A stretch of 62,961 bases of DNA, the filler included, from Sluysia triapertura (lineage: Eukaryota), in the NCBI GenBank assembly GCA_046118255.1. It is 5 parts of 5 records of this genome, joined end to end, with 100 filler letters (N's around TTAATTAATTAA, not from the genome) between each part and the next. Parts side by side here need not be neighbours in the genome. Positions count along the whole stretch, not along the records: positions 11,846 to 23,942 come from JBJNIA010140059.1; positions 24,043 to 37,256 come from JBJNIA010052444.1; positions 37,357 to 51,916 come from JBJNIA010255188.1; positions 52,017 to 62,961 come from JBJNIA010191107.1; 1 more part is not named here. The stretch is one strand, 5' to 3'. Below, piece after piece: positions 1 to 62,961 of this stretch; position 1 is the stretch's first letter; the number at the start of each line of letters is the position of its first letter. Below the pieces are notes generated by a model that worked only from the letters and a program-made list of their open reading frames with translations, made no database searches and had not been told where the DNA came from. Position numbers and translations under genes: made by a program.

Positions 1-639
1 TAATTTTAAATTCTTGGTATCTACTCCTTTCTTAGCTTGATCGGCTATGTTTTAGGATAGGTAAATTCATTGGTAATTTGTTTCTTTGATTTTTTGTTCA
101 CATCTAATGACTAACTTTTTCGTTGCAAATATTAATCCATCTTTTCCTTATTTGCCATTAATATTGACATTAATATTGTTTAGTCTTCTCATTTACGACA
201 TATCTAAATTTTCTTTACATATTTGTTTTTTGTTTAACTCTTCCAGTGCTAAAACATCTTCATTTTGATACATAAATCCTGAGATTAAATTGAATTTGAC
301 TTATTTTAAAAATATTAATGGACATTGAAATTTTTCCAATTCATAAATTATTGTTGATTCGTCAAAATCGCAATATGTTTGACCCAATTCTACAGAATGG
401 GCGTGATGTCATCCTCTTTTTTCTAAATCAAGACTTACTACATATGCTTCATGTGCAACTACGTTGTGATAAATTTTCTCTTCATATTCTATTGAATCTC
501 TTTCACATGTTCCGTCTAGTAATACATAATACTATAAATTATCTTCTAATTATTTTTAATTCTTAATTTCTCTTTCTGAGGGATTAACGGGTTGGTTAAT
601 TAACATTTCATGATTGTCCTTATGCTAGACTTCATAAAA

Positions 640-711
640 TGGACTGACCAGGGATCGAACCCGGGACCTTCGCTGCGCAGTTCGAATGCTCTACCACTGC
701 ACTATCAGCCC
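640..711 (-). tRNA. tRNA-Cys(GCA)-like pseudogene, core of a dispersed repeat (copy 1)
   Basis: Minus strand reads GGGCTGATAGTGCAGTGGTAGAGCATTCGAACTGCGCAGCGAAGGTCCCGGGTTCGATCCCTGGTCAGTCCA. It has an acceptor stem GGGCTGA/TCAGTCC, an A-box and a GGTTCGATCCC B-box. The anticodon arm is damaged relative to TTCGA-CTGCAGA-TCGAA. Flanks 626-761 are shared with the copy at 19623-19757. Confidence 0.7.
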
Positions 712-3700
712 CGTCTAACAAATTTATTTTATTATAGTTACTTTTACCAAATGGCACTTTAGGCCTTTTTACCCCAACACTTACTGCTATAATGATTGAG
801 TCTTATCCCTTTATTTCTGATATAAAAGATTATGCGTAATAATTTATTATTACTATTATTTTCTAGTAAATTTGTTAATTAAAACTAAAATTTTTGCTAA
901 ATTTTTTGTTAAAATTTAAAGTTTGCCTAAGGTCTGGCAGAACAAACAAAGAAATATCAAATTTTATAAAAGAAACTAGATAATGTTAAATTAAATTCAG
1001 GAACAAACTTTCGCTAATCAGTTGAATCACTATTACATTCAGCAACAGTTTAATATTTACTTTTATTCAATAGTTTGCCCAAAACATAAATTCATGATAT
1101 CCATTTTGCTAAGAAATCATTTATTATCTAAGATTAATTTTTTAAAACGTGTTGAATCTATTTTTATTAAATATAATGGTGCCAAAAGGTACAATTTCTT
1201 TTTTTGATGGCCTTTTAATTGATGAATTTCGATTAAGACTTAAAGTTAAATCAGAATTACAGTGTTTTAATTCGGGTTCATTAGTAACAGATATACTTGG
1301 AATTGAATCTGGAAGAACAATGATTTTATCTAAAATTCTAGCTAGAAGAAAATGTTTTATCGTAACAGAACTTTCATCATAAATTATTTTTTAATACATC
1401 ATCACAATTTTTTGGTACTGAATCTTCTTTACCTTCAGATAATGATGAAATGGAAATATAATTATTATTTGGTGTAGAATTAGAAAATAATTTATACTTG
1501 ATAATATGTTTTCATATTTGTCATTAAATCTTGAATTTTATTACATAATTCACTCTTATTAATTTGGAAATCATTATTAACTCCTTTTAAAAGTTTTAAT
1601 TTCCTTAGCTTCAGTTTCTGTCTGCAGGTTTCTATTTAAATCCATTATATAATCATATTTTTCTTCATAGTAATCTTCATTATCATTAATAATTATTATC
1701 ATTATTATTATCAATATCTTTTTATGTTCATTCTTATACTTAGGTTTTTCCTCAATACCATTATCATCTGCCAATACTTCCTTCAAAAGTATTATGTTTC
1801 AACATTGATAACTTCATAATTCTAATTATCTATTGGCCTCTATGAACAAAATTATCACATAGTTACTGCTCACCGAAGGATAATCATTAATTTTCTATAA
1901 TAAAAATACAATTCCATGTGCATCATGGACGAATAATATCTTTCACAATTGAAGCTATTGGAAGTTCCATTGTAATATTTAATGCATTGTTAATAATTAT
2001 TTTAATTTTCATTGCATCTTTTCTCTTTCTTTTTGTCCCATATTTCTTAATAATGCTTTTTCTTAATAATTATTATATAAACTATCCTCTTTATTTAAAG
2101 TCGCTAATGTTAACTTAATATGATGTCAATGTTCTAAACTCAATTCCAATTTAAATAAATCATCTAAATTTTCATTTACTTTGTTAGCATTAGATAAAAC
2201 TAATAAAAATTCTTCAGCTTTATGGCTTGCTTCTGTAACTTTTAATTCATGGTTGTCCTAAAACAATTGCGATTTCTTTTTTAAATTCCTGTTGATAACT
2301 CCTTATTAATAAACTATTCTTCATATATTTCCGTGTCTTCATGGGCAGCGAAATATATTTATTCATCCGAATCTAAATCCATTTCTTCTGTTTCTATTTC
2401 TATTTCTGTTTCATTATTTTTACTTATGGCATATTCGATATTCGTTTCTACAACTTGATTATTCCTTAAATTTATTTCTTCATTAATATCCACATTTATT
2501 ACTTTGCCATTTATTTCATTATTATAACTACTTTATTCGATTCCTTTGTTACTTGCTTCACCTTCGTTTATGCTACTAAGTTAAGTATTTGAATCTGTTT
2601 CTTATTTATTACTGATTTCTTCTGTTGTGAATCAAGTTCCTTATTAACCTTATTACTAGATCCGGGATCATTTCTGCTCTGGTTCCTTTACCTTCTCAAT
2701 AATCTTTTTTCCTCATTTCTTATGCCTTCTCTTCAGACTTCGTTTCTTTTGGTTGACTCAATATTTCTCAATCGGTTGAACTGATAATCGACTTTCTCCT
2801 AGCTCTTTTATTCTAGTTATCATATAACTCATAATTATATTACATTCGTCACAAAAATTAATCATATATAATATAAAAAATTTACACAATTTATAAAATT
2901 TATATAATATATAAAATATATAATAATTTATACATAATTAAAACCTTGTTCTAAAAAATGTTTTTTTTTCAAAAATTGGTAATTTTTGTTATGCGCTTGA
3001 GCGCCTTCATAGAATTTTCACTATTATCCTTAAAGATCTTAAAGTTTATTTCAAAAACTAAAATAATTGATTATTTCATAATAATAAATACCTAAAGTAC
3101 TTTTCTAAAATAATAATTATTATATTATTAATATTAAAATTATTATTACATTTTAACTACAAAAATTATATTAAATTATTATTAGTAGATTATTCTTGTT
3201 ATTTTTATTAGAATAAAACTGTGCTTTATTAGATTGAAATTTACCGTAATATCTAACAAAAAAATTTCCAATTTACTAACACCAAATCCAAATTTAATAC
3301 AATAAACACAATTTAATAACCAAAATTTAATATAGAGCAATCAACCAATAAAACATGTGAGTGTGATAAACTCAGGAGTAGTTTAATGTGGTCACATCTA
3401 TCTATTAACATTTTTAAGTCGCTATTTGTAACCCGAAACAGAGTAAATATATCATCATAATTTGTTAGAAATTTCGGTTTATATCAAATAATATATATTA
3501 TTAATATCATTTCGCTTTTTGAATTAAACATAAATAAACTCATCATTCGCCATCATTTCTTGGTGGGGTAAAGATTTTTAGTACGGATATTGTATGGCTT
3601 TTACACTTATTATTGTCTTCATTAATTGGATTTTACTTTTTGGCACTTAATACCGGAAAAGCACAAATTTCATTTTATATAACTATTTCTGTATGTTTTT

Positions 3701-3885
3701 CTCAAATTAAGGTCCAAAAGTCAAAAATAGAATCCCATGTACACCTTCAAAATCGTATATTTTAGGTTTATCACTCACTAACGTTTCAGTTTATAATATT
3801 AGAAAAAGTAATTGAAATAATTTTGTTAAAGCTTAGGGTTATTATCACTTTTTATTGAAATTTTCTAAATTTATCCATTATTTTT

Positions 3886-4290
3886 TTATATTATATTTTT
3901 ATTAATATGTAACCAAACTAACACTTTAGGTATAATCGATTTGCTTAAGCTGGCTGCTATTACAGCACCTAAAATTTGTGCTACGCAATAAAACAAAAAC
4001 CGAAATAAACTAATTCTGCGTGCCACTAACAGTCCAAAACTAACAGCAGGATTTATATGGCCACCACTGATCGGACCTGTAATGTAAATAGCTAAAGCAC
4101 CGCTAAATCCAAAAGCTGAAGCCGCTTTAAGTAAAGTTAATGAATCATCATACAAAGAACATAATCCAAAGTAAACTAAAATAAAAGTTCCTATAAATTC
4201 CGCAATTAATGATTGAAATAAATTAAATTTTTTCATATCATTAATACTGCTTCTTAAACGCAAAATATCTATTAGATTAGTTTGAGGCAT
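3886..4290 (-). CDS. aquaporin (MIP family), N-terminal half; first exon or truncated copy
   Basis: ORF has AEFIGTFILVYFG (TM1), AFG in TM2, ISGGHINPAVSFG (first NPA box) and YCVAQILGAVIAA (TM3). No second NPA half was found downstream in the window. Confidence 0.85.
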   Translation of the reverse strand: MPQTNLIDILRLRSSINDMKKFNLFQSLIAEFIGTFILVYFGLCSLYDDSLTLLKAASAFGFSGALAIYITGPISGGHINPAVSFGLLVARRISLFRFLFYCVAQILGAVIAASLSKSIIPKVLVWLHINKNII

Positions 4291-5989
4291 CGTTTGGTAT
4301 TTTATTTTATTCTAAATAGAAATAAAATTTTACATTTATATATATATATATACATACTTTGGCTAAGATTGAAATGATAGCTGAAACAACCAATCAAATT
4401 TTACCAGATTTTTAAAATCAATCGAATTTCATAAGAGAAAGTCCAACAATTCTGTGATATTTTTGATTAGATTACATTAAATTTTTAATTTGATAATTTG
4501 TTTTATTATTTTCATATAAACTTAAATAAAGACAATATCATTCTAAATGTTGTTTGAAATAAATTACAGTAATTTTATTTGAACTGAATTTAGAGTTTAA
4601 AATTTGTAATAAGTTTCAATGCGAATTATCATGTTTTTTTATTTTATAATGAAATAAAATTTATCATTTTGTTAATCTTAAAAGTAACATATTTTACTAG
4701 TATTTTATTGATTTTAAATTTAGAAATAAGGTCTGTCTTAGAAAGTTTATGTTTACACGTTTGTATAATTTCTAATAATTACAATAACAATATGTTGACA
4801 GAAATTTAATAATGTTATTACACAAAGACTTAGCTACTAAATTACGATTATGAAAAACATTAATTGGACATTTGAATCAATTTTCTTATAACTGACATTT
4901 ATACCTGCAAATAATAAAGTAAGACACAAAAATAATTTTTTTACAAAAATTCATTTCTCAAATAAAAAATGGGGTAATGAGTTGTCATCATAATAAAGAT
5001 TTGATAGTCAAGATAGATTACTTCATTCTGTGCCTCTGTCACCGAAAGTTTCTAGAAAGTATTGGCAATACAAGACAACTAATCATTCGTTCTAAATTTG
5101 TACGAGTTTGATATCCAGCAACAATTTTTGAATTACAGATAGGGTAGTTGATGGTCAAAGTTTTGAGATAGCAAAGGTAATTGGCATACTATAATAAATC
5201 ACTAAATAATTCTTTTGATTGATTTGAATCGTTTAATTTAAAATAATCAACCCGCTGACCAGTTGCGCGACTTTGATCGTTTAACAAACATTCACCAAAT
5301 GCGGAGAACTATTTGGTGGATTTTTGTAAACATCTTAACAATAGTGACTCGAGTGTATCATATACATAAACTTTAAAGAATTATTGTGGTTTTACTAACA
5401 CTTAACATAAGGCAAAATATTTTTGAGCAGGGTCCGGTTACAGTAAACGTCTTATGTCGTAAAGAGGACGATTTTGTAACAATAAGTTATTAACTGCCTA
5501 CAAAGTAATTACTTTATTTAATAAATTTAATGCTAGGTCTAAAAAACTTAATAAATCAGGACTTAAAATTGTATACAATAAATGAAATCAAAAAAGGGTG
5601 AATTTACAAAACTTTTATTACTAATATTACAAAAATTTAAATAATACAAAGAGCTTGTAAAGTTCGGAGAAAACATGGTTAATATAGGTTAAGATAGGTT
5701 AAATTTTATTAAAGTTAAAACTAATAAGTAGTCTTTAACTTTCAAATAATAATTTAACCTGTATTTTAACCCTCAATATATCGGGGAAACCTTACACGTG
5801 TATTTTATGATATTAATTCCCTTATTATATTAATATCCACTTAATAAAAATAAATTAATTGAATCATGGAATGAATCGAAGAATGTCCACAAATTGAGCC
5901 GAATACACAGCAATCCACAATGGCGACGAATACAAAATTTAAAATAAAGACGATTACAAAATGGCGATTTTCATTGTACTGACGCTAAT

Positions 5990-6262
5990 TTATATACTAA
6001 TCATCATCCAATGAAAATCGATGGAATGTTCTAAAACATTCTAGAAGCTTCTATTCTATTTTTAGGAGTTAATTTTCTTTAGGAAATTTTATTTTCTTTT
6101 TTGGAAAAAATAATTTCTTTTTTGAAAAATAAATTTCTTTTTTGGATATAGTATTTTTAAAGTAATTTTAAAGATTTCTAAAGCATTTTAATTGATTTTT
6201 AAATAATTTTAACGTGTTTTTATGATTTTAATGGGTTGTCTTCAAGTTTTGTGGCAATGTCA
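5990..6262. repeat. dispersed repeat, LTR-like, homologous to 9900-10052
   Basis: Shares TTATATACTA, AACATTCTAGAAGCTTCTATTCTATTTTTAG and a GGCAAT..CA end with 9900-10052. Both copies end in CA on the plus strand, as LTR termini do. Confidence 0.5.
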
Positions 6263-6514
6263 AATTTAACTTTTGTGAACTACTAATTTTAGTAATTCAT
6301 TTATACAATCAGAGAAGACAACTTTTTACATTGTCATATTTTAATTTTAGTGAGCTATTTTGTAATTTGTGACTTGTGGTTGCTGTTATTGTTGTTGATG
6401 ATGATGTAAGAGATTTAAATTATTAGAAACATGCGAAGATGAAATACCAAAATTAGTCGCGAAACTTGACAACAGATGTTGCTATCTATGTCCGATTCAA
6501 CCTTGTTCTCGGAT

Positions 6515-7520
6515 CTATATTTGACGACTGTTGTGAATTTTGTGGTATTGTTGCTGAACAGATACTACATTAGATATATAGTTTGAAAGAACAGGTAAAT
6601 TCTTTTGTTGACTATGTGCTACAGTTGCTACAACAGGTCGTTTTATTGTAGAATTTGAATGTTGTTTAACAAACGGTTGAAAAAGATCAGAACTACTAGT
6701 ATTGTTACTTAAAGGTGACGATGATATAACAGATGTACCACTAATGTTATTATTGAATGGTGATGAACGCGGATTATTAGCGGCCACCGGCTGAATCATT
6801 TGACTGATAGCAGGAGATGAGATTGAATTCTTGTGTTAGTTATTGAAATTGAATGAAGAATCAATAATGAGGATGTATAGTTTTGTGCACCGGAAGAATG
6901 TGAATAAACTGTATCTGATGATGGAATCGGTATGACTGTAACTGTTGTTTTATTTTTAACAATGCAATTCCACGTGATGACAATGACGAGATTATCTCGT
7001 CAGAATTTGTTGTCAAAACTTTAATTTCTAAATTTGGATTAGAGCCTATTACTTTATCTTGACCAACTTTGCTTGAATAAGCTTTATTAGCAACTTCACT
7101 AGTAGTCTTTTTTGAATTATGACTAGTTGAATCTAACCAACACGTAGTACCTAAACGTATTGGCGCAAATGGAGTAATAACTATATCAGACTTTTGTGAA
7201 AAGACCTGAAGACATTGTCCACACATACATTCGCCACTTGTGTACTCTCGATTTTCAATAGACATTTCCGCTGCTAATTGCATATTCCATTGGCCAAGCA
7301 AATTATAGTCACAATGCAAACATAAGGGAAATTCATGGTATTATCACGCACCTTTTGCAAAAATGAAAAAAAATGGTACATCCGGTTTGTTTGAATAATA
7401 TTCAGAACTAACTATCTTCAGAGTAATCGTACCTCTTAATTCACATAGACAAATATGAAAATTAGCTATAATAGGACCTTGTTGTGAGTTAGATATTGCT
7501 GAACTAAGAGTTGCAGTTGA
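6515..7520 (-). pseudogene. decayed gene with Cys motif (PFF..GA..CLHC..L..QW..REY) and Ser/Asn-rich tail
   Basis: Minus frame reads ICLCELRG..NKPDVPFFFIFAKGA**YHEFPLCLHCDYNLLGQWNMQ..ENREY. It has two in-frame stops near 7345 and frameshifts between ORFs 6861-7319 and 6515-6799. Family assignment is uncertain. Confidence 0.5.
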
Positions 7521-9007
7521 TAGTTTAGTGATGGAATGATACGTTTCAGGGACAGAAATTAATTTATAGGTTACATTTCTTTGTGATTATTTAAAATATT
7601 TGAAGTGTTAGTTATTTTGATTTTATCATTTGATTACTATTAATAGAAAAGAATTTGTTATTGGAATAAGGATTTTAAGAATTACAATTATTATTATTAT
7701 TACAATTACTACAATTAATATTACAAATATTAATATTTTTTATAATATTTTAATATAAAGACGCAACATTATTATTATCATAATTATAATTACCTAATCA
7801 TAATTACATAAATTGTAGCCTTTTTTCTCCTAAAACCATAAATTCTTTATTTTGTAAATTATTCGAATTTTCTTATGTGCTGGCACTATATTCGATTAAT
7901 TCGGTTAGAGCTTTGACTTCACGAGCTAAATCTTTTTAGCTTTTCGTATTCTTTCAGGTGCTGATATTTCTGCTTCAAATTCTCTGGTGATTTCACTTGA
8001 CGCATGTGGATTGGCAATTTCATTACTTGCTTTTTTGATATTGACGCTTAATTCATTTTCTTGGCATTACTATAATTTAAGCATTTCTTGTCTATGATTA
8101 TCAGATACTTGTGCTGCTTAAACTTCAATGCCTTTATTGTAATTTCCTTCTCTTGTAATTGTACTGGAGAATATTTGTCCTACTGGTATATGTGAAGGGT
8201 AAATTAAAAAATAGATTATCTCTCTGAATTGCTGTGAAACGATTGCCGCTTCGTTTGATTTTCAAGAACGTGTATCAGTTTAATGACTAAAATAAAACTA
8301 ATGCCTTATTCTACATAATGTTTCGCTGAAGCATTGGAATATTGAAACCTTCAATATTTGAAATTGCTTGTTTCATTTCATTGAAACTATTGTTCCTGGA
8401 CTATCGTTATTCTGTTCAAATTATATTCAGTTTCTTTTTGTATATTCAGTTAATTTTGTACAATTTACTTCGACCTTATATATTATAAATTGACCAACTG
8501 TATTTGCTGAGATTACATTCATAAACCATCACCGAGTTTCATAGCTTCGCGAACCACATAATCTACTTTTTAATCACATTATTCATTTCTCAATGATATT
8601 GAGGTTCCTAATGTTTTTCGTCATTTAATTTCATAAGAATCGCATACATGATATTTTATTTTTCAGCCAAATGTTTAACTTTTTTTATTCGCTTCTTCTA
8701 ATTTATGACGATCTAACTTTAGTTGCTTTTTTACTGCTTTTAAATTCTTCTGTTGAAATTTTGTTTTTTTATTTACATTGAAAGAATAATTTCGTCAGAA
8801 TTTTAAAACTCAAATATTAACACTTAAAGCGCCGGCACCGCTTGAACATCGGTTTTATAGAAAAATTTATAGAAGCAAAAAATTCTAAAAAAGTTTATTT
8901 ATTTATTAAAATCGTGTTGAAATTTGATAAAAGATGTATTTGGGAACTTTTTCATTTTATATATAAAAATGCATGCGCCTTCATATATCGATAAAATATA
9001 TCACATA

Positions 9008-9695
9008 TCATCTCCAGTAATGTTAGTTAAAAAGAAATATAGAACAATGAGATTTTTACAGACTTTAGAGAATTAAATAAAATATTAAGAAAAAACTTCT
9101 TTCCCCTATCAAGAATGAAAGAAATTTTAAATAAATTAGGAAATGTTAAACATTTTACGAATCTTGATTTGAAAAGTTGGTATTGGCAAATAAAGATTGC
9201 TTAAAATGAAAACCATAAAACAGAGTTCACTTGTGACGATGAACTATATGAATGTGAAAAAAGGCCAATTGGATTAACCGGTATCCTTGCAACTTTGCGG
9301 CGATATATAAATTTCGTTTTATCAGGCTGTAAATGTGTTGATTTAATAATAGATGATTTAATAAATTCTTCAAAAAACTTTGAAATTCATGTAAAATACA
9401 TTGATAACATCTTTAAAAATTTAGAAGTCACTAGGCTAAAAATAAAACCTACAAGATGCGTTTTTGGCAGAAGAACAGGTTGACTTTTTAAAATACACGG
9501 TGTCAAAGGATGACATTAAACCAAACCTTAGAAACATCGAAAAAGTACTCAAAATTTCACAGCCTGATAATGTAAAAGCTTCTTTTAATTAGCTTCTTGT
9601 AAGAGATTCTTAGGTTTAGCAAGTTATTGTATAAGGTTTGTTAAAGATTTTGCTAAAATAACGCAACTTCTTAGATGGAACGAGGAACAAACTGC
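9008..9695 (+). mobile_element. Ty3/gypsy reverse transcriptase relic
   Basis: Across stops and frameshifts: SPVMLVKK, DFRELNK..FFPLSRM, LDLKSWYWQI, IIDDLI (decayed YxDD), KPTRCVFG, VDFLKY and RFLGLASYC.RFVKDFAKI. This is the canonical gypsy RT-to-connection order. Confidence 0.9.
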
Positions 9696-9899
9696 AGTGG
9701 ACTTTAAGATTACAATAGTAAAGATTGAAATACTTTAAAATAATAAAACTCACTAAAATCAAATAAATAATCCTCGATAAATTAATTTCCACTGTGTCAA
9801 ATTGAATTTAACCAAGTAACTCGAACCACCAAGAATTAGAAAACAGGATGGCGTCAGAAAAATATATAAAATTATGTGACCAAATTGAACTAATGTTAG

Positions 9900-10052
9900 T
9901 TTATATACTAGAACATTCTAGAAGCTTCTATTCTATTTTTAGAAGCTAATTTTCTTTTTTGGAAAAATAAATATTTTTGGTGATTTAGAAGCTTTAAAAG
10001 ATTTTTAAAATGATTTTAGAGTTTTGTAGTGATATTTTGCACACTTTAGAGG
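9900..10052. repeat. dispersed repeat, LTR-like, homologous to 5990-6262
   Basis: See the 5990-6262 copy. It lies just 3' of the truncated gypsy RT. Confidence 0.5.
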
Positions 10053-11745
10053 ATCGTGATGGCAATCTAACAATTGCAAACGATATCAAAATCTGTTAAA
10101 TTAAATCGAGATTGAAAATAAACTTTTATTGATAAAAATGTTTATAAAAATTAAATTAAAATACTAAAATCAAAACTATTTTATGGCCTTTTATGTTTTA
10201 TTTGGTAGCTATATATAGTTTTATTTTTACATTTAATTTTTTAGTAATATTTTTGGTGAGTAAATTCTTAATGAATTATTAATTTATTTTTTACTTGATT
10301 TTAATCTAATAATAATTACTTACGACTCAAAAAAAAATCCCATTTACCTACATCAAAAGTCGATTCCTAGTCTAAAAAGACTTAGTTCCAATAAGAACTT
10401 ACAACAAACTTACAAAATAATCTATTGAATCACTATTCAAGAAATAAATCAAACACATATCTTGTCATTACCAATTAGAACCAAAAAAATCATTATTCAC
10501 TAATTCAACTGAAAAATATCCAAAGAATTAACAAAATCAAAATTAAAGAATATGATATTCAATTTAGAAGAACATAACCATATAAATGATACCTCCAAGT
10601 ATTGAGTACCTTACATTTAATTATAATTCTTTAAAATAAATCTAACAAAGGTAAAACTTCTTATAAGATCATTAGGATCAAAAATTTTACGATATTTTAA
10701 AGAACTAAATAACTAAAATAAAGAAAATAAGTAATAAAAATTTAATGAAATAAAATAAATCGTCAATTAAGTCATAATCACATTACTGTTTAACCATGAC
10801 TGTGTAATAATAATGCTATTAGAAATAACAAAATTTTTCATAATTTTAATTACATCAGGTTTTATAAAGTATAGTGGTCACATTAAATTCAAAGTTTTTT
10901 ACTGATTAATTTTTTTCTATTTATTAATATTTGTCTTTTTTCGTATTGTTTGGAAATTTTTGGAAGCTAATTACTAATGAGTAGATGAATGAAAGATGAA
11001 TGAAAATACACCAAAGAATAAAAAAGTATTTAGAAACCAAGATGGGATGTCGAAAAAAATTTCTTAGTGCCAGCCGTAGCAACAGTTTTGTTATCACTTT
11101 CACACAAATTTATACATAAATTCGTACCTAAAATTATACTTAACTCAAACATAAAATGTTCTCAATACATTGCCATCTCAGTTCACTCAATATAAACTAT
11201 AGGCCTTACAATAAATTACGTCCTAGTTTCCAACATTAAAATGTATTACCATTCATACACAAACTTGTCTTACACCAAATCCACTTTACACATTACCAAT
11301 TCATTACATCCAATATAAATTACAAAATATAAAATTTCACAATAAAATTTACTGTATTAAAATTGTAATAATTAATTATTCTAACATCGACTCTTACCCT
11401 CAGTACCAATCATCGTTGACTTTCGTGTTAATTCTGTAATCTAATTTTGTAATATGTTTTCACTTTTAATCTCAGATGTCATATAATAAGATGTAATTAT
11501 CTAATATCTAATTATGTAATTAATATCTAATACATAATAAATGATGAGGCGTGTGGTGAAGGTACTGTAAAGTTATTTGTGGATCAGCAACATCTAAAAT
11601 TATGATAATAATATAATAATTAATAATAATAATAACAATAATTATTATTATAATTATGAAAAATTAATAAAAAAACAAATAACCTTAACCTGATTTGATT
11701 AACTAAATAAATAAGAATTAATTATTAAGCAAATAAAACTCACTT

Positions 11746-11845
11746 NNNNNNNNNNNNNNNNNNNNNNNNNNNNNNNNNNNNNNNNNNNNTTAATTAATTA
11801 ANNNNNNNNNNNNNNNNNNNNNNNNNNNNNNNNNNNNNNNNNNNN
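11746..11845. other. artificial contig linker
   Basis: N44-TTAATTAATTAA-N44, 100 nt, with stops in all six frames. It is identical at four positions. Confidence 0.98.
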
Positions 11846-12289
11846 AACAGTATTGCTGATTGTTATTTTAATGTGAGAAGTAATTTAAGTAAAAATAGAC
11901 TGAGTAGAGTAAAAGGAAATGACAGTTGATAATAAATCAGATTTCTATGTTTTGTACCTAATAAAGTTTGACAGACCGTACCTTATAGTTGTCAGAGTTG
12001 TTATTTTCGGTCTGATTCTCAAAGATGTTTGGATGATTTGTGTGAGAGAATGTTTGGTTGTGCAATTGTGAATTGATTGAATGATGAGAAAGTATAAAAT
12101 AAAGATTTCAAAATTTTTAGAACACAATAACAAAATAACAACAATGACAATGATGATTATATATATGAAAATCCCTGCTTAGGGTAAAGTTTTTCATTTT
12201 TATTTATTTATTATTTTATTAAAATAATCTAAGTAGTTAATGTTTTTCAATTTGAATAGTTTTAATATTGCGTCATTTTTAGTTCATTT

Positions 12290-12500
12290 TTAAGTTATTT
12301 TTAAGGTGGATTGATAAGAGTATCCCTACGCAATTTTTGTTAAGATTTTATTTGATTTTTATCTATTTTTAAGGTAATTAATTGAGAAACAGTTAACGCA
12401 ATTTTTGTTGAAGATTATATTTAAACTGTATTTGATTTTCAGTTAATTTTAAGGCGAATTGAATAGAAACTCCCTAAGCAATTTATTCTATCAAAATATT
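12290..12500. repeat. internally repetitive dispersed repeat (three ~70-80-bp subunits), inverted copy at 52150-52365
   Basis: TTTTAAGG..ATTGA..AG....CGCAATTTTTGTT(G)AAGATT..ATTTGATTTT subunits. Their reverse complement (CCTTAAAAATAACTGAAAATCAAAT) occurs three times at 52150-52365. Confidence 0.7.
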
Positions 12501-12989
12501 AAGTATTTTATCTCTTGAGATTACTGTTACGTTTTTCTTTAAAGTTAATATAACCAAAGGATTTTATTGAAATCGTGATCACTCTTTGTTACGTTGACCT
12601 AAAATATTTAAATAACATAATTACTATTAATTTTCTAGATATTCTTATTGTTAGTGTCTGTTAGGTCACTCCTGGTTGTTTTATCTTAATTAGATTGTAA
12701 TATCTTTGATTTTATTATAAACGCTATTGTTGTTTTTGTCGTTTTAGTGATTCTTAGCATTTAGTAAAGATTTTATTGATAATAAATTATATTACGAATT
12801 TTTGTTTAATAGTACATCATTGTCTTAGTTTTGATATGATTTTCAAGAACTTAAATTTGGTATAATAGTTATTAATATTATAAAAGAATAAAACTGTAGA
12901 AATATATTCGATATACTGACTATTTAAAATGTTAAGGTTCCTTTAAGCTAACAAAATTGATATTGAGTCATAATTGCTAGTAATTTTAA

Positions 12990-14340
12990 AGACGCAACAC
13001 TACATCAAAATCACTGATGATCTGAAATTTCCTCCAAACCTGGCATGTACTGACGACATACCTCAGACAGACTACAACAAATCGTCAACGGAGTTGTCCA
13101 GAATGCCAAATCTGCCACCCTCATATTCAGGCCTACGAAATGCTTCTACTACGACTCGAAATACTCCCTACTAATCGAAAATTCCCCGATTCCTTGTGTC
13201 ACCAACGAAAACCAAACACTATACCTTGGCGTTCCATTAGGTGACTATAAGCGGCAAAGTATTAATCATTTACTAAACGAGAACATCAAATACACGGAAC
13301 TAATATCGAGGTCAAAACTGAGTTCTGGAATAAGTTCCTCATGTACCGGAACTTTATGCAATCCAGACTTCCATTCCACCTGAGAAACCTAAATATCATT
13401 GTACAATCCCTCAGCAATCCCCAACCTAATCCAAATCAGTGAGATAAGACGAAATGATACAAGAACTGCTGAAATGTATTTCGGCCTCAAAAAGTACCCA
13501 CTGAACAGGAACCATGGAGGACTCAGCCTGACCTCAGCATATGACGACTACATGTGTCAGAACGTGATATTTGTGTTCAGTCATACACTAATAATACGCA
13601 CACTGACACATCTGGAAGTCATACGGATAGCCAACAACCGGATGAATATAGATTATGTAGATTTGACCCAAGCTCTCGCATGGCCCAATGGAAGTCCTAC
13701 GGATAAGCTCGGATAAGTATGCAAACTTCCATCAAGAACTTGGAATGCAAGTATCGCATCACTGCTTCATTAATCTACTCCGACAAGTACAATGTCTAAC
13801 TATCCATGAAGTCTAACATACTTGGTGACAATCTAATCATCATTAGCTACTACCTCTACCAGCAAATACCTACACGAGCTTATCAGCACTTTCAATAACA
13901 GCATCTGGAAGTATCATAAGTACCAGGGTATCTATGTCGACTGTCTTATGCAGTACCCACTCTCAATCAAATCCATGTCACTAGAACTGGAAAATAAAGC
14001 ATGGCTGATTATGATCAAAACAACAGAAAATATGTCTCCACCTACCAGTATCATGCCGTTAGTGTGACCTCGAGTTTGAATCCATTCTACACGTGATCTG
14101 CCTATGTCCTCTCACAAGCACAACCGGCACGACAAAATTCTTAAGTGCCTAATGAACAAAATGACCCTGAAGGGATTCTCAGTCATTAATGATTCGTTTA
14201 CGATAATTATCGGTAACTCTCGACGACCCGACATACTTCTTCATCACAACTGTTCTTGATTGATGTCAAGAGACATCTGGTCATGAAGAAAAACTTCGAA
14301 ATAGCCCGAACTGTAGAAACAACTGAAGTACAAGGTATCT
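12990..14340 (+). mobile_element. R2/NeSL-like non-LTR retrotransposon relic (RT C-terminus, CCHC finger, restriction-like endonuclease)
   Basis: GC-richer block. In order, across frameshifts: NLACTDDI (LAFADDL-like), TLYLGVPLG, FMQSRLPFHL, NHGGLSL, CR*CDLEFESILHVICLCP (CCHC), RHDKIL, RRPDILL, FLIDVK and KY. This is the PD..D RLE signature. Confidence 0.88.
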
Positions 14341-15095
14341 CAGTTAAGGTATCATTATTAAGGACATAAACGAAATAAAGTGAACAATTAAAAATATTAT
14401 TGCTTCATAATATTTAAATTATAAGTAAAAGTGACCTTTTTGAATATCAACTTGTAATAACAAATGATTAACATTTTATGTTCCTAAAGTAATCAAGGAT
14501 TATTTAAAATACTAAAATTACCCAGTTATAACAATACTTATAATACATTACGACCTGTTAAATTCAGGTGTATAATCAACGTTATCAAAAGTTACAAATG
14601 AAAAACTACAATGATTAACAGGAAATCACTTTTTTTTATTAGAATGACTTGAAATACTTTAGTAGATATCAAATGAAAAATTTCAACAGACCAACAACAA
14701 TTTCTAAACATAATCTTTTCTAATATTTATTATTTTACATAAAAAACAAGAAATGCGCAATGGAATTCTTCATCTCTAATGAACAGATTTACTTTAATAT
14801 TAATGTGAAACTATCATAAATCACACGATGAAACATTTTGATATCGAATCGAATATATCATTTTATTACTTCTTATTTTCAAAAATTTCATAAAATTAGG
14901 AAACAAAAAATTTTCTTGTTAATTTTTATGGATAGTACTCAATATTCAAATGATTAAGTATTAATTTTTATAACATTTTATTCATAAAAATATTTTTATC
15001 TAAAGAAATTTAAAATAACGTTTATCCTTGACCTTGAGTTTAGTTTATCACAACTAAATAAGTGAAATTTGTGAATTATCATAATTCGAATTATT

Positions 15096-18000
15096 ATGGA
15101 AAACGTAATTGTTTATGGTGGTGCTGGTGCATTAGGTCGAAAATGTGTAATGTTTTTTAAAAGTCAAAATTTAGTACATATATTTTTTAAAATATGTATA
15201 ATTTTTGTTACTATAGTATGTAGTGTCAATTGATGTTTGCCAAAATAATGAAGCAGATGAAAATATTGTAGTAGACGTTGATCAAGATTTGTCAGGTCAA
15301 TGTGAATTTATTATAAATAAATTAAATGAAATTAACAAAAAATATTCCGGAGTTCTTTGTGTAGCTGGTGGTTGGAGTGGTGGTAATGCAAGTTGTAAAG
15401 GTATTTTTGAATTTTATTATCTATCAAATTCTAAAATTAACTTAACATTTTAAGCAAGTATAATTATTTAAATTTATAGAAACCAAATTTTTAGTTTTTA
15501 ACTTTTATAATATTATACAAATTAAAATATTTATCAAATAAATTTGTTAAATATTGAACAAGAAATATATACGATATTTTATCATTTGTAATTATACACA
15601 ATGAATTACAAAAAGAGGAAGGTAAAAGGAATTCACAAAAAGCACTCTTCGAGATCGCAGATTCAATTTAAAGCAACATTTGGAAACATAGAACCTTTCT
15701 GGAGCTTTTATTTATGTGGAATAAATAATTACTCGATGGTTTTACTCGCATAAGTTTTTACATCATTTATAAATGTTTAAAATCCTACGTAACATTTTTA
15801 ATGTTCACGACTATTTACCATTTATACCATTTTGAACTCCAGATTACAACAGAATCAACAAAATCAATTTACCTCAATTTAAAAAGAAGATAAAATACCT
15901 GAAAATCTAATGCTAAATTTCCTGGGTTAATCATGTCTCAAAATTGAGTATAAGTTATATATATGTAACATAGAAGACGTTGAATAACTTCCATACTTTA
16001 GCAAATTTGACATTAATATTAAAATCATGGGAATAAGCGTGCAGATCTTAGATCACAGGTAAACTCACTTTCATCAAATATTTTATGATATTAATTTCTT
16101 TTAACAGAATACCATCAGATGTTTTTTGCTTTTAAACACAATATTTGCTTTCATAATTAAAGCTTAAAATTAATTTTTGGAATATTTTTCAATTCGTCGA
16201 TTGTTTGAAATATTACGATATTGAGCCATACTTGATAAGAAACTTTAGATAATAAGTTCATGTTATTTTATTTTATAATTTTCGTAATGTAACTATTTTT
16301 AGCTTATTATATTTAAATTTTAACGTTTTATTGAACATCTGAAACTTTCGAAATGTAATTCGAAAAGTTGTATTCAGAAATATATTTTTCATTAGATTTT
16401 ATCCCAATGTAATCTGAGTATTAATTTCAAACCCTGTTTAAATTTAAACGATATATCTTACAGAGATAATAAACTATTCGTTTAGTAGTTAAAAGTGTGA
16501 ATTATCTAAATCTAATTGTTAATTGTTGACTATTTTCTTTGGTAAAGTATTAAAAATTTGATATTTATTCCTAATATTGTGTATTTCTTCAAAATATTCA
16601 ACGTTAACTCAACAATTAAATTAACACGTAATCTCAATATATTTTAAATATCACAGAAATAACAAATTATCATTTATCATTAATATACAAATCCATAATT
16701 ATAAATTACTGTCTGTATACAATTGATAAATAAAAAGACGCTAGTATTTAACGATAATAAAATAATAAAAACGCAAATCATTAACCGCAGTAACAGTCGC
16801 AATACTTATAATGCTGTGTTAATCCTTACAATCGCAATGTTTATCACAAATGTGTTGAGGTAGCTCTCTTAATGGAAATGAAGCTCTATATTTTTTGTTT
16901 TGTTTAGCAATCGTTTATGTAGTAGTTGGGTAATTGCTGAGGAAATTAAAAATTGGAAAATGGAAATAACTTCCAATTTTATTGTATCCTGCAATTATCC
17001 AAAGATAATAGGATATGTGACGAACAATCATCTATATAACTCAATCAAAATTTAATATCATTGCTACACTAATATTTTGTTATTAACATAATATGTCAAC
17101 TTAAAATAAACACAAAACTAATCAAATACTAAATTTATTTTCTATAGGAAGCTTTTTATACAATGAGTAATGAGTCAACCGTACCTTGCGTGTCGATTTC
17201 AATAACACATCTGAGTTGGTATCTTAGTGAGTATCACTTTAACATATACTTTAATTATATTTAGGCATTAAACAAGTGTAAATTAAATTTATAAATTTTG
17301 AATTATGAAAACTAATTAAAATAAATTATTTTTATGTTATCTACATCAGTGGTGTCAAAGTGGCGGCCCGTAAAGCAAAAAGGTTTCACACCACTGCTCT
17401 AAACTATAAACTTAGTATCTATTTCATTTTTAATCAAACCCAACACTAAATTTTTCTTAACTTTTCGTAATTCAGAATTTTTCCTTTATTATTAAAAAAG
17501 ATAATTTTATAGTGTCAGAATGAAATCGAATTTCAATTTCATTTAATTTTTTGATGATATTCTCATGTACTGTAAAATGTGTGATGTGGGGAAATTTATT
17601 TATTATTAAATATTGCAAGATATTGTTACAAATTATTATGAATCTTGCATATACAAACAAAAATAAAAAAATAAAGAATGTCATTTCTGTTTAATTTAGA
17701 ACTTACCAATAGAGTGTCTACGTTAGAAAAACAGAGTATATGGACATCGGTAATAAGTGCTCGAATTGCTAGCCAATTTTTAGAATCAACAGGCTGTTTG
17801 GTATTAACTGGAGCAAAAGCTGCATTAGAAGCAACACCAGGTTATTTTTAATTTTTATAATAATCATATTTTAATCCAATATTTTGTAAAATAAATAAAT
17901 ATATTGTAACATTTTTTTACTATTTGACATGATTTAACTATCAGAATTTCAATGAGCAAAAATTTAGCAATTTTTTGCCAAATTTATTTTATTGTTTTAT

Positions 18001-18494
18001 TAAATGAATTAATTAAAATAAATAAAACTCATTAATTTAAATGAAATACTTTTTGGGATTCTGATTTTTGTAATATTGAATATCTTTATATCTGTAATTA
18101 AATCAAATTATTTTATATAATATTACATAACAATTGTATTGTAAAAATTAGTAATTATAAAAATGAGCGATTAATCTAAACAGTGATATTATGATAAGTC
18201 TAACTTACTTTTTGACAATAATATTATGAAAACCGCTAGATTAGATCTAAAAATATCTCAGTAGATTCAAAATAAACATATCCTAAAATAAAAATTAAAA
18301 CGTGGAGCACAAGAGCACGTATTACAATTAATCAGCAAATCAGAAAGAATGAATATTTAGAATTTCATAAACTAATACAAACCAACAAATAATTCGAATA
18401 AATAATAAAATAATAATTTCTTTTATGATTGATTTATGACAAAAAAATTACGATAGAGAAATAAAATCTTTCAAGGATTATAAACATTAAAATG

Positions 18495-18571
<77 letters not shown>

Positions 18572-19550
18572 CCACAATAAATTTAATAGAAGTAATTCGA
18601 ATATTAAAAATTCTCATTGGCGAAATAAAAGTACAATAGCTCAAGTTTGTTCTTTAAAAATAACACTCAAATGATGAAACTGATCAGTTATGAACACAGA
18701 AATAATATGTAACATGTTAATTTTAATTAATTCTCTTTTTGACAAATCATTTTATACTTTTTATTGAAATTAACTTGGATGTGTTGTATCAAAAGTTATT
18801 GGAAATAAGTATTACATTTATCAAGTTTATATTCAATTAAAATTGATGTATTATTGTAACAATAAGTTTTGTTATAATCATCATGTTAAATTTTATACTA
18901 TTATTATGAATCGGTAAGAGTTTGTCACAAAATTCATTATTTTGAGATAATTATTGTGAATTAGTAAGAAGGAAATTCGACGGAAACTATTCTTAAATTT
19001 TGGTCATAAAGCTGACATTAAGGAATTATCTTGCATGATCTACATAGTAATGATCTAAGCACTATAAACAACCATATTTTATAAACAAATAATATTTGAA
19101 ATAATATGGAGCTTATTTAAAAGTTAAAATTAATGGAGATACTTGTTGGTGGTCTACTTGATGAAAATTAGAGTTTTCTTATGGATCAAGGTAACTATTT
19201 AAATAACAGAATTTGTGCAGAATAAATGTTACTTGATGTATTTTTAAAATTTAAACGCTCATAATGTTTACAATGTAAAAATAATTGTAATTTATAGCAA
19301 TCTATTTTATTGCTACTGCTATTTTATTTATTGTAATGTAGTAAAGTTATACCATAAATTAAAACATGCAATATATTTCAAAAGAATTACAATAAATTAA
19401 AGTGATAACTAAATAAAAATTATTACATTATTATAATTTAGGTATGTTAGGTTATGGACTTGTCAAAGCAGCGGTTCATCAATTAACAAAATCATTAGCA
19501 GCCGAAGGAAGTGGATTGCCATCTTCAAGTTGGGTAGGAGCAATTTTGCC
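15096..19550 (+). CDS. QDPR: dihydropteridine reductase, exons 1-4 (3' exons not found)
   Basis: Exons 15096-15173, 15217-15400, 17700-17840 and 19442-19550 splice in frame at GT-AG. Product: [79 protein letters not shown]..AILP. It has the GGxGxLG Rossmann motif and YxxxK catalytic motif, with no internal stops. Confidence 0.95.
17347..17396. mobile_element. 50-bp hAT (Charlie-like) MITE in QDPR intron 2
   Basis: CAGTGGTGTCAAA..GCGGCCCG..TTTCACACCACTG terminal inverted repeats. The flanking 8-mers ATCTACAT and CTCTAAAC resemble a decayed NTCTAGAN target duplication. Confidence 0.65.
18495..18571. repeat. (ATA)n microsatellite
   Basis: About 25 perfect ATA units. This explains the poly-Ile ORF 18492-18674. 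Confidence 0.95.
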
Positions 19551-19671
19551 GTAAGTTATTTCTGTTACATTTATTTAGTAATTAACCTTTAGTGTACGAA
19601 TGTTAGATAAATTCGACATTTAAAAGTGCCATTTGGTAAAATTGACTATAATAAAATAAAATCGTTAGACG

Positions 19672-19742
19672 GGGCTGATAGCTCAGTGGTAGAACATCAA
19701 CTGCACAGACAGAGGTTACGGGTTCGATCCCCAGTCAGTCCA
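19672..19742 (+). tRNA. tRNA-Cys(GCA)-like pseudogene, core of a dispersed repeat (copy 2)
   Basis: GGGCTGATAGCTCAGTGGTAGAACATCAACTGCACAGACAGAGGTTACGGGTTCGATCCCCAGTCAGTCCA. A and B boxes are intact, a CT-GCA loop is present and the anticodon stem is broken. Flanks are shared with 626-761. Confidence 0.7.
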
Positions 19743-20297
19743 TTTTACGAAGTCTAACAAATATATCATTTATAAAATCTAATTCAAAAATTTAATCTAA
19801 TAAAAAATAGGCCATAGTAAGAAGATTGTTCATAAATAATGGTTAAAGTAGACAGCAATGAGTTTGAAAAATCGGTTTCCTGAACACTGTAGTTTTTATA
19901 AATTTGTGTAGTGGTTAACATTCATAATTTAAACTTAATCAAAATATTAAATATAATATATATAAATAAAATTTCATTAAAATACAATTTTCCCAACAGT
20001 CATACTTTTTAATTCAGAATTACAACATCACAAACCCCATAAAACAACATTTGACAATCTCAACACCTCACCAACTTATATACACCAACAAATCAACTTG
20101 TATCCCAATCATCTCTAACATAACAAATTTCCACAATCAGCTCAAACAATTTGTAACATTCATCCATTAAATACTTCATCAAACAAAATCACAATCACAG
20201 TATAAACTTTACAAGTCGCACAAATAAATTAAAATTCTTATCAATTTACCTAAAAATTTAAATTAAATTAAAATTAAAATTAAAATAAGTCGATTAG

Positions 20298-20476
20298 ACT
20301 GGTTGCTGCCATCACCAATGCTGACAGCCTATGTCACATTAACATTGAGCTGTCAGCCTTAATGATGGTCGGCCATCAGTTTTGTTCATCTCGCCAGGAA
20401 TCGAGTTGTTTAGTAATACCCAATCAGAGTACAACTGACTAAATTACAAAAGACAAATACCAACGCTCTGATTGGG
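20298..20476. promoter_or_regulatory. double-hairpin cassette (CCATCA/TGACAG hairpin plus inverted CCAAT hairpin) upstream of the YKT6 fragment
   Basis: An imperfect IR spans 20298-20380. A perfect 11-bp IR, CCCAATCAGAG (20419-20429) / CTCTGATTGGG (20466-20476), lies 90 nt before the ATG. The same arrangement occurs at 39643-39801. Regulatory function is inferred. Confidence 0.4.
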
Positions 20477-20565
20477 CAAACAAAAATAAATGAAGTGTGA
20501 CTAAAAATAGTAATAGTGCACATTAAAATTTTCCATTTATTGTTCTTAATCTTTTAACCAAGATA

Positions 20566-20935
20566 ATGAAAGTTTATGGTATTATAGTGATATATAAAGA
20601 TCACCCATGTGGGAAAACTATAATATTGCATTCGTGTTATGATTTAAATCAATTCAGCTATTTTCAAAGAGGAACTATTAAAGAATTATTGGATTTCACA
20701 TCTGAAATAGTCACAGAACGAACTGAAAGGTGCGTGCGGTTTTCAGTAATAGAACAAGAACATTTATGTCACACATATGTAAGGGCAGATTGCATATCAG
20801 GTGTTTGATTTTCTGATCAAGAATATCCTAAACGAGTTGCACAAACATTATTAACAAATTTATTAGAAGAATTTTTGATGCAATATACACTGCAAGATTG
20901 TCAAAATATGAATGAAAATAGTTCCAATTTTTCTA
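20566..20935 (+). pseudogene. YKT6: YKT6 longin-domain fragment with in-frame TGA; SNARE motif and CAAX absent
   Basis: MKVYGI..YDLNQFSYFQRGTIKELLDFTS..VTERT..SVIEQEHLCHTYVRAD..GV*FSDQEYPKRVAQTLL matches the Ykt6 longin domain. TGA is at 20806-20808. Similarity ends near 20935, although the frame stays open to 21084. Confidence 0.88.
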
Positions 20936-21323
20936 CATATCAAATGAATTCAACTAATTTAAAGTTATCGTCTAATATGAACAATATCGTGTATCTAACA
21001 ATAACAAAGTTTAATGCAAATATTTTGTCTCCAAAATTTATGTCCATTAAATTAAATCCATTAAAAATAATAATCAACTTCTAATTCATTTAAAGAACAG
21101 ACTAAAAGATATAACTCTATTCGTAAATAAACTGGATGCTTTTCTTAAAAATGCAACAAAAAAGAATCTTATAAGTGAACAAAGTCTAGAATTTCGAGAT
21201 CTATTCATAAATTTTTCAGTGATACCACTTATTGTGTCGACACAAGAAAACTCGAGTAATTATAGGGCCAAATTTTGGTTTCACAAAATTGACTAAAGCG
21301 TATTAGATAATAAAGAAATTATT

Positions 21324-21948
21324 ATGATTCTGGAAAGTAGTGTTATAGAATTTATATCATCATTTGTTAAGATGAATTCAATTAAGGAAACGGACAGTTC
21401 AACGAATCAAACAAGTTCGAAACACATAATGAATAAAACAGTTTCAAATAAGTCAATCGTCGAAAAATTTGTAAAGCAGTTTACATGTGTACATTCATCT
21501 TATTATCAAGAGACATTAGATTTATCTTGTTTTAACTTATCATTTCGTATGCTCAACCACAATTATCTTGCCTTTGACAATATAACAAGAAAAGCGAATA
21601 CACGAAGTAATCAAGAATGCAAAATCAAAGAAACGAACACGTTTGTAAATCCTAATAAGAGAAGATTTCCAGGATTGACAATTATACTTTACTCGTTATG
21701 TACACTTAACCCTAAGGCAAGCGAAATTTCCAATCAATTAGGGAATGATCAAGAATATAGCCTGTTTATTAGTACTATTAAAAGTATTTTCAAGAATATG
21801 TTCAACAAATCTTCTTCTCATCATTCTACCAAAGAAGATATTCCAAGATATGAAGATGATGCCGATCAAACCGTGGTATATATGTTTAGAGGTTCAATGC
21901 TGTTTGGAAAGTGAGACGCTGGACAGTCAGAGTGAATGGTACCAATAA
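21324..21948 (+). pseudogene. uncharacterised coding-like segment (196-aa ORF plus overlapping frameshifted ORF)
   Basis: A long ORF for this AT content, with no recognisable motif. It is flanked by interrupted coding-like sequence. Confidence 0.3.
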
Positions 21949-22013
21949 AGACTTTATGGAGAAATTAGATGGTTTTGTAAATGAATTTGAATAGCAAAAT
22001 ATTGTATTTAATT

Positions 22014-23375
22014 TTAGTATTTTAAAAGGTAATGAGGGCTTTTTTTATAAAATACATAACTACAATGGTGCTTTGCAATTTTAAAGATATCGCAAATGAC
22101 TCTTGATAAGTTAAGAGTTTTGAAGTTTGGTAGTAACGTCCGTGAAGTCCTTGAATGGTTATATATCACTAGTTGATTTGAAGCGTATGTGTCTACGTTA
22201 TCGAAAGATATTTCATGAGCCGAAATTTTATATTCAATTTTGGTAAGGAATTTAATTAACTTTTGTTTGTTGCTTGATTTAAGGATTTTCGGAGTTACTC
22301 TAATATTCGATTTGATGAAATTTTGCATTAAATTCTTATATAATTTAGTATTGAAAAAGAAATTATAACAACAAATTGATTTAATGTATTTACAATTAAG
22401 TTTTATGAATTTATGCTTTTCCGTATACAATAAAGATCCTGCTGTAACCGTTGCGAACTGCTTTTCTCCTCCCATGGTTCCGGACGTGTTGAAATATGAT
22501 GAAAAAATTCTATAATAATAAATATAAAATATATTGTTATTGAAAATTATAAATAAGTTAATAAAATTGAACTTAAATTTATTACTTTGTAGGTACGTGG
22601 TTTCTCCATAATTGTGAACCAGCTCGTCGTTTATAGTATACAATAATATTACCAGACCGTGTTCAACATTGTTTGCTCTCTGCTTTACACTAATTACATC
22701 ATGCGCACTCTGCTTTACACTAATCACATTGTTTACACTCTGCTTTACACTAATTACATTGTTTACATTCTGCTATACACTAATTACATTATTTGTACTC
22801 TGCTTTACACTAATTACGTCGCTTATACTCTGCTTTGCACTAATTATATCATACGCACTCTGCTTTACACTAATTACATCATACACACTCTGCTTTACAC
22901 TAATTATGTCATACGCGCTCTGCTTTACACTAATTATATTGTTTACATTCTGCTTTACACTAATTACATCGTTTGCGTTCTGGTTCACACCAATTACATT
23001 GTTTGAAATCTGCTCTATACTAAAGACATCCAAATATAAAAACGATCCTTGATCTAAAACTGAAAACATTAAAATAAATGCATCGTCTACATCACTCGCA
23101 TTACTAAAAAACACTAAAATAAATGTAGTTGCTTTCTGAACCCACAATCTTCGCATCGCTGGAAAAGCATAAGCATCAGAAATGTCTATAAACTGTACAG
23201 TAATTAATTGACCTTTCACATCGATGACTTTACTGAAAGTATCCTCAAGTGCTGGAGATTACTTTTCCACAAAAATATGTCGTAAAAACTGACGATTAAT
23301 ACTTGCTTTACCATCTCGCTCACAGCCTAAGATAATAATTATTTTAGTTTCATTTGTTGGGTACATTGCCAACAT
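22014..23375 (-). pseudogene. RASD/Rhes/Di-Ras-like small GTPase N-terminal half fused to a decapeptide repeat
   Basis: One frame from ATG 23375 reads KIIIILGCERDGKAS (decayed G1), FVEK*SPALEDTF (switch I; TAA at 23259-23261 where Tyr is expected) and FIDISDAYAFPAMRRL..FILVF (the FPAMRRL hallmark of RASD/Di-Ras). It then reads about 12 ISVKQ repeats (TAG at 22773) and continues to 22014. No G4 NKxD or CAAX was found. Confidence 0.8.
22666..23030. repeat. 30-bp tandem array, about 12 units
   Basis: TCTGCTTTACACTAATTA plus 12 variable nt, at an exact 30-nt period (22681, 22711 ... 23011). It degenerates toward 23030. Confidence 0.97.
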
Positions 23376-23942
23376 TCGATTCAAATTCGGATTAATATAA
23401 CTGATGAATTAAAACCAGGAAAACTTATACTACTCGATCAGTGGAAGTAGTGATAGTTATTTGTTAACAATTATAGCAGAAAAATGATAATAAAAATTCA
23501 ATCGACTAAAATCTATTCCTCCTTTTCAACTGATTTTAATTGAAGATATTTATATATTTTAATTTTTGGTATTGCTTTTAATCTAATATCGTTTATCCAA
23601 CTAAGAGGTAAATTATCAATTGTAACTGTGAAATAATTATAATTTTTTATCTGAATTATTTTGTATATGGCTGTATTGCTTTTTAATTGCCGTACTAGTT
23701 TTCCAACTATTGATTTTTTAACGCTTGTCTGGTTATTGTCTGATGATTACTAATTGTATCCACATACAAAGAAATATGATAAAAAATGGCTGTTGAAAAA
23801 TTGTTGTATATGCTAAACTAATATGCAATTATGCATTTAATAAAGACAGCTGTGGTTGTGTTTAGATCTAGCTCCACCCAATCATGTTTGAATGATATTA
23901 AATTACAATAATGTTGGGTTTGATTGGGTGGAGTGTGATTGA

Positions 23943-24042
23943 NNNNNNNNNNNNNNNNNNNNNNNNNNNNNNNNNNNNNNNNNNNNTTAATTAATTAANN
24001 NNNNNNNNNNNNNNNNNNNNNNNNNNNNNNNNNNNNNNNNNN
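23943..24042. other. artificial contig linker
   Basis: N44-TTAATTAATTAA-N44. Confidence 0.98.
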
Positions 24043-24883
24043 AACAATAATATTAACAATAATAATTTTAATAATAATTGATAATAATTTTAATAAGTAA
24101 AATGTTAGTAATAATAGATAATAAAATACAATATTAAAAATACTAACTTGGAAAATGGAGCATTTTGAAATTTGAAACATTAATTGAAAATCATTAATAA
24201 TAAAAGTTTAATTTTAACTAAATAATGTTTATATTTATGACTAATTTTAATTGTTAAATTTTATGAATGTTTAATGATAAATACTAGTAGATGAATGTTT
24301 AATGATAAATACTAGATGACTAATTTTACACTTCTGTGTCAGACCATAAGCTGACATTCGTATTTTCATATTTCATAAATATTTTTATAGGACTCTTCTG
24401 AATTTGAGTCTTGGTTAGTCAAGTTTATATAGAATAATGAAAATTAGTTTTGTCTCACTTTCTCAGAAATATGGAAACATTTTGTGAAATGTTGTGATTT
24501 TACACAAAAAGTAATAAGTATACTTGGAATACTAAGGCTGACTTTTATTGTAATAAACTGAAAATATTTTTCGGTTAAATTTTTACCTAATATTTGACAA
24601 TCCGTTCAGATAATGAAAATATGTTATTTTATTATATAAAATTTTATATTATTTAAATTTTAATTTTTAATATAATAATAATAATTTAATATTTTAAAAC
24701 TGAATTTTTGTATTTAAAAGTAAAATGATACAATAAAGAAATAAAGATATATTTGTTTTATTGCTTTTGGACATGGTTCAAATGAAAAAAATTAGATCTA
24801 TGAATTGAAAATTTCTTTTAGTCAATGCTGTTTAAGTGTCTGAAAATATTTTGTTGATTGATATAATAAGTTTATAATGTAAT

Positions 24884-25833
24884 ATGAGTTTATCAGAAGA
24901 GAATGACACCATTGATAAATATGGATTTATAGGTGGAACACAATATTCAAATTTTGAATCAAAGTAAATTAATCTTATATTTGTATTAATGGATTTGTTT
25001 TGTTTTGTAGTAAATAGAGATAAATTAAATAATAATGAGCGTACAATTAAAAAAATATTTTAAGTTAATATTCACTTTTTTAATAGTGAACAAGTTGAAA
25101 AACTTCGGCGTCGGGAAAGCAAGTGGCTACGTATTTTAAACAACTGGGATTATTACATGACCAAAAAATATGAAAAGTTACGTCGTAACTGTCGTAAAGG
25201 TATACCTGAAGGACTAAGAGCTCGTGTTTGGCAACATTTATGCGGTAGTCGTCAAGAAATATTTAAATTTTCCGGTCGTTATCAAGAATTAATTAACCAA
25301 GCCGGTGATTCTAAAATAACCGACCAAATTAGTCGAGATGTTGGTCGTCAGTACCCAGAACATGAAATTTTTTCAAAATCCGCCGGTCAAAAAGCTTTGT
25401 TTAATGTTTTAAAAGCTTGGAGTATTCTTCAACCATCAACAGGTTACTGTCAAGCTCAAGCCCCAATAGCGGCCGCTTTATTAATCCATATGCCAGAAGA
25501 AGAAGCTTTTTGGACATTTTGTGCTCTCTGTCAACATTATTTACCTGGATACTTTGATACCGGACTCGTATTATTTTTTTATTCATAATATTAAATTTTT
25601 GTAGGATAGAGTTCAGTTAGACGCTAAAATATTGTATGGATTATTAAGAAGGCATTTACCTCAAGCTTATAAACATTTGGTTTATTATTTATTTAGCTTA
25701 ATTATTTAGATTTTATAGATTGCTTTAGAAGTAGATCCTGTTTATTTTATGGTTGATTGGTTTATGTGCATATTTACCAGAAACTTTCCCTGGGCTACTG
25801 TTGTAAGGATTTGGGATATGTTTTTTTGCGAAG
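24884..25833 (+). CDS. TBC1D10: TBC1D10-family (EPI64/whacked-like) Rab GTPase-activating protein, exons 1-4
   Basis: Exons 24884-24963, 25087-25567, 25605-25679 and 25719-25833 (introns 123, 37 and 39 nt) splice in frame. Product: IDKYGFIGG..RRRESKWL..CRKGIPEGLRARVWQHLCG..ISRDVGRQYP (Arg finger)..GYCQAQAPIAA (Gln finger)..QLDAKIL..WFMCIFTR..RIWDMFFCE. Downstream exons were not located. Confidence 0.95.
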
Positions 25834-27907
25834 GTTTGTCAGAAGCGTTTCAAAATCAAATTTTAAATTGATAAATATTATATATTAGGTGTTTTTATGT
25901 AATAAATTTCAATAATTTGCTTTCTGGTAAGTAAGTAGATTTCTCTTTCTGGGATAAAATACTAAAGTCAAATTCTAGTATAAATAACTGGTTTTAAAAT
26001 GGCTTTATCGAAGAATTTAAAAATCATAAGACAACTTAAAGACAATTTTTTAAAACAATACATTTGAAAAATTCAACGTTGAATTTCATTACTATTTTGT
26101 TCCATCTTTAATTCCTTTGAGATTTCACACGTCTCGAATAAACGAAAAATCGTGCATTTTATATTTAAATGTTTCATTAACAATTACCAATCAATGTGTG
26201 AGTGACTCTCATTTGTATGGGACGATCACTTTATTTGATTGTACGTAAACAATGATTTTATAAAAAATTTTCATTAAATTTCACTTAAAAATGGAATGTT
26301 TTGCCATGTTACAAACTTTTGATAACTAACTATTTTTACTCACTTGATTTTAATGTATAAAACTGGTTTATTTATATACTTTATGCTTATTTTCAAATTA
26401 TAAAAGAGTAGTCTGTTATATTGAGTAATTTTGGATTGTCTTTTGGTTGAGAAGAGCATAATTAACTCTTGCTTAAAAACCCGTAGTAATTAAATTAAAA
26501 TTTACTAAATATTTATTTAAAATAGATACTATATGTGTAATTATACTTAACATAATATCTGTAATATTTTAAAATATGATTTTAAATAATAAGATTTTTA
26601 GAACAATATTTAGAATTGTCCACTAAAAGATGTGAAATAATCCAAGGCAAGACGTAAAATTATTCATAATATTTAGAATTTGTCTATTAAGTAAAATTAA
26701 TAACAATATTTTGAATTGTCAGTTAATTATTTTATTTGTGCGATTATTTTACAAAATTTTTGTGTATACATCATTTTTCTTGTTATGGTCAATAACCCTT
26801 CAACTTTCATCACATAAGATCCTTACTTTAATCAGCTTACCTCAAATCAGTATTTTACTCTAAGCAATTTAGTTCTGTAATAATCCATTTACACTGAATC
26901 TTATACTACGACTGCATAGCCAGTTTTTTCTGTGTGCTAGTTACTTACACTGCATATTGTCGTTTTGGTAATATATTTTTACTTTGTATTATTTTTTGTA
27001 TTATGCACTTTGTTTATTTATATCATCCTAGCTAATTAATATTTATTTGAGTCTCTTAACATTCACTTGGTGAATTTTTATTATTAGACTTAGGAGACTT
27101 ATTGTTTGATCCGTAATACTTTCTGAATAATAATTAAGTGTGACGGATTCTTGCTTTTATGTTTCGCATTTGCCTATTAGTTTCTGGCCTCAGCTTTGTT
27201 ATTTGAAGATGTTTTTATTACTTTTTGGTAATTAATAAGATACATTTTGAGATCCTTTTTAAGTTGTAAAGTTAACGCGGATATAGTTATGTTTAGGTAA
27301 AATAAAGTAAATAAAACAAATTTTAAAGGGTTTTTATTTCAAGTTATTTTAAAAAATATTTATGTGATTACAAAGCCATTCATTTAGCTGAAATTGGAGA
27401 TATTAATAGAATGTTTATAATTTTAGCATTTTTATTAAACTTCAACAATGCAAATAAAATCCATACTGGAAGGGTCTTACTTTACCTCACGAAATGAAAT
27501 TTAAATGGGCTCACCTATAGTGTGCAGCTTATTACATTAAAGGTGGATGCTCCTATTAGATTTTAAACTGTTAATAACTTAACAAACTTCACAAATTACT
27601 ATTGGACTTCTTCGCTTCCTTATGTCTAAATTATGAGGGTTAAATAATTTTAATACTCCACAATAGGATTCAGAAAATCGATGCTAATACGTATTTTTAA
27701 CATTTCGTTTAGTAGGAGTTTTAACTTTCATCTATAATAATGAGGTTCACGGTACATGTAGTTTATGTAAAATTTTAAAGTTTATATGAATACTTATGTT
27801 CCTTTTCCTGTATGCAATTATCTTAATTGCTTCAGCGACTAATTTATATTATTCACAAACTAATGATTATTTTTCAAACAATTTAATTATATAAAAATGA
27901 CTCTAAA

Positions 27908-28750
27908 GTGGAGGGATCAGCAAATAATTTCACAAAAACCACTGACTTATACAATAGCAACAATAATTTAATTATTGAGAAATTTGATCCTATTAATGAT
28001 TTGTCAGATTTTAGTTTAATATTACAACAACTTCTAAAGTTGCTTAAAATTTTTTTTTTGAAATTTAATTATGATATTTTTGATGGCTCAATTTATAACT
28101 TTTACAACAATTACTCAAAAATTACTGAAAATATTAACAAATATTGATCATTTGAATCATCGCAAAGTTGTAAACAATGCTTTTTCGAAATCAAAAATTG
28201 TCAAAATTGATAATGAACAATTGTTACGATATTGTTTTATGGATGATTGTTATCTTATTGCCTCTTTACCAAAACTAAATTGTCCAAGAGGTTATTTAAT
28301 ACAATTTCAACGTGGTTTTTATGCTGTTAGCATATGTTCAAATTCGAATAGTTTGTTTTTAAAGATATTACCTAAATTAACTGTTTATGGAGACCATAAA
28401 ACGTTTTTACTTTTACTATTAAGTCATACTTTGCAACAACTTAGATTAAATCATCATTAAGCTTATTTAAATTTTACAAAAAGTTTGGGTTGTGTTTTAT
28501 TTTCTTTTAATAATCTGTTTACTATAGATCATAGTAGTTTAGAGGATAAAGAGTTAGATGTTTACATTCAACTACATTGAAAGCTACATTGAACTTTTAC
28601 AATCAATATGTATAAACGACGAATTCATGCGAGATTGTATGATTCATTCTACCATTATCGACTGTTGAAGTTAGAATGGAATTAGGCTTTGATTCATCTT
28701 GGATTGTTGAAATAGAAAACAAAAAACGTGCCTTTAAAGCAATTCTGATA
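27908..28750 (+). pseudogene. decayed unprocessed gene of unknown family
   Basis: Two frameshifted ORFs (27908-28147 and 28071-28460), then a GT..TATAG mini-intron near 28484-28527, then further interrupted coding-like sequence. Confidence 0.35.
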
Positions 28751-28778
28751 ATTGAAAATTATACATTATGTTTATTTC

Positions 28779-29312
28779 ACTATTATTTGTTTCCTGAGTT
28801 GCGACCTTGATATTTAAATATATTCCAATTTTTATGTATTTGGTTCTTTTATTTGAAATATCCATTCAACATTTAAAAACGAATTAAACATTTGATTAAA
28901 ATTTAACTTGCAAATTAATTTAATAAAACATAACATAACAATTTGATGATTGTAGATCACGTATGTTGTGATAGTGCCGAACTTTTATTTGTCTCGTTAA
29001 ATTGACGTTTAATACAGTGTCACTATATACACATTCAGATTTGAGCACACTAATAAGGACTTACACCAGAAAAATACAATAATACGAGAATCTGGAGAAC
29101 TGCCGCAAATAATCATAAAGTTAAGGTTAATTTTATCGGTGTTAGCATAGGTATATTTATTTAGTACTTTCTAACAATTTGTCAATAAATTTTAATCAAA
29201 TGTTTAATTCGTTTTTAAATATTGAATGGAAATTTAAAATAAAAGAACCAAATACATAAAAATTTGAATAAGTTTAAATATCACAGTCGCAACTCACGAA
29301 ACAAATAATAGT
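28779..29312. mobile_element. MITE/foldback element with ~125-bp terminal inverted repeats
   Basis: 28779-28905 (ACTATTATTTGTTTC..GAGTTGCGAC..TTTATGTATTTGGTTCTTTTATTT..TAAACATTTGATTAAAATTTA) is the near reverse complement of 29186-29312. The centre is non-coding. Confidence 0.85.
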
Positions 29313-31429
29313 AAGCTAAAGTTAAGAAATAAAAAGTTGACATGGAAATTTAATCAAACTTTCTTAAAAAAGAAAAATTTCTTCAAATTTTAGCAAGTCA
29401 AATCACATCACATCTTTAGGAGCAAACTTCTTAATTCCTTGCAGCATCCCTCAAATGAAGTAAACCTGTTATGATATGTATTTCCTGTTATGAGACATTT
29501 TTCAAAAGTTGTACCGATAATATCTTCAGTATAAGTAATCTCAAATATGCAACAGGAATAGTAATTTCATTTGGAATCATCAATGCTTCATTTTCAGTAA
29601 TTGTATCTAAGATTCAAATCAATCGATCTAATCAGTTCAATCACTCGCTCTTACATACTGTAATTAAACCTGTGCTTCAATTGGTACGATTTGTTTTTAG
29701 CGATCTTAAAATTGATAATGGGTCTGTTATATCCTAGTCAAACTGAAAAAGATAGTTTACTTAGAGATGAAATCGAAAATTTAGAAAATGTATTTAAAAT
29801 CGATTAACTAAAAAAGTTAAGTCAAAGCAAGAAAATCGTAATGAATATCAAAAATCGGAAGATAAATTATAAATCAGAAATACAAAATGTGAAAAATAAA
29901 TTGAAATTAGTGGAAAATCAAAACAGTATCAAAGTTAATCAATATCGAACTGAAATAGAAAAGTTAATTCATCAATATCAAGCGTCAATATTAATTTTCA
30001 TAATCTACAAGAAAATTATGAAGAATCCGAAAATAGTAACAATAATTTAGAAGACCAAATAAAATACGTCCAAGACGAAAATGAATGAAAATTTAACTTC
30101 TAAAGAATTTAATATGAAATATTATTATGGATAGATTTTAGAAAAACAAAAATACAGCATGAAGAAAATATTAAATAGACACTTAATGATTTTTCAAAAG
30201 CTCAACATTTACATAAATAAAAAATTAAAGAATTAAATAAGATTGTTTATAATTGTACATTATTAATATTGTTATTATCATTATTATTAGTGCCAGTCAC
30301 TAAATGATTAATCTTAAAATGAATATTATTTCAATTTAAAGAATGTCTGTATCTGTAAGAATTAATTATGAGATGTACAAACAAATAAAATGAATGCTCT
30401 TGATCGAATGTCTGATTGATAAAGATTGAATAAAATGAATGTCAAAAACTTAATAAACGTTTGAAAATAATGTTAATGATAATGAATGTTATTTTAAAAA
30501 TGTTTGAATTTTTAAAAATAATTAGTTATGATGAGTTATTTAATGCATTAGAATTTAAGCATAAATAATACATTAATTATTATAGAATTGGAAATTGAAG
30601 TTCAGTAAACATTATTATAAATATAAAATTATCTATATTATTGATTTTATTAGTGACAATTCTTTATATTTAAAATTATCAAAGCATTTGTACTTAATCA
30701 TATAATATTATTGTTAATACTTAATTTTTACACTGTAAATAAAAGTCGACTAGAATTTGTACTTATCTATCTGCAATATTGTAAGTGTGTTTAGATTCAA
30801 CATAATATGCGTTACTATTATAAACCATTTAATGTATAAATGAACAAATTTTATTAATTTAATAAATATATGCTGAATATTAAAAAATGTTTGCAATAAA
30901 TATTGTATGTAGAATAATTAATAAATTTTGTAAATTATAATATTGATTGATAAATTGGTATGAATCATAAAATTTTTATATCGTTTCTATTAAATTCAGA
31001 AAAATAAATTTTTGTATTAATAAACTCATAAGTAATAAACTAATGCTAAAAAGTAGTGTAAAAAGAATTTTATGTGCAAAAATATCAGAACAATTATTAG
31101 ACATTCAGCAGAGGATTTTAACAATTTTTGTCTGCATTGATCCAACAATTACTTGAAAATCTGATTGGACAAATTCGATATTATTTCACCTTGATTTAAC
31201 GGTTTCAATATTGTCTAATAGTTCTAATATTATCTGACAGTTTAGACTCAATTCTGATTCACTCAATGGGCGATAGTGGTCAATTATATTATGCAATTCT
31301 GAACTTAAAATTTTGAATTTAGTTACTCCTAAGAGCTTATTAAAACAAAACTAAAATTCTCTTGTATAAATATTTAAAATTTGTTATAAAATTTGAATTA
31401 TTATTTTATTCGTAATTATGAATAAGTAT

Positions 31430-31620
31430 TTAGTTGAATAAATTTTCGTAAATTAAATGGGTTTGGAAAGCGATATTTCCTTTTAAAAGTTTATAATAAT
31501 AGTTTATAGAATTATAGTTAGCACTTCCGTCTCTAAGAACAAAGACGAGGAATGAGCTCAGTCTTTAAGTTAAAATTATAAAAAGGATATTAAATGAAAT
31601 AACCACGTAACGCATGATTT
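31430..31620. repeat. dispersed repeat, inverted homolog at about 37060-37250
   Basis: GAACAAAGACGAGGAATGAGCTCAGTCTTTAAGTTAAAATTATAAAAAGGATATTAAATGAA aligns with the reverse complement of 37085-37150. Confidence 0.65.
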
Positions 31621-32271
31621 TTCGAGAAAAAATGATTAATTTTTTAGCTTAGACTTATAACAACGAGAGACAAAAATAAAAAGAAAAGAGTTGCGAAGCT
31701 AAAAAATAAAAAATTTAATATTATTTGTTACGTTTTATTGATATTGTATAACGCATTTTAAATATGTTCGTTTTAAGTAAAAATAAACAAAAGAGTAGTA
31801 AAAATAAACAAAAGAGTAGTAAAAATATATATAAAAACAAAATTAAAAAAATTTTTATGTGGTAAATAATAAAAAAAGGTGCTGCAACATTACATAAACC
31901 ACCATAGTAGCGTGACTGCTTCCTTGCTTTTTTATCTTATCTATTTGGTGGCAATAAACAACACAAAACATAAAATAAATAATGTTGATACAAAACAAAA
32001 ATAAAGTTGACTTTCATGCATGTGATAATTAAATTATCAAAACTAATGTTTAGAAATAAAGAAACATGATTCATACACTATCTATTATTTTAAAAATAAG
32101 AATATAATGTAAATAAATATAATGTAATAAATATAAAGAAGAGTAAAGAGATTTGGAAGTTGAATATATATAATTAATTGTTTTCCCGTTTTAAAATTGA
32201 ATTTTAAATTAAAATTTATAAAGATTTCATTAACACTATTGTTACTATTTAATTTAAATAATTTACAAAAT

Positions 32272-32844
32272 TTATTTACAAATAAAAAGAATAGGATAAG
32301 AAAACACAATTTTATTATGATTACATATGAATACAACGTTTACTATAACTATTATGAGATGTTTGATAAATTTAAAGGTCAGGTTGGCTTCTGAACAAAC
32401 CATCAGTCTAATAATTTGAAGGTTTTTTAAATAAAAATAATTAAATTCAGATGATTGCATACGATAAAAATTAAAATTTACTTTTGATATTAAATTATTT
32501 CTAAGAGGATATGGTACCACATGGTTTTTCGTTCGAACTTGAATCTTGCGGATTGTTGAGTTTTCGTTTGGTTCTTTAATTCTTAAAGTTTCAATGAGAA
32601 TATTGATTCGTTTCCGATTGTCGCTGTGATCAATTTCTGTGATATCATGATAGTATTTGCATCTTTTACCAAATTTCAGACATATTCCAAATTCATTCGT
32701 TTGGGAAGTACACTGTGCCAAACGTTTGTGTATAACAAGAGTTGTATTTGAACTAGTAAATGTTGATCTAATCATATCTTTTCTTTGATTGTTTAAATCG
32801 ATCATTGTATTAAATTTATTTCTTTGTTTGATTTTATTCAGCAT
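32272..32844 (-). CDS. CCCH zinc-finger protein fragment (ZC3H3-like finger), possibly a pseudogene
   Basis: CTSQTNEFGICLKFGKRCKYYHD fits a C..C..C-x3-H finger. The last ~60 codons look like AT-rich intron read-through. Confidence 0.45.
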   Translation of the reverse strand: MLNKIKQRNKFNTMIDLNNQRKDMIRSTFTSSNTTLVIHKRLAQCTSQTNEFGICLKFGKRCKYYHDITEIDHSDNRKRINILIETLRIKEPNENSTIRKIQVRTKNHVVPYPLRNNLISKVNFNFYRMQSSEFNYFYLKNLQIIRLMVCSEANLTFKFIKHLIIVIVNVVFICNHNKIVFSYPILFICK

Positions 32845-32972
32845 ACCTTGTTGCGGTTGGAAAGTTAGAAATCCAATCTCTTTATATTTTTAAGTGCCAA
32901 AAATTTTTATAATTGTGCCGTTATTAGTAATCTACTAATGTACTAACGATTAGTGAGTAGCAGTGTGGCTTG

Positions 32973-33133
32973 TGATTGGACGTCCAGTAAAATGAGAAAT
33001 AAAAATATACAATTGATTGGACGCACCAAGAAACTGTACAAACAATAAAATAAGTTTAATGAAACTGTCAGCAGATGACCGTTGTAAATGATTTTAACTA
33101 ATTTTATTTTTCATATTAGTCGTCCAATCAGTG
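32973..33133. promoter_or_regulatory. putative bidirectional promoter with three CCAAT boxes
   Basis: TGATTGGACG twice and CGTCCAATCA once, between the divergent ORFs 32844(-) and 33242(+). Confidence 0.4.
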
Positions 33134-33700
33134 TTACACTGATAATCAATTTCGACGCCTTCTGCTTCTCAAAATTTTTAAAAGTAATTTTCATAATTAA
33201 AAATATTAAAATAACCAGCAGAGAAATTAAGTTTCAAAAAATTGCTAAAGCGTGAAAAGATTATAAAAAGAAGTAAATTGACGCCTAACCAAATGAATAA
33301 AAATTTACAGTTCAATTTTAAGTTTGATTCTGAAATTGAATTAATCACATCATTTCGTCAATCAGTAAATGAAACTAAAAAGCTATTTGGAGCACAATAT
33401 GATTATAATTGCCAAATATCTCATATCTTAATGAGGCTTTCTTTAGTATCAACTGAGAACAGCAACGAATTAATTAGTTTACTAGTTAGTGATGTATATG
33501 AAAGATTTAAATGTGTCAATTTTGAGCGCATAGGACGATGTTATTCGATTCTCATACTCAATTCAAGATACAGTTCCAGTTTTAGAATGGATAAAAGAAT
33601 TGTTTCAAATTTATAGTTGTAAATCATTGGATCCAATGTAAACGTATAGTAATCATTTATTATTTTTCAAAGACTAATAACGGACGTTTTAACTAGATAT
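33100..33700 (+). pseudogene. duplicated unknown gene 5' segment, copy A
   Basis: Clearly homologous to 39720-40315, including the upstream region: KRSKLTPNQMNKNL.FNFKFDSEIELIT..RQSVNETKKLFGAQYD. It is frameshifted and truncated. Confidence 0.6.
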
Positions 33701-35475
33701 ATTTCAAGATATTTCGCTGATGAAAATTTGTTTACATTTTGTTCAACTTTCACAAATTGTAGTCGAGCTATTTGAATAATTTCTTGGATTTTATTGTAAT
33801 TTTTGTGAGTTTTCGATTTCATAACGAAACCTTAAAATCTAGGTAAATTATTAAATTCTTTTCTAAGTTATGATTTAAAATTGCTTTTAAATTCGATTTA
33901 AAATTACAATAAGTTGGTTTTAATTATAAATTATTCTTAATTAATTTTGTAGCTAACTTGTTTTTTAATTTTTATTGAACTTATTTTTGTTGCTAATCAC
34001 CTATATTATTCGCTGTAAACACATCATTTTGTTAAAATATAAATTTCGAGTGTTTTGTTTAAAAATGTGATTATAACTTACCCCAAGAAATTTAGAAGGT
34101 TTGCCTGCAGTGAGGGGCTTACGACCGTAACTGTAGGTATCCTTATAGATTTTAAACTAATATAAACATTAATTGTTACTTTAGGGTTTTGTCGTCACAT
34201 TAAGGTAATATGTCTGACTGTATGTAATTTTTTGTGCTGCGAATCGGACCCGTTATACTGTAATTTCCAAAAGACTTAATAATTTACTTTTCTTTCTTAT
34301 GTGTGTTTTGTTAATTTGGATTTAGGACCACGTTAAAACGTCAACAAATAAAACAACAAATATCAATCAATTATAACAAAATAACTTGTAATTACAAAAT
34401 TTATGGAGTGATAAAAAATCACTTAGAAAGTGGAAATATTTAAACTGAACCCTTTAATTTTCTGATGTATCAAGTATCATTAATACTACAATTGTATATT
34501 CGATAAATTTAATTTTATTTTAAATTTGTATAAAAATGAAATTTAAATATAATTTAAACTTCCTTAAGGAAATGAAATCTTACTTTAATTAAACTAACGT
34601 AACTTCTTTTTTAATCAAAATCTGAATTTTTCTATGTTCTTTAGGTCGAACATTTCGAACTTGTTTCGAATAATAATAATTTCGAATACACCAAAAATAA
34701 CACCTATGAATTTCGTAATATTCATCAAATAATATTGATAAATAAAATTGTTGAAATAATATTAATATTGTAAATTAATGTAAAAAATAACTTTGTATCT
34801 TTATAAATTTATGCTTAATGCTGACTAACTCAGCATTTATAAAATAAATAAAGTTACCCAACGATTTGATATCAAAAGAAGTCATACCATATTTATTCTA
34901 CTCAAATTTTAACCAATAATTGTGTTGGCCAACCTTGCATTCAAAATTGTAAATATTTCAAAAAGCATTAAAACATGTAAACATAACCAACATTTTAAGT
35001 TCACAATTTGATAACATGTAAAATCTTTAACATCAAAAATCATTAAAATTGTCTTTCAAAGTTATCTCACAACAATAATCAAAATGGAATTTCTTATAAT
35101 ATCTCTAACTTCATTAAATTCTTTTTATATTTCTTTTATTCTATCCTATCACAATACGTATTTTTCTCGCAACAGACAATTTTCAGCAGATCCTAATAAG
35201 CTTTGTATTTTCCTTTACAGAATGTTTATGCATTCTATTATATAATGTTAACGTTAACGTGCTAATAATAAAGAAGTAATTATAATATGTTTTATGTTTT
35301 TTAAAAGAATTTTAGTTTTTTTGTGTTATTAAAGAAAAGAATATGTACAATAAAAGATTTTTATGCGTTTTATTTATTGTTATAATTTATTTTACTTTAT
35401 TATCAGTTTCATTACTTATTATTATTAATTTTATTTTTATTATTTTCATTATTATAAACTAGAATTTTATTATCA

Positions 35476-35479
<4 letters not shown>

Positions 35480-35525
<46 letters not shown>
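35480..35525. repeat. (TTA)n microsatellite
   Basis: A perfect trinucleotide run. Confidence 0.9.
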
Positions 35526-36284
35526 CAATGTTATTTTTAATTAATTCATCATTATTACCATTATTATATAATCTATCATTAGTTGATAGTTTTAATTAAA
35601 TAAAGTACAAGTCATCTTGGTAACTCTCAACTAATCACAGTTGCTTAATGTAGTAATTCAGTTTGATACAACACCATCTTTGTGATACCTATTTGTCAGC
35701 CAATGGGATTGTACTTTTAGTTTAATCTCAATGATTGGATTACTCAAACAATTACTAATAGTGACGTAACGTTAAAACAGTACACAGAAAAATTCTCAAT
35801 AATTTTTGTAAATTATCTTCAATTAAAAACATTTCTCATTGGTTTACTACTTATAATTGTGATAAATCGATCATATAAACATAACATTATTTATTTTATT
35901 AGACAATCACAATAAATAATTTTAAAAACAAAACTTGTTAATAATTCATTTGGTGTTGATATACAAATTCGTAAAATACTAATAAATTACGTATTTAAAA
36001 TTGTGGTATTGAATTAATTATAATTTTTAATTTTAAATTATGTCTATCTTTATAAACTAATTTTATCGTATTATTTTTAATGTTATAAAACGTTGAAAGC
36101 TTATAAAATCTTTAATACTTTTAATTAAATTTAAATCTATATTCTAATCAATTGAAACACAAAGAAATTTGACATTTTATTTGTATTAACAAAAATTTAA
36201 ATATTTAAATTTAAGTTTTGTTCGTGATTAATGATTTCTTGAGCATGTATCGGTGACAGCCTTTCTAAATTCCTAAAGAAAATA

Positions 36285-36420
36285 CAAGGATGTGATTGAG
36301 TAGCAATAAAAATAATATAAGCGAAATAAAAAATCATAATTACTTTAAAGTCATATTTGTTGGCAATGTAAGCTGGAACTACCGTCAAGGGTAATATTAA
36401 ATGAGTCTTTACTATACCAT
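36285..36420 (-). pseudogene. UNC-93-like MFS membrane protein fragment
   Basis: VVPAYIANKYDFKVIMIFYFAYIIFIATQSHP resembles the UNC-93 segment FLP..I.KLG.K..L.....Y..YIAAQFYP. This is recalled similarity only. Confidence 0.4.
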
Positions 36421-36489
36421 AACATTTGAGAAGACTTGTTTTCTTAATGAAATTAACAAACAAAAAAGATCATTTCAATTGTGGAGTTC

Positions 36490-36679
36490 AAAAACTGGTC
36501 CTAAAAGAATGCACATAGCAAATATTCCATTCAGGTATGGAGAAAATGACTTAAAACAATTGCTGAAAGATTATGGTGAAATTCTTGATGTGGAAATTAT
36601 TTTTAATGAAAAATGATCAAAGGGATTTTGTTTTGTTACGTTCGCAGACGCATTTGATTCATATAAGGGAAAAAAATGA
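36490..36679 (+). pseudogene. RBFOX: RBFOX/Fox-1 RRM fragment with in-frame TGA
   Basis: [42 protein letters not shown], compared with the Fox-1 consensus [37 protein letters not shown] at 36614-36616 replaces Gly, and RNP1 has Gly>Cys. Confidence 0.88.
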
Positions 36680-37256
36680 TTTATTTAAAATTTTCATTTT
36701 TTATTGCAGATAGAAAATTTCACTGTGAGTAATTCAATAAATTTTTATAAACATTATTGTAGGCTTGCAAACCTAGAATCTGCAATAGTTATATGCTATG
36801 TTTTATTCAATCTCACGTCTTAATTCCTAGTCGGTTTTAGCTTTTAACTCGAAACTTTTCAAATTCTCTTCCTCACTAAAATTTTAAATTCGTGCTTTAA
36901 GTAACAACTGATACCTTTGTTAGTAATACTTTATTATAAATGTTAATTTTATATTTATAAATCACTTCAAAATTTATTTTATTTACTAACCGAGCTTTAA
37001 AATCTTAATTTTTAATCTAATGATTCTTGATCTAACTTAAATTGTTTCTGTAATTTTAACGCAAATGACTACTTCTCGTTTGTAATTCACTTAATATCAT
37101 TTTTATAAATTTAATTTAAAGAGTGAGTTCGTTATTCGTCTCTGTTCGTAAAGATGAAAATCCTTAACTAAATAATATGAATTATGACCTTAAATTTTTA
37201 AACCTTATCTTTCAATCCCGTTATAAATTCAAGAAAATGAACGTTTACCTAAATTG

Positions 37257-37356
37257 NNNNNNNNNNNNNNNNNNNNNNNNNNNNNNNNNNNNNNNNNNNN
37301 TTAATTAATTAANNNNNNNNNNNNNNNNNNNNNNNNNNNNNNNNNNNNNNNNNNNN
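37257..37356. other. artificial contig linker
   Basis: N44-TTAATTAATTAA-N44. Confidence 0.98.
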
Positions 37357-37371
37357 ATCGTCTGAAAATCG

Positions 37372-38070
37372 TAAAATTTATTCCACGAACGGTTCCAAAT
37401 ATTGTCCAAAAAATTATAAAATTTATTCCACAAATGGTTCCAAATATTGTCCAAAAATTATAAATATGGTTTACGAATCTTTATATTTAATCTTCGAATT
37501 ATTCCAAAACACTTTTGTCCAAAAATATAATTAAGTTCTGACCTTTTTACAATTCTCAGGTCTTTTTATAATAATTTTTTCTTTTCCTTGTGATATACGT
37601 TATTAATATAAATATTATTTATTTTCGTATACGTTATTCAAAATTAATATAAATATTATTTATTTTCCATATCCGATTTTATATTTAGACTATAATAAAT
37701 TTCCGAAAAATAATATAATGATTAATTGACATAATTTATAAATATCCGTTTTTTTTGTGTTTATGTTAGAGCTTTTATACTCCTATTAAATAATATAATA
37801 TCCGATAAATAATTATTTTTATACTTCCTTTTTATTATAATGATTTATAAATATCCGATTAAATAACAGAGATAATAGACAAGTATTTCCGTGATTAGGA
37901 TCCAATTTAATATAAACTAAATAATTTTAGATATAAACATCCTAAATTGTTTATTAAAATTTCAATTATTATATTATCTCATAATTTCAATTAAGATATA
38001 AACATCCTAAATTTAAAAATGTCTATTAATATTTTAATTATTATATTATCTCATAATTTCAATTAAAATT
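37372..38070. repeat. cluster of short tandem duplications
   Basis: A ~45-bp duplication (AAAATTTATTCCAC..GGTTCCAAATATTGTCCAAAAA) at 37372-37464, a duplicated ATACGTTATT..ATATAAATATTATTTATTTT, and a ~65-bp duplication (AGATATAAACATCCTAAATT..ATATTATCTCATAATTTCAATTAA) at 37929-38066. Confidence 0.7.
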
Positions 38071-39642
38071 ATTATTATTTAGAATTAAATTAATATATTT
38101 TTTACAATTATTATACTATTACATAATTTTATTTTTCTTCGGATATTCGGATATATTATTTACAGTAATAAACATGATAAAGGGATGTATCGCGTACGAC
38201 AAGAGGTCAGTAATGAGACTTTGTTACTCATGTGTGATAATTTCAGATTGTATAAGAAAAAGGCTATGAAAACCTTAAAATGATTTTTAAGGTATAAAAC
38301 GGATAAAAGTTTATTCGTTACTTCACTTAATTAGTTTAATTAAAATATGTTTTGTAAAATAAATTTCCATCAAATTGATATATTTGGACAAGTTACACAG
38401 TGAATAAAAGATGTAAGGTATCATTAATAGAAAAATGAAAATCTTACGATTTAAATTAACGGAGATAACGAAATAAATTATTATTTTAATTAATTTTAAC
38501 TGTTAACAATGAATCGTGTATCATAGAATAAATAGAGGAATCAGCGTTTTTTTCTAAAACTAACTTACAAAATGATTTTAATAGAATTTCGGATTTGCCT
38601 TTAGTCAAAGATTTATATCCATTGGAACACGTTTCTATAGGACTTAATACATTATATATTTGATGATATTCTTTCTTTGAACTACAAAGTATCTTTGCGA
38701 AATGGTCACACTGTTACACTACTGTGAATTAATTTTTTTTAATTTTTTCTAAACTATTAATTCAAACAATATTATAATCTATTTATATTAGCAATGTGAG
38801 TTTTCAGTAAGTTTTCCATAATCTGACTTATATTGAAATCTGTGGTGGTCAACCTTCACTATTATTAAAATTTATAAAAGTAATCCTTTAACATTCTAAT
38901 ATTCACATATTTATCTTCTCTACACTCACGAAAACAGTTCATCTGCCAGAATCAAGTCATATCCACAATCTCATAACATACAAACCATGCGTACATCCAA
39001 TACCATCAATTTACATCAACAGATCCATCAAAATATGTTGCTCGGCATTCAAAACAATCAAACTACAACCACATTCGAAATTAGCCACCTTCGAATCAAT
39101 TTCAACATTTTAAATTCATCATTTCTTATCACATAATCCCTAACAGAACAAAAGACAATACCACTTAAAAACAGCAAGAGAACAAATCATATTATCAACA
39201 TTGTACAATAACCTTTCGAATATTCTAAGAGTTGTACTATAATTTATCTCTTTCACATTCACTTAAACCAACCTTTACTTAAAGATTTTTAGTTTCAAAT
39301 ATGTTTAGAAATCTAAAGAATTTAAAGCAAGATTATGTACAGTTTTTAAAGAATTTAAGAATTCATGCAGTTTAATGAAAACAATAACTATAACATCGTT
39401 CCTCTTGTTATTGTTCTTATTACACTCAATTTAATTATTTTTAGTTTTGAATACAAAATATGTAAGAAATACAAAGAAAAGAAAGAAAGATTGTGAAAGT
39501 TTAGCAAGAATGTATGTATTTTTTTAAAATATTCTTAAATATTTTACATTTACTTAATGTTAATAATAATAGCAACATTGTTGTTATTATTATTATTAAC
39601 ACTGAACTTTATAATTTCATTTAATTACAAAAGTTGTATCTA

Positions 39643-39801
39643 CCATCACCAGTACTGACGTTGATGATTATTGTATATAGATTTATATCAGCACTGATGA
39701 TGGCTCATCACACAAGTATTCTAATTTTATTTTTCATATTAGTCGTCCAATCACTGTTACATTGATAATCAATTTTGACGCCTTCTGATTGGACGACTAA
39801 T
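39643..39801. promoter_or_regulatory. double-hairpin cassette upstream of duplicated gene copy B
   Basis: CCATCACCAGTACTGA/TCAGCACTGATGATGG (39643-39703), plus a perfect 16-bp IR, ATTAGTCGTCCAATCA (39738-39753) / TGATTGGACGACTAAT (39786-39801). Confidence 0.4.
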
Positions 39802-39853
39802 CAGATCAATCTGCTTCACAAAATTTTTAAAAGAAAATTAATTTGCAAAAAAA

Positions 39854-40597
39854 ATGCTAAAGCGTAAAAAGATTTAAAGATTTAAAAAGAAGTAAATTGA
39901 CGCCTAACCAAATGAATAAAAATTTACGGTGTAATTTTAAGTTTGATTCTGAAATTGAATTAATTACATTAATTCGTCAATCAGTAAATGAAACTAAAAA
40001 GCTATTTGGAGCACAATATGATTCTAATTGCCAAATATCTGATACCTTAATGGAGTTTTCTTTAGTATCAACTGATAACGGCAACGAATTAATTAGTTTA
40101 CTAGTTGATGATGTATATGAAAGATTTAAATGTGTCATTTTTGAGTGTATAGAATGACACAATCCAGGATACATAGTTCCAGTTTTAGAATAATAAAAGA
40201 ATTGTTTAAAATTTACAGTTTTGTATCATTGGATCCAATTTATACATATATTAATCATTTATTATTTTTCAAAGAACTAGTTCAGTTACTAATAACGAAC
40301 GTTTTAACTAGATATATTATATTTTTTGATTCTCATTTACTTGTATAGAATATGTTTAAAGAGAAAAAAAGCAATACTACATTGAATCAAATGAATAATG
40401 TAGATGAATCTATGATTTTCTTAATTGATTTTCTGAAAGGCTACGGTCGTATTAACATGTTGATGACTGCTTATAGTAAAGATAATTTAAAATTTATAGC
40501 ACAACATAATGTTCTACTACATGTTGCACTTTTATCCAGTTATTTTGCATCTTTTCATAATGAACCAACAATAACGTTTTGTGATGACTCATATTAA
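39854..40597 (+). pseudogene. duplicated unknown gene, copy B (longer, frameshifted)
   Basis: Homolog of 33242-33700, broken into ORFs 39897-40157, 40145-40348 and 40352-40597. A probable mini-intron ends in TGTATAG at 40348. Confidence 0.55.
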
Positions 40598-41229
40598 TTC
40601 ATTGAACTCATATTGATTATATTATTAACAATGATATTGTTTGACTTAGAATTATTTATCGTTGAATTATAAATGATATAAATTTTCTCTTATGAATTTT
40701 ATTGGAATATAAATTTTATTTTAATTCTATTGGAATAATGTAAGAATTTTTTTATTTATTTTTATTAATTTTATTAACCTATTATAACTTTATTTTATTA
40801 ATTTATTTAAGGAAACTAACGTCACTAATTTAATTTTTAAAACTTATTAATTTTTAAAATTTTGTTTAAATATTTTAATTTGATATTTTTGTTTTAGTCT
40901 GACCATGATTATCTTTCTGATAAAGTGACGTTAGTTTAATGTTATTAAGGACAATATATTAAATATCATTAGCAAAATTGACTTAAATTTTATTAATAAT
41001 ACTTTAGATCATAAATGACGATCTTAAGCAAAATCTTCTTATAAAATTTATTTGATTATAACTAACTAGAAATAGTTAGTTGATGTAAAATTTATCATTA
41101 TTATTATTGATAATATTTGTTTATTATTCCTTATAATTTTTCATTCATAACGTACATAGTTTTAAAATCTATTGAAGTTATACGTTTTAGTAGTTTTCAA
41201 AAAACTAGAATTTAATTCTAGTAAGTAAA

Positions 41230-41445
41230 ATCTTATTTATGATTCCGTATAAAGGAATCTTACGTAAAATATACAATTAAATTTGATTTTGCAATTTAAA
41301 TTACAAAAGATCTTCTAAAATAGCAAAAATATTCATCTCCAGATTAAAGCACTCAATTAACTTAATTTTCTTTTAAATTATCTTATAAAAATCCAACGGC
41401 TGGCTCTAGCAGGTAAATCCAGTACGTTGGTGGACTCACATCTTT
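41230..41445. repeat. dispersed repeat, second copy at about 54345-54545
   Basis: CAACGGCTGGCTCTAGCAGGTAA..TACGTTG versus CAACGGCTAGCCCTAACCGGTAA..TACGTTG, plus upstream AGGA(A/T)T.TT.CGTAAAAT similarity. Confidence 0.55.
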
Positions 41446-42273
41446 AACTTATTTTATTCTATTTGCTTCACTTTTCTCACAATATTAATTTAATATTAAT
41501 ATCAAGTGTAAGTATTTTTATAATTAATTTATGTAGTATTAAATTTTACTAATTTAGTAATAAAAGTTTCGTGGATTTTATATTAATGATTAAAATTATC
41601 TTAATAAGGTAGAAAACTAACGATTAAAAATAATATAAATTGATTTCGATGAAGTTTCAATTAATTGTTATTCGTATATAGAAAATTAATTATTCTTCAA
41701 TTGTTGTTTGAAAATGCAAAATAATTAAAGTTTCTTTCTTTCTATTATAAAATACCACAAAAATTCATAATGAAAATTTGTTTTTTTAATTGCGAATATT
41801 ATTCAAAAATTTCAACATTACATACACTAGATGTAGAACAAAGTACATATTCATAAAATGAAAATGTCATAATTTAGACATAAATGATGATAAATCTTAC
41901 ATAGTTAAACTTTGAAAACACAATTACAGAATAAACAAACATCACAATTCTTAAAATATTTTATACTTGATAATGTGTGTATAATATATACACTTTGTAG
42001 TTATGTTAATAATACATTAATTATGTCTTTATGTATGTTTAAGAAATTCAATAGTTATTGGTCGAAATTGAAACATAATCATAATATTTTGTTGCATAAA
42101 TTAATTTAATCTAAAAATAAATTAATAATAATAATAATGATTGACATAATGTTCAATTTTAGTTTAAGATTATTTTTTTAAATAAAATTAATAAAATAAA
42201 ATAAAAATTTTAAAATAATTAATTTAACAAAAATCGTATAAAAATTAGAATTACATAGATATAGATGTTTTAC

Positions 42274-42493
42274 AGTTTGCATCATCGAGTTTCTAGTTTG
42301 AGCTAATGGTATCGTCGATGTAATGGTAGGCATTTCTGGAGTGTTGTTATAAATTTCATTATTGAGATGATAGTGATGATTAAGATGGTGATTTGTTTGT
42401 GAAGTAGATTGTTTGAAATACGCTTGTGAATCAAGATGAGGTGAAGTGTTCGAAAAAGGCGCTTTGTAATGATTGCTGATTATATTGGAACAG
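42274..42493 (-). CDS. probable internal exon, His/Ser/Thr-rich, unknown protein
   Basis: TTATTAG acceptor and GTAAAA donor enclose an open frame: CSNIISNHYKAPFSNTSPHLDSQAYFKQSTSQTNHHLNHHYHLNNE..SMMQT. Confidence 0.45.
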
Positions 42494-45400
42494 CTAATAA
42501 TTAATAAATTGTTATTCGCTGAATGATGATTTCGTTATATTCATTTTTAAAATACAAATTTAATGATTTTTGATGTAATGAATGATTTAGATGTAAAAGT
42601 ATGATTTTTAGTGTAGCGTGATGTATTAAATTTGCGTGAAGATGTTGGCCACCACAAACCGCAACACTACAAAGACGTTAAAGCACCCAAAGTATCATTT
42701 AAATTAATTGTTTGAAAAACTTTATGAATGAAAACTCCTTTGTAACATCATGAATCTTAAAGATAAATCACATATCTGAAAATCAAAATTAATACTACTA
42801 TTTCTTGTAATTCAAGTTTGTTTAGACAATGCACATGTAAAGTACAATTACCTTTTGATGTAATAGCTCCATCACCAAAGTCAAAATTATCGTTTTAATT
42901 TTAAAATCACAAAATGTACAAAACTAAAGTGTAATTAATACTGAGCTATGTATGAGGTTCGAACGTATTTCGAATTTAATGGTAAAATTAAATTGACACA
43001 AATGCAATCAAAATTCACAGTCAATTCATTAGCAACATGGATTAATAAATAATGTTAGTTTCATTTAATGTTATTACTTTTAAATTCATTCAATTAAAAA
43101 TAAAAATTAAGAAAATCATATACGATACATAGATACACATACAAAAATAAAGTATCAATAATGATGTATTTACAAAAAAAATCAATACAATTATAAGAGG
43201 AAAAATAATTGGTGGAAATTAACAAATCATCTTATGGAAATTATTTAATTGAATAAGTAATAAAATTATAATAGAAATAATAAAAATAAAAATCTAAGCT
43301 TCTCTTTTTTTATATGTACATAGCTAAGTTCAATTTTTTGTGTTGGGAACATTTTCTGTTGTTTTCTTATTCAATTTTTTGATTCTTTGTTTATATTTTT
43401 TATCAATTAATTTAATTATTTTTTCATTAAAATAAGCCAAATAACTGATTTTAGATCGACGTGGTCGCAGACACGTTTTTAAAATACCACCAAATTGAGA
43501 TTCTGAAATAAAAATTTACAAAAACATTAGCTATTTTCTAATAACAGTAAATTAAATAATACAAGTTGATATTGGTGAAATACTGAAAAAAGTTTAATTA
43601 AAATGATATAATAAAAACAATATTATAGAACAATAAAAACTTATTTCTTTTATTTAGCAACTATTTTCCAAAATTGAGTTACAAGTTTTCGGCATAAAAT
43701 CTTGAGAAGTTTTATTTGGTATTTACGCTAATGTAATATTTATTTTATCAATAATGTGAGCCCATAATAAATCTTGTTGATGCAAACTGTAAAGTGAAAG
43801 TTTGTTTAATTCCTCTCTGGTAAAAGAGATTGGAAGTGCAGATTTTGTCATTTACATCTAATTAGAGTTCTATATTTATATAGTGAAAAAATCCCCCTCT
43901 AATTAATTAATAAAAACAAGATATATACTACAACAGTTGAATGAATCAGATATAACATATGAACAGAGTAATAAAAATTGGATTAATAAAAACTTGAAGG
44001 TAACTTAGAGTCTAATATCTATGAGACTCTAATATCTTATTTTTTACTAAAATTTATATTTCATCGAACTGTTACGAATTCAAAATAATTTTTTTATTTT
44101 AAAAAATAATTATGCACGATCATCGGACAAGTACTAATCCCCTTAAAACAATCATGCCATCAGTGATTTGAAAAATGCTTTTCTTTGCAATGTTTCGATA
44201 TGTTGAAAGAGTGTGGGATTTCTGAAAATATTTATCGGAAAGTGTTGTTCCAGATTTATTACTCCATCTGAATTGTGGTCTAACACTCATGAGTTCGAAA
44301 TATTTTTATACTGAAAATTTCTGCTTGTCGAATTTCAACACCGAAAAAGTTGTAAGACGCGAAAATTATTATTATCATTAATTAACGAATTTAAATAATT
44401 TATTAAAATCGATGTCGGATAACTTTACGATTTTAATACTTAGCACTTCATCTATAAACAAATATTTTGTAGAACTAACTGCAAATACATTTAGTAGTAA
44501 GATCTAATTTACATTTTCTTAAAGCTCAATGAAAACTATTCTAATAGGTTTATAATTATCCAGATTATGAACTTGATAAAATGGTAAACGATTACATAAT
44601 TAAGGTCATATTGTTCAAAATAATAAACATGATGTTCTATGAACAAAATTTCAATAAATGTAACATAAGATCTGAAATTACCAAATATTGTTTTCACGAA
44701 TTTAATTATAATCGTCTAAAAATAAAACCTTCAGCAATTATACTGCAGTAACTTACTACTCGTTCTTATGACGCTACTGTTTAATTCTTAATCTTTTTGA
44801 ATTACGAATGAAGTTCATATCTATGTTCTATTTTTACTTCATTTTGATTTGACATTATAAGATATTTATTTTGAGATTTATTCTTAGTTTTATCTTATAT
44901 TAAATTTACTTGGGATTTAATTAATATTATATTATTATTTTAATAATTCACAATTTCGCAATTGCAATATAAGTAGGGAATTTAAAAGTAAATTAAAAAG
45001 TGATAAAGTAAAAAAATTAGGCTTGTAAAAATTTTAACAAGTTTGGAAGCAACATCTTTCCATATTCTCCATTTATTAATCCTGTAAAGGCTTTTCAAAA
45101 TTGAAATCAATTACTCATTTTCAAATATTCACTATGAACCTTTTGAAAAAAACTAAAGTTTTGGACTAAATTTTAGAAATATGAAAATTATTTCACTAAG
45201 ATATTCTAAATAGTTAATAGTTAAAGTAAAAATTCGCGAAATGGAAAATACATTCTTCAATAAAATGCTTTTACAAACTTGAATTAAACCCTGTATATTA
45301 AAGTTTAACTCTAAAAGAACTAATTTAAATAGCTCAATTTTCAAGGCGTTTTTATAATCATTTGAGTTGAGTATAAAATTATCTCAAATATCAACGATAC

Positions 45401-48400
45401 CACGTTTACTTCTGTATATACATGGTAACATCAAGAAAGTTTCGCCACTTGCTAAAACAAAATTAATATCTACAAATGATAAACAATCAACATTATTTAT
45501 CGAAGCTAATTTATTTTCAAATATACAATTCATTTATGCAATTCAATTATTCTTGCACATATTTCAGTTTCCTCATTTAATGTTTCTTTATCTTAAAACC
45601 ACTTTCATTTCAAATGTTTCTTCAAATGATAGAAATAAAAATCACTTGGAGCGAATTTAAGATTATACTAACCAGTTGCCTTCTGACTAGTATAACTGAT
45701 TCCTACGGGTCTATTATTATGCTGTATATTATGTTGAATAAACTCGCTCCAATTGATTTTTTCCTTTTCGACTTCCTTCTATTTTACGTGCAGTTAATAC
45801 TTCGATTACTCGTTGTATCATTTTATTAGGTTTTATCATTTTTCACAAAATATGTATTAACTTGGCTAAAATAATCCCATAAAATTGATAAAAGCATTTT
45901 TATGGATTAATTATGGCTTTAAAACTATAACAAGATCTTCTCTTTAATTGACTTTCCAGTTTATGGTATAACTCTTATTATATTTTATAGTAATCTCTGT
46001 CCTTTACCTTCAAACGTTTCATATTTGCATTACAATTATTTAATAAAATTTTGTTATGCTTTAATAAATTTTAATAACTTTCTATGTTATAAAAACGGTA
46101 AACTGTTTATGATTTCTTAATTTAAATTCATAAAATCTTATTCACTTTAATATTATTTATAATTGAACTTTTACTTAATTAGTCACCAATATTTTTCATT
46201 TCGTCTTTAATGTAAGGTATAAAAGTGATAATGGGATTTTAAATTTTCTTTCGAAGTCTTTAACTATTAAAAATTTATTAACAGAACAAAACTTATAAAA
46301 TAAAACAAAAAATGTAGTTACAACTGTCAAATAAACTCTATGTAAGTTATGTACTTTATTGTTATCTAATAATTTACGAAAATACAAATTTTATTCAAAT
46401 ATCTTTATAAAAAAGTTAATTTAATTTTTTTACTTTCTAGCAATTAGAGACTATCAATCTAATTAATCGAGTTACTGATTCAATAGTTTCACCAAATTAT
46501 GCAGTAATTCAACTTCTCTCGTCTAATTTTTGTCTCTTGGTAAAAATCCATTTCATTATATAGCGTTTTTTTGTGGATGCTGAATTCTTTCATAATAATT
46601 TCTTCATAATCACTTTCTTTTTATAGTGAATCTCGTTATTTAGCCAACTCTGTTCCTTCCATATAATGATTAATCACATTGTCTAGTATATTTCTGCTTA
46701 TTTACATCCGTCTTAACTTTTATGTTTTAGTTATAATACTGCAGTGAATTTGTGTGCGCTTGAAATATATTGAAAAACCATTCATTTAAAATGTGCACAT
46801 TTATTGTATATATGTATGTACACTATTGAAAAATTAATATTCATTTATTATGCATTTTTAGTTCGTTAAGATAGTATATCCACTATTTCATTTAATATGA
46901 TTACATTTACATATATGTGAAATTAAAAAATAAGATGCAAATCTTGAATACAACTTCCTCATGCCACGATTTTGAAGAATATTATGCACAAAAACGTAAA
47001 TGATCTATAATTGAAAATCTACCACATTCTTCGTCATACATTTGACTTACGCCCCCCCCCACTAAATTCGTTTATTCATCTATAAATTGCTGGGATATAG
47101 ACACGATTTGTTCTACTGTTACATTTCTTTGCATTCTACTTTTCATAATGTCAAAAATTTGAGCACTGACATTATTTCTGCCATATCAGTAAAATTAGGC
47201 TCTTGAAACTATTTTTTTAAATATTTATTTTAAATTATGTTTCAAGTAAACTTTGAAATATTTATATTTATCATTATTAAAAGTTTTTATCTCCAGCGAC
47301 AGTAACTCTAGAGTTTCGTTATGTAAGATTTAAAAAAGTGTATGGTCAGAAGTATTAATTTAATATAATTGTACAAGGTGAGTCATAAATAATGAAGAAT
47401 GTATTATTGTATTGGTATTTGTTAGTCTGTATATAGATTATTCGATGTAGTCATTTTTCTACATTAAACATTCACTGATTTATTACGTGGATATTATCCA
47501 AATAAGTAGTCTTCAAGCTACAATAAGAATATTTAAAAGGCAGTGCTTAAAAAGAGTTTGATGGATTACGCATAATCGCATGAAACTCATAAATTGCAAT
47601 CTTTACAATGACACCGTCAAAAAATTTGTTTGGTATTAGAATGTGTAACTGATGCAGATATTTTCTTTAATTACGTGCATTGTTTCGTATAATGCATTAT
47701 AATTCTACTTTACTCAAGGCGCATCCTTCATATAAATTAATATTCCTTCAATTTACTAGTAATTATGATTTTTACTAAAGTCAACAAATGTTTTTTAAAT
47801 TAATTATTTTTAATCTATTAATATATTAAGTAAAAAAGAGTTATTAGTCTTAAAACTTCAATTGATCCACGCTTTAATAAAACTCATTGATTAAAAATTT
47901 TCGCAACGAAATTGTGAAGCTTTAGGTATTTAATGTTACATTAATTAATAAGTCGTTCAAGATTTAGCATATTTAAATGTTATTTCTAATATTTTCATTG
48001 AGTAATAAAAATATAAATTGTTTATTTTAGAAATATCCAACCCTGGTTCCACAGATTACTTCCATATTTGTTTATGACATAAAAACACGATGAAATTGTG
48101 TCGCTGAACTCACTTCATATTAAACGTCACTAGGAAAGTATACATCTAACATACAACAGTCATCTATAAATTCATTCAGAAATATCATGATCTAAGGAAG
48201 TTCCTAAGATTTTAAACCTATGTTTAACTTAAATAATTCTATGATATTAAGAGTTTTGAGCAAAAATATAGAAAAAATTATCAGAAACTAAACATAATTA
48301 AAAGATAAAAATAGATTTTGCGATATCTTATGTACCTTTCTTGAAAAAATGAATAATTATTTAAATTAGAACAGATAATAGTAGCAAATTTATCAATATA

Positions 48401-48496
48401 AAATAAACGAAACAAAAAGATTTCAGCAAATTTAAACAACTTACAGTAAAATATATAGTTAACCTAAAATATAAATTAAATAACAGAAATATTTAC

Positions 48497-48740
48497 TCCT
48501 AAGTAAACTGCAGTCTCTCTTTTTCTTTTTCTTTTTTTGCTTAGTTCCACTTTTTAAACTTGATGTCTGCTGCGATAAAACTGTAGTAAGTTTTAATAGT
48601 TCATTATTTTGTTGATTTTCATTACACAAATCAATTTTAGTTGGATTTTCAATGGTTTCACATGTTATTGGTTGGTCAGAAATCGAATTTCGAGATGTAT
48701 CTGGTCTAATACGGGTAAATTTCATTTTCTTAGTATCTAT
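48497..48740 (-). CDS. probable internal exon with poly-Lys NLS-like tract, unknown protein
   Basis: TTTTTCAG acceptor and GTAAAT donor enclose an open frame: IDTKKMKFTRIRPDTSR..TKQKKKKKKRDCSLLR. It may belong to the same gene as 42274-42493. Confidence 0.5.
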
Positions 48741-49719
48741 CTGAAAAAATTATCAAATTTAGCATATTATTTTTCATTGAAGTTAATCAAAAATCTAGAT
48801 TATATTAGAAAATATTTAACACTATAATATTCAGGTAAATTGATAAGAAATGCATTTAAATTGTAAATAGTAATTTAAAATAATAATGATAATATTTTTA
48901 TTAATAATAATAATAATACTAATAGAATATTTTCCTAATAATAGAATAGAATATTATTTCTTTCGCGCCGACTTTTTTATTTTAAGTTAAATTATTAGTT
49001 AAAACATAATAAGATACATCTACGAAATTTTTAATTTTTTGGACTTTAGATATTGAAGAAAATACCATGGAACAAATGAATCCTATTCGCTATATAAAAT
49101 TTACTCAGAAAAAAACCAAAAAATTGTAATTGAAAATCTAACGGAGCATTTGTATTCTATCAAATTTTCTTTTGATTTTGATATCTTCAACTATAAATAA
49201 ACTCTGTCAACATGACTTATCAACCATATATAAATATGGTCAACATAATACATCAACATCGCATAAATGGCGTCAATTTAATTTGTTAACTACATATGGA
49301 TTTAGCCGTGGTCGTATTTTAAGTATATTTCTTATTGTTATTAATCTTAACATTTAAAGCACTTGAATTCGACTTGAAAGTTAAAATTAAAATATGAATA
49401 ACACTTAAGACAATTTATTTTACAAAAATCTACTAAAATCATCAAGTTATTTAACTAAAATCATCTGAGATTTAAAAAGTTTATTGTCATATGGACAAAT
49501 CTTCTGTATGATACAAAGAATCTCATAAGCACAATCAGATACAATTTATCAAATATTTCATCACTTTTAAGTTTATAAAGTATACACTTATTTACCATGA
49601 AACATACATGATCTAAAATTTGGACTTCTTTCTAACGGTAATCGTGGTCTTCTTCTGCAATATATTCTTTATAAATACATTTTCACTAAAAATGTATTTA
49701 AAGATACATCTTCACTATA

Positions 49720-50055
49720 TTTGAATTTCCTCCAGTAAACTTGCATAAGTGAAGAACACCTACCTATAAATCTTACGATGAGCTCTATAAGTTTTAGTTC
49801 TCAATTTTGAAATAACTTCCATATGTGAAAGAGAACACATATACCTCTTAATATTACCATGAGCTCCTTGAGTTTTATATCTCAATTTTGAAACTCTAGG
49901 GACACATATATGTTCAAATAGTATTTGATCAGTTTAAACCTTTAAACTCAATATTTGCTTCCGCACTTCTCAACATCCTCAATAAATGTTCTCTAGATTT
50001 TTTGAACCATCTGCTTTGAGAACAATTGGAAGTCTTGGCTGTGAACATTTCTTTA
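49720..50055 (-). pseudogene. RPL17: 60S ribosomal protein L17 (uL22) fragment with internal duplication
   Basis: KCSQ.KTSNCSQSRWFKKSREHLLRMLRSAEANIEFKGLN*..SKLRYKTQGAHGNIKRYMCSLSHMEVI, followed by a second SKLRTKTYRAHRKI. This matches [36 protein letters not shown]. Confidence 0.85.
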
Positions 50056-51149
50056 GGAAAAATCAATATCTTAAAATTATGTATAAAAAACGTAACTTTC
50101 TTTAAAATTGATAAATTTTTCTAAAAAATTTATTCCAAAAAATTGAAACATGTTAAGCTGTCATCAAAATATCTTTCCATTAGTTTCAAAAGCAATAATG
50201 ATTTAAATAAGGTTATTAAATTAATTTATTATAAACGTAGAAACAATAGATTTAGAAATAATCTGAAGACTTTTGAAGTTACAATAAACAATACTATTTC
50301 AAATAACACAAATTAGATTCCTCAAGCCAATTCGATAATCGACCTTCACGTATCGTATTGCAACAAATCCAATCTTTGATAAGTCGTATAATTAATCTAT
50401 GAACAAAACTATAAACTTTATGAAATATATTTTAATCTTAACCATTATGGTCAATAATACATCGTTCATTCGAATTTTAAATGCAATAAGGGTTTATCCC
50501 CAAACCTAAATACCGAAATAACTAATGCTAATTGCATTAGTGAAAGTGAGGCAACTTTGTCTCAGTTAATAAATAAACTATTCTATAAATAACAAGTAAT
50601 CTGAAATATTGCATAAGTATGTAATAATTTCTATAAATAATTGCGTTGACCCAAATCTTTACCTATGTTATTATCATATGCATTATAACTCATTATATTA
50701 ACTTATATCTTCATCGACCAAGCTTTAACTTTTAAAATAATAAATTTATTATTTTTTTGAAGTAATCCAAAATTATTATTTTTACTAGTAACTTTTTATC
50801 AAGTATGTCGTCATTATTGTTATCATCAATTGCACTATTAGTCCGAGGATAAACTTAAGGATTACCGAGACTCAATATTATTTTTATGATAATCAATTTT
50901 TTATTGAAAATGTAATACTGACAAGTTCACATGTTTAAGAAAACGGAAAAAATTGCATTCGAATGAATACAATAAGTAGAAACTAAAGAGACAAAAATAT
51001 ACAAGATTGACAAAAACAAACATTAATGATGGAAATAAAATGCCTAATGGCTTTTTTTAGAACATATATGGTAAAAACAGTATGATCCAACAGTATTGAT
51101 AATAATACAAGTGGAACATGCCAGCATATTAAAGAACCGATAGCAGCAT

Positions 51150-51330
51150 CAAAAATTGATTTGGTAATATTTTATGAAAATCAACCACGTGTTAGTTGTG
51201 GTACTCGAGATTATAAAGCTTCATAAAAGTACAATCTGCCTTACGATTATAAAGTCGATGTTTGGTCATTCGATGTATTGTTACATAAATTAATTTATCG
51301 TCGTTTAACTTTTATTTATGATGAAAATTT
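51150..51330 (+). pseudogene. Ser/Thr protein kinase fragment (subdomains VIII-IX)
   Basis: SCGTRDYKAS*..PYDYKVDVWSFDVLLHKLI is a decayed CGTxDYxAPE..YDxKVDVWSxGV. Confidence 0.75.
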
Positions 51331-51684
51331 GAAAAAGTTTTTACAATATAAATGCGGATTATGAAATATTTGTTGAGAAAAGAATGTCACTTTATTGATG
51401 AATATTTTTATAGAATCCAAATTTCAGATATTCATTAAAAAATTGTACATACAATACATATTGTTTCACAAGAGAATCATTCAAAATTAATTTTTTAAAA
51501 ATATTTGAATTATAATTTATAATATAATATAATTTATAATATAACAAATGAATTCTATCAGACAAATTTATCAAAATCTCGTATTGTTTATCTTAAAAAA
51601 GCTATTTTTAGCATTTATTTTATTTATTTGAAATATTTACAGATTTGTGAACTGAAAAATATTTTATCTTTTTTTGGATTATAA

Positions 51685-51853
51685 GTATTTTCCGGATTAT
51701 AAGGCGCACTTTTAAAAAGATTTTAGCTAAATTTTAGGAGGTGCGCATTATAATCCGGAAAATACGGTAATAGAAAACTATACAAGCATTAACTTTGAGT
51801 AATTTCGTTAAGTTCACTTTTTAGAATGCGCCTTATAGTTAGGAAAATACGGT
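51685..51853. mobile_element. pogo/Tc2-like MITE plus an extra right end
   Basis: GTATTTTCCGGATTATAAGGCGCAC (51685-51709) pairs with GTGCGCATTATAATCCGGAAAATACGG-TA (51741-51769). A second right end, TGCGCCTTATAG..GGAAAATACGG-TA, lies at 51827-51854. Confidence 0.8.
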
Positions 51854-51916
51854 AATTATTTTATTACTATCTTTATTATTATTATTATTATTTTATTAAA
51901 AATCAATTTATATATA

Positions 51917-52016
51917 NNNNNNNNNNNNNNNNNNNNNNNNNNNNNNNNNNNNNNNNNNNNTTAATTAATTAANNNNNNNNNNNNNNNNNNNNNNNNNNNN
52001 NNNNNNNNNNNNNNNN
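51917..52016. other. artificial contig linker
   Basis: N44-TTAATTAATTAA-N44. Confidence 0.98.
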
Positions 52017-52869
52017 ATAGTAATTATGTTATTTAAATATTTTTGGTCAACGTAACAAAGAGTGATTATGACTACAATAAAATTCTTTGGTAAAAATAAC
52101 TTTAAAGAAAAACTTAATAATAATTTCTAGAGACAAAATACTTAATATTTTGATAGAATAAATTGCTTAGGGACTTTCTATTCAATTCACCTTAAAAATA
52201 ACTGAAAATCAAATGTAATCTTAACAAAATTGAGAAGAGAATCTCTTATCAATCATCCTTAAAAATAGCTGAAAATCAAATACAATTTAAATATATTCAA
52301 CAAAAATTACATGAAATGTTACTTAATTAATTATCTTAAAAATAACTGAAAATCAAATATAAACTTCATCAATTAAATGGAATGAAATGAACCAAAAAAA
52401 CCAAGAACGTCTATTTAATGAAATATTTACATCAATGACTGTGATACGAAGAAAATGGAGTGTGCGTTACAAGAAAGCAAATTCAAATATAATATTAAAT
52501 ATATATACTTCCAGAGTTTGTATAATGTGATGTATACTGCAAATGTATACCAAAAATATATTTGGTATTTCATATTTTTCATCATCATAATTATTTTGAG
52601 TATCTAAAATGTTCGATATTAACCTTAAATTATTTCACACAAAAATAGTTTTACAATTTTTAAGTGCCATTAATAAATATTGGTCTTTCTAAGTATTACT
52701 AAAGTTGGAATAATTAATCTTTAGGATTTTTAGAACAACAATGAATACAAGAAATAATTTATATAAATTATTTAATATTATTATTATTTATTTCTTATAG
52801 TGTGATATAAACGTGTTTGATGATAAAAACATGTATGCAAAATATAACATTACATTAAATTATAGCAGA

Positions 52870-54998
52870 TCATAGCAAATATTTTAGTAGCAAGCAATTA
52901 ATTTTTCTCATTACGTAACCATTAAATACAAAATAAATAAGAGCATAATAAACACAAAGCAGCACTATTAAAAACCATTTCCATTTCACTAATACCAAAT
53001 CAAAAGCACGTTTACATTGCTAGATCAAACAAAAGCATCTGGACATATTTACTTACACATTCGATTTGTTTGAAAATCAAAGAGAAAACAAATTTTGACA
53101 GAATATCTAAATGATATAAGACTTAAAATTCAGAGATGAAAGAAGATTCAGGCAAGATTGTAAACCAATTGACATTGCACATCAATTTCAATACAAATTA
53201 ACAAAACATAATGCAAATAATTGTCAAATATCGTTAAATTATTATTGTTAAATTATTGAGAAAATTATGTAAATAATTAGTTTATAAAGTCTATATTTAA
53301 ATTCTTAAGATGTAATGTTTATTCTCCAGAAATATTTCGAAGAGATTTTATGCAAAAAGTATGGAAGATCTTGTAAGCCGGTAGAAGTGAACGAAATAAA
53401 TGATTTTAATATTGAAAAATAATGCCTATAAATATTTTGTAAAAATTTTATATTGGCATGTTGGACTACTTACCATGTATAATAGTATTTTATTCAAAAT
53501 ATTCAATATTAATACTTATGTTAAGATAAGTATAAAGTCATTGGTTATTTTTTAAATAAAAATATTGTTGCACCAATTATACAAACATTTTGTAATTAAA
53601 CGAAACTGCTAAAGTGAGCTGACAGCTCAACTTTCAGAGTTTGTGAACGTTTGTGAAAGATTTAAAAACATTTTATTTGTTATTATCGTGTAGGATGCAT
53701 ATTGTGATTTTGTGTTTTATGTATATTTATGCACACTTTATTCATTTTATTTAAAAACATTTATAGAATATGATTTTACAATTATAGAAATATTGATTTA
53801 TGATTATTCATATAAATTATTATTTTGAATTTATTAATTTTGATATCAATTAAATTTGGAATTTTAATTTGGAATTATTATTTTTTTAATTTTGTTTAAA
53901 TTAATTTGTTAAAATAAAGTCAAGGTCAGCTCTACAAATTTTTATAAATAGCAATTGAATTTCAATATATTCACACAACATTATAACTTCTAATTTCGTA
54001 TAATTTCTGTGGAGCCTATTCTTAATCTGTCGTTAGTTTTTTTTATTAAGATTTGTACTAATGTGCATCATAAAATCTACTTAAAATCATTATTACATTT
54101 ATTTATAAGAACCATTTAGGAGGTTCTTTTAAGTTAATATTGTAAATTATTATTTTATTTTATATTCTGCATTGTATTCTTGTTCATTATATATTGTAAT
54201 ACCTAATATACCTTCATAACGGAGTTTTTACTGTTTAATTAATTTTGTTACTAAGAATTTTAAATAAATTTCATAGTTTAATAATTAAAATCAATACATA
54301 TATTATATTCCTCCGAAATTTACTGAAATCGCAAAATCCAGTTAATTCTAATCCTTTTAACAGGATTATTCGTAAAATTTTAAGCAATAAAATTATATTA
54401 TTTAAAATCTTTAAAAAAATTTAGGAGAAAACTATCATAAACTTTTAAAGATTTGATTACATCAATTTGAATTTTGACCTAAATTGGTTTACTGTTAAAA
54501 TTCAACGGCTAGCCCTAACCGGTAAGAGTAATACGTTGATATTAAGTTAAAACTTTCCACACTATTATTAATAAATTTTATTACCATTGATTAATACTTT
54601 GTTTTAACCCATTATGTACAAATGTTCGATTTTTTGGACACAATTTTCAAATTTTTTTCTTCTCAAAAAAAATAATTATGCCAAAAATAGTTCAGCTCGG
54701 CTTTTATGAATATCAATGTACATTGTACAATTAATTTAATGTTTTGTCGGTATTTTTGAATTGCAACAGGGTAAAATGGATTAATATAAGTGCGTTTGGA
54801 AAAATAATATTAAATTATATGAATTAACTAAATGAAAATAAAATATATAAGAAAGAGTACTCTAAAACTAACATAGTATTTTCGAGTAAAATCTGAACAC
54901 ATTTTGCAGCGGATTTGTGTTTTTTAAAGAAATTTTCCAGAAGAAAAATTAAATTTTGAATTTAAAAAGTATACTTTTTGTTTTTATAATTTACTGTG

Positions 54999-55052
<54 letters not shown>

Positions 55053-55710
55053 ACTATTAATACTATTGTTTGGTTTCTTTATGATATAATCAAAATTGTA
55101 ATATCTTTTGTTTTGTCATTTGTATACTCTTTTAATTTGTAAATTTATATGTATTTTTGTAAAATATTTTTTTAGAATTTATTATTAAGAAATGTAATAT
55201 TAAATAAAAATATTGTTTGGAAATTTAATTTTTTGAATGAAAAGTAGTAATATATTTACTAAATGCAATATTATATTCATTATATTCGCTTATTATGCTT
55301 ATAGTTGAAACAAATAGCACCATTTCATAAGATGTGATATTAAGAAATTAATTTAAAATTATGTAATTTATGGATGAAACTAATTTTTAACTAATTTAAT
55401 TTTTTAACTAATTTTTCAACTAAGTACTTATTCAAAATTATATTAATTAATTTTTGTCACATTACAATTACTGAATGATCATAAAAGAATGTAGAAGTTT
55501 TACGTTGTAATATTTTTAAATATTACATAATATAAAATATCTTCAAAGTCAAAAAATTTAAAATTTTGATAAAATTTGTCTTCTTTTTTCATCTTTGAGT
55601 GACAATTTTGAACATTCTAAATTTATTAAAAATTAATTCCTTGAAATATGTTTCTTACCTTGATTTTTGACTCGTTCTTTGCCATATAAATTAATTTCGG
55701 CGATATCCAT
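52870..55710 (-). CDS. unrecognised spliced gene encoding a single-pass membrane protein (83 aa, or N-terminus of a longer protein)
   Basis: Exons 55710-55659 (AG|GTAAG donor), 53106-53057 (GTAAGT donor, 37-nt intron) and 53019-52870 (or to a donor at 52915) are phase-compatible. Product: MDIAEINLYGKERVKNQDILSKFVFSLIFKQIECQCKRAFDLVLVKWKWFLIVLLCVYYALIYFVFNGY(VMRKINCLLLKYLL*). Confidence 0.6.
54999..55050. repeat. (TTA)n microsatellite
   Basis: A perfect trinucleotide run. Confidence 0.9.
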
Positions 55711-56401
55711 TTTAAAAATTTTAATAAACGTTTTTGTTTCAAATAATAAAAATTTAAAATATCTAAATATTAATTTTATTATTAATTTTAATTATTAATT
55801 ATTTATTTTATTCATATTTACAAAATATTTCCAAAACAAATTTCAAATAAAAATTGTTATTTAAAACTGTAATTTAATCGAAGAAACATAAAAATCGTTG
55901 ATAAGTTAAATTCATTAATGAATATTTTATTTGTTTAAATAATCGTTAAAAGTAATATAACAAAAATATAATTTTAATAAAGTTAAATCAAACATATTTT
56001 ACAAATTAATAATATTCAAAGAAAATTATTGATTTTGAAAATAAATTTTACACATCAAACCAAATAATAAATGTTTAAATATTACAGTTTAAATAACTAA
56101 ATTATTGAACAATTTTCAAAGTAATGTACCGATATATAAAATAGTAATTCGATCAAAGAAATAGCAAATAATTTTCGACAAGACGTTTGACAAAAATTTA
56201 TTTTAAAAAATAAACAAATAGAACAATAGTGAAACTAAAACCTAAATCGATTTAAAAGTGTATTTTTTACTAAATCTAAGAACAAATAAAATTAGTATTT
56301 GAAAATAATAATAACATTTTAATGTACTTAGAATGTATTAATAAAAATGGTTTGCAGTATTATGCACTATTTTTATTAAATAGTTTTTATTTAATGTAGA
56401 G

Positions 56402-56413
56402 TTATTATTATTA

Positions 56414-56472
<59 letters not shown>
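56402..56472. repeat. (TTA)n microsatellite
   Basis: A near-perfect trinucleotide run. Confidence 0.9.
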
Positions 56473-59400
56473 TTATTGTTTTCCCATATAAATTTTGTTA
56501 TTAACATAAAATAAACAGACAAATTTAAATTATTGATTTAATCTTCAGTTAAAGAGTAATAAATTTCTGTCCATATACTTAATTCAAATAATATTTTTAA
56601 AAATATGAAAAAATATAATTTTTTGTAATTATTGTTTATTATTTAGTGTCAGAAATAACAAAAACAAGCAATAATTATTTCTGGGACTATTTTATGATTA
56701 TGATTATTTATTAATTTTTTTGAAAAACGTTAATCTATTTTCAACATGTTTTGAAAGATGGAAAATAAAGCCACCTGCTGTAATATGAAAAATAGATAGT
56801 TTGGAATAAAGAAATTTTAAATTGAATTTCGAATATTTAAATTTTATTTCTTCATGATCTTTATAATTTAAATATGATTTATTACATTTTATTCTTGGAA
56901 AATATTGTTTAAAAATTGATTAAATAAATAAGGAAATCTACATTTAATAAATTTATTTTTAAAGTTTGACAGACTAATAATTTTAAAATCGGTTAAGAGC
57001 ATCTTCTCCTTGACATGTTTCGGACTCAAAGTATTCAAGTCTCTAAATAACAATAGAGGATAATTAAACTTGATTATAAGAATATAAGTGTAATAGTAAA
57101 TAATGATTACTTTTAAACTTGAGAATTAAATTGTTGAAGAATTTCTCGATTAAAGTTGAATCCTTTGATGATGATGTGCGAAATTTTCCGACAGTCCAGC
57201 TGTGTTGTGTGAGTATGGGCAATTATTTCGTATCTAGAACAGCTTCCGTCTAGATTACTAGAGTAAAGGCACCAGCCCGATTTAAATTGTCTTAATTTTT
57301 CAACCAGATGTGATTGTTTTATTTGAGTATCAATAGTTAAATATTAAATATTAAATATTCTCCTTTAAAAAACATCCATTAATGATTTTAAAACCGCTAC
57401 AAGAAAAATTTAATGGATTCCAATTTTCAGATTGTAAAACTTGTATTCGGTTATGTTGGATTCGCTTTTTTATTTCCAACATAATTAAGTCATCTTGTAT
57501 ATTCATTGATACAATATTCAAGTCGTGGTTATGAATTAAATAATGATAAAAGATCAGTCATTATTACGCAATTTAGAACTTTTATAGATAATTCTTAATT
57601 CGTTTTCATTAATAAGAATTAACTTAAATAAAATAAAACTTTTAGCATTAAATTACAAACAAATAACAAAATCGTTTTCTGTTAGCTCCAAAATAAATGT
57701 AATTACATAAATTTACTTCAAACTTTCTTTTAGAAATATCAAATACATGATTATCTTTGATGACTTTATTTGCTTCTACCAAAATACATTCACCGCAAAT
57801 ATTTTTTAGACCATAAGTATTTTGTTTGATCTTGGATACATTTTCTTGGAAATATGAACTAAACTGTTTCAAAACTCTTCGAAAATTTCTAAAATATCCT
57901 AAACTTGATAAATTATAATCTAGACTTAGAACAACATAATGTCTAACAAAATGTCTAAATCTTTATTGTCGATGTATCGATTATACATAATATTGTTTTT
58001 ATTTCTTTCGGCATTTACTCCTTTCTCCTTTGTGGTTTGGGCTCATACACTGTGGGCATCAGTAACGACATGAAATCATGGAGTAATTAATTCAAGGTTT
58101 TCTTTATAATTTATTCTTTGGATTACTGTAACATGTGATTCAATATTCGAAAAGCATAGTATAAGAGATAAGCATAATTGAAGAGATAATAAGTAATTAG
58201 TATAAGAAATCCCATTATTTAAATTTTCGTCTTCTGACAACTTTACAACTTTAATTTCTCTTGTTTACAATATTTTTTAGTAATCATCATCTTTGAATTT
58301 ATTTCACAAACACTAGCACTTAATAGATCGAGTCTTCTATTTAAAACATCAGTGTCATGGACAGAGAGCATGTTTGAAAATTCACAATAAACGAAGAGTG
58401 AATTATGAAAGAGTGCTGCACGTCTATTTTTGCCAGTTTAAAATTAAATTAAATAAAATTGTAACTATTTTTAGTACTGTGCTGATAAACTGTCCTAATT
58501 GGCTGTCCAACCAGAGGTATAAAAAAATGAAAATAATTACTCTGGTTGGACGAATATTAATAATAGTAATAATGCTTCACAATGAAGACCAACCACCATT
58601 AACGATGACAACGAAATGTACATACGAATGAATAGTGTTACTGTTAATGGTGGTAGTTACAAAATTGATAGTTAATAATTTAAAAATAATGAGAAATTAA
58701 AATGATAATAACAATGTTATTATTATTATTGTTATCAATACATAAACCTTGAAAAATGTTTTATTAAACATGAACTTTCTTTAATAAAATTCTTTTTTCT
58801 GAGCATATTTAAATCTTTGGAACTTAATATCTTTAAATAAAATTGTTCTGGATTAGTTTGGTGTATATTTGATAGTTTAAGATGTAAATTGTAGTTCTAA
58901 TGTTGTGAGACTATAAGTTAAACCGTTCAAATGAAATTTAAATGTGTCAGTGATTTTGAATGATACTTTATGTAATTATGGTTATAACTGAAGATAAGTT
59001 TGAGTGTTGAAAACGTATGACTTAAGTATTTTGAAATATTATGCTTCATGTGAATTTGTGAATGAAAGTAATGTTTGGATGTTAGAAGGTTGTGACTTAA
59101 AATTGCATTGAAAAGAGAGTGGTTTCGTGGATGTAAAAAAGATAAATTATAGTGTAGATTTTGGTACATTCTAAAAGGTAATTGTGCGATATTGAGAAAA
59201 ATTATTCTGATTATGATGATGAGAGACTATGTAAAAAATGTTTTAAAAAATGAGTTTTAAAAAGTACGTTGTAGATTTTGAAAGTGAATGTGATTTTGTT
59301 GTATTTAAAAGAAAAGTTTTTAATAAAATTTGTTAAAAGTAATAGTTCGGCCACCAAACACGGAAACCAACATTTTAAAATTGAATAAATAAAACTATTG

Positions 59401-62400
59401 CTAGTTATCTTAAAACTATTTTATAGTTAAAATTCAAACAATAATAAAATATGCTAAATGTTCTATGGAAACAAGTTATACTGTATTTTCCTCTAATAAT
59501 ATAATTATAAGAATTTTAAAGAAATTGTTTCGCGAATTTGTACAAATAATCTTCTTTTTTTGTAATAAATATAAACTAATTTATGAAACGATAATTTCTG
59601 CATAACTATCTAAAAGTGCTGGTCAAAATATTTGATTACGAAAATGTCACAATGTAAAATAAGTCTTTAGAAAAATTATTAGATAAATAAATTGCCATTA
59701 TATAATCGAATTAATAATATTAAATGTGTAGTTTTGGAGATATCGGAAAGTATGTTTGATATTTGTTTTAATTGGTACAAGCCCAATCAGATAAGACTCA
59801 TAGATTGTAAAATTCGAATTGTTAATAAGATATAAATATTTAAATCCAATTAAAATATTCAATTGAGTCCTAAATTAAACACAATCTATAGTTATTTATG
59901 AATAGTTCAGTACTTATGAAGGTAACAAACTCTTAGATTCAAAAACAACTTTTAGGTTAAGTATAATATTGATTTTTTGAAACTGACATGGTAATTTATT
60001 ATTATTATTTATTAAGCTACCAAGATATGTGTGTCAATATGTACAATTTAATTTCTATTTGGCACAAAATAGTTCTAACTTTAAGTACAATGTAATTTAT
60101 TTTGCAAAAATTTCTTTTATTCACAATAAAAGAAAATAATTTGAAAATAATTGATATTAAATCTTTTGTTCTTTTTATTACATCTGTTATTTGATCAAAT
60201 TCAAACTGCAAATAGTTTTTCTATAAATTAATAATAGTACAAAACAAACCAAAGTAATATTTTGATACTTAATTACGTTTTTCTCAAACTTATTTATTGC
60301 ATTTAAACTACTACTTATAAGTACGATACAGTTTGAAAGTATATTGTTTATTTTGTTCAGAAATCATAAAATATTTTCAAGACAAACCAAATTCATAAAC
60401 AAATTGCCTATGAAATTATCTAATTCAGTACCGGATATTTTTAACCTTTTCAAAATACTGATTTTTTAAAAGATAAAATTTTATTTTCTGAAAAAATATT
60501 TTGTGAATACAAAATAATTATATATTTTTATTTCGTTGTTAACTAATCTGGAGTCGATTTTTATTGTGGTTCATATTTTAATATTTCGACACATATTTTG
60601 TTATATTGTGTAATAAATGTCAAACATTATTAAGATTAAAACTCCAGAATGAGTAATTATTGATTTATCATGACATTTATAAAAGTTAATTTTTTAGTTA
60701 TAATAAAAGTAGCATTATAACTGCTAATTCTAAAAAGTGTTAACATATTTTATTATAATTAATACTTGTTGGAATTATTGAAGTTATTGGAAATGTTTTT
60801 GATGTTAAATAAAAATTAGATGAAAATCAATATAAAATTTCGAAATTCTAATATCTCCTATTCAAACTTGTAACTTGAACAAGATGAAAATGCCTTACAG
60901 TAAAAAGCATATTTCATAACAATATTTTTTTTCTTATGATAGTTATGTGACATTTTATTTGCACGATTTTTAATATAATAATAATAATAATAATAAATTA
61001 CTACTACTGCTACTACTACTACTATGAACACTAGGAAACTACTCCCGTGTTGTGAATTTACGATTATATCAAATATTTAGTTTCTATACAAATAAATATC
61101 TTAAGTTCAATTTGAATATTGCTTTAGATTAATTAGAAATGTTTTTTGAATAATAATATTTAATTGTTTTATAAAAATAATAATGATAGATAAATCAATA
61201 AAAGATAATTTAGTTATCAGAAAAATAGTTTTGTAATTGTTTCAAAAATTCTAACACTGAAATGGTCCTAAGAGATATCCATTAGGCAAATTTAAAATTA
61301 AGGAGGCAAATTTTCAAAATAAAAAAGAATATTTCTAAAATAATAATTCGTATGTATATTACGCAATGTACAAGTTATTAATTAATGAAATAAAAATTTG
61401 AAAATGACTTTTCCATTTAAAATATCGAAAGGTTTTAAATGAATTACATTGTAAAGTAATGTAAATGTTTGCTGTTTATTGTTTGATATTTTAATTCATA
61501 AAAATGCATTTTATGTAAACATTTATGTTATGTAAACATTTTTTGGCTCTTTAGATTTATTTTATTTACCGTGGGATCATTTTTGATACTCTGGAAATTT
61601 AAATAGTTGTATAATTACATAATTATGTAAACAATAAAGGTATATTTCAAAAAATGTGCTTAATTTAGGAAATAATGCAAAACATAATGTAATAAAAACA
61701 GAAAGAAATGTCCTACGTATTGAAATGAAAACATATAATCAATAAGCAGTACGCAATATAAAATGAATGTTCATTATAGAATAAACAAATTTGAAGAAAA
61801 TTAATAAATATAGATGAAGTTGGCCATATTATCCCGATGATAATATGATTTTCACTGTAGAAAGAAATCATTGTAAAATGAAACTGAAGTATTTATGTCA
61901 TATAAAATAGCATCATTAAAAATAATACCATCTCACCTAGAAATAAATGTCCAATTTCGATTTTTTCAAAAATTATTAAAGGTGGCTTTGTCTTCAAAAT
62001 TTAATTGTCTTTTTTAAAAACACTTTTCATATGTGAAGTTTTAGACAACAACAACACGAATTGAAAGGGCTTTTTCTGAATTAATTTCGGATATTTTGAA
62101 TAAGATTTTTATTTCTCACCAATACACGTACAGGGGGGAAACCATGAAAGTAAATGAAAGTAACAATTATAAAGCGCATAATATGGAAATGTACCATTTA
62201 CAGAGATCTGGTATGCTTCCAATTTTCATTAATTTTGATTTTGAGCTTTATGAACGTTTCTAAGACGTAATGAGTTAAGTTTTAAAAACTTGAAATTTTC
62301 TCAGAAACGATATTATAGTTAAGTTTGATTTATTGTGATAATCTTTAAAAAATCAAATACTTATTTTTGGACGGAAAAAAATCGAAATAAGTTTTGTTGC

Positions 62401-62961
62401 AATTACATTTAATATAATTGCAATATTAATTTGTGGAAATCATCGAAGATGTATTAAATCTTCCATCTTTATCATCAGAAATGAGTTTCGAACAAACTTC
62501 CACAATATAGAAACTGATTATAAAATTATTCCATTGATCCAGTTCTATTTCCTTTATGATAATTTGAGTACAAATAATATAACCATAAAATATTATAAAA
62601 ATTCTACTATAAATTGAACGTAAAACATTATCTGAATAATTATCATAATGATATTTTTATTACAATGTCAATAAAATTTTAAATTTATTGTGCTGAATTA
62701 ATTTATTTTTGTAAATATTTACTTATTTTTGATAGCGTATAATTATTAGCTTGCATAACTACTTATATATTAAATAATTTATTAGCTACTCTCAAAAATA
62801 GCCACCTGATTTAGTAACTCTCTTATTAAATGGTGACCATTTAGAATCATTTTTATATTGAAAATATTTTTAATTTTATTTTAAATTTGAAAATAATTTT
62901 ATAAATCTATTATTTATCAAATAAAAGTGGTAATTTGTATGATAATTAGAAGACAGAAATT

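Follow-up and report, generated by a model that had tools for sequence, protein, structure and literature searches.

Inverted-CCAAT hairpins of Sluysia triapertura lie in a twin-palindrome module, probably a promoter, within giant CsRN1-like Ty3/Gypsy LTRs that carry host-gene pieces

The window analysed here, a whole stretch of 62,961 nucleotides from the genome of Sluysia triapertura, holds short hairpins built on inverted CCAAT boxes, termed B below, together with the larger repeats in which they are embedded (Table 1). Since the window joins five separate contigs, the hairpin copies are unlinked. A sequence-only reading had reported four perfect inverted repeats, and direct checking of the sequence returned the same coordinates and arms, as well as the paired CCAAC/GTTGG change in the hairpin at 58505. 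The hairpin at 35700 is weak, as had been claimed (folding z -1.3). CCAAYCA-N20-45-TGRTTGG matches the window four times, where 100 shuffles average 0.01 matches; genome-wide, CCAAYCA-N25-45-TGRTTGG yields 5,776 sites, compared with 192 for the reversed pattern. Rfam at gathering score gave no match on the hairpins, its only hit in the window being a tRNA-like piece at 640-711.

Table 1. LTR copies, palindromes and cargo in the window. The 3' ends of copies 1 and 5 were not located; arm and loop lengths of B hairpins are in brackets.
Feature	Position	Strand	Basis or remark
LTR copy 1: 5' terminus 19907, both palindromes, YKT6-longin-like cargo	19907..21893	+	terminus motif
Palindrome A, copy 1	20308..20369	+	
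Palindrome B, copy 1, CCAATCAG arms (11 bp; 36 nt)	20419..20476	+	
Broken cargo ORF, copy 1, N-terminal part Longin-like	20566..21914	+	begins ~90 nt past B
Decayed Ras-like ORF, probable cargo, ~500 nt past the 23872 hairpin	22773..23370	-	Ras E 0.0095
Palindrome B, probably of a minus-strand copy, arm cut by contig end 23942 (13 bp; 36 nt)	23872..23933	-	membership probable
Probable partial copy: degenerate B near 32972-33025, ORF with CCCH finger	32272..33025	-	sequence and motif
Fragment, 38841 subfamily, right B arm deleted	33098..33706	+	72-82% to family members
Decayed copy: 5' terminus 34921, ATT tract, degenerate A, weak B 35700-35738	34921..35738	+	
LTR copy 38841, 3'-truncated (full unit ~2.0-2.7 kb)	38841..40592	+	subfamily is 5' and 3' LTR elsewhere
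Palindrome A, copy 38841	39643..39703	+	
Palindrome B, copy 38841 (16 bp; 32 nt)	39738..39801	+	
5' end of independent LTR copy facing copy 38841	42534..42656	-	matches other arms
LTR copy 5: decayed 5' terminus 59358, arm, A, B, decayed cargo	56922..59358	-	
Palindrome A, copy 5	58592..58654	-	
Palindrome B, copy 5, CCAACCAG arms (12 bp; 23 nt)	58505..58551	-	

Arm pairing extends beyond the core used in the search. In the first 49 genome matches having flanks, with left and right arms shuffled between copies as the null, pairing exceeded the shuffle at -3 (35/49 vs 24.3), -2 (39 vs 26.2) and -1 (44 vs 25.9), at the Y of the core (43/49 vs 24.5), and at +8 (42/49 vs 33.0), +9 (44 vs 35.6) and +10 (32 vs 14.1), in a test inflated by kinship between copies; positions -12 to -8 (except -7), -4 and +11 to +16 showed no excess over shuffled arms in these 49 matches. 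A second covariation table had selected for paired arms and was excluded as a test. Each B hairpin, probably including the one at 23872, is the second of two palindromes; the larger upstream partner, A (~61 nt), was overlooked in the sequence-only reading, as was the 2-3 kb repeat around both. A is present with 43/49 B matches against 9/45 in the control, its length is fixed (59-61 nt in 82/103 modules), and it covaries at many positions in matches anchored on the terminal hexamers only (27/49). Covariation in the two palindromes supports the earlier claim that pairing is maintained; loops are unrelated between subfamilies.

The module of A and B lies ~0.5-1.7 kb inside a repeat of 2.0-3.2 kb that starts with TGT(G/A)GTGGYCAAC and ends in CA or AA. 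Its common 5' end is sharp: the exact motif occurs 4,412 times genome-wide, the control 4 times. Among unbiased B matches with at least 600 nt upstream, 21/29 match an integrase-linked LTR arm, as against 1/39 on the other side, and the remaining 8/29 match no tested arm. Within the window, copy 1 (over 20253-21893) matches L233 at 91% and the integrase-linked arm in L457 at 67%, copy 38841 matches L136 at 79% over 1.73 kb and, at 67-83%, the LTRs that follow integrase in L452 and L453, and the Ras-like ORF matches a piece beside LTR copy L367 at 88% over 75 nt.

Solo units lie alone between 5-bp duplications, exact in 8/16 complete units, agreeing at four of five bases in 2 and at no more than three in 6, in a table for which some LTR ends were placed with help of the duplication search and from which L139, L186, L201 and L205 (3' end uncertain; none exact) and L081 and L082 (exact by eye) were left out. 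A loose automated test found 10/60 exact against a null mean of 5.2 (p 0.03). The 117 sampled 5' flanks carry a symmetric A-T-n-A-T bias. No flank was shared among these and 30 3' flanks: linked copies are rare. The copies in the window appear to be solo or truncated LTRs. Treating the facing ends at 38841 and 42656 as terminal inverted repeats was rejected, as no relative of 38841 reaches 42656 and the flanks match at 2/5; facing arms in L078 and L101 have no duplication.

The repeat represents the LTR of a Ty3/Gypsy retrotransposon of CsRN1-like type, with direct joints to PPT-integrase and to the primer site. A polypurine tract (PPT) followed by the LTR terminus occurs at 28 loci against 0 in the control, with RNase H and integrase, or a deleted pol, upstream. 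A previous test for 10 purines adjoining the terminus, which returned 13 loci with no common upstream sequence and had spoken against an LTR, missed the true tract because this consists of 8 purines and a 4-nt spacer. The primer-site motif gives 420 matches (overlaps counted) against 1, and in some copies the site continues as a tRNA T-arm with CCA, copied in reverse. This tRNA seems to carry a long variable arm, which would fit tRNA-Leu rather than tRNA-Trp. ARAGORN detected no tRNA gene in any of 16 loci. The 38841 subfamily occupies both sides of the element: its far end directly abuts the primer site and internal region in L402, L403, L404 and L408, and it sits behind the PPT in L452 and L453. 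Domains run RVP, RVT_1 (E 1e-28), RT_RNaseH, Integrase_H2C2, rve in L454, L456 and L457 (that is, PR-RT-RH-IN), Gag carries the CX2HX9CX3C motif twice, and the internal region reaches ~6 kb in the fullest copy seen, with no env seen in it. The integrase is constrained (dN/dS 0.11, 14 pairs). Homologue searches with the reverse transcriptase returned unnamed Gypsy enzymes at 38-63% identity.

Locus L389 holds a complete element of 4.2 kb whose 107-bp LTRs are 93.5% identical; it has the terminus, primer site and PPT described above, and its 5-bp duplication is exact. LTRs of 107-522 bp without the module exist, and at PPT loci with at least 1.39 kb downstream (n=10) the module lies within 1.5 kb in five and at 1.66 kb in a sixth, being absent from the other four; at least one element has thus been copied without it. 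Among the copies examined, giant LTRs did not occur as a closely matched pair: the two sides of C65850 are 69-72% identical over four short stretches, those in L457 are 66-83% identical and differ in cargo, and the 5' side of L458 is not LTR-like.

Behind the hairpins the LTRs hold decayed pieces of host genes: primase, YKT6, Ras and RRM. The cargo of copy 1 matches Longin at 20809-21084 (E 3e-6), has 17 related places genome-wide and is presumably YKT6; YKT6-like cargo is neutral, with a median dN/dS of 1.24 (12 pairs). Primase-like matches number 87, one downstream segment is present in at least 150 copies, and two copies keep open frames of at least 500 aa. The genome also holds an intact-looking primase gene, L207, with neither arm nor module, whose 35-nt GT..AG intron is cleanly missing from 13/14 distinct aligned copies, the 14th having a larger gap. 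Primase cargo starts at its parent's start codon, directly behind B; cargo ATGs lie 89-133 nt past B in three window copies, and one cargo switch point coincides with a parent exon end.

We consider it highly probable that the hairpins form the second part of a twin-palindrome module in a 2.0-3.2-kb CsRN1-like Ty3/Gypsy LTR, the module likely being its promoter and driving host-gene pieces that probably derive from spliced RNA. Against this explanation count the lack of a closely matched giant pair, the units with poor duplications, the LTRs without the module, the CCAAC arms, the neutral evolution of YKT6-like cargo, and an intron-like piece of 55 nt near the LTR 3' end that is kept in 32/32 copies. 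From sequence, a promoter role for the module inside the LTR is plausible. The element would have moved by ordinary reverse transcription and integration, and recombination between its LTRs would have left solo copies such as those in the window, whole, truncated or cut by contig ends; cargo would have been swapped by template switching onto RNAs of the host and of sister elements packaged together with its own. The weakest step concerns the palindromes themselves, whose fixed cores and spacing would reflect protein binding and whose covarying positions would stem from arms that pair while an intermediate is single-stranded, or from one arm being copied onto the other as the active lineages replicate. 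A bolder version, which we put forward only tentatively, makes the LTR a cassette for exon shuffling and expression. Spliced host mRNAs would contribute their 5' parts, which would enter R/U5 directly behind the twin palindrome while the minus strand is made and be joined at exon ends to a common CCCH-finger tail; each of thousands of solo LTRs would be a ready-made chimeric gene, and the paired palindromes would fix the point of capture.

The palindromes could instead act as TAR-like or polyA-like stem-loops, in RNA or minus-strand cDNA, within a long R and for strand transfer or packaging, the promoter then lying further upstream in the arm. This is possible, if on balance doubtful. The covariation and constant length of A speak for it, as do the frequent CCAAC arms and the better folding of two window A hairpins on the strand opposite the LTR; conservation in long R regions has, moreover, been tied to stem-loops (PMC3601003). 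However, the LTR sense strand shows no excess of G-T among non-standard pairs (inherited A-C 21 vs G-T 13; single-copy departures 29 vs 26), the loops show no relation from one subfamily to another, and cargo start codons stand close behind B. Rather unlikely, too, is that cargo and module form an internal transcription unit in U3, as the sag gene does in the MMTV LTR, with the element's own start near the LTR 3' end. Short LTR variants do lack the entire cassette, and AATAAA lies within 270 nt of the 3' end in 9/9 complete units checked, though this hexamer is frequent in such AT-rich DNA; yet primase cargo begins at the parent start codon behind B, as it would if B marked where an RNA begins.

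That the units merely resemble LTRs, being gene-capturing DNA transposons (Ginger2/Tdd-like, Pack-TIR) or Helitron-like, is very improbable and largely refuted by the direct joints to PPT-integrase and primer site. A TGT start and a duplication of 5 bp would suit TDD-4/5 as well (PMC2836005), pol is missing from the neighbourhood of most copies, and no matched giant pair was seen; but the terminal inverted repeat is at most 8 bp, where at least 40 bp is expected of a Ginger- or MITE-type transposon and 40-270 bp of Ginger, and intron loss in the primase cargo is precise. Helitrons and Helentrons leave no duplication and insert at a fixed A/T or TT site, and the units here show neither trait. 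Of the two explanations offered by the sequence-only reading, the structured terminus of a non-autonomous element was right in linking the hairpins to mobile DNA, but B is internal, the ends are ordinary LTR ends, and members bearing gag-pol exist. The other, a lineage-specific host promoter with opposed NF-Y sites and independent of mobile DNA, falls to the LTR arm upstream of most unbiased matches and is extremely improbable. CCAATCA is indeed the NF-Y box, and some matches lack a tested arm; CCAAC, however, is not NF-Y consensus, and in place of the invariant CCAAT core of an NF-Y promoter we find CCAAC in 22/49 left arms (both arms in 20/49) and CCAAT in the other 27. Palindrome A accompanies B far more often than in the control, the genes behind the hairpins are decayed multi-copy fragments, and the intact-looking primase gene has no module. 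Motif scans would take these thousands of CCAAT-like palindromes for host promoters; their place in an LTR accounts for them.

The titles and abstract openings searched, drawn largely from journals open without subscription, held no description of the module or of host-gene capture inside an invertebrate Gypsy LTR. 'NFY' and 'CCAAT' are absent from the main text of PMC11410931, and passages from PMC8532177, PMC12471100 and PMC2774510 contribute nothing further here. With the CsRN1 clade (CsRn1, PwRn1, AgCR) the element shares the CHCC Gag motif, CX2HX9CX3C (PMC2582038), the PR-RT-RH-IN order, the GPY motif, no env seen, a flatworm-like host (the present genome is likely that of a flatworm) and att sites, the unit ends fitting the consensus TGTGGYG / MSYYAMA (PMC3601003). 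It differs in LTR length (mean 330 bp there, 2.0-3.2 kb here), in duplication (4 bp there, 5 bp here), in the primer site (tRNA-Trp there; here apparently not of Trp type), and in having the twin palindrome and cargo ORF within the LTR (PMC2582038, PMC3601003). Ginger2/Tdd transposons share the TGT start and, in TDD-4/5, the 5-bp duplication (PMC2836005), whereas our units have no long inverted repeats and are attached to primer site, PPT and reverse transcriptase. Burro/GYPSM1 of planarians, hosts akin to the flatworm-like one here, and Ogre of plants likewise belong to Gypsy, have long LTRs (1.9-6.5 kb in Ogre) and have captured domains (PMC6431247); here, however, the internal region measures ~6 kb in the fullest copy seen where theirs has 25 kb, nothing env-like is seen, and the extra coding sequence is in the LTR, not the polyprotein.

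Also comparable are the retrocopies that LTR elements generate in animals (Tan et al. 2016, PMC5131818), which likewise comprise spliced host mRNA pieces, multi-gene chimeras and further amplification, and for which a switch point at a parent exon end, as here, was noted in BLASTOPIA. In that route the host piece takes the place of some of the internal ORF sequence that two LTRs enclose, and is lost upon recombination to a solo LTR. Here the host piece is inside the LTR, and so would survive solo formation along with the putative promoter; if true, chimeric genes would arise by this route at high throughput in an animal genome. Unlike those retrocopies, each cargo type here has hundreds of copies, and a solo LTR retains both cargo and putative promoter.

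The sequence-only reading had described four perfect inverted repeats of the CCAAY type in the window (hairpin B; copies at 20419, 23872, 39738 and 58505). All four are present, and their number is well beyond chance: where 0.01 pattern matches would be expected, the window has 4. In the genome (619 Mb, GC 22-27%), of which the window joins five contigs, a search for the pattern it had proposed found 5,776 sites, whereas the reversed pattern, used as control, found 192. Among the first 49 hits for which flanks were available, the covariation of the arms, also proposed there, extends beyond the letters searched for: it involves positions -3, -2 and -1, the core Y, and +8 to +10. The test is inflated by relatedness among the hits, but the subfamilies nevertheless bear differing base pairs. 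Opposed NF-Y sites, one of the readings suggested, are insufficient alone to explain covariation, because CCAAC arms are common (22 of the 49 left arms). At window 51685-51765 another perfect inverted repeat, with 18-bp arms and a loop of 45 nt, bears no relation to hairpin B or its module.

Hairpin B is preceded by a larger palindrome, A, and the two make up the module. Across 103 modules it stands 15-86 nt before B, and in 82 of them it measures 59-61 nt. Of the 49 unbiased hits 43 have it, compared with 9 of 45 control segments. Anchored on the end hexamers alone (27 of the 49 hits), it shows covariation at positions 4, 5, 9-13, 17 and 19. No sense-strand excess of G-T was seen among the inherited mismatches (A-C 21, G-T 13). 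Inside a subfamily, changes confined to single copies disrupt pairing more often than not: 55 transition mismatches and 16 others stand against 15 compensated changes, which fits decay after insertion.

The repeat unit that holds the module is an LTR. Relatives of the 58505 copy extend about 0.7-1.05 kb beyond the module to a sharp terminus, 5'-TGTGGTGGCCAAC, past which flanks are unique; the exact terminus motif occurs 4,412 times in the genome, against 4 for the control. Full units of the subfamily named after the window copy at 38841 are about 2.0-2.7 kb long and finish 3' in one to three repeats of a 45-bp unit with last letters ACYAAA; CA is the 3' end in other subfamilies. Among 16 complete units a 5-bp target duplication is exact in 8, matches at 4 of 5 positions in 2 and at three or fewer in 6. 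A looser automated test gave a weak signal (10 of 60 exact against 5.2 under the null, p 0.03), and 117 5' flanks show a symmetric 5-bp bias. Since copies are about 65-90% identical, decay of the duplications is expected. One locus, L147, holds a tail-to-tail junction of two copy-38841-subfamily members.

Some far ends of the unit are followed directly by a 13-18-nt motif starting TGG (420 in the genome, overlaps counted, against 1 for the control), which in some copies goes on to reproduce, in reverse, a tRNA T-arm with CCA; this motif is a primer-binding site. Locus L389 is a whole element whose 107-bp LTRs, 93.5% identical, open with the same terminus as the long units; it also has the same primer site and a purine tract, contains an ORF for a protease, and shows a 5-bp duplication. 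The joint of purine tract and terminus occurs 28 times, against 0 for the control; a test with too strict a tract criterion was negative. Upstream of these joints lie RNase H and integrase, or a deleted pol, and the module is found in 6 of the 10 such loci with at least 1.39 kb of downstream sequence. In L452 and L453 the copy-38841 subfamily itself follows the purine tract (67-83% to the window copy), and in L402, L403, L404 and L408 it directly precedes the primer site and internal region. The pol domain order is PR-RT-RH-IN, and the Gag motif CX2HX9CX3C. Counting against the LTR identity, wherever LTR-type sequence stands on both sides of an internal region the two sides are only about 70% alike, for which recombination between elements, age or nesting could account.

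At several loci primer sites continue as a reverse copy of the tRNA 3' half for about 45-50 nt, across T-arm and variable arm, which suggests a reverse transcriptase reading far into its own primer; in L367 this copy abuts a Ras-like piece. Other elements (L342, L343, L344, L359) share the primer site, but their internal regions differ and contain long frames rich in His, Thr and Asn. End, primer site and about 20 nt are duplicated within the LTR ends of L329, L331, L332, L336, L375, L376 and L393, and the 45-bp end units of the copy-38841 subfamily are of the same kind; hence the primer-site remnants in solo LTRs.

On the side of B opposite the arm (the LTR stretch between 5' terminus and module) lie decayed ORFs of many kinds, including primase small subunit, RRM, Longin and Ras, often followed by a CCCH finger. 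The primase family has 87 matching places in the genome. Locus L207 is arm-less and has a frame that looks intact; its 35-nt GT..AG intron is cleanly missing from 13 of 14 distinct primase copies, of which L207 is the putative parent. Similarity to it begins near its start codon and ends at its next splice donor, beyond which the copies run into a segment found at at least 150 places. In other lineages differing N-termini are joined to the primase piece at differing points, a pattern that copy-choice recombination would produce. Integrase evolves under constraint, with a median dN/dS of 0.11 over 14 pairs, and the YKT6-like cargo without it (1.24 over 12 pairs); the values of 0.54 for primase set against its parent (47 pairs) and 0.50 for the shared downstream segment (39 pairs) count as weak evidence, since a single reference is common to the pairs and the method disregards transition bias. 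Two YKT6-type copies hold open frames, and one of them, L233, matches window 20253-21893 at 91% identity. A Myotubularin-like cargo (Pfam E 3e-11) occurs at L457:7247-8448, within an arm of LTR type that lies upstream of a gag-pol region. At window 22615-23060 about 15 tandem 30-bp units, with several frames open, adjoin a Ras-like ORF.

The host animal is probably a flatworm, since the best named matches of the TBC-domain exon are trematodes (51-57% identity). The window's tRNA-like pieces are probably a tRNA-derived repeat, seen at many loci.

Locations of further features in the window and of selected loci in the genome sequence set searched (G000)
Feature	Location	Strand	Remark
Aquaporin (MIP) exons	window 3886-4311	-	ordinary host gene
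TBC RabGAP gene exons	window 25064-25588	+	ordinary host gene
tRNA-like pieces	window 640-711 and 19670-19745		91% alike over 75 nt, inverted sense
Inverted repeat pair, 147-bp, 88%	window 28759-29332		surrounds 280 nt
214-bp repeat common to two contigs	window 12414-12627 and 52017-52230		
GC-richer stretch, likeness to non-LTR reverse transcriptase remnant	window 13054-13716		by eye
Primer site extended as reverse copy of the tRNA 3' half	L366, L367, L368, L371, L374		25 places in G000
YKT6-type LTR copy with open frame	L233 (C204226)		at least 680 aa
YKT6-type LTR copy with open frame	L239 (C12957)		at least 564 aa

From what is observed, namely LTR identity, solo copies, covariation and, for one cargo, intron loss, a mechanism may be proposed. 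A and B would form a putative promoter at the end of U3, since an ATG follows B by 89-133 nt in three window copies; host RNA would be captured by template switching into the LTR itself, and recombination between LTRs would leave the cassettes behind. For the covariation, active lineages would need either pairing of the arms or copying of one arm onto the other. Two observations fall outside what this accounts for: some short LTRs lack the module, and 32 copies out of 32 retain a 55-nt intron-like piece.

Both solo LTRs of Gypsy elements and gene capture mediated by LTRs are already known; the literature searched, which excluded Repbase and most subscription journals, yielded no account of the twin-palindrome module or of gene pieces captured inside an LTR of this kind. 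Template-switch capture of host RNA is described in section 5 of Tan et al. 2016 (PMC5131818); the template switching proposed here is alike, but the capture would be into the LTR. The unit ends match the CsRN1 att consensus as tabulated in PMC3601003 (Table 3). CsRn1 elements are described as having a tRNA-Trp primer and a 4-bp duplication (PMC2582038), with LTRs of about 330 bp (PMC2582038, PMC3601003); because the present family departs from them in duplication length, LTR length and probably primer, we file it as CsRN1-like rather than as a member.
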